Source: Tubulanus polymorphus (lineage: Eukaryota; Animalia; Nemertea). Taken from it: a stretch of 64,000 nt of DNA. Below, one piece after another: positions 1 to 64,000 of this stretch. Numbering within the stretch: the stretch's first letter is position 1; every line of letters starts with the position of its first letter. The stretch is taken from contig NC_134030.1 in assembly GCF_964204645.1 (NCBI RefSeq), forward strand, positions 5,994,778 through 6,058,777. The letters run 5' to 3'. The position numbers were made by a program, and so were the translations under genes. A model generated the notes under the pieces. The model had not been told where the DNA came from and made no database searches. It saw only the letters and a program-made list of their open reading frames with translations.

Positions 1-112
1 CTTTTAGTTCGCATTGCAGAACGAAAAATCCAAAACGACTTAACATACACCACCAGCTTATATGTTAATGCGCGCCGCACGGTATCCTATGCATGAGACA
101 GCAAATTTCTGC

Positions 113-118
<6 letters not shown>

Positions 119-146
<28 letters not shown>
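119..146. repeat. (AT)n microsatellite
   Basis: Uninterrupted atatat run. Confidence 0.95.
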
Positions 147-149
<3 letters not shown>

Positions 150-505
150 CTATTGGCGAAAGAGCGCACGAAGAGCTGGAATTCCAATTACCGACTATAC
201 ACAGTTGAAGAGTTGACTCCGGGAACGAGCTCGCAAACAGAATGACCTCTGTCGGCAGCGAGCTATCACTGAATGCAATAATGAGCAAGCCACCGACGCT
301 GGAGGCAGCAACGTTATTTAGCAGTGAGCAACAGGAGTCTGAAGAGTGATTTCATCTACCACGGCTGCTGCTGCTGAGGAAACAGCTTCGATCTTGCGCG
401 GTACTCTAACCGAAACTGTGACTGACGTTTGTTTCTTGTTGAAGAAAAGCGAGCGCCACTGCTGAAATTATATCTCCCTCTCTTTCTCTCAAATACTCGC
501 ACACC

Positions 506-509
506 TATA

Positions 510-560
<51 letters not shown>
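506..560. repeat. (AT)n microsatellite
   Basis: Long (TA)n run with one G interruption. Confidence 0.95.
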
Positions 561-563
<3 letters not shown>

Positions 564-2282
564 CTGATCGCGTGGTTCCAGTCAGCGATGCTATATTTAC
601 GACGAAAATCCATACGATCGAGCATCGATTCAATTTTAAATAGACTCTCTACGGAGAGGATGAGAAGCGACAGCGAGCGAAGGTTGGACGTCGACACGCG
701 CGAAATACGTCAATCCCAGGTTTTTCGTTTGTCGTCGTCGTCGTTTTCGAAACAAAACACGAAACGATTTAAAAATACGACGCAAACCTGGATATATCGG
801 AGCGACTATCGAGTAACACAATTATTATGACGAAGATGAAGACGAAAACTTTTAATTTATTTTCCAGGTTCGGCAGCAGCAGCAGCAGCGCGGATCTGTC
901 AAAACGTCATAGCTCAAAAATACAAGACACGTACGTCGTACGTGCGCGTGCCATCTTTTTTTCGTGCCGTCAATTTTTAATTTTGTACTTCGAAAAAAAT
1001 ACGGCATCATTTTTAAGAAGCGTTACGAGGTATTGTCGTCATAAACAACGCACGAAAAAACTTTGAAGAGGCGCGACGACCCCCGGCAATGATAGGAAAA
1101 AAGCACAAAAAAATATGGATTTCTTACCTATGCAAGACAGACACCATAGCTGCATTCATAGAATTATAGACAGACTTTATACTCCTTTAGTTAACACTTT
1201 TCTGCTTATTCAGAATTTGTCATATTCGCAACTAACCCAGCATTTTACTATCAATATTTACTGTTATGAATCGCAACAGGGGTAAGCAGTTTTTTCCTCA
1301 GGGTTCGTAGTTGTAAGGCTATGGTCAAAATAAGCATTTTTCCAAACCAAAGTTTAAGCACTTTTAACAGGAAACTAGAGTTGTACCCGTTGCTTTTTGT
1401 GTCACTAAAATTGCACTAAAAAGTTCATTTGAATTAGAATCGTCACAAAAAACCACTGGCTACAATCGGACATCGTTGATTTATCAAACAATTTCTGACT
1501 GACAGACTGAAAAATTTTTTCCAGCCAACTAAATAAGTGAAGCACTTTGAATGGATTTTATTTAAATTGAGCACTAATTAAAGCCCTTAAAATTCATTTT
1601 TCTAAATAAGCCCTTTTAAGTTCTTACAATTGCAAGAATGACATTTTTTTTTCGACCGGTTGAAATAAACGGCACTCAAGAGGAAAAATTCTATACTTTG
1701 ATTTTCAAATTGGTACTGAGGTTGGGATTTCGGGGAAATGCTGGGAGGTTTGAATCCCAAATTCACTAACTGCAACATATGTAACTTTTTTCAGATTATA
1801 GACTCTACCATATCAGTTCTCGTGCAGAGCTACCAACCCTCGGGACATCCTCAAATTTAAGTATTTCGACCTCAAATCAAGCGCTTATCTAGTGCCCAGG
1901 GGGAGAGAGCTGAATCATGAACGAAAGCTTCGTAAAATTCACAGAAAATATTCCAGAATCGAATCACTCCCGAGTACTGACAGACCTGTTAGCACCACAG
2001 TGTTCACAACCATCACTCGTGCGACGTATATCGATTACTTATTCTCCTACTGCTAGCAAAGAACAGCTTACTTTACATTGAAAATATTGAAATATTGATA
2101 AAAACTGTAAACATTTTTCCGTGACAAAAGCTAATTGTATAAAAATCCGTCACCGTTTAAATGATTCCCAGGACAGCGGAACACGCTATGAAATTCTGTG
2201 ACTGTCCCGCAAAATGCGAGACGGTTTGCTGTTCTGCCTATACGACGACACCATTATGAGCCGCTGATGTCATCTTACTTAC

Positions 2283-5200
2283 CGAACTCATCCTGCATAT
2301 TCAGAATATCCATATTAGCGCTGTCCAAAAGCTGACGAAGTGATTCATCTTCTTCCACAACCCGCGACACGTTCGGGAATAGCATATCGTCGTCGCAGTC
2401 AAACTCGAACGGAGCGTCCACCGGGGACGCCAACATCGTAGAATTAGTCTCAATGATTCCAGTTCGCACCGATCCGAGTCTCAATTCTTAAAATAGAAAA
2501 AAAAAATATTACTTATTGAAGAACGTCATGACATGAAATAAATCGCCCATGGGCAGTGGTTTACCTTGAAAACTGGAGCTTGTTTGACAAGGGCTTACCC
2601 ATGAAAAATCTTTTTAATTCTCGAGTTCAAAGTTCTATTTTATGTTGTATTTTGTCTTTTTCAAAGAATTATTTTATAGTCAAATAAGGCAAAAATGTGT
2701 AGGTTTTTTGGGTAATATTATCAAGTCTATTCAATCAGAAATAAAGAAAATGCAAAATTCCATATCTAGAAATGAATGCTGGTACAATGAGACTATTCAT
2801 TATATTATTAGTTAAACTTGTACGTTTTCTAAGTTGATTCATCATTTTTAGTCTGTTTAGTTCGCAGAGTCACACACAGCTGGCAGCACAGTCTAGAAGG
2901 CATTCCAAAGCTTCCCACAGCTGATTCGAGTAACGACTCTTTAGTTAAGACGATATTCACCAGAATCATCTGAGGAGCGCATTAGAAATGTTACGAATAG
3001 GATAATTTCACTAAATTACGCGATAATCAGAGAAATCCCTCTGAAATCCCTAATGGCTAATAGTATTTAGCCGAAACGTTGCTCGAGATATATATACATC
3101 ATTTTACAATAGAACTTTTCATTTTTGTCTGAATCTATTGTGGGATTCCTCTCGTTATTCATTACAATCATTCATTATTAAACTCATAACGAGCTTAGTT
3201 CGCCATGAGCTGTATTAACTAACCGCTGCTTAATCACCATGACCCAGTACTATTTCTAACCCAGGGCTAACTCAATTGAAAATGCCCTAAGATAGCGCCG
3301 GGTTAAAGATTACACATGTCTATAAAACTGGGCCCAGAAAATGATTTCAAATATCATCAAAATGTTATCATACGCCTAATACAGTAACACCTCTCCTAAG
3401 TGAACACTTTTGGTTCCGCACAGAGTTCGCATTGTAGGGAAAGAGAGGGTTCACTTCATTGAAAAACAACTAGAAAATGTCATACTATTCCGAGAAAAAA
3501 TGTTCACAATGGGAGGTGTTCACTAGTAGTGAGAGGCGTTCAGGCATTGAAGGGAGGTTTTACTTACCATCATTAGGAGTTGGTTGCATATCATTACTTG
3601 TAAATAAACTCGTCATTGAATCCTGGCTGATGTTATTCTCGGTCAAGTTGTTGATAAGACCTTGCATGTCTAACCACGGCTCCAGACTGTTTTGACGCGA
3701 CAATCCTGGCAACGTCTGAAATAGAAGAATTTCACCTTTTGTCAAAATTTATCTTTGGAAATCAGAAATGTCATAACTGGAGTCAGGTTGATGAACTTTA
3801 GAATTTATATAATATACACAATTTCTCCAGAATTTTTTCACAGTTTTTCGCGTAAAGGGAAAATAAGATTAACAGTTACTATCCACAATTGGGCAACAAA
3901 TCCTGGTCCTAAACTGTACCGACTTAGGTCTGATCTCACTTTACATCTAAAATTTCTATTATTCCTCAAAATTGAAGGAGTTTTAGGCATCTTACTCAAA
4001 TCAAAAGAGTTTCAAGCACCTTTAAGAGTATTTTCGGTTTAAAAGGAGCTTTTGAGGAATCAAGGAGTCGCAGGGCCCCATGTAAATTCGATTAGATATT
4101 CGTACCAGATTTGCGATTGGTATATTGTCGAGACTAGTCAAGCGTTCTAAAACCGGTCGCGAGGTCCTCAGATCGTCGTGTTGGATATTGTACGAATTCA
4201 ACATCAACGCGCCGGATTCCAGTTCATTGCGCACGTCATTGCCACCAGGTAGCGCCGGAGTCGAGCCGTTTTCCAACCAGTTTCGAATGTGACTCGTGCG
4301 CGATTGCGTAATACGTGCGTCACCCGCGGTTTCGGCGAAATCATCCGACCAGCGCTGGAAACTGTGGTCGGACTGCGGAGCGGAGAGGAAATCAGCCGGT
4401 ATTCCGGGAGCCGTAGGATGCCATCGGTCGTTGTGAGAATCGTCACTAGAAATCGACGTAACGCTGGCAGAATCGGAGCTGCTAGCTCGACCGATGCCGG
4501 ACTCATCGGAGAAATCCTCCAATATCTTCATAGCTTCATCCAACGACAACGTCTGAAATTATAAACGAATAAACATTGAATTGAAGGACAGATAAAGTAT
4601 CTATTTGCCGAATACACAAACATTATAATTTCACAGTGTGCAATATCAGCCCATTCGAAGCAAATAAGTGCCATCAAAATACCATCGACTAAGTGCATTC
4701 ATGAAGTTTGTGCATGAAAAAAATTCATCTTCCAAAACCTGTAAGAACCCTGCTTAATAATAGGCACCCAAAAAACATTGAAAAATTGAGAAATAATTAG
4801 ACTTGAGATGAAATGACGCATAAACAACAGAAGATTTTTTATTAAGAATAGACACTTACATCCCCTATATGAGGCTCAACTTCTTCCAATAATAAAGCTT
4901 GGTTATCCTCGGAATACCGCGCTTCCAAATCACCATCTACCAAAAAAAAAAACTCAAGATAAAAATATCGTACAGGCAAGTAATTTAAATATCAAGACAT
5001 AGGATCTAGTTTTATGTGAAGACACAGGCTTTTTATGTTTAATACCCCAGCTACTGTTGATTGATATAAAATTCATGAGTTATGCCATCGTCTAAAAGCA
5101 CGCGGTTACCTCCAACTGGTATAACTCAACTCTTAATTTAAAATAACCGACCATCTGCGACATAATATTCCTTCAAAAATTATGAGTTTTCACCCTTTTT

Positions 5201-7137
5201 CTAAACGACTCGGCAGCTGTTAATAGTAATTATATGATGACATAGAGGGCTGTACCAGCTGCGTGTTTGCAGCCAGCTGGTCACAACTAGACATCGCATT
5301 GGCTTTTCACACGTAAAACCCACATGTACTTCAAATAAACTTCTTGTAGTAGAAAACTCTAATGTGAAGAATTCAAAAATTAAAATCAAAAGACGCGATG
5401 TTTCTAACACTTACTAGGGATCATCGTTTGGTGTCTAGAGAGAGTTAAAAACGTGTCTTTAAATTCTGGTAGTGGGTTTTAAAACGTATCTATTCTCAAT
5501 GTCAATGCGTGGCTTTTTACTTACCGCTGTCCGTAGGATTTCGGTCTTGATTTTGATCATGGAGTGAGCTTGAAGCCTGAAAGATATCATTGAAAAATAC
5601 AGCTGATTCAAGCCCTACAAATCATGAAAGTTAATTATATATTTCTAAGCGAAAACCAACTTACGTAAAACATGATTACGAAACAAACCCACAACTTCAG
5701 TTTCGGATTCGAAAAATGGAACAAACTCAATGAAAATTTCACCATTTTCAGAGAGAAAAAATTTCATTAATTTATATTCCAAATTACGACATATATTCAC
5801 TTTCATTATAAGCAGATCATCTATTGACTAAAATCTCCAATTCAAAGCATTATTCCACAACAAACTGCCCAAACGCCTTGTGTATATTTCTGTACTGATT
5901 TCAAATTTCAAAACTCTGTAAGTCACAGGCATTCATTGCTAGTCCATTGTGTTTGCAGGTATATTTATCTATACACATCATTTAACAGGTCATTCGTGCA
6001 CTCCACAACTTATAAAAACTCCTTCCAAGAATTATACACCAAATCAGTGACCAGATATATGGCCATGTATGGAACCAGTCAACCAACAAGTTTTGGACAT
6101 CTTCCCATTTTTATTTTTTGGTTAAAAACCCTCGACAGACGACACATGAACAGGTCAAGATATTCTAGGTCTCCTGAGTTCATAATGATATGAAACGATG
6201 CATGCAAGACTGGATGAAAAATCTGTTTAACTAGTTCTGCAGTCATTGATTATAAATAGCAACAGAGGTCATCCTCAAAGCAATATACCCGAATTTAAGA
6301 GAATAATTCAAGAGCAGAACTGCCAACCTCTGAAAATTGCTATGAGTAACAAATTGATAGTCATGACATGAGCCCAAAAGTGGTCTCAAATCTAAACACT
6401 GGTCTTGACTTGTTAGACTGGCTACATAACAGAAGATGGTCGTAGACTCAACTATGTAAAGACGGCTCTTACACAAGTTGGTAGATTGGGTACAGAACTC
6501 AGATGATCTTAGACTGGTCTAAAATCTAAGCCTGGCACCTAAAATATTACACATCTAGCATGAGGCACGGACTTCAACTACCTACCTCTTTAAAATGTTC
6601 CAAATTTTCAAAATCGTTGTCGTTATTATTCATCGACTGCAGTGAGTTGCACGGCACCTCACCGTCGCTATTCGTTTCACCAGGTGGCGCTATCGAACCG
6701 CTAGCCGAATCATCGTTAACGCCGCTGTTATCCGCGGTTCCCGTCGGTGATGTCGCCTCGCCGCGATAAAACGGATTGTTGCGCAAGTTATCGCTGACCA
6801 ACCACGTGTTCACGACGACATCTGTATCGGCGGCCATGTTCCCGAATCGTTGCCACGTCAACGCCCGAATATCGCGCAGGATCCAATTATCGTTGAAATC
6901 GTCGACGTACTTCGGCGACGAGTAACTGTGGAAACGGTTGACGTTGTTGAGGTCGTTGTAGATGTTCGCCGATTGCGTCAGTCCGATCGTTTGACCGAAG
7001 ACGATTTCCTGAATTTCCGGGTAATCGTCGTGGTTGCGGTGCGAACCTCGGCTGATCAACGAATCCAGATCGGTTCGTAATAAACTCAACAAGATCGCGA
7101 TCTGCACGAGGCCCTCGGTGAACACTTTCTTCAACAT
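2283..7137 (-). CDS. NFE2L1: CNC-bZIP transcription factor, ER-anchored Nrf1/NFE2L1 (CncC/SKN-1A)-like; partial, 3' bZIP exon(s) presumably left of window. Predicted coding exons 7137-6586, 5576-5525, 4936-4860, 4552-4106, 3715-3568, 2486-2283
   Basis: N-terminus MLKKVFTEGLVQIAILLSLLRTDLD..PEIQEIVFG..SPKYVDD..ILRDIRAL..VNTWLV closely matches human NFE2L1 NHB1 (MLSLKKYLTEGLLQFTILLSL) and NHB2 (VNAWLV). Later exons give LSLDEAMKILE (Neh4-like) and SLEPWLDMQGL (Neh5-like). All six exons have GT/AG ends with compatible phases (0,1,0,0,1,1). Symbol indicates family likeness, not proven orthology. Confidence 0.85.
3244..3335. mobile_element. Degenerate copy of ~100-bp hairpin MITE family
   Basis: aacccagggctaactc...gggttaaag...tctataaaactgggccc; related copies at 16782-16889 and 18788-18891. 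Confidence 0.6.
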
Positions 7138-7681
7138 GTTTTTATCGCTCGTGTATTCGAATTTCGAATAAGTTGTCAAAACGAAAATTTGCCAACGATT
7201 GCGTTTTTCTCGAAATTCAGACGTAGAAGAACCTATCGTCCGTGCAGCTGCACTTCAGTTTCGTTGCCCATCTCAAACGAGCCACATATCGCTATGCGTT
7301 GTTATTGTATTCGTCGTTCGGTTCAAAAACAGATGTTTCCCGATCCTAGGAAAAGATGACGTGTCTATAGAAAAAAAAAACAACATAAAACATCCATTAA
7401 AGTTAAAATTTCCAAGCAGATGATTCGTTGTGTCGGTAAAACTCACTACAGACATATCTCACTTCTTTCATCCATAGTTAACTTCAACTAAAGGTTTTTG
7501 CCTTAAATTATCTCAAGTATCAAGTATCACCTTATAAGAATTTTTGAATTATACCCATTTATTTTCATAAAATTGGTGACATGCCCTTTTTGAAAGACGT
7601 GTTATCGGTGTCTTTTGCACTTTTTCAACAGGGTACTCAAAATCAAGAAAATCAGTTAAATCACTGAATATATAGTCATAG

Positions 7682-8149
7682 TTAAATAGAAGTGGATATT
7701 TAACCGTATATGGCAAAGTATTTACTGGTCTTCCGCTATTTTACCGTACATTATTACTATATATTTAGTATTAACTAATAAAAAGTAACAATAAAATCAT
7801 TATATTGGGTTTAGGGTTAGGGTTACGATAGGGTTAGTGTCAAGAGGGTGAGAAGAGGGTCCATAGGGTTTGGATAGGATTAGGGTAAGGTGAGGTACTA
7901 TAGATAGGTAAAACATTGGGTTGGTTTTCAGCGAGTTCGGTGGTCTAGTGGTATGACGCTGCGCTTGTAATTTACTGGCCCGGGTTTCGAGTCTTGATCT
8001 ATCCGCTCTATTTTCTCTAACTCCATTCTCCACACTTTCCTTGAATTTTCTAAGTCGCGCACGCGCGGCGTAAATCAGCGACGATGTACGGTAAAATAGC
8101 GGAAATAAATACTCAGCTGTAAACGGTAAAATATCCACTGCGTAGTTAA
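7682..8149. mobile_element. Non-autonomous element: ~65-bp imperfect terminal inverted repeats enclosing degenerate (TTAGGG)n and a tRNA-like Pol III A/B-box segment
   Basis: Left agtggatatttaaccgt..ttccgctattttaccgtacat (7691-7751) vs right atgtacggtaaaatagcggaa..acggtaaaatatccact (8084-8139); ttagggttagggtt at ~7811; tggtctagtgg (A-box-like) ~7941 and ggtttcgagtc (B-box-like) ~7983. Confidence 0.6.
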
Positions 8150-8799
8150 ATTGCTGTCTGGTTACACTCATCTAGCTGCACATGATTTAACTCCATGACC
8201 CAGTTGCTCAATAGTTAGAGAGTCAACGTGAATAGTTGACGTAGTGACAATTTCAATTTAAAAAGTCCATTGACGTTGCCACGATTATCCAATATCTTTA
8301 ACCAACCATTGAGCAACTGGCCATTGCTCTTGCTAATTCATATTCAATACCCATAAGTCAAGTAACAGTAGGCTTTTCTAAAAATTTTAATGGGCCTTAT
8401 AAGCCCTGTTGTTCCATAACACAACTTATAGGCCTAAGGCGAACACACGTACTCAAAAAGAAATAGGCCTACCCTGCCCCCGGCGCCGTAGGCCTACCTG
8501 ATGCCTATAGGTGGTAAAATAGTCACGCGTTATATAATTCATACTAAAACATTGGTTTTGATCTTTTTTAGCTGATGACATCGAATAGAACAGTCTGGAA
8601 TTATGAGTGTGGCGCAATGAATTGAATGACGAACTCATTGTGTCGCAGGAATTCCGTTAACCGGTGAAAATATCATTTCATCGATCAAATACACGTCAAC
8701 ATGCGACATACCGTCGTCAATGTTGTAACGAAAACCTGGACGTTGGTGGAGGGATTCTACATCGAACAAATCGACGTTAATTCGAGCTGATTTTGAACG

Positions 8800-8925
8800 G
8801 CATTTACCTGGATAAAATGCGACGATAAAACAAAGTGAAATTCATATGACTCAGCGCAGCGAATGACTTCCGGTTTGCCGGGTGACGACAGCGCATGCGG
8901 CATCCACAAGGAGCACCACGTGCTT
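8800..8925 (-). promoter_or_regulatory. Probable promoter/first non-coding exon of the Nrf-like gene, with ARE/MARE-like, ETS-like and E-box motifs
   Basis: ATGACTCAGCG 8846-8856, ACTTCCGG ~8866-8873, CACGTG ~8918-8923; candidate minus-strand donor CAG|GTAAAT ~8807; locally CpG-rich. Confidence 0.4.
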
Positions 8926-9249
8926 TTGTTTATGTGTGACATAATCAATACAAAGCTACTTAGCGACTAAGAAAATATAAAACCGAGACTGTTTAAGCCG
9001 AAGAAAATACCTCTAATAATAATCAATAATATCAAGTTCATTCGAAAGTATAATTGTGCCACATAATCATTCGTAATTTCTCAGCTCTATGAACCTAGAA
9101 ATTTGGGATTCGAACTCAATCTCAACAGCGGCTTGCACAGGGACGCGAGCCTTCCGCTGACATAAAAAACCGTATTTGGACACGGAGCGGGATTACTGCC
9201 GCGGTTTAAAAATGAGTTTGCGACAGCGGCCTAAAGGCTTTGCTTGCCC

Positions 9250-9398
9250 ACACTGAAAGCTACTGTTCTCTCTCTCTTTTTATAATTGTGCTTTATTTAA
9301 AAAAATTGTAAATTTTATTGTTTGTTTTCTCTCAACCTGTGTACATAGCCTGTCATGCTTTCTGTGAAATAAATTTGAACTTGAACTTGAACTTGAGT
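9250..9398 (+). mobile_element. 3' end fragment of a LINE/SINE with (TTGAAC)n tail
   Basis: aataaa immediately followed by tttgaacttgaacttgaacttgag. Confidence 0.45.
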
Positions 9399-10590
9399 TC
9401 GCCGCTTCTCCGGCGTTGAACTATCAGCAGATTAATTATGGCGATCGGTCCACCGCTTAGATTTGATAATCGTTGTAGGACTTTTGAAATTTTTTTTTCA
9501 TCTGCCTTTCCGTAGATGCTATCAAAAATTGCGCAGCCGATCAACAGTCCTCGTGTCCAGTCAAGTGGTCGGCGCGGCACACAAGTATGGATTTTGTCGA
9601 AAATATCGAGGGTGCAAAGCATTTCTCGCTGAGTTGTGTCGCGTAACGCGCAATAAAGTAGGATATTCGTCCTCAATTTGGTTATTCTCAGGCGCAGATT
9701 CAGACGTACCCGAGGCACGTGCACGGACATGCTTGGCATTCTTACATTTAGTCGTCTCTTTTGATAGTAGAAAAAGGCACATTTTTACGAGACGAGGCAG
9801 ATAATCTTAAACAACAAAAGGCACATTCAGTCGTCCATCAATTTTAAAAAACAAGAAAAGGCACTTTTAGTCGTCTATATCAATCCCAAAAGTAGAAAAG
9901 GGCATACAACAAGACGAGGCAGATAACTTTCAACAAAAACGTGCTGCACCATCTTTCAGGACTCCATCTTTATTGCCTGAAAACTAAATCCCAATACAGT
10001 AAATTTTCTTGAAAGCACTTTGCACCAGGACTTCATTTACTGCTCGGAAATAAATTGCACCAAAAAGCAGTAAATTTCCAAAATTTTCTTGTGGATGACT
10101 GCACACCCCTCTCGTTTGTCGTGGATTGTTGCTACCCTCACCAGTGGTCCCTGAATCTGATACCGGGTACGGGGACGGTCTTCTTGTGGCGTCAGAGGTC
10201 TAGTCCATTTGCCATTTTCGACTAGTAAATTATGACTTCCACAGCGGAATTTACTTAGAATATTGACAATTTTCTTACTGTCTAAATCGAGATAATTCTC
10301 ATATTGGTAAGTTTGTTTGAATGTTGTATAAAGGTAACATTTACGGCTATTTTCTATTGTTTGCGTTCTACAGTCTCTAAAAGATATGACTCGATTTCTA
10401 TTTGCTGTAACAGCCAGAAGCCTATACGTAGAAGGGCTTCCGGAGATTGAGCTCGATTGAGCTTAACACTTTCGAATACATAGATCAGAATGATACCTGG
10501 GTCAAAAATAAAACCAGTCTATTAAACCGGGCCATGTTGTACATTTAAATCTATTTCAATGTATACTAAAACAAAACCATGATCAGATAT

Positions 10591-10666
10591 GTATATATGG
10601 CTAGTGTCGACAGAGTTTCACAATTGAAGTATATATGGCTAGTGTCGACAGAGTTTCACAATTGAA
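10591..10666. repeat. Perfect 38-bp tandem duplication
   Basis: gtatatatggctagtgtcgacagagtttcacaattgaa x2. Confidence 0.9.
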
Positions 10667-10817
10667 TGATTCCAGTAGGTGGCGGCATTGTAGTTTATGT
10701 TCACCCATCTTTTTATATATCCATCGCCAATTCAGTGTACTCATAATTTTTCCTTAAACGAGTATAGCTTTCGCGGTATTATTCCCAATCCTTAAATACC
10801 TCGGTAGAAATTTGTGA

Positions 10818-11723
10818 TTATGTAAGATCTTTAGCGACTTCTCTCCTGCATTTCGGCTCAAAGCACAAAACCTGGCGAGCGGCTAGTCTGAATTTCTTTC
10901 CGAACGCGAAATAGATGAAGAAATTGACGGACGAATTGAAAATCGACAAGAATACCCCGACGTATGGGGTTTCCTTAAAGAGTTCCATGTCTTTTACGAG
11001 ATACACCAACGAATTCGCGGCTAGTGACATTTCGCAGATGACAAAGATTACTGACAAAGCTATCAATCTATGAGAAATTCTTTTAGGACATTCGATTGAC
11101 GTCGTTTTGCGTTCATTAGAACATTTCCACACCACACTTATGTTGACGAAGAAGACGATCAAACAATATGTAGTGATCTTGATGAAATATATAATTCTAC
11201 CGGATAGCGGGTGAACTAACATAAGTATGGCTTCCACCAAAGCGATAATCCACGCAGCCGCGATGACAGAACAGATCTTTGCGGTGGTAGGGGCGTGTCG
11301 TCTGGCAAAGAAAGGATACTGTATGCCCATATAACGATCAATATTGACCAGGACGATTACGGACCGAGATAAAAAGTATAACATCAAAACGATCCCTGCA
11401 GTAATAACAGCCACCGTGGCATGATCGTTGGTATACTTGTGACATAACGACGAGACCAAGACAACCAACAGATAAAAACCATCCGTACTGGCAAGAGTTC
11501 GCAGTAACGTATTGTGGGCAGTCTTACGACCGAGTAGTTTACACTCCCGCGTCAAAACGATAAAACAAAGCACGTTCAATATTATTCCGATCGGTAGAAT
11601 CACGGAGAACGCCACCACTAATTCGGACAATGAAAAATAAACATGAAATATGTTTCCTCTGCCATTTTTGATGATATCATTCCCACCTCTCTCATCAGGT
11701 TTTGTTGTGGTAAAATTGTCCAT
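10818..11723 (-). CDS. Intronless rhodopsin-family (class A) GPCR, FMRFamide-receptor-like/chemosensory type, copy 1 (301 aa)
   Basis: Seven hydrophobic segments; GIILN (TM1), LASTD (TM2), IDRY..I.YP (TM3), W in TM4, FVICE (TM6), NSSVNFFIY..FGKKFR (TM7/helix 8). Confidence 0.9.
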   Translation of the reverse strand: MDNFTTTKPDERGGNDIIKNGRGNIFHVYFSLSELVVAFSVILPIGIILNVLCFIVLTRECKLLGRKTAHNTLLRTLASTDGFYLLVVLVSSLCHKYTNDHATVAVITAGIVLMLYFLSRSVIVLVNIDRYMGIQYPFFARRHAPTTAKICSVIAAAWIIALVEAILMLVHPLSGRIIYFIKITTYCLIVFFVNISVVWKCSNERKTTSIECPKRISHRLIALSVIFVICEMSLAANSLVYLVKDMELFKETPYVGVFLSIFNSSVNFFIYFAFGKKFRLAARQVLCFEPKCRREVAKDLT

Positions 11724-14082
11724 TGCTTACAACATTGCTCTTCTACCGTCATTATTGTTTCAAAACTCGGCCAGACGTCACGATCATCGTGTGAGCTTGT
11801 TTCGGAGCGGGTAGCGACATCCACCTAGGCAGGAATTTTGAAAAATAGTAGACATGTTTGAATATGATATCATAATTGTTGTTGACGAACGTTTGTTACG
11901 GAAAGGCCCACACGGAATTGAAAACTATACGCCCGAATGATAGGTTCAGATGAAAAATAACAGCCCTATAACGTCGAAGAGGCTTCGATATCAGCGCACA
12001 ATATTTTTAGGCTATGCTATTCATATGCGACACGGGGGAAATAAATAATGTGTAAACGAACACAGTGAAATGTATTGTTTACCATCCAATTCAAACACAT
12101 TACCACCACCGAATCGTCTGACAATGATGTAATAATGATGGAAATATCGTATCGGCGTCAACCGTATTTGATGCTGAATAGAATTGTTAAGTGGCAAAAT
12201 CTTGCTCTGCATGAACCGAGAGATCCCGTTTTTAACAACCTTGTTTTCCCGTGAAATATAACAGGTTATCAGTTCATAATACGTTGTAATTTCAATGCTC
12301 GACTTACGACTAATATATGGGTTGATCTTCGAAATGAATGATCCTTGTTGATGATGATAAAACATCGCAAAGCACAAGAATCATATTCAGTAAATGTAAT
12401 GTAAACTTCAGATTCGCCAACTGAAAATACTTGAAATAGACGTCTTTCACTTTTAAACCAAAAATACATATTTTTGCTTAAACGTTTACTGTAATTTTTA
12501 AACATTTCAATTAATAAAGATAAAACAATGCTATGCGTAGTAACTTATAGCTTAAAAGTGATTCAAACATAAAGGATCAGAATATGAATCGTTACAAGTT
12601 ATCATATACATCCCTTACCTTTTGAAAACCGTATGTTTATCTAAATCCAACGAGTATGAATGAATGTACTATATGCAAAATTAAACACAGCCATAATACT
12701 TGCCGATGTAAGGAATTATATATCACCTTCGCAAATGATATTCACAGACAATTTACTATAATGTATAAAGGTTCAAAACTCGGGAACTCAGTACTGAAAA
12801 ATCTAAAATTATGTAGTTATCTCACGTCTTTTGGAAATCTACAAGAATCTCATTTCCCAATATGATTGAATTAAATTAGAATACAATATGTATTTCTAAT
12901 GTTAATAAGTTCTTTAAGTTTTAAGATTTAAGTTTAAGTTTATTGAAATAGACCATCATGGTCCTTAATTTCATTACAATAAATTTCTATAAATACAATA
13001 CGTTCAATACAATACATTACATTTCGGAAAATATAGAATATACTATGTACTGACGCCGTTTCTATATCGGCACCCGTCAATTTGTAAAGTAGTAAATTCG
13101 AGGATATAACAACGCTAATCATATACATTCACGATTGGATTCTTTTCAGACCTAAGAAACAGTATTTACCTAATTTTAGCAATTCGTTCTCGTTCTGTGC
13201 ACTCAATAACTGAATACATTTATGTACAGATGGGTATCTATAATAATAGGATGTTGTGTAATGGGATTAATGTGTTTGTCCTGTGACTTGTAGGTTTGAA
13301 TGGGGTATTAATGTGCATGAATGCGTGTTGGCGACTCGGCCTTCTAGGTCATAAGTTTCTTTTTAAATTTACTAGTCGTCCAGCGTCTTATACATTATCA
13401 CAATATGTTGTATTCACTCCTCGTGCTAATTCTTATGGTAATTTCATTCGTTGATAAAACATAAACTCTGGTGGCTACTATGAGTATCTTATATTCAGAT
13501 AATAATGATAATTTATGATATAACGTCGATTCTTTATATGATTATTATTTCAATTTCATGTTTTTGCTAGGTTTAGAATATGACGAGGACATATTTTTCA
13601 TGATTCATTATTTCGATTATCTTGATGTTGATAACATTTCTTTTTGAATTGCAGCAGCAGGGATAGGATATGGTTTCAACGAGCAATAACCACGCCTCGT
13701 ATTTTCCTCATCAGCCATGATGCCGCCAGTGCGCGAAGCTGTCCACTAACGCGAGTAAACGATTTCTGTATTACAACACCCCTTTACATAACGACGGTGA
13801 CTCGAAAATCGTTCTATTTACCTGATAAAACATCCCCATTTAAACGAAAAAAAACGGTTTTCATCATCATATTTTCCGTTTGATGATTTCTTATTTCTCA
13901 ATTAGAAACGCATACATGTGCAATGATACAGCACAACTATGATATACGTGATAATACATGTATGAATTTTAGCGACACAGTGTACGTAAATTTTAGTCTT
14001 CCCTCCATTTTTCATACATCTAATGACCGCTAACGTACATTGCCCGCTAATTTTTCCTTTAAAGAATATAGTGTTCGTGTTT

Positions 14083-15027
14083 TTATTCCATATCCTTAGA
14101 TACATTGGTAGGAATTTGCGATTCGGTAAGATCTTTAGCGACTTCTCTCCTGCACTTCGGCTCAAAGCACAAAACCTGGCGAGCGGCTTGTCTGAATTTC
14201 TTTCCGAACGCGAAATAAACGACGAAATTGACGGACGAATTGAAAATCGATAATAATACCCCGATGTATGGGGTTTCCTTAAAGAGTTCCATGTCTTTTA
14301 AGAGATACACCAACGAGCTCGTGGCAAGTGGCATTTCACAGATGACAAAGATGACTGATAAAGCTATCAATCTATGAGAAAGTCTTTTAGGACATTCGAT
14401 TGACGTCGTTTCGCGTTCGTTAGAACATTTCCGCACCACACTTATGTTGACGAAGACGACAATTACACAATATGTAGTGATCATGATGAAATGTAAGATT
14501 CTACCGGATAGCGGGTGAACTAACATAAGTATTGCTTGCACCAAAGCGATGATCCACGCAGCCGCGATGACAGAACAGATCTTTGTGGTGGTAGGGGCGT
14601 GTCGTCTGGCAAAGAAAGGATACTGTATGCCCATATAACGATCAATATTGACCAGGACGATTACGGACCGAGATAGAAAGTAAAACATCAAAACGATTCC
14701 TGCAGTAATAACAGCCACCGTGGCATGATCGTTGGTATACTTGTGATATAACGACGAGACTAAGACAACCAACAGATAAAATCCATCCGTACTGGTAAGA
14801 GTTCGCAGTAACGTATTGTGGGCAGTTTTACGACCGAGTAGTTTACACTCCCGCGTCAAAACGATAAAACAAAGCACGTTTAGTATTATTCCGAACGGTA
14901 GAATCACGGAGAACGTCACCACTAATTCGGACAAAGAAAAATAAACATGAAATATGTTTCCTCTGCCATTTTTGATGATGTCAATCCCACCAGTCTCATC
15001 AGGTTTTGTTGTGGTAAAAGTGTCCAT
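14083..15027 (-). CDS. Intronless class A GPCR, copy 2 (314 aa), tandem paralogue of copy 1
   Basis: Same motifs; keeps TM6 CEMP; colinear with copy 1, with similarity extending into upstream flanks. Confidence 0.9.
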   Translation of the reverse strand: MDTFTTTKPDETGGIDIIKNGRGNIFHVYFSLSELVVTFSVILPFGIILNVLCFIVLTRECKLLGRKTAHNTLLRTLTSTDGFYLLVVLVSSLYHKYTNDHATVAVITAGIVLMFYFLSRSVIVLVNIDRYMGIQYPFFARRHAPTTTKICSVIAAAWIIALVQAILMLVHPLSGRILHFIMITTYCVIVVFVNISVVRKCSNERETTSIECPKRLSHRLIALSVIFVICEMPLATSSLVYLLKDMELFKETPYIGVLLSIFNSSVNFVVYFAFGKKFRQAARQVLCFEPKCRREVAKDLTESQIPTNVSKDME

Positions 15028-16058
15028 GTCGCATTGTTTCTGTATTTTGCCTTTGTTACTTCATTGCTTCATACCAGGAACTTTCTAACGTTATCAAATT
15101 TTCTAGTTTCAGCAAGAAGTCATAATGAGCTTGTTTACGAGTAGGTAGCGACCATCTACATTCCACGAAAGTGGCAATTTCAGAAAATAATAGACATGTC
15201 CGAAAGCAATTAATTGTTGTTGACAAACGTGTGTTTCGGAAAGGCCCATACGGAATTGAAAACTGATATCCGCTCAAAGGTGCAAATGAAATATTAACAG
15301 TCCTAATGTCGAAGAGGCTTCGATATCAGTGCACAATCTTTTTTTAGGCATAGCCATATGCGACACGAGGAAATAAATTAAGGGGTAAACGAACAGAGTA
15401 GAACATGATGTTTACCATCCAATTCAAAAACATCACCACCTCCAAATTGTCCGACAATGATGGAAATATCGTATCGACGTGAACTGCATTTGATGGTGAA
15501 TGGAATTGTTAAATGGCAGAAATTACTCTGCATTAACTAGCAGAGGCTAGATTCGGACCGGAAGAAATCATAGAATCAGAGCCCCCCCCCCCCTGATGTC
15601 AGGTGCCCCAACAATGGATTAAGTGGAGAATAAATGATGCAAGAAAAACATGAAACACATCCTGAGATCGTTTGCAAGGAGAACTGAATAAGGGAGGCAT
15701 TTCATTCTATGGCACCGATCACTTCCAACCCACAACCAGTGAATACACGTTACGACGAGGCATATTTTTCAAATAAACTATGACAATCCCGTTTTCCCGT
15801 GAATTTTTATCTAGGTAAAAATAACAGTAAACGAGATGTTGTTACATTTCAAAGTTTGAATTGCGACTAATCTATTTATTAAATCATATTCGAGCCAGTA
15901 ATCCCTGTTTACAATGGATAATGATAAAACATCGTAAAACACGAGATCGGCACATAAAGAACATTGAGATGCGTTCCTCTGATATATCTCTAAAGTAGAC
16001 ATTTTGTAGGAGTAGCGCATATCACACTATTTTTATGTACATGAATATTACGATATTA

Positions 16059-16592
16059 CTATTTTCTTGGAGCCATGTAGTAATCAATATCTTTGACATT
16101 CACGCACGCTTTCGACCCGTCTCTGAAGTGCAGTTCAATGTGTTTCAGTTCTGGAAGTTTCGATTTTAGCGAATCTTCAACATTATTGAATCCGATGCGC
16201 CCAGTTTCCAGGTCAGTGTCGGTGTACCGTCGCTCCAGTTGCCGAGCGCGAGCTCCTATTGGTGGTAGATGCCATCGATAGCGTTCGTCGTACGGGTTTC
16301 GGTTCCGGTAATGTTTCTCGTATCTGTGGTCGTGTTTGCGATCTTTTCCTTCACCGGAAACACCTGAATCGGAATCATCCAAGTCCTCCTCGAAGTAATT
16401 TCCATATTCGTATGACGTCACGGGCACTTCGCGATGTATTTTATCGAGCAGACGATTACGTCGTTCTCGCGGTGTCTTCGTCAAGTAAGTCGAGTGCCAG
16501 TTCGGATCGAATGATCCGTAAACGGCATTCGTTGTCGTTGACATCGGCCAAGGTAGGGACAAAGCCTGACTGCGATATCCCTTTTCTGCCAT
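16059..16592 (-). CDS. Uncharacterised 177-aa hydrophilic protein, single coding exon
   Basis: Coding-like ORF, GC-richer than flanks; ATG directly after a polypyrimidine-CAG acceptor; candidate upstream non-coding exon donor ~17129; contains DSDSGVS and WHLPPI. Confidence 0.65.
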   Translation of the reverse strand: MAEKGYRSQALSLPWPMSTTTNAVYGSFDPNWHSTYLTKTPRERRNRLLDKIHREVPVTSYEYGNYFEEDLDDSDSGVSGEGKDRKHDHRYEKHYRNRNPYDERYRWHLPPIGARARQLERRYTDTDLETGRIGFNNVEDSLKSKLPELKHIELHFRDGSKACVNVKDIDYYMAPRK

Positions 16593-16781
16593 CTGAAAAT
16601 ATTACAATATACGTCTTTCACTTTTAACACAGGCACGGATTCAGACGGCAGCACCGTAACCCCGTCCTACCGTCGGGAAAATGCCGTGCCTTTTTTCACT
16701 TTTTTTCATCCCCAAAGAAAATAGAGCACATTTTTACAATACGGGGCAGATAATTACAACAACAAAGCACACCATTCTTCA

Positions 16782-16889
16782 GGCCCATTATTATAGACTG
16801 GTATCATCTTTAACCGGGGGTTAACTCAACTGAAAATGAATTGAGTTAGCCCCCAGGTTAAAGTTAATACCATCTATAAAACCGGGCCC
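16782..16889. mobile_element. Hairpin MITE
   Basis: ggccc..ttatagactggtat..tttaaccgggggttaactcaa / ttgagttagcccccaggttaaagttaataccatctataaaaccgggccc, self-complementary. Confidence 0.7.
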
Positions 16890-18047
16890 AGGATATCAAA
16901 TTTATTGCCTGGAAACTACGTGCCAATGCTCAGTAGCTGTTTAAACGGGGTTTTTCTATCACTTAGTGTTTCTCCATCTTGATGAATCAATTATCAATTT
17001 TACATGACAAATAACAGTATATATGTGTATGATAAACAATTCTATACATAGCAGCTTTTAACCTAAAAATGATTAAAACATAATTGATCAGAATATGAAT
17101 TGTTACAAGTTATCATATACATCCCTTACCTTTTTGAAAAACGTATGTTTATCCAAATCGAACGAGTAGAAGTGTTATCGCTTTGTTATTGTACTGATAG
17201 TTGTCGCTACGAAGTCAAAATGGCGAAATCTCTGGAACCAGACCAATATTTGCCAATCAATACAATTTTTTTTCTGACAAACTGAATGTAAACCACGAAT
17301 TGTAAAATTTCCTCTGCTGCTGGACTTTTCACGAGATTCAGCGTTTGCTTATGTCGTTGCCCTACGAAATTATGATTGCACTAAATATTCGCGCAAAGCA
17401 AACATTACGGGACCCTATATGAACGAGTTCTACAAGACAACCGATGTTAGTAAAATTTGTGTATATATTCGGTTGAATAGGAACCTGCCGTTTGCCCTAG
17501 TCAGGTGTCATTATGTATTTACTACAAATAACTTCACTTTCTTAAACAGGTTCATTATGTGCCGTTGTTTAACAAAGGGAATCAATCGCTTTTAGTGATT
17601 AATACAGCTCACCCTTATGGGGCACATTATACTGTAAAGGTCTTCAGCTTATTTTCAGTTGGTCGGATTTTTTTCCGCGCTGAAAAATGAACTCAGTTTT
17701 CACATTAATTTATTCGAATCACATTTGTGTGTATATCATCGAGTGACTCAACTTTTCTTTTCTTGCAAAATAGATTCAAATAATTCACTAGGGGTAGAGA
17801 TATATTAGAACAGGTTTTCAAGAGTTATCATGGGAATCGTTCTACGTTATAAGTTTATTTCCTTAACTCGATGTAGTGATTTATATCGCCAAAAACCTTA
17901 AGGTCGAAATCCTTTTTATAGTCTCTCATTTTGTAGGACTAACCTCGAGTTGATTCTCCGATACGCCACATCTATTCCGTTGAAATTATACATTCATTAA
18001 GATGAAGAGATATTGACTTTATTCTGAATTCACATTTTTATTTTCAT

Positions 18048-21000
18048 TCAATTCCATTCAAAAATACAGAATTATGGTGAAATGGCGGAGAGTTGTCGCC
18101 CAAACCTGAAAGAAAAGCACTGCAATTGTGTAATCGGAACTTTTCCTACGTTTTCAATATTACCGAAATGTCAAAATCAAGTCCCAGTTACATGATCTTA
18201 AACAGTACCTGGCAGCTGGTGATCACTGGATTTGTGGGATTTTACAGCACGTCGCAAACTGCAAGTTGATAAAAAAACAACTCTCCATATTATGATGATT
18301 AATGTAATTATGCGTAATTGGAAACGGAAAGTACCTTTCCTCCCACATCAGATCATCCAAGAAGAATGAATTGTGGCTATTGGTATCGTGCTGTTTGCCT
18401 ATAAAATACGTAGGACGTCGCAGTAGAAATGTATCGGAACTTACACTGTGTGTGAATCGTAAAACGTAAACTTGGTTTCAAATTGTATAAAGATTTGTAT
18501 TCAGGCCTACTAAGAAAACTCACGTTTTTTCGACTTCTTCTGTTGGGAGCCTTTACATAAACAGAAAACGATCGCCATGAACACCAATAACAAGACGAAA
18601 AACCCTGACGCTAAACCCGCCATCGTGATGATGAAATGACCTTTCAACATAGAAAATATATTATGACAGCTACCACTCAGAAGTCGACATGATCCAGAGT
18701 CACAATTGAGAGTTGTGATTTGACTAATGAGAGAGATGAGCGAAGATAAACTATTCTTGCGAATAAAGAAATGTGGACGGGTTCAAAGGCCGGTTTTATA
18801 GAGTGGCATTAACTTTAACCTGAAGGTTAACTCGATTGGGGTTAACTGAATTGAGATTACCCCTGGTTCAATACTAATCTATAAAACCTGGATGTTATCC
18901 ATTAGGACAAAGCACCTTCATTATTGTGATAGGGGGTCAGTGCCACGGATGTATAGACGACGAAACCCCAGTCATCTGTTAGTTCAAGTCTGTAGAAAAC
19001 CTTTTCAAAATCGCCACTATATTCGAATCTCAATTCGTAGGGGTGGTCGAAATCGACATCCGTTTGTTGCGAACATCTCTGCGCATGATCCGACGACGTA
19101 CACGTCATCACGCGCCATCCCGCAAATGAACCAATCATTTTCGACCAGGAAATCCGTACCCGACTTCCGGTACGACTTGCTGTGATATTGAGAATACGAG
19201 GAACTCCTACAATGATGAATAGATGTTTTATTTAAAACCTGGCGACATTGCTTGATATCATATACCGGTACCTTAATTTTTTCTTCGAATGAACGAACCT
19301 TTCGTTTCGAACGAACAAACTGGTGAGAAAACCTCGCCAGAAAAGTGACTACTTGTCACAACAATTTGAACGTCGTACGCTGAGTTAGGTTGTAAGTTTT
19401 TGATGACGTATTTCGTTGACTTTTGAAAACCTGGATCGTCTATTTCAGAGGTTCGGCTCCACGTCGTCTGGGCAAGTTGCTTCCTGTATTGTAGTTGTAT
19501 GCTTTGCTCGTGTCCGCCATCGAATCCAGCCACAATTATCACTTCTGCCGCTACCGACGAAGTCTTTATTCCTAAGCAGGTTGAGGCACTAGGACCTGAA
19601 AAGCACGAACGGATCTTTCAATTCAAAATCGTTACTATCCGACATTAAACGGATTCAAGTTTAAAGGATTATATCAATTTCTATGTTGTTTATGCCACAT
19701 CGGAGAAAATTAGAGACCTCTCGGCTGCACGTCGACCAGTAATCTTAGATTCCCTATAGAGTTTGTGATGATGCATTCATATCCACCGAAATACGAAAGA
19801 TCCTCCGCCGAGATCTGTAGTAACGTCAAATACGTGTGCAGTACTGACGGGGCTGCTGGCATTCTGATAACCAGCTCACCGCGGTCCATCGAACCGTCAA
19901 ATCGAATGGTTCTCCTTTGACAATATTTGGACAGTATCGCCGGATTGGCTCCGATACGTGGATCAACAATATAGAGCGCATCGCCGTACAAGTCAACGGT
20001 GATGTTGATGATAGACAGGCTAGCATTCGTCCATGGTGCAACTAAAAACGACAAAAATTAACGAGGACATCATCACCGTAATCGTTAAGATTTTATGATA
20101 AAAATCTTGATTTGAATATGAAACTGATTGAACGAAGAGGTGTCCATTGATTAATGAAATTTGATTTAGTCGAGATATGGATACTTTAATGAACTATGAT
20201 TCTTAAGTAATACTTAACACTATTTCCAACATGACTCCAACAACATAAGAAATGAGAGTACGTACGTACACTTGACGTCAAGTTGCGCCATATTGCTGCT
20301 AATGCGGTCGTTTTGACGATCAACGAAACATTTGTAAAGCCCGATATCAGCGGTTGAAGTCGAGTTTATACGAACAGACAGTCCCTGGTTAGCGAGGATA
20401 CGTTCGTTTGTCATGTCGGGTCTGTAATGCACGAACGACGCGTGCTTTACCGGTGGATTGCCGTCCGAAACAACTTTACATTCTACAACCACGGAATCGC
20501 CCTTCATGACCGAACCGGGTAGCGCAATTTCAATTTTTGGTTCATCTGCAAACCATTTCATTATTATAATTTATACCATTTTGCAATCCTCAAAAATTTT
20601 GTCATGTTTTAAACGCATTACTCACAAGTTATATTTAAAGTTCGGTTTTCTCGACGTACGATTTTTCCGTTGTGTAATGCGCTACATTCGACGATCATAC
20701 CGTTATGCCACCTAGTGACGTTCACACGAACCGATTTCGAGCGTTGTCCCATGGGTGTGAACGCGGTCCGGCAAGCACCAAAATTCTCAACTGATGATCG
20801 GTTTTCGAACGCGGCGTCCAGTGACAATTTGATGTCGAGGAAGCCGCTTTTAACTGAACAAGACAGAATCACGAATGTTCCTTCTTGTGCTACTGCAGGA
20901 AAGATAACAAAGATACATAAACAACGCGATGACATTTTGAAACGATGAAGATAGAAGCGCCGGGCTTACCAATTACCTGATGGGACGGTTAAGTTCAAGA

Positions 21001-22300
21001 TCGTAATTGGAATTGGCAGTACAGTTGTTTCGTTATTTGATACATTCGTCCATTTATCATCTGCATCTACGCGTGACACTGAAAAAAAAGAACGGATACA
21101 TTTTCGAAACGAACCTGTGAACAGTCTGTGAAGTTATTGCAAAAATGAGTGCAATATTGCGAATATAAATGTAAATCAAATCTCAAATACAAACCACCGA
21201 AGTAAGCTATATCACTCGTAGCTGCGACGTATACGACATCGCTTATTTTCTCGCCTGCGAGATTTTCAGCAACGCAATAGTATTGCCCGGTGTCGTTTGC
21301 CGTGAAATTTTTGTAAGAGAAACTGACGTCCGATGTTGAGTTGACAGTCGATACCACCTGCATTTCGGCTGTCCAGGTTCGTCGCATTAATGTGTAAGTT
21401 ATTGGCAACGATACGTCGGCTATTCTAGATCTGGCGTTGCAATGAAACGTCACTTCATCGCCGTCGGTTACGAGAACCTTCTGATAGCTCTGACGAGTCA
21501 TGCGTAATATGGCCTTGACATTGATTGTGGGTTTCATGACCGGAAGAGGATCAGCAACTGAAATAATTAAGCCACAGTATCTCCGATAGAATAGAGTTAG
21601 AAAAACTATGTAAATGTTTTAGATAACATGTAATCAAATTAATTACCCGTAAGGAAGTTGGTATAACGACTTTGGGTGCGATCCATTTGACAGCTCCAGT
21701 AGCCACTTGAGTGGGCAGTAGCTCCGAATATCGTCAACTCAAACTTAGGCAGACGGCCTCTGATACAGTTAACCGAGGCTTCGAAGCCGAAAATAGAAAT
21801 ATTTACCTGGATCGGAACTAAAGTTAATGGGCATTCAACAGTATTGATTTCGATATTACCATCCGGTTGGTAATGGGTAAATTTAACCAATTCTGGACAG
21901 GCAAAATTGTCAGTGTACGATTCAGCCATGCAACTTAGTTTAAGAGTAGTACCCATTCTGAATGTGCTTGGACCTTCGCCGGAGTGAGAGCTGATCCGCG
22001 GAGCAAATGTCCATGGACACAAACCATTAACGACTACAATATACACAACCAGTGCCTAGCTTAATCTGTCTTTTTCTCCTGTTAGTTCCGACCATATAGA
22101 ATTATCATCCATCATATGCCAAGTAAAAAGGTTTAGATACATAAATGACTTACCGACTACTAGAACAAATACGAGTCCAGGTAGGAGTAAACATTTCTAG
22201 AAAATCGAATTCAGTGTTAGTTAATTCGTAAGCTTTTCCACATATTGTATGCCATTTATATTTAGGAAATATCTCTTACCTTACTCAAATACATTTTCAT
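18048..22300 (-). CDS. Multi-exon Ig-superfamily type I membrane protein (signal peptide, ~5 Ig, ~2 FN3, TM, short tail); NCAM/nephrin-like architecture
   Basis: Signal MKMYLSK|KCLLLPGLVFVLVV; Ig exons with LKLSC..SGYWSC, VTFHC..DTGQYYCVAEN, VILSC..WHNG..EC, VVECKV..DIGLYKC, GGYEC..NSIG; FN3 exon AGFDGG..YVIKNLQPNSAYDVQI; TM FIITMAGLASGFFVLLLVFMAIVFCLC (~18560-18640); GT/AG exons to TGA at 18048. Confidence 0.8.
18788..18891. mobile_element. Hairpin MITE (same family) in an intron of the Ig gene
   Basis: ggccggttttataga...ttaacc..ggttaactc...tctataaaacctgg. Confidence 0.65.
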
Positions 22301-24491
22301 GCATGCAAGTAGAAAAGATCAAAAGTCTTGACACTAGTTCTTCAAATGTGCATATGAGGAAAATATTTGTTCAATAGATGTAGAGACTAACTATATAATC
22401 CATAAATCATTTTACAGGAAGACGTTCCTCGTTCAGGAAATCTACCCCACATAGATAGCCCGTACGTACTTGATGGCTCTCATCGAGATACATTGCGGTA
22501 AATATCAAAAGCTTACCACAAACATTTTAAACGGTACTATCTATCTATTTGTGTATACCATTTATCCCATTATGATACATACCAACGACTGGGCAGTCAT
22601 TACGAGATGGCATTTTTATTTTCAACTTTAATCTAAAAACAAGCTAACCGAGCTCTTTTTCCAGCCTTGTGGATTTTGGCTTATTTGAAGTCGGGCGATT
22701 TCTATGAACGTTCGTTTACATAAAGAGCTGAAATGAAATAGCGACATCGACCACGAGGGAAATCAACAAACGAAAACTGTTCCATTAATAGTTCAAACAG
22801 TAGAACAGTAGTTGCTTATTAACAGAAATAAAAAGGAACATCTCGATAGATATAAAACATTACGCGAATAACCATCATTTCGCTGGATGTCATATGCCCA
22901 TTACACTTTAGTCACTTTGCCGTTCAATGGCAGTAATTTTAGTAACGTTTATATACTTGAAATATTAGTATCATATGCACATGGTTAAAAAGGCACATCG
23001 GCCACTTGTCATTTAGTGGTAACGATGTGTTACGGGCGCTTGTTTTCTCCGAGCTCATAAAGATATATGAAATATACCACAAGCTCAACCACAACGGTCC
23101 GGTGACTTTTACGAGAGACGAAGCGTCTTCGACCGGCTGAGCTGATGGTAACGCGTTCGTGATACATTATACGCTCATACAGTTTACAACTTCGGGTGAT
23201 CACGAATTTCTATTACTATGATGAATTGTGTAGTATTTATTCTGCGGTTGTAGCATAGTTGTCTAATTAATAATACGGAATGTATAGCCTAGAAACGTAA
23301 ACATTAAAAAACGAAAAAACGAGAACATATACACAGAACTTCAGCTGAGAGAACTAAACGATCGGACTTAAATTAACATTGTTTTATACAGAATTTTTCC
23401 ACAATGTGCTAACAGTAATTTGTGGATTTACTGTATTGCATGAGTGAGGTAAGTCAATCTAATCTGAATTCTGAAAAAAAAAATTATAAATTTTCTATAA
23501 AAACATGTTGACAAGTCACTTATTCAAACGTATTATCTCTGCATTTATTTACTTATGTACATGATTTTTACTAATCACATGACTGGATATTCGATATTTT
23601 TTATTACTTTTTTGTCCGATGGGCAAGGGAGGGGGTTAGTAATGTAAAATTTCCAATTTTGTGTGGACGACTTTTATGGACAGCCCCTAAGAAATCAGTT
23701 GGATAAAGTAAATGGATTAAGTTAGACGTGCTATAGTAGAAGAATATACTCTGGCAATGCTATTTGATTTTGGAGTTAACGTCATTCATCAGATGATAAA
23801 TGTATCTATATGAATTGATGAAACCTAAAATGTGATCGTCGCCTGTGTCGTGATGTGTCCCAGCTGAGTAATCAGGGTAATTATAACTGTGACTGAGTGC
23901 GCTCACTTCAAAACTATATCCTACGTAACTTGTTCAGCTGCAATGAGCACCATTTCATCAGCAGCTGATTTTCGAGTAAAATCGATTTAAGTGAAATTGA
24001 GTTCAATTGGAGAATTCAAGGTTTTTTTACGAAAGTGATTCGACTGTTGAATACGAAAAAATAGTTTAAGCTCATCTTGCTTCGGATTGCGATGAGTAGA
24101 TCCGAGTACAAATCTGCGTTAGGTTTCCTGTAATTTTTCGAGAATTTCTTTTACATTTGAAAATTCTATTATTTTCTCATTTCTGTGTGCGGAATCTGAA
24201 AAAGTTTAATCGGTTGAGTCTGGTACATTGAATGATACTTTGCGTCCTGTTTTTGCTCCGAAGCCTAAAAAGCAAACGACGAAATACACATTCACGGCCG
24301 TGCTCTCTATTTCAAAATTAAATGGAAAATTAGAAAATGAGAAATACAGTTCTAATACGTACTAATGATAAGATTTAAGCCTATAGGAGTTATAACCATT
24401 GATTAGAAATAATATCCGTGTTGTGACGATAATATGCAGAAAATCCCATAATAACAACGAAAAAATGATATCAAGTCCGAAAAATGTAGTT

Positions 24492-24541
24492 TATTCGACG
24501 TTTCGACTATATTCTAATACACGTAGTCATCTTCAGGAATA
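24492..24541 (-). ncRNA. Minimal type I hammerhead ribozyme motif within a Penelope-like repeat
   Basis: Minus strand TATTC-CTGAAGA-T-GACTA-loop-TAGTC-GAAAC-GTC-GAATA: helix I TATTC/GAATA, helix II GACTA/TAGTC, CUGANGA and GAAA cores, GUC cleavage triplet, no helix III loop. Confidence 0.7.
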
Positions 24542-24821
24542 CTGCGTTACAACAGAAATAAACGCTGAGTTAAAACGTCGAATAAACTCTAATTCAGGGA
24601 AACACTTTCCGAATTGATATTGTTTTTTCGTTATTATTGTGTGGGATTCTCTACATATACTATAGGGGTTATCATTAACGGTTCTATACCGTTGAAGTGC
24701 ACCAATACGCAGTGTCCAATGCAGCTGCTTGGCCGGCGTTAATTGCACCTCGCTGTGGTCACAATTATATTATTGCTGCTCAATATGATTTTCAGCGCGA
24801 TGTAGAACGAACGTGGGAACT

Positions 24822-27800
24822 ATGGAAAATGTAATTGCTTTGGTGATCATCGTGTCGTCTATAGCTAGCGGTATTAAAGGTAAGTCTAAGACTAAAAATC
24901 CAATCAGGTGTTAAGATCATGACCAAAATCAACGAAATTTTGACGAGTGGGCACTTCGTGATCAGAGCTAAGCTTTTTCTATTGTGAATAGTACTCCCGG
25001 TCCCGCCAACATGTTAGACAAATAGAACACACGAGCATTAATCATTTGATGTGAAGGTTAATTGGTCTCATCAAGTCTCATCTAGAAGGTACTTCAGAAA
25101 AGGTCGCGCAGCGTCGGTTGCGTAAGAGCTGTGACAAACTGAAATCAGTGGCTAAGAACTCTTAGTTGCGCCCATGCTGGTAGTTATATCATATATTGCT
25201 TTTCTGTAGCTTTACTCCCATAACTATGAAAACACCGATATAAAAATCTAAGTTCAAACTACGTTATTATGGCAGCAGTCAAAAGCGAAAGATATTTGTT
25301 GATTCCGTGTCAATATCGTGTTTTTCCATATTCCGAACATGTTCAACCATTAAGACCCATCCACCAAAACATTACTGACACTAGACGTAACATCTCGTTT
25401 CGATAATCTTGGCCATTCAAGTGATGTTCTTTTCCTTCTCTGTTGATATTGCACGGCAAGGAGCAATAAGTGAATGCAATTTCTGCGAAAATCGTTTCGA
25501 CGGTACAGCTCCGCATAATCAATTTCTGGGCGCTGTAGAAATTTCATTTCAATTCGACGAATAAATGTCTGCACATTTTCATTCATTTATTATCTCTACA
25601 TTGCGATGCTATTAATGCTATATGAAATAGATTCACTGGTTTATATGCATATGTTGATTACTCTTTCCAATTACACTTGTATATGAGCCAATGTGACGGC
25701 TTCGTGTTACGGTTATGCGTATTCGGGTACATTCTAGTATTCTTCGCAAACCTCGTGAAAAGCAAGTTGTTTTGTCGATTCCTGTCACTTCGTGAACTAC
25801 TCTAACTCAACAGCCGATTCTATTCCGATGTCCTCATCACACATATGTCATCAATTTTATATGAGATTTCTATATGTTAACAGATTTTCCCGGATGTATA
25901 ATGCCAGCTCTTTCATTTTCGATATTACCAGTATGCACTAAATAATTTAACAGTCAAATTGAACGATACCTCATTGCCTGTATCCTAGAACTATGTATCG
26001 ATTATTGGACGTAGATAGTTGATAGTTGATAGTAGATTTCAAAATATATGCAAATAAGAAGATTTAGAATTATTTTGAGAAAAAAATGACATGATTGATA
26101 TGAATTCAAGGAATAATAAACCAATATCATAATAGTATCTATTGGTTGTGCCCTAATACAGGCGTTGCTGCTACGATTTTAAACACTTTTGATGACATTT
26201 TCAGCAGGTCGACCGACTATCCACGTTAGAGGTGACTCGGTAACGGAAGGCAACCGGGCAACGTTGACTTGCACAGTAACCAGTGATAAACGTTATAAAA
26301 CTAGCTGGGAGTGGAAACAAAAAACAACAGATCTACTGTACAAACGAGTAAATACGAAACTATGAGAAATAACCTCAGAAAATGATACGTTTAGTTTATT
26401 CGTGTTTCGAAATAACAGTAATGTAGTCTAACTATCATAATATCTTGTAAATTCCTAGGCACTTTTTACGTAATTCATTTCAGGCTTCGGTTGAAGGAAC
26501 CTATCACAAGAACAAAGCTGTCTTGAAATTGATTTTCACCGAAGCTGCAAGGAACGAAAGTGGTGTTTACTATTGCCTAGTCAGATCTGAAAATCTTCAT
26601 TACTATGGTATCGCAAAACTCGATGTATTTTGTAAGTGATTATCTCAATTATATTCGGATCTTTAACGTGTCCAGTCTCACAAGATTCCGTTGATGCGGG
26701 GATTTTCTATATCATCCTACATTTAAGAATAGACAAATTCAAACTTAGAAATTTCGATTACAGATCCACCCGAGTACGTCGGGTCATATGACGTGACCTC
26801 GGCTCCTATAGGCGAATCAATGGTATCGATAAAATGTTCGTTCAAAGGAAATCCTGTCCCGGTGATCGCCTGGTCGAAAGGTGACGAGACTATACGTGAC
26901 TATTCGATCAAATACAACAGCGTTCCAGATACATCTCGCAGTGAACTACTGGTTAGTGACTAGTATCTGTTGACAATTCCATTATAAAAGAAAAAATTCG
27001 AAGACACAAAAGAATGAGCCGTGTTGTATCAATAATTTTATGTTCTGGGTCGATGTGTGCACAAAATAATTCATAATTCTATTTTCTTAACAAATGCACC
27101 CGAAACCTTGTGGTTTTCCCGAATAATGACATTTCAATATATGTCATAATTCTGATATTCATCAATCAAGTGGGTTTTTCATTAATCGCTTCTCCTTTGT
27201 GATAAGTATAGATCGACACAGACCTGAAATCTTACGGAACCTACGTGTGCACGGGTTTGAATGTAGCTGGTAGTTTACCAATTCAACGGAAATTGATCCA
27301 AGTTTGTAAGTTATCAAATATTTCGTAGCTATGAACTAAACCGGCGAACACCTTTTCAAGTAATGCGTCCATTTCTTTCTCCGTAGAAGCTATAAATACA
27401 AACAACGACGCTGTTGGATTATTAACTTCCCATTAACTGCGTTTTTCGGCTTCCATTCACTCACACCGCATTCGATAATGACTAAAACGTGCCTACTCAG
27501 TTGTATCAAGTGAACGTCTTCAGGCTCATGAATAACGTTTTTATAGTCTATCCTATAATTCTTATCAACGTTACGAATGACTTCTTGATGATGAGATCTA
27601 TCGCAGGTTGGTGCGAAAAAAAATCTTTCTGTTACGTGTTTTAGATACCCCGGCACGACCGTACGATTTAGCTATCGAACGGAAGAGTGATTCGATGCTG
27701 AAAGTGATGATCAGTCCACCGGTAGATTTCGTCGGCAAACCCATCATTGATGTACAAGTAGCGTGGAAGAAAGAGTCCGAGCCATTGTTCAATATTTTTC

Positions 27801-28463
27801 GTACGTTCTCGTCAATTCGAAAATACGCGTTGTTTCATCAAAAATAAGAAATTCTCGCGATAGAACTAAAAGATTTTCTTATCAAAATCACAATCTAACA
27901 GAAACGTGTATAAAACGTAATTTGTGTGTGTTTTTGTATTTGACAGGCGCTAATCTTCGTATATGGAAAGAAAGGGACGTTGTGTACGCGTATATTGACG
28001 GTCTCGAACCAAACACGAACTATGTGATAAGAGCTAGGGCTAGAAACGCCATAGGTTTCGGACAGTGGACGTATAAACACGTTTTGACACTTAGTACGTA
28101 TATACAAAAGTTTTCCTAAACATTGAATGTACGATGCTGATTCTGTGGAACCTCTGTCGGGTAGTTGTTGTATAGTTTTTGATATGTTTTTTGTTAGATC
28201 GAACGATGGTTTACGCAGGTCCGGACAGTGCAGGGCGACTGCTCCAATCAAATAAGGCTTCCGAAACCGAAGCACCACCTGGGGAAGGAACGAAAACTAC
28301 CGTAATCGTGACCGTGTCCACAATCGCCGTCTCCTGTTCCATCGGTCTCTGCGTATTGACGGCGATACTGATGAAGATAGAAAAAAGAAAGAAACATCAT
28401 CCACCACCGCTAAATGTTGACAGCGCTGTTGCAGAAACTCTATTTACAACAGAAATTGAATGA
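24822..28463 (+). CDS. Multi-exon Ig/FN3 type I membrane protein (signal, 2 Ig, 1 FN3, TM), divergent from the upstream Ig gene
   Basis: Exons: MENVIALVIIVSSIASGIK (24822-24879); VTEGNRATLTC..W (~26208-26348); ESGVYYC (~26484-26631); YPP..IKCSFKGNPVPVIAW (~26764-26951); YGTYVCTGLN (~27212-27305); FN3 TPARP..W / IDGLEPNTNYVIRARARNAIGFG; TM VIVTVSTIAVSCSIGLCVLTAILM followed by KIEKRKK. 3' end could extend through further exons at ~28780-29010. Confidence 0.78.
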
Positions 28464-30674
28464 ACGTGATTACATAATTCGTATGGATGTATTTGTTTGC
28501 GTAAGAAAATCAGAAAATAGTTCAACGAGAGACTTTTTCTCTTAAAAGCTGCACGAAAAAATAACTGATTAACTTCAGTCAGTAAATCATATGAGATCGA
28601 ATATGATATTATGGTTTGAGGATGGTAATAAATGAAATAACAGTTCAATATCATGATTTTGATTAAATATCTATATCCGAAATTTTATTGTTTTTACATG
28701 TTCTTTCACCTGGTTTTCTTGCTTCGTGTTAATAATGCATATAATTCATTTCTCTACCGTTGTTCAATCATGAGGTATAAGAAAAAACCAGCAAATTGAT
28801 ACCTTCGAACGGTCTCATTACAAGAGGAAACTTACGACCTTTTCAAGAATAATAACAGGAAGTACCACCGCAGAATGCTGGTATGGAATGTATATATAGA
28901 AATATGACGTATATCGTCACTTTTTCTGGTGGATTCTCAGAGGGTTCTCGTCGTATTCGCAGGAAATTTTCTTGGTGGAACTTTGGTTCATGAGGTGGTA
29001 TTTTTCAAGATGAGCGAAATGGCAAAACGTATTTTGCCTGCCTACATAGGTCCTATTATTTCCAACCTAATATCATCAATTTTCAATCAACTATAATGTA
29101 GGATTAATGTATCGTGTAATCTCATACAATAGAGACAAAAATTAGAAACCGTTTTGCCCTTAACGAACGAATAGGTTTAATGGGGAGCAGTTGTATTTGG
29201 TCTTACAAAAACCGAAACTATTTTCATAAGATCAGATACATCTGCCTACACTTAACAATCGTTCTATATTAATATTTCGGGTTATCTCTATGGGTATAAG
29301 ATTATTCACGAATTATCATCGATATTCGTTGTACGTTTGTCGCTGAGTGTTTTAGTACTGACCGACCTGTTAGCAACCAACAACCAGTTAGTCAGGTAAT
29401 GTTCTTCCTTGCAGTAAGTAATATATAGATGAGTTTTGTAATGAACAATTCATCGTTTACAAGCGTTTATATTTCGGGGTATCATTGAACTGACAAGAAT
29501 ATCGGATATATTAATTCATAGATGGCGACTTCGTTGTATCTATGAACGAGGACATCTATAGCGTTGGGTTTTTTTTCTGTTGTTGGTGAATAACGATATT
29601 TTTTCACATTTGTTTCTATGATTTGTGCGATGTCAATCAACTGAGAGCACGATGGGTTTCTCGGCTGGTTGACTTTCTCAATCTATCCTGTTAGGAAGAA
29701 TCGGTCCGAGGTTAGTGTAGTCCGAGTTAGGATTGGAAAATACGTTAGGAAGTCAGAAAAAATGATTTCATGATTGTCCAAATTAGTCAAAAGTCTTAGT
29801 TTGGTCATGTACGAGGTACATACTGTAAATACAGTAGTTGTTTGGTCAGCGAGTTGGAGAACTCTGATGTATGTCCTAATTGGATTGTTCACTGTGGTTC
29901 GAACCCACGACCGCTCGGTTCTGCCTAAAATCAATTTCATCACAACGACTGCTATTTCGGGACGAGGAAAAATTGGAGATCCCTGGAAAACTGGAATTCC
30001 ACTGGTGATGCTTTTCAATCGAAAATCGAGAGCTCTCATAAAATTCATCACCATCCGGACAGGACTGGAAAAATGCCAGTGTTCTGAAGATTTTAAGCGG
30101 AAGAGATGAAATTCGTTTAACTCGTCGAAGAAAGAGTCCGAGCCATGATTCAATATCTTCCGTACGTTCTCAACATTAAAATACACATTGTTTGCTAAAA
30201 GTGGATGATTTTCTTATTCAGACTTTTAATTATTCTTGGCACTCGTGGCAGAAATTTAGAATTTTCGTATTAAAATCAATTTGACAGATGCATGTTTTGT
30301 GCGAATATATTTGCGAAAAACGTAAATGATAACGAACGAACAAATACCCGGGTAGGTCTGTGAGCAGGTGTTTTTTGTGATGAAAACCGAAACTATTTTC
30401 ATAAGATCAAATACATGTCATGCTCAACACTGAATAAACATTCAACATTTCTGGATATTTGAAGAAATTTATTGACGACAAATCATTTATTTAGCGATAT
30501 TCATCGAACGTTTGTTTGTGAGTGTTTTAGTTCTGATCGACCTGTCATTCTACAACCAGTTAGTCAGGTAATCTTCCTCCATATAATAAGTAATATATAG
30601 ATGAATACATTTGTAATGAACAATTCATTTACGCCAGTCATTTATATCAATTTCAGCTGATCATTCAAGTCAAG

Positions 30675-31662
30675 ATGAATATTGTAAACGTTTTGTCTTT
30701 ACTTGTTGGTAGGTATGAAATTCATGGAGTTACATTGGTGAATTACTATATAACTTAGAAATATCTGAATGTCATTGATTCCAGTTTTATTCGAGGGTGC
30801 TGCGGCGGCGTCAGTTCTTCTGTATGGTCCTGACAGTGCTGACACAGATGATGCTCCTAGCGCCGTCACCTGTCCTTCCAATATGAAGGTTTACATTTGT
30901 TCATGTCACGGCAATTCTTGCTGCGACGGTACACACATATCCCCAGATGGACAGACTTGTACAGCATTCAACAGCGATGGATGCCCATCGACTAAGGTAT
31001 ATGTATTTAGTTTTGGATAGTAACATGACATACTCGTTCGAGGTGGATTTAGAGGGGCTCAGGGGCCGGGCTCCCCATGTTGTTTGTTGTGTCAAGATAT
31101 CGCATGGTAATTTTGTTTCAGTAGCACCCTAGAAAATGGTCAATTTAAGGCCCTTTATACGCTTCGCACCTTTGGCGCACGTGTTCGTGTACTATAATGG
31201 TCCAATATTCTAAATTCCGGGATCCGCCCCGCTCGTTTTCCAGAAAAAAGTTAAGATTTTACCTCGAATTTCAGGCGGTAACTCGGTGTGTAACAATCGA
31301 TGCCGGCAACGATTACCGTGTCGTAAGTAGTGGATTGCAAATGCATCAACAGAGCATATCTGTTCAGTGTCCAAATGGGTTAAAACCGGAGGAATGTACA
31401 AAGAACCTGCCGTATGTAGCATTTTCACAACATTCAATTGAATTATTTCAACCTTACATTTCATTTATATATGTCTAATGCAATTTGCTGCAGCATAGAT
31501 TTATGTACTTTCAGATGGAGTCATGAGTATCGAGGCGTGCTCTCAAGGAAAAAGGCAGTAAGGAAAACTTACGGAGGGTGTTCCATCTATTCTTATGTGT
31601 GTAGGAATACTGGTTGTGAGATACAAGCGGTATGTTTTAAACACGCCCCCGAACTTTGGTAA
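30675..31662 (+). CDS. Secreted Cys-rich protein, array copy A (176 aa; two PCSK9-CTD/resistin-like modules). Coding exons 30675-30708, 30785-30996, 31275-31411, 31515-31662
   Basis: GT/AG exons totalling 531 nt in frame; signal MNIVNVLSLLVVLFEGAAA; 14 Cys; AATAAA ~30 nt after stop; non-coding exon 1 donor CAG|GTAATC ~30567. Confidence 0.85.
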
Positions 31663-32509
31663 ATCTTATGTAACATGCCAAACATGAATGAATAAAATTA
31701 TCTCTTAAAGAATGATTAGATTTTTCTATTCTTTTTAATTGGTTTTCATACGATGTAGTGGATAGCGTCAGATGATGTAATCCATCTGTCAGTTTCACGT
31801 TGTCGTGGATTTTATGATTCGAATGATGAAATTGATTCGAGGTACTGATATGTATACGAATGAGTGGGAATCATTATGACCTCAATAACATATTGTATGG
31901 ACTCGATAAATTCAGTAATTTCTCGATACCATCTGCTAATTGTAGTGAGACTGAGGCTGGTTTTCTTAGTTCATTCTATGAAACGTTATATACTGTTCAG
32001 CCTCAATCGTTTATTAACTGAATAAAATTTTGAATGTGAATTTTAATTTTAATTCTATCATTGTAACCATATTACGATATTCTCGGAGATGTCTTCCATA
32101 TTCATTTTATTACGAGGGTACTTTGCTAGGACAGTAGAGTCTCCATTCTGAAAATCATTGAACAAGAATTTTGACTATACTTATGCATAGATGGCGACGA
32201 ACAAATATTGACGTGTCCCGAATCAGCCACCATAATCGGCAGATAGTTTGTCAACAAAATGGCGACCCTTGTCTGAAAAACAAAAAATTCGCAGTTAGTC
32301 AACTCCGGCCGTAAACTGGTTACCGTACCGAGCTCTACCTTCAGTTGGCTATTTTGACTATGCAGGATATGAGCCATCCACGTTCCCCTCAGTCTCGACC
32401 CGTTAGAGTCTCGACCCGACCGTACAATAGCGCCACCGCAGTAGATCATTTTAAGTAAAACACTATAGCGAGTGTTGGATTCGCCTTTTTTCGCATGTAA
32501 AGAGTTAAA

Positions 32510-33484
32510 AAACGAGAACAGAACTTCAGCTGAGAGAACTAAACGATCCGATGGACTTAACATCGTTTTATTCAGTTTTAGAATTATCTCCACAATGTGC
32601 TAGCAGTAATTTGCGGATTTACTGTATTGCGTGAGTGAGGGAAGTCTTTTTCTAATCTGAATTCTGAAAAAATGGTAAGCTTTCTATAATAAAATGTTGG
32701 CAATGTATGGATTAACAAACTGAAGTCCAGAGTGTATACATAAATGAATAAGTGAATTTTTAAAAAAAGAAACATTATTTTGCATGACTGGATATCCGAT
32801 GTCTTTTATTACTTTTTTGTCCGATGGGCAAGAGGGAGGGGGTTAGGATTGTAGACATTCAGTGGACAAGGGGGGGAAATTTTGCTATTTTGTGTGGACA
32901 ACTTTTATGGACAGCCCCTAAGAAATCAGATGGATAAAATAAAATGGATTAAGTCAGACGCGCTAGTAGAAGAATATACTCTGGCAATGCTATTTAAATT
33001 TGGAGTCAGATGATAGATATATCTATATGAATTGATCAAAACGTAATCAGAGAGTGACTGAGTGCGCTCACTTCCAAACTATACTTACGTAACAGGTCCA
33101 GCAGCAATAAGCACCATTTCATCAGCAGCTGATTTTCGAGTAAGATCGATTTAACTGAAACTGAATTCAAGTGGAGAAATTCAATACCACAGAAATATTT
33201 TAAGCTTATCTTGCTTCGGATTGCAATGACTAGATCCGAGTACAGATCTTTTCCATGCACAAGTTTTTTTGTAATTTTTCGAATTATTTTTCTTTTCCAT
33301 CTGAGAATTCTGTTATTTACTCATTTCTCTGTGCGTAATATGAAAAAGGTCAATCGGTTGATTCTGGTAGATTGAATGATGCTTTGCGTCCTGTTTGTGG
33401 CTTCAAGCCTAAAAGCAAACGACGAATTTCATGTACGTGTTATTGTGACTAAAAATTCAATTAGGTGTTAAGATCATGACCAAA
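32510..33484 (+). repeat. Segmental duplicate of 23325-24290 plus 24890-24927 (upstream region of the + strand Ig gene, coding part deleted)
   Basis: Long colinear similarity, e.g. cagaacttcagctgagagaactaaacgatc and gactgagtgcgctcacttc shared. Confidence 0.8.
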
Positions 33485-33703
33485 ACGATTAGTTTTAAAA
33501 AGTTAAGGGGCTTATTAAAGATATATTGAAAACGTATTTTGCTTGCCTACATAGGTCCTATTATGTCCGACCTGATATCTTCAATATTCAATCAATTTAT
33601 GAAGGAATAATTCACGTATATTGAAAACTAGGTTTGAAATTCATGGGGTTGCATTGGTGAATTACTAAATAACTTAGAAATATCGGAATGTCATTGATTC
33701 CAG

Positions 33704-34493
33704 TTTTATTCGAGGGTGCTGCGGTGGCGTCAGTTCTTCTGTATGGTCCTCACAGTGCTGACACAGATGATGCTCCTAGCACCGCCATCTGTCCTTCGAA
33801 TATGAAGGTTTACTTTTGTGCATGTGCCAATGATAGATGCTGCGACGGTACACGAATATCCCCGGATGGACAGTCTTGTACAGCGTTCAACAGTTACGGA
33901 TGCCCTTCGACTAAGGTATGTGTATTTCGGATAGAATCATAGCATTACTAGGATTTAGAGGGCTCCACGTTTGTTGCCAAGATATCGCATGGTAATTTGG
34001 TGCCAGAAAATGGTCAATTTTAGGCCCAAATACGCTTCCCCAGAATTTTAAGATCCTGGATGATCCACCCTGCTCGTTTTTCAAAAAAAAAATTAAAAAG
34101 TTACCTCGAATTTCAGGCAGTAACTCGGTGTGTAACAATCGATGCCGGCAATGATTACCGTGTCGTTATTAGTGGAGTGCGAATGCATCAAAAAAGAAAA
34201 ATACATTCGGTGTCCAGTTTGGTTTAGACCGGGTGAATGTACAAACAACCTGCCGTATGAAGCATTTTTACAACATTCAATCGCATTATTTCAACCTACA
34301 AAAATTTCAATACAATTAACTGCAGCAAAGATTTATGTATTTTCAGATGGAATCATATGTATCGAGGCACGCTCTAAAAGAATAAAATGTAACGAAGACT
34401 TACGGAGGACGTACCATCTATTCTTATGTGTGTTCGAATACTAGATGTGAGATACAAGCGGCATGTTTTAAACACGCCCCCAGACTTTGGTAA
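33704..34493 (+). pseudogene. Cys-rich array copy B, pseudogene
   Basis: ATG/signal exon missing; +1 frameshift in A-run ~34190-34201; premature TAA in last exon (..RGTL*). Confidence 0.85.
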
Positions 34494-37117
34494 ATCCTAT
34501 GTGATATGCCAATTATTAATGAATAAAATCATCTCTTAAAGAATAATTAGAGTTTTTAAATCTCTTTTTATTTATTTGTATACGATCTTGTGGATCGATA
34601 TTTTTGTAATTGCGTCAGATGATGTTATCATCCGTCAGTTTTACGTTGTCGTGGATTTTATGATTCGAATGATGAAATCAATACGAGCTACTGATATTCA
34701 TACGTATGACATCTACAAATGAGTGGGGATCATTATTCGTTTTATTACGAGGGTATCTCGAATGATGCTTTGCGTCCTGTTTGTCTGATATATTTTTTGG
34801 AACAGATCAAGATATTGGTTTATTTGTTACTTGTAATATTTATGTTTTTCTTTCAATTTCATTGCACTTCATTTTCTTGTGTTCTTTACAGGATATCCCG
34901 AAAAACTTTTTAAATTCAAATTGTAAAACAATGAAGAATGAAATTGAAAAATAAGAAAAACTAGAAATCCCTGTACGTCGTCACAGTCCCTGACCCAGTC
35001 CAACTGTTCCAGACTCAACTTCCACAGTTCCCGGTTCAGTACTTTTAGCCTATGATTATGTTTTTCACTCTTTTAACACGAGTCAACTAAACTTTGAAGG
35101 GGAAACTGGATCTATTAACTGTAGTTTTTAAACTCTATGGAATACTCAGAAAGACATTTTCCATCCGCCAAATATATATATTACAACGATCAAATTCTCT
35201 TTAGAGACTTTTGATCTAGACAGTGGCAGTAAACAAGACTTGTCCTACAGACCTCATCTTGCAATATGCATGAAAACAAATTCATGGCGTAATAATTACC
35301 TCAGAAACATCTGCAATATTTATCGAAAAAAATTATACTAACTTCTCAAAAGATACCTGGTACTTGATGTTATTTCACACTCGTAAAAACAGTGTATATA
35401 TTAAATAGACAAACTTCATAGCAACCACTCGAGAGATTGAATGATCAGTTTATTTTTGTGAGTATTTTGGAGAATAAGATAAGTGTCATTGATGTATTTA
35501 TGGGACTGTTGAGTAGCTTAATATGAATCTGGATGTGAATGAATCCAATTTGTTGATAGAAATGATCTAGCCTCAGCTTCTAATGATGATTATAATGTAG
35601 CCTAGTATATTAGTTTAGTGCATTGGTTTCAGTAGAGAAATGACCAGCAGTATTTTGTTTCAGTTATCTATTGTTTTGTTACACTATCATCGAGTGCTGC
35701 CTCCTATGGTGGTTTAAATCAGACTTCAAGGATGTAGTGATACATTTCAAATTCTCATCAGCAGTTCAAATACTGACAAATGGATTTGTCATCAGCAATA
35801 ACCTTACCCATTTTTGGTAAGCTAAGTGCCTCTAGATTGCATCAGCCCACATTTAGAACTTTAAAATATTAGTATTTATCAAACTATAGTAAAAGTAAAT
35901 TATTAACTTCATCAGGTTTCAGTTGGTTGGAGTGTTGAATTGTTTATTTCTAATTTAGATTAGTTTCGAGGGTTTAATTCTAGATTTAGAATGAAACTAT
36001 TTTTTCCTGAGTAGTTTCAGGAAATTGGGAAGTAATTCAGATTGGAATTTCCTGTTGTTGAATTTTGAGAACTCATGATCGAGAGAAGAGGACAATAACT
36101 AACTGTCCTCTCTCTTAAAAGTTGATTTTTCATTCAATTTATAAAAGCTTTAAATCTCGCATTGGATCAGAAATAATTAGCGATTGCTCATTGCTAATGT
36201 ATGAGGAGTTACTGCTTATTTAACTGTTGTGGAAGCGTAAATAGTTTACGGAAGATACAGATATGGAAGTGCGATTCGTTCAATCAGGAAGCGATTTGTA
36301 CTATTTGTAAAACTACAAATAAAACAGAGTACTGCAACTTGCGGAATTTTAGTATTCATTTTTCTCTGCGAGAAGAATGTAAAATTTGTATCGACCAAAC
36401 GCATTGAGTTCGAATTGTTTAAATTCGAGAGTTGAAAGTATTTAAACGGATTGATGTACCGAAAATTATGGTGATATTCTGGAATTGTATTTAAACTAAT
36501 TTTATTTCGGCAATGTATATGGATTGGTAAGCGACGTGGTTTGGTTTATTTCTTGTGTATTGGCTGTTGAGAATGATTTGGTAACTTTGTAATCGTGATG
36601 CAGGTGGAAAATTGGAAAGTGAATTTATTGTGTGAAGTGAAAAACTGACTGACAATATCGAATTTTGATGAAGTAGCGGTAAAGAAAACTGTGATTAATA
36701 AACATTTATTGGCCAATAAGTTATCGTTGATTGGTGTAAATTGGGAACGGACAACCAACATGCGTGTCGTATAAAATCTTTTTAGGAAAACTATCTAATA
36801 CAAATCAATAATAAGTCAGTGAGCTCACTTAATTGAATTTAGGCAATACTTGGTCCAAATAATATTGATTATATTATCTTGTAACTGTATACTCATTTTT
36901 ATTTCTCTCTGATATTTGTTCCCAAACCTACCGTGCCGATTTTGGTTTCCTTTTAATTCTGTGTAGCAAGTGGGTATTTTACAATTATATCTCTCAATCT
37001 GCCACATGTATACGATATTTGATACGAACGACAGTAACATTGATGGAGTAAAGAATTCGATTCGTTTGCCCTCCACCAAATATATATAACAACGATCAAA
37101 TGGTCTTTAGAGACTTA

Positions 37118-37202
37118 AGCCGGGCGCACACTAGGCGATTTCTCGGCGATTTTGTCGCTTGCGACGAAAATCGCTGAGAAATCGCCTAGTGTGCGCCCGG
37201 CT
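37118..37202. mobile_element. 85-bp near-perfect palindromic PIF/Harbinger (Tourist-like) MITE
   Basis: agccgggcgcacactaggcgatttctc...gagaaatcgcctagtgtgcgcccggct flanked by TTA/TTA. Confidence 0.85.
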
Positions 37203-37235
37203 TTAGGACTTGCCCTACACACATTATCATCAAGA

Positions 37236-38000
37236 AACGAAAACTACCGTAATCGTGACCGTGTCCATGATCGTCGTCTCCTGTTCCATCGGTATGTGCG
37301 TATTGACGGCGATATTGATGAAGACAGAAAAAAGAAAGAAACATCATCCACCACCGCTAAATGTGGACAGCGCTGTTGAAAATGGATGTCGTATGGATGT
37401 ATTTGTTTGTGTAAGAAAAACCAGAAAATAGTTCAACGAGAGACTTATCTCTTAAACACTGATAAAGAAAACATTACTGAATAACTTTAGAAGTAAAACC
37501 TATAAAATCGAATGCAATATTTTATTTTAAGGATGGTAAGAAGTGAAATAACAGTTCAATATCATAGTTAGCATTAAATATCTATATCCGAAATTGTATT
37601 GTATTTCTTTTTCGCGTGGTTTTCTTGATTTGTATGATCATTTATCTACCATTGTTCTATCATGAGGTATAAGAAATATCACAAATTGATACATGCGAAC
37701 GGTCTCATTACAAGAGGAAATAAACGACTTCAAGAATAATAACAGGAAGTACCACCGCAGAATGCTGGTATGTATATATAGCGATATGACGTATATAATC
37801 TTTAGTTTTTCCGGTGATTTCTCCTCGTATTCGCAGGGAAGTTTCTTGGTCCAGCGTTGGTCCATAAGGTGGTATTTGAAGATAAGAGAAAAGCTTATTT
37901 TATTAAAAGCGTATTTTGCTTGCCTACCCTATCAGGTCAGAACTGATATCATCATTTTTCAATCAACTAATATAGTATTAGTTCATATATCATGAAATTT
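37236..38000 (+). pseudogene. Duplicated 3' fragment (TM exon and downstream) of the + strand Ig/FN3 gene
   Basis: TKTTVIVTVSMIVVSCSIGMCVLTAILMKTEKRKKHHPPPLNVDSAV nearly identical to 28290-28430; no upstream exons. Confidence 0.85.
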
Positions 38001-38416
38001 CACACAATACAGACAAATTACACACTTCAACGGTTAAGATGATTTAGCCCTTAACGAACGAATATGTGTAATGTGAGCAGGAGTTTTTTTTTGGTCTTAT
38101 GATACTCGAAACTATTTTCATAATTCAATTTCAATTCATTCATCATAAATCCAAAGTATTAGATCAGATACACCTGCCTACACTTGACAATATTGTTCCT
38201 AGACATCTCAATGGGTATTAATTCACGAATCATCATTGATATTCATTGTACTTTCGTCGGTGAGTGTTTTAGTTCTGATCGACCTGTCATTCTACAACCA
38301 GTTAGTCAGGTAATCTTCCTTCATATGGTAAGTAATAAATAGATGAATATATTCATAGTGAACCATTCATTTATGCCAGTCATTGATATTGATTTCAGCT
38401 GATTATTCAAGTCAAG

Positions 38417-39485
38417 ATGAATGTTGTAATTGTTTTGGCTTTACTTTTCGGTAGGTTTGAAATTCATTGGTTTGCATTGATGAATTACTAACTAAATAAC
38501 GTAGAAATATCTGAATGTCTTTGATTTTAGTTCTATTCGATGGTGCTGCGGCGGGGTTAATTAAAATGTTTGGTCCTTACAGTGCTAATAGAGATGATGC
38601 TCCTAGCACCGCCATGTGTCCTTTCAATAGGAAGGTTTACTCATGTAAATGTGACAACGATTGCTGCGACGGCACACATATATCCCCGTATGGGCAGTTG
38701 TGTACAGCATTCAATGGTCACGGATGTCCGTCGACTAGGGTATGTGTATTTTGGATAGTATCATGGTATACTCGTGAAGGGGCGGATTTAGAGGGAGACC
38801 GAGCTCCCTATCTTTACCAAGCAAATATTCCCCTATTTTTTGCGAATATAACATTATTGCATGGTATTTTGTTCCAGAATCACTCTAGATGCTGAGAAAC
38901 TTGTCAAATGTTTCAAATTTTCTTGGGGAGGATATGCGCCCTCTCCCTTCATAGGCTCCGCACATTTGTGTACAAATGTATATACAACAACGCTTAGGAA
39001 TTTTTGGCCCCTATTCTAAATTCCGGGATACGCTTTTGCCCGTTTTCCTGAAAAAAAAAACATTAAAATGTTACCTCGAATTTCAGGCAGTAGCTGAGTG
39101 TGTAACAATTGAAGCCGGCAATGATTACCGTGTCGTCAGTAGTGGAATGAGAATGCATACACAAAAAATATACGTTCCGTGCCCAAATGGGTTCTTGCCG
39201 GATCAATGTACGAAGAACCTACCGTATGTGACATTTCATTGAATAATTTCAACCTATTCAGATTTTATCCATGTACCATACAATTTATTGTAAAAGTACA
39301 TTCTATGATCTTTTTTTAGATGGAATCAACTGGATCAAGACCAGTTTCCATGGTACAGGAAGCACGTAACGATACTTGCACGCCCGATTTACGGCAGTAG
39401 CGGATGTAACATTAATTCCGGTATGTGTTTGAAGTATGGATGTGAGATACAAGCGGTATGTTTTAAACACTATCCCAAAATTTGA
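38417..39485 (+). CDS. Cys-rich secreted protein, array copy C (subfamily 2). Exons 38417-38450, 38531-38739, 39087-39223, 39320-39485
   Basis: Intact splice sites and frame; last exon WNQLDQDQFPWYRK..GCNINSGMCLKYGCEIQAVCFKHYPKI*. Confidence 0.85.
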
Positions 39486-40019
39486 TAAATCTTATGTAAC
39501 ATGCCAAACATGAATGAATAAAATTATCTATCAATTAAAAAGTAATTAGATTTTTCTATTCTTTTTTGATCGATTTATATACGAGGTAGTGGATCCGCCA
39601 GATGATGATATCATTCGTCAGTTTCTAGTTGTCTTAGATTTTATGATTAGAATGATGAGATTCAGACGAGCTACTAATATTTACACGAATGACATCTACG
39701 AATGAGTGGCGATCATCACGATTGGTAGAACACTAAATCCGTGTTGACGCGATGTAGAGAGAAACCCACCAGGATAATAAAAAGTCCGAAAATGTAACTT
39801 CGAGATAGTAGTTTATTTCAACGTTTCGACTTTATCCTAATAGTCTTCAGGAATAATCTTCAGGATCATGTGACCTCCCTGAGTAACATACTGTGTGGAC
39901 TCGATACACGCTCAGTGATTTCTCAGTACCGGCATTTGCTAGTTGAAGTGAGACTGGGGCTGTTACCATAGGTTCATTCTATACCGATATAACCATATAA
40001 TATTAGACGAGCAGATACA

Positions 40020-40490
40020 CAATATCCGTGTATGATGATAACGAGAGAAATCCCACAATAACGAAGCCAAGATTGAAAAATTCTATATCAGAATGATTAT
40101 ATTTGAGGAGTGACGTTTCGGCTTACAACTGTTAGCCATCATCAGGCGTACAGAGATAAAATAAAATAACAGGATATTTATACAAGAATATAACAAATGA
40201 TTAAGATTAAAGGATTAAGATTAAAGTTATTAAACAACAAAAACCGGAACACTAAGGAAGAAAAGAAAGAAGGCAAACGACGAACTATAGAGGATGCAGT
40301 GCGAGATTAAAGTTATCTAAAAGCAAAGCCCAGGGAGGGAGTGAGTGAGTGGAAACGGAGGAAAACAAGCTAACAGGATTAGAATAATGGTGTTACAAGT
40401 GAAGCGAGAAATTTAGACATCAAAATATTGTGAGGAGAAAAACCGTTATTCAAATTAACACATTTATCCATATTTCAATAATAAGGACAG
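40020..40490 (-). mobile_element. Penelope-like element relic with degenerate hammerhead core (paralogous copy ~47195-47820)
   Basis: Minus strand ctgatgatggctaacagttgtaagccgaaacgtc ~40110-40145; family flank atccgtg..gagagaaatcccacaataa shared with 24405-24665 and 39735-39865. Confidence 0.55.
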
Positions 40491-42082
40491 CCAGGCCCTA
40501 GTTGGACAGCCATTTCTTCCTTGGCCATTCTTTCCTGGCCAGTTTTTCCTTGGCCTTTTTCCCTACATTCAACGAGCACATCTAAAGAGTTGTTTTTCTC
40601 TGTCGTTGATGAATAACGATAGTTAACCATAGCATCACGATGAATAACGATAGTTTTTCACATTTGTTTCTTTGCATTTTGCGATGTTTATCAACTGAGA
40701 GCAGGATGTTGTTTGCTTGAATTGGGTATGATTAAGATTATCATCAATAGGCCGGAGATGTCTACACAAGGATTCTAGTTCCCACAGGAGATCTTAGCCA
40801 AATTTGGCCCGTGCCTAATTAGAGAGCGCGTTCACACGCAAACCATTCACTCGATACTAAACATTGCTCAAACAAAGCGAAGTGGATCATTTCGGTGCTA
40901 GTTGCAATTCAAACGCAATCATTTGCCTGGTGCTAAAATTAGGCTCGGGCCTGGTCCGACGCTTTTGGTCGAGCCAAATTTGGCCCGGGCCAAAAATGCT
41001 TGTGTGATCGCGGTTGATCGGTTGATCGGTTGATTAGTAATTGTCCAAGCTATACTCTTATTTTCAGTCAAATATATCCATATGAAGATACTCAATTCAT
41101 TCCAATCAATCGGATGTGTCAAAATATTTCGTATTAAATGTAAAAATATATGCTCTTTGGTGTCTATGGTGGACCATGGACGTATAATCTCTCGTTTATA
41201 GTTTGTACGGCCCTAGTCTTTGAAATACATTCCACGAGTTTGAGAAACATATATTATAATTATCGGTATAATTATAACATTCATTATAATTCATCGAGCA
41301 CATACCTGGCATTTTGTACAGTATTGTTGTACGAGAATAAAACGACATTAGTACATATTCACGATTCTTGTTGATATTTTTCATTAGCCTATCTATGTTT
41401 ATGGCAACAATTCCACTGGTGATGCTTTTCAATCGAAAATAGAGGGCTCTCATAAGATTCATCACCATCAGGGAAGGACTGGACGTGTAAGCCATTAATC
41501 TGACAATTTTAAGCAGAAGAGATGAAATTCGTTTAACTCGTTGAAGAAAGAGTCCGAGCCATGATTCAATATCTTCCGTACGTTCCCGTCAACACGCATT
41601 GTTTGATAAAGTGTATGATATTCTTATTGAAGTCAAATGAATGGATATGTGTTAAGCTCGTGGCAGAAATATAAAATTTTCGTACTAAAATCAATTTGAC
41701 ATATGCATGTTTTGTGTGAATATATTTGCGTATATTGCAGATGTAGTTGAGAACGAACGAACGAATAGGACTACTAAATGTGAGCAGGTGTTTTTTGTCT
41801 AATGAAAACCGAGACTATTTTCAATAGATCAAATATACACTTACTCAACACTGAATAAACATTCAACATTTCTGGGCATTTCAATAGGTTTTTATCGACA
41901 ATTAATCAATTAATTTAGCGTTATATTCATTGAACGTATATCGATGAATGTTTTAGTTCTGATCAACTCAACAACGAGTCAGGTAATCTTCCTGCCTATG
42001 ATAAGTAAAAGATCTGAATACATTTATAAAATTCATTTACGCAAGTCATCTATATTAATTTCAGCTGATTATTCAACTCAAG

Positions 42083-44194
42083 ATGAATATTGTAAACGTC
42101 TTGGCTTTACTTTTTGGTAGGTTTAAAATTCATGGGTTTGCATTGATGAATTTTTAACTAAATAGATTAAGATATTTGAATGTCTCTGATTCCAGTTTTA
42201 TTCGAGGGTGCTGCGGCGGGGTCAGTTCTTCTGTATGGTCCTGACAGTTCTTGGAAAGATGACTCTCCTAGCACCGTCACCTGTCCTTCCAATATGAAGG
42301 TTTACATTTGTTCATGTCACGGCTTTTCTTGCTGCGACGGTACACACATATCCGCGGATGGACAGACTTGTACAGCGTTCAACGCTGATGGATGCCCGTC
42401 GACTAAGGTATGTGTATTTTGGATAGTACCGTGGCAGGGGCGGATCCAGGGGGATGAGTAGACAGTATTGGAAGGAAATTTAAGGGCACCTTTCTGATCT
42501 TAGGGCACACCCAGTATCCAGGTTAATGCGAGCGCCGAAGGCGCGAAGTCCTTAGAGGGGGTTCTGGGGGCCTACCCCCAGAAAATTTTGAAAATATGGT
42601 ACCATTTAAAGGCTTTTAGAGGGCTTCTAGAGGCTAGCAGAGCAATCCAGAATAAACGAATTCGAGACAAGATTTCAACAGATGCGGATAAAAAATGAAG
42701 CTGGCGAACCCATGAAAGAATGGTTGTCGCCAACTTCGCCTAGTGCCCCTATAATCTTTAAAAGTGCCCCTTAACAATTATACAGAATACGGATAAGTGC
42801 CCCTTCATTGTTAACAATCGGCAAAAATTGCCTCGTCTTCACATTTATCCTTATGTCGTGTGCCATCTTCCAAACCAAAAGTGCCCCTAAAATTTTAAAA
42901 ATTAGGCAAAAAAGTGCCCTTTTCTTCAACATTTTCCGCGTATAGTGCCCTCTTCTAAAGTACGAGTGCCCCTTTAGCCCTCCCTGAAAAGGCAAGACCA
43001 AGGTGCCCTCATCTAAAGCATGAGTGCCCCTTGCAAAAGGAAAGTGCCCTTTTTAATTTATCATGATTAAAGGCTTTACAAATATGATTATCTCTCCTCA
43101 CTTTCTCGGCAGCAGTATATACCAATTAATTTTATAATTATGCCCGGATTACGGACACGGAATTAGCGGTTGCTGAAATAATGCCGTCAAAAATATTGCC
43201 GGTGAAATTTCGAAGGGCACTTAAAAATTCTAGACCGTATTGGGCAATACGGCTAATACGGTCTGGGTCCGCCTCTGCGTGGCGTACTAACTAGGATTTA
43301 GAGCATCCTCCTCTGGAGGGACTCGAACCTGATGGCATCGCTACACTCAGCCACGGCACGAACCCCTGCATCAGTAGACCGGGTGCGCAGGTACATGCGC
43401 AGCTTTCCGAACGAAAACTGGCGGCACCAATCAGATTGCTCGTTGTATAATCGTTGAGGCAAATTTCAAGGAAGAACTATAAATGGGAAAACCCGGGATA
43501 AAATAAAACGGGATTTCTGATTGGCTAAAAATCACATCATCTGAACTGCGCATGTATCTGCGCACACGGTCGATTGTGGCAGGGTTTCATGCCGTGGAAA
43601 TCTCGATGCCATCAGGTTCGAATCCCTGCCGGGGGAGGATGGATTTAGAGGGGCCCAGCGGTCGGCCTCCCCGTGTTTGTTGCCAAGATATTGCACGGTA
43701 ATTTTGTGTCAGAATCATCCTAGCTGCACAGAAAATATTGTTCGTGTACTATAATGGTCCCCTATCCGTAATCAGAAAAAAAGTAAAGATTTTACCTCGA
43801 ATTTCAGGCGTTAACTCGGTGTGTAACAATCGATGCCGGCAATGTTTACCGTGTCGTTAGTAGTGGAGTGCAAATGCATCAATACAGTATATCTGTTCAG
43901 TGTCCATTTGGGTTAAGACCGGAGCAATGTACAAAGAACCTGCCGTATGTAGCATTTTCACAACATTCAACTGAATTTTTCAACCTAACACTTCATCTAT
44001 ATATGTCTAATACAATTTGCTGCAGCATAGATTTATATACTTTCAGATGGAGTCATGAGTATCGAGGCACGCTCTCAAGGTATAAGGCAGTAACGAAAAG
44101 TTATGGAGGGTGTTCCATCAATTCTTATGTGTGTAGGAATACTGGTTGTGAGATACAAGCGGTATGTTTTAAACACGCTCCCAATCTTTGGTAA
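42083..44194 (+). CDS. Cys-rich secreted protein, array copy D (subfamily 1); third intron enlarged by two MITEs
   Basis: MNIVNVLALLF|VLFEGAAAGSVLLYGPDSSWKDDSPSTVTCPSN..; exon from ~43808 ALTRCVTIDAG..; last exon WSHEYRG..GCEIQAVCFKHAPNLW*. Confidence 0.85.
42435..43277. mobile_element. Non-autonomous DNA transposon, CAG...CTG termini, 5-bp TSD (CGTGG), many internal GTGCCC repeats
   Basis: TIR caggggcggatccag / ctgggtccgcctctg; empty site present in paralogue F (~59168). Confidence 0.85.
43304..43641. mobile_element. Mutator-like MITE, ~100-bp imperfect TIRs, 9-bp TSD (GATTTAGAG)
   Basis: catcctcc..tcgaacctgatggcatcg / cgatgccatcaggttcga..ggaggatg; TSD 43295-43303 and 43642-43650; empty site in paralogue F (~59185). 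Confidence 0.88.
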
Positions 44195-44580
44195 ATCGTA
44201 TGTAACAACAAAACATGAATGAATGAAATCTCTTAAATTCGAATTTTTCTATTCTTTATTATTGATTTATTATTTACGATGCAGCGGATAGCGTCATGAT
44301 ATCATTCGTCAGATTTGGATTTGGATTCGACAGGTTTTGATGAAATTATGAGTGGGGATCATTGTTCATTTTATTATGAGGGTATATCTCGTCTGAGATA
44401 TGCCCAGACGTCAGACAGTGGATGTGAGGTAAAAACAAATCTTACCGCCCAAAAACAAAACTTAGCGCGCGAAATAAAAATATTCCACTTTGGCGCGCTA
44501 AAGGTGCCCACGATTTCGTTTTTGCGCGGTCGTTAAGTAGCGCGAAAAAACATATATTCAAATAAATTACGCGCGCTTCT

Positions 44581-44760
44581 ACGATTACGATTACGATTAC
44601 GATTACGATTTTATTTACACTCCAACCATTTCCATGGTATATGGAGGAAAACTATTACACATTTACATACAAATATTTACAAAACAACACTGAAGTGATT
44701 AAAATTTAGAGAATAAAAACGTAACAAAATATACATACATCAACTAATTACAATACTATG
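44581..44760 (-). mobile_element. 3' end fragment of a retroelement with (AATCGT)n tail (duplicate at ~60590-60780)
   Basis: (acgatt)5 followed by tttattt, i.e. antisense polyA signal plus hexamer tail. Confidence 0.5.
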
Positions 44761-45728
44761 TATACTATTGGATGGATCTATAGACATCCAAGCCGGTTTT
44801 AATGAATTTAGCTAATTTGACCGTTGGGTTTTTCAGAATATCAAGGGTATGAAAGGTATTCAAATTCAAATAGTTTTTGCGGGGTTCTATGATGTCACGC
44901 TTTCGCCATCTATTAGATTAAACAGTAACTAAAGAAATAACTAATCTATGTAATCGTATTAACTAATTTCAAAAGAAAACTAAGAAGAGCTTGAATATGC
45001 CAATAATTCAGTTCTGATCGACATGTCATTCTGCAACCGGTTAGTCAGGTAATCTTCCTCCATATGATAAGTAATAGATAGATGAATACATTTGTAATGA
45101 ACGATTCATGATTTCAGCTGATTATACAACTCAAGATGAATATTGTAACTTTCTGGTAGGTTTAAAATTCATAGGGTTGCATTGATGAATTACTAACTAA
45201 ATATCTGTTCTACAATGAGGATTACGAGCGGGTGAGATCTATACCAACAACACAAGTAAGAAGTTTACCAACACTGATTGAATAACATTGTTTTTCAATC
45301 GACTTATCAACTAATTCATGTTTCATGTAATTTCACACAATACAGTGTACAGACAAAAAAAACAAACTTCAACAGTAAATATGATTAAGCCCTTAACGAA
45401 CGAATACGTGTAATGTGAGCAGGTGTTTTTTGGACTTAAGAAAATCGAAACTACATGTATTTTCATAAGATGATACACACCTGCCAACACTTAACAATAA
45501 CGGTCCTGGGCATCTCAATTGGTATTTACTCCCGAATTAAAATATAATTTATATTCATTGTATATACGTCTGTCAGTGAGTGTTTTAGTTCTGATCGACC
45601 TGTCATTCTACAACCAGTTAGTCAGGTAATCTTCCTTCATATAATAAGTAATAGATGAAAACATTTATAATGAACGATTCATTCACGCCTGTCATTTACA
45701 TTAATTTCAGCTGATTATTCAACTCAAG

Positions 45729-46810
45729 ATGAATATTGTAAACGTTTTGGCTTTACATTTTGGTAGGTTTGAAATCCATTGGGTTGCATTGATGAATTAC
45801 TAACTAAATAGCTTAGAAATATCGGAATGTCTTCAATTCTAGTTCTATTCGAGGGTGCTGCGGTGGGGTTAGTTCTACGGTATGGTCCTTACAGTGCTGG
45901 CACAGATGATGCTCCTAGCACCGCTACCTGTCCTTCCAATATGAAGGTTTACTCGTGTAAATGTGACAGCAATTGCTGCGATGGTACAAAAATTTTCTCA
46001 GATGGACAGACTTGTACAGCGTTTAATGGTGACGGATGCCCGTCGACTAGGGTACGTGTATTTCGGATAGTCTCAAGGCATACTTGTGAAGGGCGGATTT
46101 AGCGGGAGACCGAGCTCCCTATCTTTGCCAAGATAATATTCCCCCTATTTTTTGCGAATATAACATTTAATATTGCATGGCATTTTTTCAGAATCACTCT
46201 AGATGCTGCGAAACTTGTTAATTTTTTTAATTTTCTTGGGGAGTGCCTGCCCCCACCTCCCCTTATAGGATCCACACGTTCGTGTACAAATGTTTATGCA
46301 ACAACAACGCCTACGATATTTTAGCCCCTATTCTAAATTCCGGGATCCGCCCCTGCTCGTTTTCCTGAAAAAAAAAAAACATTAAAATGTTAACTTGAAT
46401 TTCAGGCAGTAACTAAGTGTATAAAAATCCAAGCCGGCAACGAACTACGTGTCATCAGTAGTGGAATCAAAATGAATCAAGAAGTAATATACGTTCGGTG
46501 CCCAAATGGGTTCATGCCGGAGCAATGTACGAAGAACCTACCGTATGTAATATTTCATTGAATAATTTCAACCTATTAAGATTTTATCTATGTACCATAC
46601 TTTATTGTCAAAATACATTCTATGTTTTTTTTTCTAAGATGGAATCATATGGATCGAGACCAGTTTCCATGGTTCAGGAAGAGAGTAAGCAAGCATATAA
46701 GCAAGGTTTACCGCGGTAGCGGGGGATGTGTCATCAATTCTGGTTTTTGTTTGAAGTATGGATGTGAGATACAAGCAGCATGTTATAGATACGCCCCCAG
46801 TCTTTGGTAA
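45729..46810 (+). CDS. Cys-rich secreted protein, array copy E (subfamily 2)
   Basis: MNIVNVLALHF|VLFEGAAVGLVLRYGPYSAGTDDAPSTATCPSN..; AVTKCIKIQAGNELRV..CPNGFMPEQCTKNLP; WNHMDRDQFPW..CEIQAACYRYAPSLW*. Confidence 0.85.
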
Positions 46811-49402
46811 ATCTTATGTAACATGCCAAAATATATGAATGAATAAAATCATCTCTTAAAAAATAATTCGATATCTTTTTTTGATGAATTTTTATACGAT
46901 GTAGTGGATAGATATTTTTGTAATTACGTCAGATGATGATATCATTCGTCAGTTTCGTGTTGGTGTGGATTTTATGATTCGAATGATGAGATTCATACGA
47001 GCTACTGATATTTATTCATACGTATGACATCTTCGAATGAGTGGAAATCATTATGATCTCCCTGAGTGACATAATGTGTGGACTCGATACACGCTCAGTG
47101 ATTTCTCAGTACCGGCATTTGCTAGTTGAAGTGAGACTGGGGCTGTTACTGTAGGTTCATTCTATACCGATATATCCATATAATATTAGACGATACACAA
47201 TATCCGTGTATGATGATAACGAGAGAAATCCCACAATAACGAAGCCAAGATTGAAAAATTCTATATCAGAATGATTATATAAGAGGAGTGACGTTTCGGC
47301 TAACAACTGTTAGCCATCATCAGGCGTTCAGAGAACAAAATAAAATAACAGGATATTTATACAAGAATATAACAAATGATTAAGATTAAAGGATTAAGAT
47401 TAAAGTAATTAAACAACAAAAACCGGAACACTAAAGAAGAAAACAAAGAAGGCAAACGACGAACTATAGGGCGAGATTAAAGTAATCTAAAAACAAAGCC
47501 CAGAGGGTTCAAAGGCGGACAAACTAAGGGGTAATCAGACAAAAAGGAGCAATCAAGGAATAAGTGAGGGAGTGAGTGAGTGGAAGTGTCAAACGGAGGA
47601 AAACAAGCTAACAGGACTAGAAAAAATAGGGTACAAGCGAAGCGAGAAATTTAGAGATCAAAATATTGTGAGGAGAAAATCCGTTTATGGAAACATTATG
47701 GAATCTGTCCTTATTATTAGAATATGGATAAATGTGTTAATTTGAATAACGGTTTTTCTCCTGACAATATTTTGATCTCTAAATTTCTCGCTGCACTTGG
47801 ACCCCAATTATTTTAATCCTAATTTTCGGGCCAAAAATTCACGTGTGATCGCGGCTATTGATTTGTTAATGTATAAGCAATCGGTTGATTAGTAATTGTC
47901 CAAGCTATACTCTAATTTTCAGTCAAATATATCCACGTGAAGGCGGAATCGGTCGACGTGTTTTCGCTCTAGTCCAGAAAAATTACCGCTCAAAGTAAAA
48001 CGGTGACTACGTTTAAAATCTAAACACTTTCGATCTTTGGAATACTGTCGAAGGAACCGTTGGGCAGCATCTGAAGCCACAAGAGCTGCCCTAGACCGTG
48101 TTTCACCGAGGAAAACCGTACGTGAGTGTGCTCAAACTTTAATAGTTGCTTAACACGTTTAACACAAATCAGCTGATATCAAATTAGCGCAAAGTTGAGG
48201 AGATCGTTATAGTGTAAGAAAGACGGCTCTGCAGAAATCGCCGTTCGTCAGATATCGACTTTTCTTTTTGTTGGTTATGTTGGTTTTGTGTTTAAATTGG
48301 AATTGCTTCAAATAAGTCGTCATTTTTAATTCAATCGTGGTGCATACTCGACATACACAACCGATCCGAACTCAAATCGTCCCGCTCTACTGAACAAGAA
48401 GTACCGAGCTGTAAACAACCAAAGCTTGTGACTCCCGGTCGCTCATTATTCCCGTTATTGCAGTCGTCAATCTGACATGACCGCTCAGTATTTCCGTTAA
48501 CAAACGCGTGCGCAAAAATAGCGATACTGAAAAGAAAAGGAACAAAAATGTCCACCAACGAGTGTAAGAGCTGCAGCAACATCGAGACTCTGCTCCAGGA
48601 AATCCTTCAGAAAATCCGCATTCTACCGGAAGTAAACGAAAAAGTTGACCGAAAGACTACCTCACTAGCAAACCTAACAACTCGTGTTGTATCCGTCGAA
48701 GCTGATCTGAAAGCGAATAAAAATTCCGTTGCGAATATGAGAAATGAGCAAGACGAAATACGAAGAAATCTGATCAACTCATCAAAATTAACCTCTGAAG
48801 TCAGAAAAATTGCCGAAAAAACCGCAGAACGTGTCAACTCTCTTGAGAATTACGGCCGTCGGGAAAATTTGATTTTTTCGGTATCCCAGAACAGGACCGC
48901 GAAAACTGCGAGGAACTAGTGCGTCAAATAATCAGGGAGAAACTGGAGATCGACCAAGCAAACCATATCAAATTTCAGCAGGTTCATAGGCTGAATCGAA
49001 AAACCAGAAAAACCGGAACGCGTGGCATTATTGCACGATTCGTACTTTACACCGACAGAGAGCGCGTCAGACACCAAGCTTACAAAGAATAGCGAATTTC
49101 ATAACGTAGCGAAAGTAACCGACCAACCGGCTTACGAAGAAGCGGTGGCCAATCAAGCGAAGATAAATCCCCCTCGCGTTGGACTTTTCACTTTTCGCGC
49201 TGACCTTGAACACGTACTAACAGCGACATCGACAGCACCACGCAACTTGCCCTCTAGACAAACGGCCAAGCGCATTGCATCGGACGAAACTGTAAACGTG
49301 GGCGCAGCCTTGGAAGAAGCGCGCGTGGTATTAGACATGAACGCGGACCAATTCATCCCTACCGAAGCTAATCGTGAAGCTTCCCCCTCGGTTGAGGCAT
49401 AA

Positions 49403-51022
49403 CAGGAGACCGCAGAGCATATTTCGACTAAGTTATCGACATTAACTATAAATGTATGCGGCTTAAAAAGCAAAGAACATATTCCCGAGTTTCAATCGCT
49501 GATTAAATCACATGACATAATAATCCTGACCGAAACGAAGCTTAACGATACAGATGAGGCCTGGGCTAAGAACTTCTTCAACAATTTGGGGTATACTGTA
49601 TTCTTAAAAAATCGTGAGAAACTATCTTCATTCCGGTCCGGTGGCATAGCGATTGCGATAAGCAATATTTTAGCTCCTCATGTAACTATTATCAAAAGTT
49701 CTTGTAATTATGTATTATGGCTACTTGTAGACAAGCATATAATTGACAAAGATAAAAATCTACAAATAGGGGCTGTATACTTACCACCAGAAACCAGTAA
49801 ATTTGGCGGAGTAGACTGCTTTAATGCATTAAATATCGATATTCTCGAGAAATTTAATAGTACAGAATCCTTTTTATTATTATGCGGTGACTTTAACGCC
49901 TATACCGGAGCACTCTTAGACTACAACTCACCAGAAAACTACATAACTGTTGGATCAGACCTTGACAACGAGCTTCTTTTAGAAACCTATACTTGTGAAC
50001 AGTTGCTTTCCAGTTATGACATATTAAGACGCAAAACTAAAGATCTCTCGGTGAATAACTATGGGTCCCGTTTAGTAGAACTGTGTAAAAACCATAGTAT
50101 TATTATTTTGAACGGCAGGATAGCTCCCGATCGATTGACCGGTGACTATACGTGTCATAAAGGCGAAATTAAACATATAGTAGATTACATGATCGCATCC
50201 CCTCATTTGATCAGTTCTGTAAGACTGTTCCAGGTTTTAGAATTCGAAAAGCTTTTCTCTGACGTCCACAGTGGTTTAATTGCAGAGTTCAGTTTTAAGA
50301 TCGAAATTCCCGACCTGGCCTCTGTGGACACCAGTGAAAACTGTCAAGAGAAAGTTAATTGGAAGCCAGATCTGAAGGATCAATTTGTTCAGTCCTTAGA
50401 AAGGGAAATGCCTCTTCTCAATAGTATCAGTGAATGTCTCGCAAACAACACATTAAATGCAAACGAGGCCAACGACAGGCTTTGCAATATATTGTTAATC
50501 ACAGCTGGTAACGTCATGGGTAAGCGGGTTTTGAAACGTAAATCCAAACCGCGGTCAGCCGTTAAAGCCACTAACGACGTAACAGTTAGACTAGCGAGGT
50601 CTGACTATCGCCGTGCCAAACGTGCGTACCTAAGCCTGCGCACTAGAAATAATCATTTTGAAATGAATCGTGCCTTTCGTAAATATAAAAAAACTATTAA
50701 CAAATGGAAAAACGACAAAAGGCAAGAATTTAGCAGGAAAATTAGACAATTATCAAACTCTGACCCTCATACATTTTGGAAACTATTCAAAAAATCAGAT
50801 AACAATTCGTGCAAAGTTCCAAACTCCGATCTCTTCCAACATTTCAAATCTATGAATGAAAGCCCAGTTTTAAACGGAAACGAACCTCTATTAAATAACG
50901 TTGATGAATTTATAGGTAGTAACTTTGACCATGGCCCTTTGAATCAACCGTTCTCTAAGGAAGAAATCTCAAAATGTATTAAAAAGCAAAAAAAATATCA
51001 AGGCCTGTGGTATCGATGGGAT
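49403..51022 (+). pseudogene. Outer LINE ORF2, N-terminal endonuclease half
   Basis: APE motifs; ends ..KACGIDGI at the nested insertion, with an A-run frameshift ~50990. Confidence 0.85.
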
Positions 51023-51305
51023 TAAATAATAAATTAAATAATAAATTTATTTCCACAATAAAATTACAACATGTCATAAAGAGATATACAAATATGAAAT
51101 GTTTTAATATAATGTGGAGGAGATTAGATGAAGCCAATGAAGGCTTATAAAATCTCTAATCCCCTAGCATACACCGATTCACTCAACTCATACACACATG
51201 CAGTCATACACCTTCACCCAACATGCACCCACACACGTAGTCAATCACACTATCTTTCATTCACTCTTACAATCTGGTAATAGATGGCAGATACAGACAG
51301 ATTAA

Positions 51306-54230
51306 TTACAAATTCATTAGATACAATTTAAGTTTTCTTTTGAAAGTATCTATACACGACAGTTGTTTTAAACTTTTTGGCAAATTATTCCAGACAACAG
51401 GACCAGAAATTTTTACTGTGAATTGTGTTTTGTTAGTCCGAAATCTGGCAACACGAAAAGAATTCATATTTCTGGTTGAATACGAGTGTATATCAACATT
51501 CTTTTTGAAATACCGATTAAAGGAATTTGGCAATTTTGAATTATTGAATTTGAACATAAATAGACTTAATTGAAATTTTGTAATATGTCTAAATTTTAGG
51601 ATATTCAATTTTTTGAAGATAGGGTCAGTGTGTTCTAGGAAATGAGACTTATTAACTATTCTTACTGCTCTTTTTTGTAGTAGAATTAGTGGATTTAGCT
51701 TGTTTGCATAATTACTTCCCCAGATTAAATTACAATATTGTAAATGAGGATAAACAAAACTATAATAAAGGGTAATAAGGATATTTGATGGGAAATGCTT
51801 TTTTAATCTGGTTAAAATTCCAATGGAGCGTGACACTTTACTGCAGACATATTTGATATGGACATCCCAATTTAATTTGTCATCTATAAAAAGACCAAGA
51901 AAATTCGTACTATGTACACGTTTGATTAATTCTCCATTTAACCAAATGGAAGAATTAAAGTGATCTACACGACCAAAAATCATAAAGTGGCATTTCGCAA
52001 TATTTATTGAAAGTTTGTTTACTTGATACCAGATGCCAAGTTTCGCCAGTTCAGAATTTACTATGGAAACCAATTCTTTGATATTAGAGTTACTATAAAA
52101 ACAATTCGTGTCATCGGCAAAGAGGATAAAATGGAGTAATTTGGACGCATTTATGCAATCGTTAACGTATAATAAAAATAACAAAGGGCCTAGAATAGAA
52201 CCCTGAGGTACACCAATTGATACATTTAATGGAGACGATAAGGTATTGTTGAAACTTAAAACTTGACTCCTGTCAGTCAGGTAGCTTTTAAACCAATCAT
52301 GAGGAACACCTCGGATTCCGTAATAATCAAGCTTCATTAACAAAATGTCATGGTTAACGGTGTCGAATGCCTTAGACAGGTCCAAGAATAATCCAATAGT
52401 AATATTCTTATTTTCCAAGGCTTCAGAAAGATTATCAACAACCTTGGTTAGTGCCAAATCTGTTGAATGTTTTGAACGAAAGCCAAACTGGTCGGGGGTT
52501 ACAATATCCTGTTTGTTACAAAAGGAAACCAATCTGTTGTAAACTAGTTTTTCCAGAATTTTTGAGAAGCTAGGAAGCAAAGATATGGGTCGATAATTAT
52601 TTAAAGAATTAGGGGCTCCGGATTTAAACAAAGGACAAACTTTCGCAATTTTGAGTTCATTGGGAACTATTCCAGTCTGAAGACTACGGTTAAAGATATG
52701 GGATAAAGGGAACTTAATGATGTCAATCACCTGTTTTATAACAAAAATACTCAAACCATCGACACCGGCACTCTTCTTTAAGGGGAAACCCGAGACCACA
52801 TCACTTATTTCATGAGGTGAAGTCGGAAAGAGAAATAGACTTTCATTGACACGTTTATTCATATATTGATGAAAGGATTGCCCTGTATCAGGGATTTGAG
52901 TAGCAAGCCTTTCACCAATATTTGCAAAAAAATTGTTAAACTCGTTGGCGATGTTTATATTACCAGAAATAACACGTTGATCAGAAGTAAAAGAATTAGG
53001 CATTTTAGAATAAATGTTTCTACCTAAAACTGTGTTCAACAGTTTCCACTTTTCTTTCATATCATTTCCAGCAGCGAGCAATTTTTCAGAATAATAATTA
53101 GATTCGGCTTTGTTAATAAGCTTTGAAATGAGATTTTTGTACGAGTTGTATTTTGATTTTATTTTTTCTGAACGTGTTCTAATAAATTTCCTATAAAGGT
53201 TGTTTTTTGTTTTAATTGCTGCGATAATACCAGGAGTTATCCATGGTTTATGGAATGTGGGATTAATATGATTAACTGGTACCAGAGGGAAAACTTGATT
53301 GAAAACTAAAGAAACTTTTTCAATGAAAGTAGTGTAAGCAACTGAGGGATTATCAGATGAATACACTTCATTCCAGTTAATATTCATAAGTAATCTGTTG
53401 AAATTAGAAATATTGCGCTGCGAGAAAATTCTAGTTTTAAAAGGTTGTCTGTCAGACAGAGGCTGATCACCACTGCAGATAGTAAATATTGGGTAATGAT
53501 CCGAAAGGTCGGTCATAAAAATCCCAGATTTGTGAACATGTCGCAAATCGTTACAAAAAATATTGTCAATTAAGGATGTCGAGTCACAAGTTACTCGAGT
53601 TGGCTTGTCAATCAAAGGTGAAAAAGAATGAGAAAATAAAGATTCGAGAAATATTTCAGTATCTTTGTGCGTATCATATTTCATGAGATCTATATTAAAG
53701 TCCCCCACCAGGTAGCAAAGTTTGTTCTCGCGAGTAATTTCTGCCGTTAAAACTTCAAATTCATCTTGAAAAGTTGGTAATTTTCCTCCTGGAGGTCTAT
53801 ATATTACTCCAATAATAATATTGGATTTTTTATCTAAAACAATTTCGATGAATAAAGATTCGAAAGTATGATTCCTAGTTGATAAGTCTGTCCGTACTTT
53901 GAAATTGAAATTTTCCTTTAGGAAGAGAGCTACGCCGCCACCAAGTTGACCATTGGCGCGGGATTTAAAAATACTCTTGTAACCGTTAATTCTATACAAA
54001 TTGGAGTTAGAATTATTTGAATTAGTCCAAGTCTCGGTCAAACCAATGACCGAAAATTGACCATTACAACAATTCAAAAAATCAGTTAAACTGTCAAAAT
54101 TTTTGTTGACACTTCTGATGTTATGAGAAATGATGGATAGACTTCCCCGTTCAAGAGGAGAATCCTCGTCAACATTAAAGTACAAACAACTGTTGTTTGT
54201 ACAAGGTATATCAGTTACTGAGCTTTTCAT
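51306..54230 (-). CDS. LINE ORF2 (APE endonuclease + reverse transcriptase), 974 aa, intact
   Basis: HNIRS, LTETW, GGGVA, IYRPP, GDFNID, IDNIF, SDHYPI; YRPISLL, QFGFR, DLSKAFD, GVPQGSILGP, FADDT, FLG, LQKRAVR. Confidence 0.95.
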   Translation of the reverse strand: MKSSVTDIPCTNNSCLYFNVDEDSPLERGSLSIISHNIRSVNKNFDSLTDFLNCCNGQFSVIGLTETWTNSNNSNSNLYRINGYKSIFKSRANGQLGGGVALFLKENFNFKVRTDLSTRNHTFESLFIEIVLDKKSNIIIGVIYRPPGGKLPTFQDEFEVLTAEITRENKLCYLVGDFNIDLMKYDTHKDTEIFLESLFSHSFSPLIDKPTRVTCDSTSLIDNIFCNDLRHVHKSGIFMTDLSDHYPIFTICSGDQPLSDRQPFKTRIFSQRNISNFNRLLMNINWNEVYSSDNPSVAYTTFIEKVSLVFNQVFPLVPVNHINPTFHKPWITPGIIAAIKTKNNLYRKFIRTRSEKIKSKYNSYKNLISKLINKAESNYYSEKLLAAGNDMKEKWKLLNTVLGRNIYSKMPNSFTSDQRVISGNINIANEFNNFFANIGERLATQIPDTGQSFHQYMNKRVNESLFLFPTSPHEISDVVSGFPLKKSAGVDGLSIFVIKQVIDIIKFPLSHIFNRSLQTGIVPNELKIAKVCPLFKSGAPNSLNNYRPISLLPSFSKILEKLVYNRLVSFCNKQDIVTPDQFGFRSKHSTDLALTKVVDNLSEALENKNITIGLFLDLSKAFDTVNHDILLMKLDYYGIRGVPHDWFKSYLTDRSQVLSFNNTLSSPLNVSIGVPQGSILGPLLFLLYVNDCINASKLLHFILFADDTNCFYSNSNIKELVSIVNSELAKLGIWYQVNKLSINIAKCHFMIFGRVDHFNSSIWLNGELIKRVHSTNFLGLFIDDKLNWDVHIKYVCSKVSRSIGILTRLKKHFPSNILITLYYSFVYPHLQYCNLIWGSNYANKLNPLILLQKRAVRIVNKSHFLEHTDPIFKKLNILKFRHITKFQLSLFMFKFNNSKLPNSFNRYFKKNVDIHSYSTRNMNSFRVARFRTNKTQFTVKISGPVVWNNLPKSLKQLSCIDTFKRKLKLYLMNL

Positions 54231-54255
54231 ACAAATAACAAGTCATGGTGTTTGA

Positions 54256-55575
54256 CTAATATTCAACGTATTGTTTTTTCCTGGTTTTTTCTATTGAAGG
54301 TGGTGTTCCGGATAGTGATCTCTCCTTTCGTTTTGCCGAGGTCGGTGTGCAGAAAGCATCACTAGTGACGCCATCTATTGCCTCGCAAAAGTGTTTAAGC
54401 AATGCAAGCTTGCCGGTTTCACTGAGGTGAATACCACTTTTATCGGTCGGCGAATAAAAGTGGTCCAAAGCTTTACCAGACGGTTTAAGTTTCAATATAG
54501 TGTCATTATCAATAAACATGATATTCTGTTCCGCGCATAGTTTCCCGATATGGTTGTTAACTGCTATTGCAAGGCTGTTGTACTCTTTTACGTTGTTGGA
54601 GTTACCTTTTCTTGGAATGATACTAGAGAAGTGAATCTGGGCTTCATTGAAATGTTCCGTCGTTTTAGCCATGGCTAAGGACAGATTCACCACTACAGTG
54701 TCACTGTCATTTTTGTTGTTACTTATATCGTTTGTACCTAAGTGGAGAATAACGTCAGTAATCGACGATCGATCTAGAATCTGATTGTCAGCTTTATTCA
54801 GAAGCGATGAAATCTTTTCACCGCTAGCACCAGGCTGGCAAATAACCGTGCCATTCGGAAACTCGAAGTCACGGAGGTTGGAATCACCGATTACTAATAC
54901 ATTATTTGTAATAGTATTGGACAGCGGTTCGCTTGACGTTTTCTCGCAATAGTCACGCGCTTCGTTGGATATCGTGTCGCTCAGAGTCACGGTACAATCA
55001 CGAGCTTTATGCTCTGCGGCGCCACATTTGAAACACTTAAATCGTGACGGACAGTCAGCTGAGCGATGATCGCCAAGGCAATGTTGACACCCTATACCCT
55101 CACAGTACACTCTAACGCGGAATCCATCGATTGATGTGAAGTTTGGAATAACTTTATTGACTTGTTTCAATTTCAAATATCTGGTCCCAGTATATATTTG
55201 AGTGTCCCTTATCACGCCTTTTTTTACCGATCCTTCAACATAATCACCATAATTTTTAATAAAGTTGACAATGGTCAGATCCGACATCTCATACGGAGCA
55301 TCGACTATTTTCACAGACAAAAAGGTTAAATCTACATCATCCGGAGTGATTTTATTCCCTCGAAAGATTAATCCGGATTGTTTCAGAAGATCTTTACTCG
55401 TTTCATCTACTGCAGTAATTATGCAAAATTTTGACGTTATTTGAATCGCTGCTATTTTACTCACGTCACCGTCGGCACTGTCCTTTATAGCGTTAATTAC
55501 ATCTTGATGAAGAATTTTTCCGTTTACCTCATTCAGAGGAAACTTGATAGAACACTTCCTATCCAATGAACCCAT
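54256..55575 (-). CDS. LINE ORF1, 439 aa: RRM-like region, two CCHC zinc knuckles, SGNH esterase-like domain
   Basis: TGTRY motif; CQHCLGDHRSADC and CFKCGAAEHKARDC; VIGDSN..QPGA..HLGTND..DKSGIHLSETG. Confidence 0.9.
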   Translation of the reverse strand: MGSLDRKCSIKFPLNEVNGKILHQDVINAIKDSADGDVSKIAAIQITSKFCIITAVDETSKDLLKQSGLIFRGNKITPDDVDLTFLSVKIVDAPYEMSDLTIVNFIKNYGDYVEGSVKKGVIRDTQIYTGTRYLKLKQVNKVIPNFTSIDGFRVRVYCEGIGCQHCLGDHRSADCPSRFKCFKCGAAEHKARDCTVTLSDTISNEARDYCEKTSSEPLSNTITNNVLVIGDSNLRDFEFPNGTVICQPGASGEKISSLLNKADNQILDRSSITDVILHLGTNDISNNKNDSDTVVVNLSLAMAKTTEHFNEAQIHFSSIIPRKGNSNNVKEYNSLAIAVNNHIGKLCAEQNIMFIDNDTILKLKPSGKALDHFYSPTDKSGIHLSETGKLALLKHFCEAIDGVTSDAFCTPTSAKRKERSLSGTPPSIEKTRKKQYVEY

Positions 55576-55675
55576 TACTCGTTATAAATCCACAGTGAAA
55601 ACACTTGATAAATAATTTTTGTCAGGACATATACGAATGCGTGATCGCACTAGTCCGCCATCTTGAAAGCGAAAA

Positions 55676-57539
55676 GGATACCGAATGAGTTCCTCAAAAG
55701 TGCCGAAGAATCACTACTACCTTTATTAGTAAACCTTTTTAATAATGCTCTCGATACAGGCACTATTCCAGAGTCATGGCTGAAAGGCATCATTGTCCCT
55801 TTCTTTAAACAAAAAGGTAGCGAAAAGGACCCCGATAATTATAGGGGAATCACCCTTTTTAGCAATATTGGCAAACTATTCACTAGTATTATCAACGAAA
55901 GAATTACTGAGTACTTAGAAATTAACAATCTTTTGCTACAGAACCAGGCCGGTTTTAGGGAGAACCATAGCATTATGGACCACGTATTTACCCTCAAGGC
56001 TCTAGTCGACACCTTCCTAAACAACAATCAAAAACTCTATTGTATTTTCATAGATTATAAAAAAGCCTTCGACTCTATCTGGAGAAAGGCCTTGTGGCAC
56101 AAACTAATTAACAGTGGTGTCACTGGCAAAGTACTTAACGTTATACATAAAATGTATCAAGGTATCAAATCATGTGCTTTTTCCGATAATAAAATGTCAG
56201 ATTTATTTGATAGCTATTTAGGGGTAAGACAAGGTGAAAATCTGTCTCCTATATTATTTTCTATCTTTTTAAACGACCTGGAAAGCTATCTATTACAACG
56301 AAATAGTCCAACCCTAAATTTTTTCGGACCTAACAATGTGCCATGGTTCCAACTTTTAATTCTCATGTATGCAGATGACACGGTTTTATTAAGTGATTCG
56401 CCCGAGGGACTCCAAAAACTTATAGATAATCTCTGTGAATATTGCCAAGAATGGAAACTTTCAATTAATAATGACAAGACAAAGGTCATCGTCTTCTCGA
56501 AAAGAAGATTAAGAATCCTACCAGAATTTTACATTAATGGTCACAAATTAGAAATAGTTGATAAATTCAAGTACCTGGGTGTTCTCTTTTCATACACTGG
56601 ATCGTTCACACAATGTCGTAAAACTCTTTCGGAACAAGCTATGAAAGCGGTATTTTTTGTATTAAAAAAGTCAAGTGAACATTCATTAGACCTTGATCTG
56701 ACCTTAAAACTTTATGATAGTATGGTATTACCTATATTGCTGTTTGGCTGTGAAATTTGGGGATATGAGAACACACAGGTACTCGAGCGTGTTCAGCTAC
56801 AATTTTTTAAATATTTACTCAGATTGAAAAGGTCTACGTCTAGTGTATTTATTTACGGTGAGCTTGGGCGCTATCCTTTAGAGATTTATGTTAAACTGAG
56901 AATCGTTAAATTTTGGACAAAATTGATAAATCAGACTGAACATTTCTCTTCTTTTATGTACAAATATATCTATCAAACGCACCACGGTGGTCGGAGTAAC
57001 GCTTGGATTCTTAATGTTAAAAATATTTTTGTAAAAAATGGTCTCGGCCACGCTTGGGAAACTCAATCTGTACCCAGTGCTAATTATATTTATAGTATTT
57101 TGAAACAGAGACTCATGGATCAGTACGCACAAGGCTGGCACTCCAAGGTCAACGAAACACCAATTTGCTTAACCTACAAGCGTTTTAAAAACTGTTTTAA
57201 ATTCGAAGAGTACCTGACCAAATTACCCCCCAAATTACTCCGCCTAGCCTTGTGTCGATTCAGATGCTCGAACCATAAGTTACCTATTGAAATCGGTAGA
57301 TATCGCCAGATTGAGCGAAACCATAGAATTTGTCAGAAATGTCATTTGGCAGCAACTGGAGACGAATTCCATTTTCTTTTAGTATGTCCCTTTTTCAAAG
57401 CCTGAGAAACAAATTTATACCTAGTTACTTCTGGCAACATCCCAATGAAAATACCTTACATAACCTTTTCTGTTCGAGAGGTAAAACTTTGCTCAATCTG
57501 GCGATATTCATTAAAAAAGGTATCAAATCATTTACCTAA
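55676..57539 (+). pseudogene. Outer LINE ORF2, RT and C-terminal half
   Basis: RT motifs including YADD; frameshift near 57400 before the natural end. Confidence 0.88.
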
Positions 57540-58821
57540 TATAGTGTATAATTATCGGATCTCGATACTACAATTCCGCCTCATCTTTTGCATTATAATT
57601 TCATTATAATTATAATTATTATTATTATAAGTATTATATTACTGCTATCACTATTATTATTATTTTTACTATTATCATAATTGTTATTATTATAAATATA
57701 ATTATTATTAATACTATCATTATATTTTTTGTAATATGCTGTAATCTATGCGCTACTTTTGTGCTCTGTGCAATGTTATTATAACTTGTGGAGTGAATAA
57801 ACTAAACTGAAACTGAGATACTCAATTCATTCCGATCAATCAAATGTGTCAAAATATTTCGTATTAAATGTAAATTGTGAAAATATAAGCTCTTTGGTGT
57901 CTATGGTGGACCATGGACGTATAAACTCTCGTTTATAGTTTGTACGGCCCTAGTTGGACAGTCTTTGAAATACAGTCCACGCGTTTGAGGAACATATATT
58001 ATAATTCTCGGTATAATTATAACATTCATTATAATTCATCGAGCACATACCTGGCATTTTGTACAATATTGTTGTACGAGAATAAAACGACATTAGTACA
58101 TATTCACGATTCTTGTTGATATTTTTCATTAGCCTATGTTTATGGCAACAATTCCACTGGTGATGCTTTTCAATCGAAAATAGAGGGCTCTCATAAGATT
58201 CATCACCACCAGGGAAGGACTGGACGTGTAAGCCATTAATCTGACAATTTTAAGCGGAAGAAATGAAATTCATTTAACTCGTCGAAGAAAGAGTCCGAGC
58301 CATGATTCAATATCTTCCGTACGTTCCCGTCAACACGCATTGTTTGATAAAGTGTATGATATTCTTATTGAAGTCAAATGAATGGATATGTGTTAAGCTC
58401 GTGGCAGAAATATAAAATTTTCGTACTAAAATCAATTTGACATATGCATGTTTTGTGTGAATATATTTGCGAAAAATTGCAGATGTAGTTGAGAACGAAC
58501 GAACGAATAGGACTACTAAATGTGAGCAGGTGTTTTTTGTCTAATGAAAACCGAGACTATTTTCAATAGATCAAATATACACTTACTCAATACTGAATAA
58601 ACTTTCAACATTTCTGGGCATTTCAATAGGTTTTAATTGACATAATCAATGATTTAGCGTTATATTCATTGAACGTATATCGATGAATGTTTTAGTTCTG
58701 ATCAACTCAACAACCAGTCAGGTAATCTTCCTGCCTATGATAAGTAATAGATCTGAATACATTTATAAAATTCATTTACGCCAGTCATCTATATTAATTT
58801 CAGCTGATTATTCAACTCAAG

Positions 58822-60205
58822 ATGAATATTGAAAACGTCTTGGCTTTACTTTTTGGTAGGTTTAAAATTTATGGGTTTGCATTGATGAATTATTAACTAA
58901 AAATAGATTAAGATATTTGAATGTCTCTGATTCCAGTTTTATTCGAGGGTGCTGCGGCGGGGTCAGTTCTTCTGCATGGTCCTCACGGTGCTTGGAACGA
59001 TTCTCCTAGCAACGTCACCTGTCCTTCCAATATGAAGGTTCACATTTGTACATGTGACGACGATTTTTGCTGCGACGGTACACACATATCCGCGGACGGA
59101 CAGACTTGTACGGCGTACAACGATCCTGAATGCCCGTCGACTAAGGTATGAGTATTTTGGATAGTACCGTGGCGTACTAACTAGGATTTAGAGGGGCCCA
59201 GTGGTCGGCCTCCCCGCGTTTGTTGCCAAGATATTGCACGGTAATTTTGTGTCAGAATCATCCTAGCTGCACAGAAAATATTGTTCGTGTACTATAATGG
59301 TCCCTATCCGTAATCAGAAAAAAAGTAAAGATTTTACCTCGAATTTCAGGCAGTAACTCGATGTGTAACAATCGATGCGGACAATGATTACCGTGTCGTT
59401 AGTAGTGGAGTGCGAATGCGTCAAAAAAAGATATCTGTTCAGTGTCCAGTTGGGTTAAGACCGGAGCAATGTACAAAGTACCTGCCGTATGTAGCATTTT
59501 CACAACATTCAACTGAATTTTTTCAACCCAGGCGCGGATCCAGACTATCGCACATGCAGCACGTGCGGTAGCCGCAGTTTTCAAATGCCCTTGAAAAATG
59601 TTTGTGTCGGGAAAAAAGTAAATAAAAGGGCACACGATTTGTGCGCCATAAAGAATAATTGCCTTTCTGTTCTAGGACTAAAGCAAAATGTGAATGAAAA
59701 TAAATTGCCCAAAATCAATCTTAGGCCTTTTCCTTTGCTCAAAAGGGCACTATTCTAAATGAGACATTATTGTTGCTCCATAAATCTAATCGAAAAAGGG
59801 CAAATTTCGCCAAACATCTAAAAAAAGACGCAAGCAAATTCAATGTGAAGGCAAATCTAGTGGAATGATACCAATAAATGGCACTCAAACTCAAACTCAC
59901 TCGCTGGGCATTAATACTGGCCCTTTTCAAAGTTGGTGCCCTTTTTCCACTGTGCTGTAGTCACCGAATGGCCCTGGATATGCGCGTGCAACCTAACACT
60001 TTATCTATTTATGTCTAATACAATTTGCTGCAGCATAGATTTATGTACTTTCAGATGGAGTTATTTGTATCCAGGCACGCTCTTAAGGTATAAGGCAGGT
60101 ATAAGGAAAACTTACGGTGGGTGTTTCATCGATTCTTATTTGTGTAGGAATACTGGTTGTGAGATACAAGCGGTATGTTTTAAACACGCCCCCAATCTTT
60201 GGTAA
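58822..60205 (+). CDS. Cys-rich secreted protein, array copy F (subfamily 1; recent duplicate of D)
   Basis: MNIENVLALLF|VLFEGAAAGSVLLHGPHGAWNDSPSNVTCPSN..; AVTRCVTIDADND..CTKYLP; WSYLYPG..GCEIQAVCFKHAPNLW*. Confidence 0.85.
59529..59988. mobile_element. Non-autonomous DNA transposon, CAG-type termini, 5-bp TSD (CAACC)
   Basis: caggcgcggatccag / ctggatatgcgcgtg; AAGGGCA repeats; empty site in paralogue D (~43981). Confidence 0.8.
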
Positions 60206-61516
60206 ATCGTATGTAATAACAAAACATGAATGAATGAAATCTCTTAAATTCGATTTTTTCTATTCTTTTTTATTGATTTATTATTTACGATGCAGCGGAT
60301 AGCGTCATGATATCATTCGTCAGATTTGGATTTGGATTCGTCAGGTTTTGATGAAATTATGAGTGGGGATCATTGTTCATTTTATATGAGGGTATATCTC
60401 GTCTGAGATATGCCAAGACATCAGACAGTGGATGTGAGGTAAAAACAAATCTTACCGCCCAAGAACAAAACTTAGCGCGCGAAATAAAAATATTCCACTT
60501 TGGCGCGCTAAAGGTGCCCACGATTTCGTTTTTGCGCGGTCGTTAAGTAGCGCGAAAAACATATATTCAAATAAATTACGCGCGCTTCTACGATTACGAT
60601 TACGATTACGATTACGATTACGATTTTATTTACACTCCAACCATTTCCATGGTATATGGAGGAAAACTATTACACATTTATATACAAATATTTACAAAAC
60701 AACACTGAAGTGATTAAAATTTAGAGAATAAAAACGTAACAAAATATACATACATCAACTAATTACAATACTATGTATACTATTGGAGGGATCTATATAC
60801 ATCTAAGCCGGTCTTAATGAATTTAGCTAATTCGACCGTTGGGTTTTTCAGAATATCAAGGGTATGAAAGGTATTCAAATTCAAATAGTTTTTGCGGGGT
60901 TCTATGATGTCACCAGTTAGTCAGGTAATCTTCCTCCATATGATAAGTAATAGATAGATGAATACATTTGTAATGAACGATTCATAATTTCAGCTGATTA
61001 TACAACTCAAGATGAATATTGTAAGCGTTTTGACTTAACTTTCTGGTAGATTTGAAATTACACACAAAAACACAAGTAAGAAGTTTTACCAACACTGCAC
61101 ACAACCCTGGTTCTACCTTTCTACCTATTACTGGCCAACTTCATCATGTTGATTATTTCGTTCGAACGAAGTAATCTTTTCGTTCGAACGAAATGATTTC
61201 GTTCGAAAGAAAATATCTTTTCTAAAACAGATTTAGCCCTCTTTTGTGTTTTCATCACAATTTCGGTTTAAAAAGGCCTGATCATGACATGGGACGCGCG
61301 ACCCCTCTGGTGTAAAATTTAAATGTTAGAATATAAATGAATGTTAACGGTACAAAGCCTAATCTATTTGAAAATAAATTTTTTGTCAATATTATCTGAA
61401 GTAAAGTGAGTGGGTGATATTGGAAGAATGTACATCTTATAGTTCGAACGAAAAACCTTGCGTTCGAAGGAAATAGTCTTTGGGTTCGAACGAAAAGATT
61501 TACCGCGGTAAATCTT

Positions 61517-61628
61517 AAGCAAGGTTTACCGCGGTAGCGGGGGATGTGTCATACACTCTGGTTTTTGTTTGAAGTATGGATGTGAGATACAAGCGGCATG
61601 TTATAGATACGCCCCCAGTCTTTGGTAA
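61517..61628 (+). pseudogene. Relic last-exon fragment of an E-type Cys-rich gene (5' exon relics at ~60915-61050)
   Basis: SKVYRGSGGCVIHSGFCLKYGCEIQAACYRYAPSLW* and 3'UTR nearly identical to 46700-47070. Confidence 0.8.
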
Positions 61629-63335
61629 ATCTTATGTAACATGCCAAAATATATGAATGAATAAAATCATCTCTTAAAAAAATTATTCGACACCTTCTTT
61701 TGATGGATTTTTATACGATGTAGCGGATAGATATTTTTGTAATTACGTCAGATGGTGATATCATTCGTCAGTTTCGTGTTGGTGTGGATTTTATGATTCG
61801 AATGATGAGATTCATACGAGCTACTGATATTTATTTATACGTATGACATCTTCGAATGAGTGGAAATCATTATGACCTCCCTGAGTGACATACTGATACA
61901 GGCTCAGTAAATTCTCAATAACGGTATCTGCTAGTTGTAATGAGGCTGGGCTGTTATTTTAGTGTCATTCCATATCAATGTAACCATAATACGATATTCT
62001 CTGAGATGTATTACCTTTTCATCTTATTACAAGTGTACTTGCAATATGCATGAAAACAAATTCCTGTCGTGGGCACGAGGATACCAGGTACTGTATGTTA
62101 TTTCATACTTTCTACTATGGCCGTTCAACGATTTGGCAAGCGAGTGTAATGTTAGTTCCCGTTTTCCCCACAAGTATGATACATAGTGGTAGCACTAGAC
62201 AGTCAAGATCGCTATTTGTACTATAGGAGCAATTTGTTTCAGTCGTCAGTTCCATCATTGCTAATGCTCCACTTTATGAAATTAATCTATTGATTAAGAC
62301 TCTAAAGCCACTATTTAATACAAATAATTCCAATCTAGTTCATCCGATTTTTGATTTTGGTTAAAAAGATAAGTATTTATTCTTGTGTAGCCTACATAGG
62401 GCAGGTCTGTCCATATCGATGTATATTTTCTTTTCTATGAAATAAATTAACTTGATCTCGAAGGTAATCGTGATTATTTGACAAATCATGATGAACAGTT
62501 ACAATTTCTCCACCACTCTAAAACGAGTCCATGCTGCTACATACAAACCATGTGATGTGTTTTATTCTTCAACTGAATTAGACAGTGACCAGTCTTTGAA
62601 AAATTATTATCCTAATATATATTCTACGTGTTTTCCAATGCGTCTAATAATTCATTTGGTAAAGGCCTGCACCCGGCTTTACCAAATCACTGGTTGAGGA
62701 TTAAAACACGACAGTTGTTGGACTAATTATTTTCAGACAGCTTTAAGATTTCTTCTGAAGAAGGTCTAATTTGACCTTGGTGATTATTATCCATAATTAA
62801 CGACAAGTTCAGTGTAAAAAAGCTCGATCCGAATACGGGACGTTTTTCACTTGAGACCTGTCAATACAACAGTACAGGTGTATGTGTTCTGCCGAAAAAC
62901 GAAACGATTATCCAAATATGAAATTGACATCAGTCTATTGTTGAGATCGATGATTATTTCCGCCTTATATATGCAGAGTATTATACATCTAAAACTTGAA
63001 TACATCATCAGAACTCCGATCGGTGTAGTTTTAATTGTGGTCAACTGGTGATTCGGTTTCGTAGACTGTAAATTCAAGTAAGTGTAAAATCGTATAAAGC
63101 AAAACTCCAAACACGGCCTATGTTTAGCACCACAGTATTATCCAACGATCATTTTTGAGATTGCTTAAACGGCAAAATAGTTGCATTTTTTTCATAATTA
63201 AATTACGTTGAATCATGTCTCTGATTGTGAAAGTCTAGACTTGTAACCTTTCAAACCAATACGTTTTGTGTTGTACCAAACCGAAATAGCTAGACTTTAA
63301 GTGTATGTTAATCGCGTCTTATCTTTCAGCACAAG

Positions 63336-63668
63336 ATGAGTATTGGAAACGTTTTGGTTCTAATTTTCGGTAGGTTCTTTAGTCACGATTAAGTCGATAA
63401 ATTCCAACCACTTCTAATTGCTGAGAATGTCTGAATGTCTTTGATTCTTATAGTTTTATTCGAGGGTGCTGCGGCGGCGTCAGTTGTTCTGTTTGGTCCT
63501 AACAGTGCTGACACAGATGATGCTCCTAGCGCCGTCATCTGTCCTTCCAATATGAAGGTATTTAGTTGTGCATGTTACGATGATTCTTGCTGCGACGGTA
63601 CACACATATCCCCAGATGGACAGACTTGTACGGCATTCAAAAAACGCTTCGGATGCCGGTCAACAAAG
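63336..63668 (+). CDS. Cys-rich secreted protein, array copy H, partial (later exons beyond window). Exons 63336-63369, 63454-63668
   Basis: MSIGNVLVLIF|VLFEGAAAASVVLFGPNSADTDDAPSAVICPSNMKVFSCACYDDSCCDG..CTAFKKRFGCRSTK. Confidence 0.8.
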
Positions 63669-64000
63669 GTACGTGTAAGAAATTTCAAAATTAAATTATT
63701 TCTTAGTACAAAAATTTCGAGGTAAAATTTAAGTCCTAACTATCGATAGTGTCTTGAAGTGGTTGAATGGATTTTCCCTAATGTGGCTGGCTCACACTTT
63801 AAAATATAAAGTGCGACGGATTTTTTTCAATCACATCAATTTTATGTTGATCAGGTTGATTATCAAAATGTTTTATTTCTAAATGCACCGATTGTTTTAC
63901 GTGCTAATGGTGACAATAATTATTATCGAGTTGTTTGGTCATCGAAGTTATCGCAGTGTTTGTGACGCATTTCTGAATTTTTGATTTTATACATACTTTG

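Follow-up and report, generated by a model that had tools for sequence, protein, structure and literature searches.

In the ribbon worm Tubulanus polymorphus we identified a tandem array of nine paralogous genes, eight of which are intact. The array spans from 29.2 to 64 kb of the window, i.e. the whole stretch of 64,000 nucleotides of DNA that was analysed, with the copies oriented on the same (+) strand, and extends beyond it. The encoded family is real, fast-changing and undescribed. Its identity as a family of the PCSK9 C-terminal-domain/resistin fold is regarded as very probable. As the best overall explanation we propose, with a fair degree of confidence, that this is a tandem two-module PCSK9-tail/resistin-fold array which encodes secreted binding or defence effectors.

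Using copy A as blastn query against the window, seven full or near-full copies and four relics were found. The exon peptides of copy A located exons 2-4 in copies A, B, C, D, E and F by tblastn, and exon 2 in copy H. Five copies (A, C, D, E and F) are intact within the window, copy B is a pseudogene and copy H crosses the window edge. Copy H is completed at about 64056-64451 (window-extended numbering) and is followed by the intact copies I and J. The first-pass annotation had claimed an array of at least seven copies including the pseudogene B, the partial copy H and several relics, and both searches bore this out in number as well as in position. The features of the window are:

29185-29453, + strand: 5'-region remnant of one copy, at the array's upstream edge (blastn, 74% identity to copy A 30362-30628)
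Copy A, + strand: predicted 5' exon up to 30567, spliced to 30657
30675-30708, + strand: copy A exon 1, start codon and first 11 signal-peptide codons, phase 1, donor GTAGGT
30785-30996, + strand: copy A exon 2, rest of the signal peptide and most of module 1 (7 Cys)
31275-31411, + strand: copy A exon 3, last strand of module 1 with the 8th Cys and first half of module 2 (CP.G...C)
31515-31662, + strand: copy A exon 4, containing the variable loop, the other half of module 2 (4 Cys) and stop TAA
33629-34646, + strand: copy B, pseudogene with open exon 2 at 33706-33915 (blastn, tblastn)
38417-39485, + strand: copy C, intact (exon 1 38417-38450, exon 2 38531-38739, exon 3 39087-39223, exon 4 39320-39485)
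42083-44194, + strand: copy D, intact (exon 1 42083-42116, exon 2 42196-42407, exon 3 43808-43944, exon 4 44047-44194)
45007-45195, + strand: 5'-region remnant of one copy in the interval between D and E (blastn)
45729-46810, + strand: copy E, intact (exon 1 45729-45762, exon 2 45843-46051, exon 3 46406-46542, exon 4 46639-46810)
58822-60205, + strand: copy F, intact (exon 1 58822-58855, exon 2 58937-59145, exon 3 59350-59486, exon 4 60055-60205)
60912-61730, + strand: partly deleted copy, of which relics remain from the 5' region (60912-61059) and from exon 4 (61539-61625, with its 3' flank; blastn, tblastn)
63336-64000, + strand: copy H (exon 1 63336-63369, exon 2 63454-63668), exons 3-4 past the window edge and open there

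Copy B lacks exon 1, its exon 3 frame is broken near 34195-34204, and its exon 4 is interrupted by a stop, with two Cys positions gone; it was therefore classified as a pseudogene. Exons 2 and 3 of the partly deleted copy at 60912-61730 are missing according to tblastn with the exon peptides of copy A.

Each intact copy is composed of a 5' exon and four coding exons with canonical splice sites. Exon 1 has the pattern ATG...G/GTAGGT and all acceptors read ..AG, which is conserved among the copies. The 5' exon (donor CAG/GTAATC, acceptor TTTCAG/CTGAT) is kept in A, C, D, E and F. Copy I corresponds to RefSeq entry XP_074652969.1 ("uncharacterized protein"), whose five-exon model is colinear with our exon calls and whose sequence is 100% identical to copy I in exons 2-4. 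The five-exon gene assumed initially is thus confirmed by the conserved canonical splice sites and by the RefSeq model of copy I. An AATAAA is located 28 nt downstream of exon 4 in copy A; none was present within 120 nt after the stop in D and F. Exon 4 is of greater length in copy C, intron 2 of copy D is expanded to 1400 nt and intron 3 of copy F measures 568 nt. A search of RNA runs found none containing this stretch. DNA contigs aligned to the array agreed with the assembly, showed chimeric joins among paralogs and contained no spliced joints; they are uninformative on expression.

The full coding sequence of about 176 aa comprises a signal peptide and two modules. For each intact copy a signal peptide was predicted, followed by a mature part of about 155-162 aa; its Cys number exactly 14 and are split 8 + 6 between the modules in all eight. 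All six canonical Cys of a PCSK9 module could be aligned in module 1, which carries one additional pair; this pair is specific to this array. Module 2 contains six Cys, only three of them at canonical positions. The 8+6 arrangement and the motif strings given for both modules in the first-pass annotation agree with our alignments, and its description of a protease-free two-module protein was likewise correct, as no peptidase S8 match was obtained with Pfam for the exon pieces or copy I. The net charge of the copies ranges only from 0 to +8, and they are therefore not clearly cationic like antimicrobial proteins.

For the sequence searches the exons were used individually, and full-length tests were done with the database protein of copy I (P0001), the only array copy represented in public protein sets. 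Neither the exon translations (E up to 10) nor full-length copy I (E up to 0.1) matched any Pfam family, and read-through ORFs gave no Pfam match. For Resistin (PF06954) there was no match with the exon pieces or copy I, the best value (0.02) being found on a relative. A word-indexed protein search with the open frame of copy C returned no match, and the family alignment as query retrieved nothing beyond its own rows. Comparing a profile of the full alignment with the PDB sequences yielded chance EVH1 matches alone (E about 1).

An exon-2 profile, on the other hand, retrieved 27 proteins out of 1.84 billion. Five of these (P0002, P0003, P0004, P0007 and P0017; E 5e-18 to 2e-5) pass the Pfam gathering scores for PCSK9_C1 and/or PCSK9_C3, and one Pfam-positive intermediate matches PCSK9 chains in the PDB at 1.4e-9. 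By hhalign against canonical modules, module 1 was recognized with 98.7% (E 1.8e-16) and module 2 with 73% (E 3e-5). The profile comparison suggested at the outset was therefore successful in part: a direct match to PCSK9_C1/C2/C3 was not found, but the link could be made through the intermediates and by hhalign.

The predicted structure points in the same direction. The AlphaFold model of copy I reached a pLDDT above 90 across the mature part and lacked a helical stalk. In a Foldseek search with this model all 28 of the 28 highest-ranked entries listed were PCSK9. VIA-align superimposed it on PCSK9 443-605 with Z 15.8 and an rmsd of 2.4 Å over 143 residues, and gave Z 7.7 for resistin, at module 2, and Z 5.4-5.7 for APC-beta. 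According to the model, modules 1 and 2 pack together like M1 and M2 of the PCSK9 tail, a predicted packing which amounts to two thirds of its double-layered beta-prism. The resemblance to the PCSK9 C-terminal domain and resistin, to which the first-pass annotation had pointed, is hence upheld by profile homology, predicted structure and architecture.

The worm proteins thus appear to share with the PCSK9 C-terminal domain (PF18459/PF18464/PF18463) the module fold and the packing of neighbouring modules, as well as the motif ..C P.G ... C.C ... CDG ... C.A.N ... A.A.C, linked via the Pfam-positive intermediates. In contrast to PCSK9 they have neither a subtilisin domain nor a prodomain. They consist of two modules instead of three, and the beta-prism is therefore incomplete. 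With 2-5 His they are not His-rich. Module 1 differs from the PCSK9 modules by its additional Cys pair, and module 2 lacks the C.C and CDG cysteines, has gained other Cys and carries a variable insert.

Resistin and the other RELM (FIZZ) proteins are small, secreted and Cys-rich as well, and their head would represent the same jelly-roll module according to the structural alignment at module 2. Resistin has a single C-terminal head with 10 Cys, and its N-terminal coiled coil makes trimers and hexamers. The worm proteins, however, have two modules, no coiled coil and a different Cys spacing. APC-beta of the apicomplexan perforin-like proteins TgPLP1 and PvPLP1 belongs with the PCSK9 V-domain to one subgroup of double-layered beta-prisms with interlayer disulfides, and it binds membranes (PMC6294395). 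As the membrane-binding module of a secreted effector it offers a further parallel, but the structural match is weak, APC-beta has three subdomains attached to a MACPF pore-forming domain, and sequence similarity to the worm proteins was not detected.

The two-module unit was also found in the bryozoan Watersipora subatra (XP_067927881.1, XP_067941100.1) and the hemichordate Saccoglossus kowalevskii (XP_006818615.2), where it is annotated only as "uncharacterized protein". These relatives likewise have a canonical module followed by a derived one with CP.G..M.SC...PW and a final ..AVC. They differ by an identity of about 29% and by a module 1 devoid of the additional Cys pair, and the S. kowalevskii protein has additional modules. 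The known nemertean toxins (cytotoxin A-III/parborlysin, neurotoxin B and the nemertides) are helical or knottin peptides of only 31-95 aa; compared with them by description only, the array protein is beta-rich and larger (about 155 aa). PCSK9 and resistin were unmentioned in the nemertean toxin papers searched, and the literature searches agree with the earlier statement that no family of this architecture has been described.

In the alignment of the eight copies the 14 Cys and the strands are kept and the changes are located in the loops. At a non-synonymous divergence of 9-33%, the five intact copies in the window have still retained frames, splice sites, starts, signal peptides and all 14 Cys. 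Pairwise dN/dS ranged from 0.45 to 1.10 and was mostly below 1 on average, with values near 1 in young pairs and of 0.45-0.7 in older pairs. Between D and F the exons (K 0.104) differ about four-fold more than the non-coding sequence (K about 0.027; Fisher p 2e-7), and synonymous change is raised as well. Since about half of the D/F exon differences have both states among other copies, the excess is in part due to exchange between paralogs. Gene conversion within the array as its sole cause was rejected, as 25 of the 50 differences occur in a single copy only.

Among the known relatives of the fold, the PCSK9 tail interacts with proteins on the cell surface. The habits of these relatives, the tandem expansion and the concentration of change in the loops, with exons outpacing introns, suggest that the target is external and not a housekeeping partner. 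A fold held in common with distant relatives does not by itself establish a common function, and a defence or binding-effector role of the array proteins, as argued here by analogy, is put forward tentatively, at close to even chances. The proteins would be secreted and work extracellularly as rigid binding modules on a scaffold locked by the 14 Cys. Specificity may reside in the loops varying by copy, namely the N-terminal stretch, the C.C-to-CC loop and the loop preceding the seventh Cys; the main site would be the poorly ordered stretch of about 25 inserted residues with which exon 4 begins. The likeliest setting would be epidermal mucus or the proboscis secretion, where the proteins may act as antimicrobials or in the manner of toxins. 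In mucosal defence, RELM-beta and resistin make the membranes of bacteria permeable (PMC13647132, PMC8253364), and an activity of this style could serve as working model.

Other explanations have to be considered. The proteins might be internal signals, either a resistin-like set of hormones or cytokines or ligands for receptors on the worm's own cell surfaces. They would parallel resistin of mammals and the tail of PCSK9, which act on host receptors and have the fold in common, and a two-module unit old enough to occur in a bryozoan and a hemichordate would fit a conserved internal role. We nevertheless consider this unlikely, since loop-focused change in nine tandem copies, with exons outpacing introns, would not usually be seen in a hormone whose receptor is fixed, and the coiled-coil stalk of resistin is missing. 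Gamete-recognition, adhesive or structural proteins of mucus or matrix, changing fast by sexual conflict or relaxed constraint, are improbable as well. Reproductive proteins are also typically fast-evolving secreted tandem families and the dN/dS near 1 in young pairs fits relaxed constraint; the strict conservation of 14 Cys and strands in eight copies and the lower ratios of older pairs speak against plain decay, however, and the present analysis gave no link of the genes to gonads.

Finally, the copies in the window could be silent or decaying duplicates with copy I as the only working gene. That copy I alone is found in public protein collections would be in line with this, and so would the pseudogene, the four relics and the missing AATAAA in D and F. 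Five copies intact at the non-synonymous divergence given above would, however, be very unlikely without selection, and we give this explanation very little credence.

Starting from the preferred reading as secreted binding or defence effectors, a broader scenario can be drawn, which is speculative and rather doubtful in its entirety. The two-module unit could be an ancient free-standing bilaterian family of which the PCSK9 tail and resistin are the sole studied members. Repeated tandem duplication and accelerated loop change would have turned it, in Tubulanus, into a new class of mucus or venom effectors. These would bind to membranes or surface molecules of their targets, perhaps by joining other chains so that a full prism of three modules results.

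PCSK9 is a human cholesterol regulator with a medically important tail, and to our knowledge resistin has been its only recognised structural relative. That the module occurs in ribbon worm, bryozoan and hemichordate as a predicted secreted protein of two modules standing on its own provides an evolutionary context for human PCSK9 and resistin. The array offers a natural set of variants on one rigid scaffold with which the binding partners of the fold could be explored, and a candidate new ribbon-worm secreted defence or venom family which homology-based toxin surveys would overlook. In the whole genome about 30 loci of the two-module family were found, several of them in tandem clusters with the same exon plan; in the 10 kb covered of the C8 cluster no PAN/apple fusion was seen. 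The gene has been amplified in one lineage to dozens of copies that change fast.

A blastn search of the window with copy A (30300-31800) identified same-strand copies beginning near 33.6, 38.2, 41.7, 45.4, 58.5 and 63.3 kb. A tblastn search with copy A's three main exon peptides located exons 2, 3 and 4 in copies A to F, and exon 2 in copy H. Both searches agree with the first-pass annotation of a tandem array in which A, C, D, E and F are intact, B is a pseudogene and H is partial. Copy B is indeed a pseudogene, with the exon 1 region replaced, a broken exon 3 frame near 34195-34204, a stop within exon 4 and the loss of two Cys positions. Short relics of the array gene were found at the following positions:

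29185-29453: short relic (blastn with copy A)
45007-45195: short relic (blastn with copy A)
60912-61059: short relic (blastn with copy A)
61539-61625: solitary exon-4 relic (tblastn), with a short blastn relic at 61577-61730

When an exon-2 profile was run against the whole assembly, the array comprised nine exon-2 copies at C6:6,025,564-6,064,876, two of them (I and J) past the window edge. Exons 3 and 4 were open in copies H, I and J. The same search yielded about 22 more divergent matches on other contigs, several of them in tandem clusters; the family amounts to about 30 loci with a common exon plan. Further tandem clusters of divergent paralogs were present on three contigs (C8:12,141,500-12,151,500; C1:31.26-31.27 Mb; C10:3.46-3.79 Mb). 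The stretch read in the C8 cluster was divided among three exons in the same way, the first carrying module 1 and the other two the successive halves of module 2.

The exon plan of copy A, obtained by base-by-base reading, was as follows:

5' exon: donor CAG/GTAATC at 30567/30568, rejoining at acceptor TTTCAG before 30657
30675-30708: exon 1, ATG and 11 codons, phase 1, donor GTAGGT
30785-30996: exon 2
31275-31411: exon 3
31515-31662: exon 4, stop TAA

Copies C, D, E, F and H have the junctions of copy A, all canonical GT..AG. Copy I is the only array member in public protein sets; its exons 2-4 translate with 100% identity to XP_074652969.1 ("uncharacterized protein LOC141907268", Tubulanus polymorphus), modelled with five exons, namely a 5' exon and four coding exons as called here. 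The exon pieces of the window align end to end on this protein and join without overlap or gap. Since they are colinear with the RefSeq model, the joins are checked independently of the splice-site reading; this bears on the joins, not on expression. Copy I lies about 1.8 kb past the window end, and its RefSeq protein begins at an ATG in the 5' exon, which places 28 residues before the signal peptide; the second ATG, common to all copies, is more likely the true start.

The predicted product has about 176 aa, with a mature part of 155-162 aa following a hydrophobic N-terminus that reads as a putative signal peptide. Exactly 14 Cys were counted in the mature part of every intact copy, as proposed in the first-pass annotation.

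Full-length tests were carried out on XP_074652969.1, and the window copies were searched as separate exons. Neither the exon pieces nor full-length copy I gave a Pfam match. In an exhaustive HMMER search, the exon-2 profile matched 27 proteins; apart from copy I, these were of two kinds. One kind consisted of multi-module proteins, often with three repeats, found in marine metagenomes and transcriptomes; they passed the PCSK9_C1 and PCSK9_C3 gathering scores, and PAN, WSC, somatomedin-B or metalloprotease domains were also present in some. The other kind, with two modules, came from the bryozoan Watersipora subatra and the hemichordate Saccoglossus kowalevskii. One three-module match reached 1.4e-9 against PDB PCSK9 chains in a plain phmmer search. 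The proposed Pfam/HMMER link thus failed as a direct match and held as a profile link to PCSK9_C1/PCSK9_C3-positive proteins.

Each of the two modules, cut from the family alignment, was compared with 32 aligned canonical modules. Module 1 (8 Cys) matched with 98.7% probability (E 1.8e-16) and module 2 (6 Cys) with 73% (E 3e-5). Module 2 still begins with CP.G..(4 residues)C...PW and ends with the ..A.C strand; it has lost the C.C and CDG cysteines, has gained others and contains an insert.

An AlphaFold2 model of copy I, built with the family alignment as input, had a mean pLDDT of 79, with values above 90 in the mature domain except at residues ~156-175. In a Foldseek search of this model against the PDB, PCSK9 accounted for all 28 top-ranked entries listed (E down to 3e-6). 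VIA-align superposed it on PCSK9 443-605 with Z 15.8 and an rmsd of 2.4 Å over 143 residues; resistin aligned on module 2 (Z 7.7), and the APC-beta prism of apicomplexan perforin-like proteins gave Z 5.4-5.7. The aligned PCSK9 segment comprises its modules M1 and M2, so the two modules of copy I are predicted to pack together in the PCSK9-tail arrangement, leaving the third position of the prism vacant. The structural check suggested earlier, prediction followed by comparison with PCSK9, thus came out in favour of the proposed fold. As leads only, an Atlas search with copy I pointed to a mollusc-rich cluster with PCSK9_C annotations, and its ESM Atlas model resembled unnamed Actinomycetota secreted proteins of about 290 aa (TM 0.73-0.74 normalised by query, 0.42-0.44 by bacterial row); prisms of the same module may therefore occur in bacteria.

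Profile homology and the copy I model together bear out the protease-free two-module PCSK9-CTD/resistin fold. It is well supported that the array encodes secreted proteins of this type, in tandem within a family of about 30 loci. Full-text literature searches turned up no account of invertebrate PCSK9-tail-like proteins that stand alone, in agreement with the first reading that no family of this architecture has been described, and PCSK9 and resistin went unmentioned in the ribbon-worm toxin papers that they covered. The names given in the databases are "uncharacterized" or "hypothetical" throughout. The module is known; new are the undescribed stand-alone architecture and its lineage-specific expansion.

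The strands and all Cys were invariant in the eight intact copies. Variable columns fell in the N-terminal stretch and in three further regions: the C.C-CC loop, the loop preceding the seventh Cys, and the first ~25 residues of exon 4, the last also with indels and corresponding to the low-confidence part of the copy I model. Pairwise dN/dS (Nei-Gojobori counts summed exon by exon) was 0.45-0.74 in older pairs, 0.79 for A/D, 0.88 for A/F and 1.10 for D/F. Between D and F, K was ~0.027 in non-coding sequence (628 aligned sites in introns 1 and 3 and in both flanks) versus 0.104 in exons 2-4 (Fisher p 2e-7), with synonymous sites likewise raised; C and E differed in the same direction (~0.10 versus 0.22). 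For 24 of the 50 D/F exon differences, other array copies carried both states; 19 were F-only and 6 D-only. Given these shared and copy-unique states, paralog exchange and new substitutions both contribute to the exon excess.

A rigid disulfide-locked scaffold with variable exposed loops would suit contact with outside targets, and tandem expansion and exons diverging faster than introns fit the same pattern. Studied relatives of the fold bind membranes or cell-surface molecules: RELM-beta and resistin kill bacteria (PMC13647132, PMC8253364), and APC-beta, grouped with the PCSK9 V-domain in a beta-prism subgroup, binds membranes (PMC6294395). Ribbon worms also produce toxic mucus and proboscis secretions (PMC6410017). 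On these grounds we tentatively favour, at a little below even probability, a defence or venom-like binding effector. Alternatively, the proteins may act as an internal signal or serve a reproductive or matrix function, or the copies may be largely silent.

Copies also differed outside their exons. Intron 2 of copy D (42408-43807) measures 1400 nt versus 204-354 nt elsewhere in the array, and intron 3 of copy F (59487-60054) 568 nt versus ~100 nt in the others; both were probably enlarged by insertions. AATAAA lies 28-31 nt past the stop in A, C and E. It is absent within 120 nt after the stop in D (44195-44315) and F (60206-60326), where the homologous site reads AATGAA. Other features of the window were a retroelement block between copies E and F and two frames upstream of the array and unrelated to it:

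48548-57405: LINE-type retroelement block, ~9 kb
49586-51025, plus strand: endonuclease-like ORF
51306-54230, minus strand: 974-aa ORF with endonuclease and reverse-transcriptase domains
54256-55575, minus strand: ORF upstream of the 974-aa ORF, with zinc knuckle and GDSL-esterase-like domain
55663-57405, plus strand: second reverse-transcriptase ORF
14083-15027, minus strand: open frame with rhodopsin-family 7TM match
21067-21537, minus strand: exon-sized frame with immunoglobulin-domain match

What the first reader, a model, noticed from the sequence alone, without database searches (positions are those of the whole stretch)
42083..60205. Mature-peptide exons evolve faster than their own introns: strong diversifying-selection signature between copies D and F
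Seen: D and F lie in a recent segmental duplication (about 39.9-44.9 kb vs 47.1-60.9 kb) whose non-coding DNA differs only sporadically. In the module-1 exon I count 16 codons with amino-acid changes plus one codon indel against 2 synonymous changes (e.g. YGPDSSWKDDS vs HGPHGAWN-DS; CSCHGFSCC vs CTCDDDFCC; AFNADGC vs AYNDPEC). The next exon has 9 non-synonymous vs 3 synonymous codons. The signal-peptide part of the module-1 exon and all Cys are unchanged. Known: conserved signal and introns with hypervariable inter-Cys loops is the pattern of conotoxin, snake-venom and gamete-recognition genes. Inference: an arms-race target, with charge changes (many to Asp, Lys or Arg) in surface loops.
Basis: seen in the sequence. 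Interest (0 to 1): 0.85.

Follow-up and report, generated by a model that had tools for sequence, protein, structure and literature searches.

The report
Fast-diverging duplicated resistin-like secreted genes
Two recently duplicated ribbon-worm genes for small secreted cysteine-rich proteins differ about four times more in their coding exons than in the surrounding non-coding DNA; this pattern is known from venom and immune genes and points to adaptive diversification, although the classic dN/dS test on this pair alone is not significant.

Summary
Genes D (42083-44194) and F (58822-60205) lie in a tandem segmental duplication. Its aligned non-coding DNA differs at 75 of 2,900 sites (2.6%), while exons 2-4 differ at 48 of 494 (9.7%).

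- Replacement changes exceed the neutral expectation taken from the duplicate's own non-coding DNA by about 4.7-fold (40 observed, 8.5 expected, P about 1e-14).
- They fall on both lineages, mostly F, and leave all 14 Cys untouched.
- In module 1 they cluster in three alternate loops of a PCSK9-tail/resistin-like fold.
- Site models detect a positively selected class across the eight-gene array (M7/M8 p=1e-7).

Against a strong reading:
- Pairwise dN/dS is only 1.5 (p=0.2-0.3).
- The branch-site test on F is not significant.
- Silent sites are also about 2.3-fold elevated.

With site classes defined from the other six paralogues, D-F dN/dS is 2.3 (p=0.02). I found no donor paralogue and no conversion-tract structure. 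An F-like transcript, spliced as predicted, exists in a second animal and carries further replacements.

The genome is Tubulanus polymorphus. The scan had noted this protein family elsewhere in the genome. The listed notes do not mention this exon-versus-intron signal. The protein's function is unknown.

The parts
39871..47076 (+). Segmental duplication, copy 1 (spacer X, gene D, gene E)
   Evidence: blastn blocks at 93-98% identity to copy 2
47054..61895 (+). Segmental duplication, copy 2 (spacer X', about 10 kb of retrotransposon sequence, gene F, truncated remnant E')
42083..42116 (+). Gene D exon 1 (start codon and first part of the signal peptide)
   Evidence: GT donor
42196..42407 (+). 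Gene D exon 2 (end of the signal peptide plus most of module 1)
   Evidence: its peptide hits PCSK9_C-bearing proteins at E=4.5e-14
43808..43944 (+). Gene D exon 3 (end of module 1 and start of module 2)
44047..44194 (+). Gene D exon 4 (rest of module 2, with the stop codon)
58822..58855 (+). Gene F exon 1
   Evidence: the junction 58854/58936 is seen in a spliced contig of run X4
58937..59145 (+). Gene F exon 2: 16 replacement codons, 1 codon deletion and 2 silent changes relative to D
   Evidence: X1 contigs cover 58961-59213 with no variant called in the exon
59350..59486 (+). Gene F exon 3: 9 replacement and 3 silent codons relative to D
   Evidence: the splice from exon 2 to exon 3 (skips 204 bp, GT..AG) is seen in run X4
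60055..60205 (+). Gene F exon 4: 10 replacement codons, 1 codon insertion and 3 silent changes; the last 20 codons carry no replacement
30675..31662 (+). Paralogue A, intact, 176 aa; the closest outgroup to D and F in coding sequence
33704..34493 (+). Paralogue B, a pseudogene: no exon 1 found, frameshift in exon 3, stop codons in exon 4
38417..39485 (+). Paralogue C, intact, 181 aa
45729..46810 (+). Paralogue E, intact, 183 aa
61516..61628 (+). E' remnant of exon 4. It differs from E at 4/113 sites (3.5%), near the non-coding rate, and serves as an internal control.
63336..64000 (+). Paralogue G (runs off the window). H and I follow at window-equivalent positions 66200-67204 and 69777-70722.
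42436..43640 (.). About 1.2 kb in D intron 2 that has no counterpart in F (insertion after the duplication)
59523..59988 (.). 466-bp high-copy repeat inside F intron 3, absent from D
   Evidence: contig depths in the thousands

Best explanation
D and F are young tandem duplicates, 2.6% apart in non-coding DNA. They belong to a nine-copy array of four-exon genes in the ribbon worm Tubulanus polymorphus. Each gene encodes a secreted protein of about 156 aa in its mature form, built from two PCSK9-C-terminal/resistin-like cysteine modules.

After the duplication, point substitutions that change amino acids accumulated in the mature protein far faster than neutral DNA changed. This was strongest on F and also present on D. 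The signal peptide, all 14 cysteines and the C-terminal strand stayed fixed. The most likely cause is positive (diversifying) selection on exposed loop residues of a binding surface. The same kind of selection acts recurrently on the whole array.

Shown here: the rate contrast, its distribution, the fold of module 1, the splicing, and expression of an F-like allele.

Inferred: that selection rather than a mutational or recombinational process drives it, and that the proteins bind a fast-changing external partner (microbe, prey, predator or gamete).
For: Rate contrast:
- Non-coding divergence is 2.6% and exons 2-4 diverge by 9.7%.
- The contrast holds separately at CpG and non-CpG sites.
- Context-specific neutral rates from the duplicate's own non-coding DNA predict 8.5 replacement changes in the mature CDS. 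40 are observed, P about 1e-14.

Lineages: changes were polarised with A, B and I. F has 26 replacement and 5 silent changes, D has 13 and 3, against about 4.25 and 1.7 expected per lineage (P=9e-13 for F, 5e-4 for D). The non-coding branches of D and F are equal, 0.0174 and 0.0168.

Codon tests:
- The replacement:silent split of 40:8, against a neutral share of 0.71, gives p=0.043.
- Branch model: omega_F is 1.8 against a background of 0.60, p=0.015.
- With site classes taken only from the other six paralogues, D-F dN/dS is 2.3 in unconstrained codons (p=0.02) and 3.5 in codons with P(omega>1) of at least 0.5 (p=0.017). D/F differences are enriched at such sites (p=0.001).
- Family site models: M1a/M2a 2dlnL=25.0 (p=4e-6), M7/M8 32.2 (p=1e-7), M8a/M8 23.3. 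They are robust to tree topology and column masking. 18 null simulations gave a maximum 2dlnL of 6.9.

Controls and distribution:
- The dead remnant E' differs from E by 3.5%, near the neutral rate.
- 10 of the 17 module-1 replacements lie in the b1-b2, b3-b4 and b5-b6 loops, and none in the opposite loops (p=0.004).

No donor:
- The genome holds only nine exon-2 copies, and D is the closest to F at 89%.
- 17 of the 31 F-derived bases are unique among all copies.
- Sites where D=A but not F and sites where D=F but not A interleave as expected at random: 22 runs against 23.6 expected, p=0.35.
- No significant shared fragment involves D or F.

Expression: a spliced exon 1-2-3 contig of an F-like allele is present in run X4.
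Against: - Pairwise dN/dS is 1.49 by NG86 (p=0.20) and 1.5 by ML (p=0.27).
- The branch-site test on F gives 2dlnL=1.5, not significant. On D it gives p=0.024, but that rests on two multi-nucleotide codons.
- omega_F is not significantly above 1.
- Silent changes are also in excess: 8 observed versus 3.4 expected overall, and 5 versus 1.7 on F, P about 0.02-0.03. Selection on the protein does not predict this.
- The array has a recombinant history: mosaic flanks and significant shared fragments for I-B and C-G. This can inflate site-model tests.
- The second animal's F-like transcript carries the D state at 4 of its 5 replacement differences. That could be D-to-F conversion rather than segregating new mutations.
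- The codon models are my own implementation, not PAML or HyPhy.
- Only one genome was available, and the function is unknown.
Confidence: 0.62

Rival explanations
1. Ectopic gene conversion or unequal crossing-over wrote short stretches from other paralogues into the exons of D or F. The donor could be lost, unassembled or allelic. Replacement and silent differences would then be imported together.
For: Silent sites are elevated about 2.3-fold over non-coding DNA. The family shows recombination: mosaic flanks and significant I-B and C-G fragments. In coding sequence D is as close to A as to F. The second-animal allele has D states at 4 sites.
Against: The only close copies in the genome are the nine of this array, and D is the nearest to F. 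17 of 31 F-derived bases are found in no copy, and the others match different paralogues singly. F-specific sites interleave with D+F shared derived sites, so ten or more separate tracts within 500 bp would be needed. No D or F pair passes the fragment test.
Confidence: 0.12
2. The duplication is older than the non-coding DNA suggests (silent divergence about 0.07). Introns and flanks were later homogenised by concerted evolution, while selection kept the exons different, as is described for MHC genes. This is still a diversity-favouring scenario, but without a burst of new substitutions.
For: dS of 0.072 exceeds the non-coding 0.026. Non-coding blocks vary from 1.0% to 3.8%. Conversion is active in the array.
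Against: It needs at least four conversion tracts that each stop at exon borders. Lineage-specific insertions (1.2 kb in D intron 2, 466 bp in F intron 3) sit inside the supposedly homogenised DNA. Coding change is 2.7 times greater on F than on D although the non-coding branches are equal.
Confidence: 0.12
3. A raised mutation rate confined to the exons, combined with relaxed constraint on the mature protein and no positive selection. The exons are GC- and CpG-richer, or mutation could be transcription-associated or targeted, as once proposed for conopeptides.
For: The exons are 46% GC against 34% in non-coding DNA, and CpG sites mutate about 3 times faster here. 4 of the 8 silent changes are CpG transitions. 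Silent sites are in excess. Pairwise omega is not significantly above 1.
Against: The exon excess persists at non-CpG sites, 8.7% against 2.3%. After context correction the replacement:silent split still departs from neutrality (p=0.043; p=0.02 in the a-priori unconstrained codons). Constraint is clearly not relaxed on the 14 Cys, the signal peptide or the last 20 codons. The E' remnant, with the same base composition, evolves at 3.5%.
Confidence: 0.08
4. Assembly or annotation artefact: collapsed or chimeric copies, or wrong exon models.
For: Tandem repeats are hard to assemble.
Against: Independent contigs of run X1 reproduce F exons 2 and 4 with no variant called in an exon. The splice junctions are confirmed by a spliced contig. 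The NCBI model of paralogue H uses the same exon structure. All models have GT-AG introns and intact ORFs.
Confidence: 0.02

Closest known systems
Crotaline snake-venom phospholipase A2 isozyme genes ('accelerated evolution'; Nakashima et al. 1993 and 1995, listed as refs 22-23 in PMC6062510)
   Same: Tandem paralogues whose protein-coding regions diverge faster than their introns and flanks, with KA/KS near or above 1, a conserved signal peptide and a conserved Cys framework. The detail that silent sites there also exceed intron rates is from my memory of those papers; I could not fetch them.
   Different: The fold and phylum differ. Here the contrast is seen within one genome between copies only 2.6% apart. 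Venom or any other function is not shown.
Conus conotoxin gene superfamilies (Duda & Palumbi 1999, ref 20 in PMC6062510)
   Same: A conserved signal sequence and a hypervariable mature region with invariant cysteines, in recently duplicated loci.
   Different: The product here is a two-domain protein of about 156 aa, not a short peptide. There is no propeptide. The end of the signal peptide and module 1 share one exon.
PCSK9 C-terminal domain modules and the resistin/RELM head domain (Pfam PF18459, PF18463, PF06954; PDB 2qtw, 3bps, 1rgx, 1rh7)
   Same: Module 1 has the same small disulfide-rich beta fold. The top Foldseek hits are PCSK9 and resistin at probability 1.0, with 1.9 A rmsd over 73 columns. 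The sequence links to proteins that pass the PCSK9_C1/C3 thresholds.
   Different: These are stand-alone secreted two-module proteins. They have no subtilisin domain and no resistin coiled-coil. They do not themselves reach any Pfam threshold. Similar uncharacterised proteins occur in a bryozoan (P0012, Watersipora subatra) and in a mollusc-rich cluster.
MHC class I/II loci with homogenised introns and diverse exons
   Same: Exons are more divergent than the adjacent introns, and selection favours diversity.
   Different: That pattern is allelic and maintained by balancing selection. Here it lies between paralogues, and lineage-specific insertions sit in the introns. This comparison is from my general knowledge and was not tested.

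Membership tests
PCSK9 C-terminal module / resistin-like fold | Direct Pfam match (PF18459, PF18463 or PF06954) above the gathering score | tested here: not met
   No such hit for the D or F exon peptides at E up to 10, only a weak MiAMP1 hit for F exon 2. No hit for the full-length paralogue H, P0001.
PCSK9 C-terminal module / resistin-like fold | Significant sequence similarity to proteins that do pass the Pfam thresholds, over the module | tested here: met
   D exon 2 matches P0002 at E=4.5e-14 and P0003 at E=1.8e-11 in a library of 1.8 billion proteins. Both carry PCSK9_C1/C3 at E of 1e-16 to 1e-19 over the matched stretch.
PCSK9 C-terminal module / resistin-like fold | Six-stranded disulfide-rich beta module that superposes on solved PCSK9 CTD or resistin structures | tested here: met
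   In the AF2 model of P0001, module 1 has pLDDT 95-98. Foldseek ranks 1-26 are PCSK9, resistin or RELM-beta, with probability about 1.0 and E about 0.02. Module 2 was modelled poorly (pLDDT below 50), so it remains inconclusive.
PCSK9 proper (proprotein convertase) | Prodomain plus subtilisin-like catalytic domain upstream of the modules | tested here: not met
   The proteins are 176-183 aa: a signal peptide followed directly by two modules.
Resistin/RELM hormones | N-terminal coiled-coil helix that trimerises the heads | tested here: not met
   The model predicts no helix ahead of module 1.
Accelerated-evolution secreted gene families (conotoxin / venom PLA2 pattern) | Mature-peptide exons more divergent than introns and flanks between close paralogues | tested here: met
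   9.7% against 2.6%, p below 1e-9.
Accelerated-evolution secreted gene families (conotoxin / venom PLA2 pattern) | Conserved signal peptide and invariant cysteine framework | tested here: met
   One replacement in 24 signal codons. All 14 Cys are invariant in the eight intact copies.
Accelerated-evolution secreted gene families (conotoxin / venom PLA2 pattern) | dN/dS above 1 | tested here: inconclusive
   For the pair: 1.5, not significant. In a-priori unconstrained codons: 2.3, p=0.02. Family site class: omega about 3.3 in about 15% of sites, p=4e-6.
Accelerated-evolution secreted gene families (conotoxin / venom PLA2 pattern) | Product is a toxin, immune effector or gamete protein (expression in a gland or the gonad, with activity) | not testable with these tools
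   Only one spliced contig from a run of unknown tissue is available. The nemertean toxin papers found by title search were not read, so whether they list this family is unchecked.

The most novel reading that the evidence does not exclude
The array encodes a previously unrecognised spiralian repertoire of variable binding proteins, either a nemertean toxin family or an immune-recognition family. It would be built on the resistin/PCSK9-tail fold, with three CDR-like hypervariable loops at one end of module 1. It would diversify both by post-duplication bursts and by high allelic polymorphism: in a second animal the exons differ by 3.1% and the non-coding DNA by 0.4%.
Probability: 0.3. Interest if true: 0.75.

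Novelty: new member of a known kind. Interest (0 to 1): 0.5.

Why it matters
Coding exons that outrun their own introns are one of the clearest genomic marks of proteins caught in an evolutionary conflict. Here the mark falls on an uncharacterised family with the resistin/PCSK9-tail fold in a ribbon worm, a phylum whose protein toxins and immune effectors are barely known. This nominates the array, and F in particular, as a candidate for toxin or defence function. It also gives the fold a possible role as a variable binding scaffold outside vertebrates. The case shows as well that pairwise dN/dS lacks power on young duplicates, whereas using flanking non-coding DNA as the neutral yardstick does not.

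Tried and rejected
- The search for homologous proteins with D exon 2 alone found nothing, because of its length filter. With P0001 it found only P0001 itself.
- The look-up of encoding contigs for P0001 returned no record.
- A profile of the nine exon-2 peptides against PDB sequences gave only chance hits at E above 0.5.
- Aligning exon-3 and exon-4 fragments to P0001 failed. MAFFT placed them on module 1 because of the internal repeat, so A4 was discarded. Module 2 of the model therefore stayed at low confidence.
- The first NG86 run was biased by a misaligned codon indel (Sd 11, omega 1.12). It was corrected.
- The idea that D's exons were overwritten by A, which would make F only appear derived, was tested with a runs test and rejected.
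- CpG hypermutability as the sole cause was rejected.
- Nakashima 1993 (PMC46847) could not be read.
- A literature search for stand-alone invertebrate PCSK9/resistin-like proteins found nothing relevant.
- The joined (spliced) D and F proteins were never handed to any search or fold tool. Searches were done exon by exon by reference, and the structure is that of paralogue H (database protein P0001). Joined coding sequences were used only inside scripts for the codon analyses.

Full report
WHAT IS THERE

The window is G000:C6:5994778-6058777. A database protein identical to my model of one array member (copy H) is NCBI 'uncharacterized protein LOC141907268 [Tubulanus polymorphus]'. It lies on a contig of 23,044,209 bp, the length of C6. 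The genome is therefore that of the ribbon worm named in an earlier scan note.

From 30.7 kb to about 70.7 kb (window-equivalent) lies a same-strand tandem array of nine copies of a four-exon gene:
- A: 30675-31662
- B: a pseudogene at about 33.7-34.5 kb
- C: 38417-39485
- D: 42083-44194
- E: 45729-46810
- F: 58822-60205
- G, H and I: these lie at or beyond the window's end
- E': a truncated remnant at 61.0-61.9 kb

All eight intact copies have GT-AG introns and encode 174-183 aa: a signal peptide plus a mature protein with 14 invariant cysteines. A protein search of the whole genome finds close relatives only in this array.

FAMILY

The exon peptides and the full-length copy H reach no Pfam threshold. 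However, D exon 2 matches metagenomic and transcriptomic proteins at E=4.5e-14 and 1.8e-11. Those proteins carry PCSK9_C1/PCSK9_C3 domains at E of 1e-16 to 1e-19.

An AlphaFold model of copy H gives module 1 pLDDT 95-98, while module 2 is poor. Its best structural matches are the PCSK9 C-terminal domain, resistin and RELM-beta. The ESM Atlas points the same way. A 175-aa relative exists in the bryozoan Watersipora subatra.

The proteins are thus stand-alone secreted pairs of PCSK9-tail/resistin-like modules. They are not PCSK9 or resistin orthologues, because they have no catalytic domain and no coiled coil.

THE OBSERVATION

D and F sit in a tandem segmental duplication, 39871-47076 versus 47054-61895. 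Copy 2 is interrupted by about 10 kb of LINE-type retrotransposon sequence and by a deletion of most of E'.

Over 2,900 aligned non-coding positions the copies differ at 75 (2.6%; 1.0-3.8% per block). Exons 2, 3 and 4 differ at 10.0%, 10.2% and 8.8%. Exon 4 adds 10 replacement codons plus one indel against 3 silent.

The signal-peptide codons of exon 2, all Cys and the last 20 codons carry no replacement. Contigs from an independent run reproduce F exons 2 and 4 with no variant called in an exon, so this is not an assembly error.

IS IT SELECTION?

(a) Against the duplicate's own non-coding DNA, the exon excess is highly significant. It holds separately for non-CpG sites (8.7% versus 2.3%, p=3.5e-9) and CpG sites (20% versus 6.5%, p=0.003). 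I applied context-specific non-coding rates to the mature coding sequence. This predicts 8.5 replacement and 3.4 silent differences, and 40 and 8 are observed.

(b) Polarising with A, B and I assigns 26 replacement and 5 silent changes to F and 13 and 3 to D. Both replacement counts exceed the neutral expectation (P=9e-13 and 5e-4). The two non-coding branches are equal.

(c) The classic pairwise test fails. NG86 gives dS 0.072, dN 0.108, omega 1.49, p=0.20. ML gives omega 1.5, p=0.27.
- A branch model puts omega_F at 1.8, above the background of 0.60 (p=0.015) but not above 1 (p=0.2).
- The branch-site test is not significant for F and marginal for D.
- Corrected for mutation bias, the 40:8 split departs from neutrality at p=0.043.

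(d) I defined site classes only from the other six paralogues, where M2a is still favoured (p=0.002). With these classes, D-F dN/dS is 2.3 in the 107 unconstrained codons (p=0.02) and 3.5 in the 17 codons with P(omega>1) of at least 0.5 (p=0.017). D/F differences are enriched at such codons (p=0.001).

(e) Across the eight intact genes, M1a/M2a gives 2dlnL=25.0 (p=4e-6; about 15% of sites at omega about 3.3), M7/M8 gives 32.2 (p=1e-7) and M8a/M8 gives 23.3. The result survives the alternative topology and removal of gapped or ambiguous columns. Eighteen null simulations reached at most 6.9. These models are my own numpy implementation, run on an IQ-TREE topology.

(f) The dead remnant E' differs from E at 3.5%, close to the neutral rate. 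This is an internal control within the same duplication.

GENE CONVERSION AND OTHER RIVALS

The array does recombine. A's 5' flank resembles D/F while its 3' flank resembles I. A permutation test in the style of GENECONV finds significant shared fragments for I-B and C-G.

For D and F, however, the evidence is against conversion:
- No pair involving them is significant.
- D is the closest copy to F exon 2 in the whole genome, at 89%.
- 17 of 31 F-derived bases occur in no other copy, and the rest match different paralogues one at a time.

I considered the alternative that D's exons were overwritten by A, which would make F only look derived. It predicts blocks. Instead the 34 sites where D=A but not F and the 17 derived sites where D=F but not A interleave as at random: 22 runs against 23.6 expected, p=0.35.

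What remains unexplained is the roughly 2.3-fold excess of silent changes (P about 0.02). Half of them are CpG transitions in GC-richer exons. That only partly accounts for the excess. It leaves room for some short-tract conversion, for an older duplication with homogenised introns, or for a locally raised mutation rate.

WHERE THE CHANGES FALL

I mapped the alignment onto the confident module-1 model. Ten of the 17 module-1 replacements, plus the codon indel, lie in the b1-b2, b3-b4 and b5-b6 loops (20 columns). None lies in the b2-b3 and b4-b5 loops (9 columns), and seven lie in 41 strand columns (p=0.004). If the strands run up and down, the three variable loops share one end of the module and would form a CDR-like surface. 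This is an inference, because I could not read the model's coordinates.

On F there are gains of Asp/Glu at codons 75, 78 and 94 and of Arg/Lys at 105, 107 and 110. The differences at 53-55 and 109 are polarised to D, which lost acidic residues at 53-55 and Lys at 109. Net pI hardly changes: 8.2 for D and 7.9 for F.

EXPRESSION AND POLYMORPHISM

One run of a second sample (X4) holds a 322-nt contig that joins exons 1, 2 and 3 of F at exactly the predicted GT..AG junctions, so an F-type gene is transcribed and spliced. That contig differs from the reference F at 9 exon positions (3.1%), whereas the little non-coding DNA covered in that sample differs at 1 of 249 positions (p=0.024).

Of the seven differences listed, five are replacements. 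Four of those are the D/ancestral state at codons where D and F differ. This is either ongoing, still-segregating diversification of F, or D-to-F exchange, or an unassembled extra copy. It rests on a single low-depth contig.

VERDICT

The best reading (confidence 0.62) is adaptive diversification of the mature protein after a recent duplication, within a family under recurrent diversifying selection. The strict claim of a 'strong' pairwise dN/dS signal does not hold, and a contribution from recombination or mutation bias is not excluded.

The pattern itself is a known kind (venom PLA2 and conotoxin genes; PMC6062510 and its refs 20-23). The family and phylum are new for it. The function (toxin, immune or gamete role) is untested.

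PROCEDURE

The spliced D and F proteins were not submitted to any search or fold tool. Searches were made exon by exon by reference, and copy H (P0001) stood in for the full-length protein. Pseudogene B was only described and aligned as it is.

Noticed in passing
window 47504-57815: The roughly 10-kb spacer that splits copy 2 of the duplication holds non-LTR retrotransposon ORFs. These are an APE endonuclease plus reverse transcriptase (51309-54230, minus strand), an ORF1-like protein with a zinc knuckle and a GDSL esterase (54259-55575, minus strand), a second RT ORF (55663-57402, plus strand), and a weak endonuclease-RT match (49586-51022, plus strand).
   Followed up: partly
window 59523-59988 (F intron 3): A 466-bp insertion absent from D. 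It is a high-copy repeat, with contig depths in the thousands. Contigs in X1 and X2 join 59522 to 59989 without it. They could come from the D locus or reflect an insertion polymorphism.
   Followed up: no
window 42436-43640 (D intron 2): About 1.2 kb present in D and absent from F, so it was inserted after the duplication. It shares GC-rich SINE-like motifs with other introns of the array.
   Followed up: no
window 33704-34493: Copy B is a pseudogene. No exon 1 was found, there is a frameshift in exon 3, and there are two stop codons in exon 4. It shares a significant 30-site fragment with copy I (alignment nt 246-300).
   Followed up: partly
window 45136 and 61012; 61516-61628: An extra exon-1-like start (ATGAATATTG...) lies upstream of E and is duplicated upstream of E'. 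E' keeps only the second half of exon 4; about 1.4 kb holding exons 1-3 is missing.
   Followed up: partly
window 30675-31962 versus L010 7777-9000: Mosaic ancestry. A's 3' flank is 92% identical to I's, while A's 5' flank and intron 1 are closest to D/F. The 3' end of intron 2 in D and F is closest to I. This points to unequal crossing-over during growth of the array.
   Followed up: partly
window 58936-59431 (run X4, contig 24): An expressed F-like allele in a second animal differs from the reference at A30D, N32K, N38T, F56S and D94G, plus two silent sites. Exon difference is 3.1% against 0.4% in the non-coding DNA covered.
   Followed up: partly
window 10744-12216 versus 14048-15537; 23314-24283 versus 32507-33426; 28285-29453 versus 37232-38370: Further direct repeats at 72-85% identity upstream of and between the array members. 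They were not examined.
   Followed up: no
P0012 (XP_067927881.1, Watersipora subatra): A bryozoan protein of 175 aa aligns with the worm proteins over most of its length, so this stand-alone form may not be limited to ribbon worms; its own module content was not confirmed (no Pfam hit). Other relatives fuse the modules to PAN, WSC, somatomedin-B or metalloprotease domains.
   Followed up: partly
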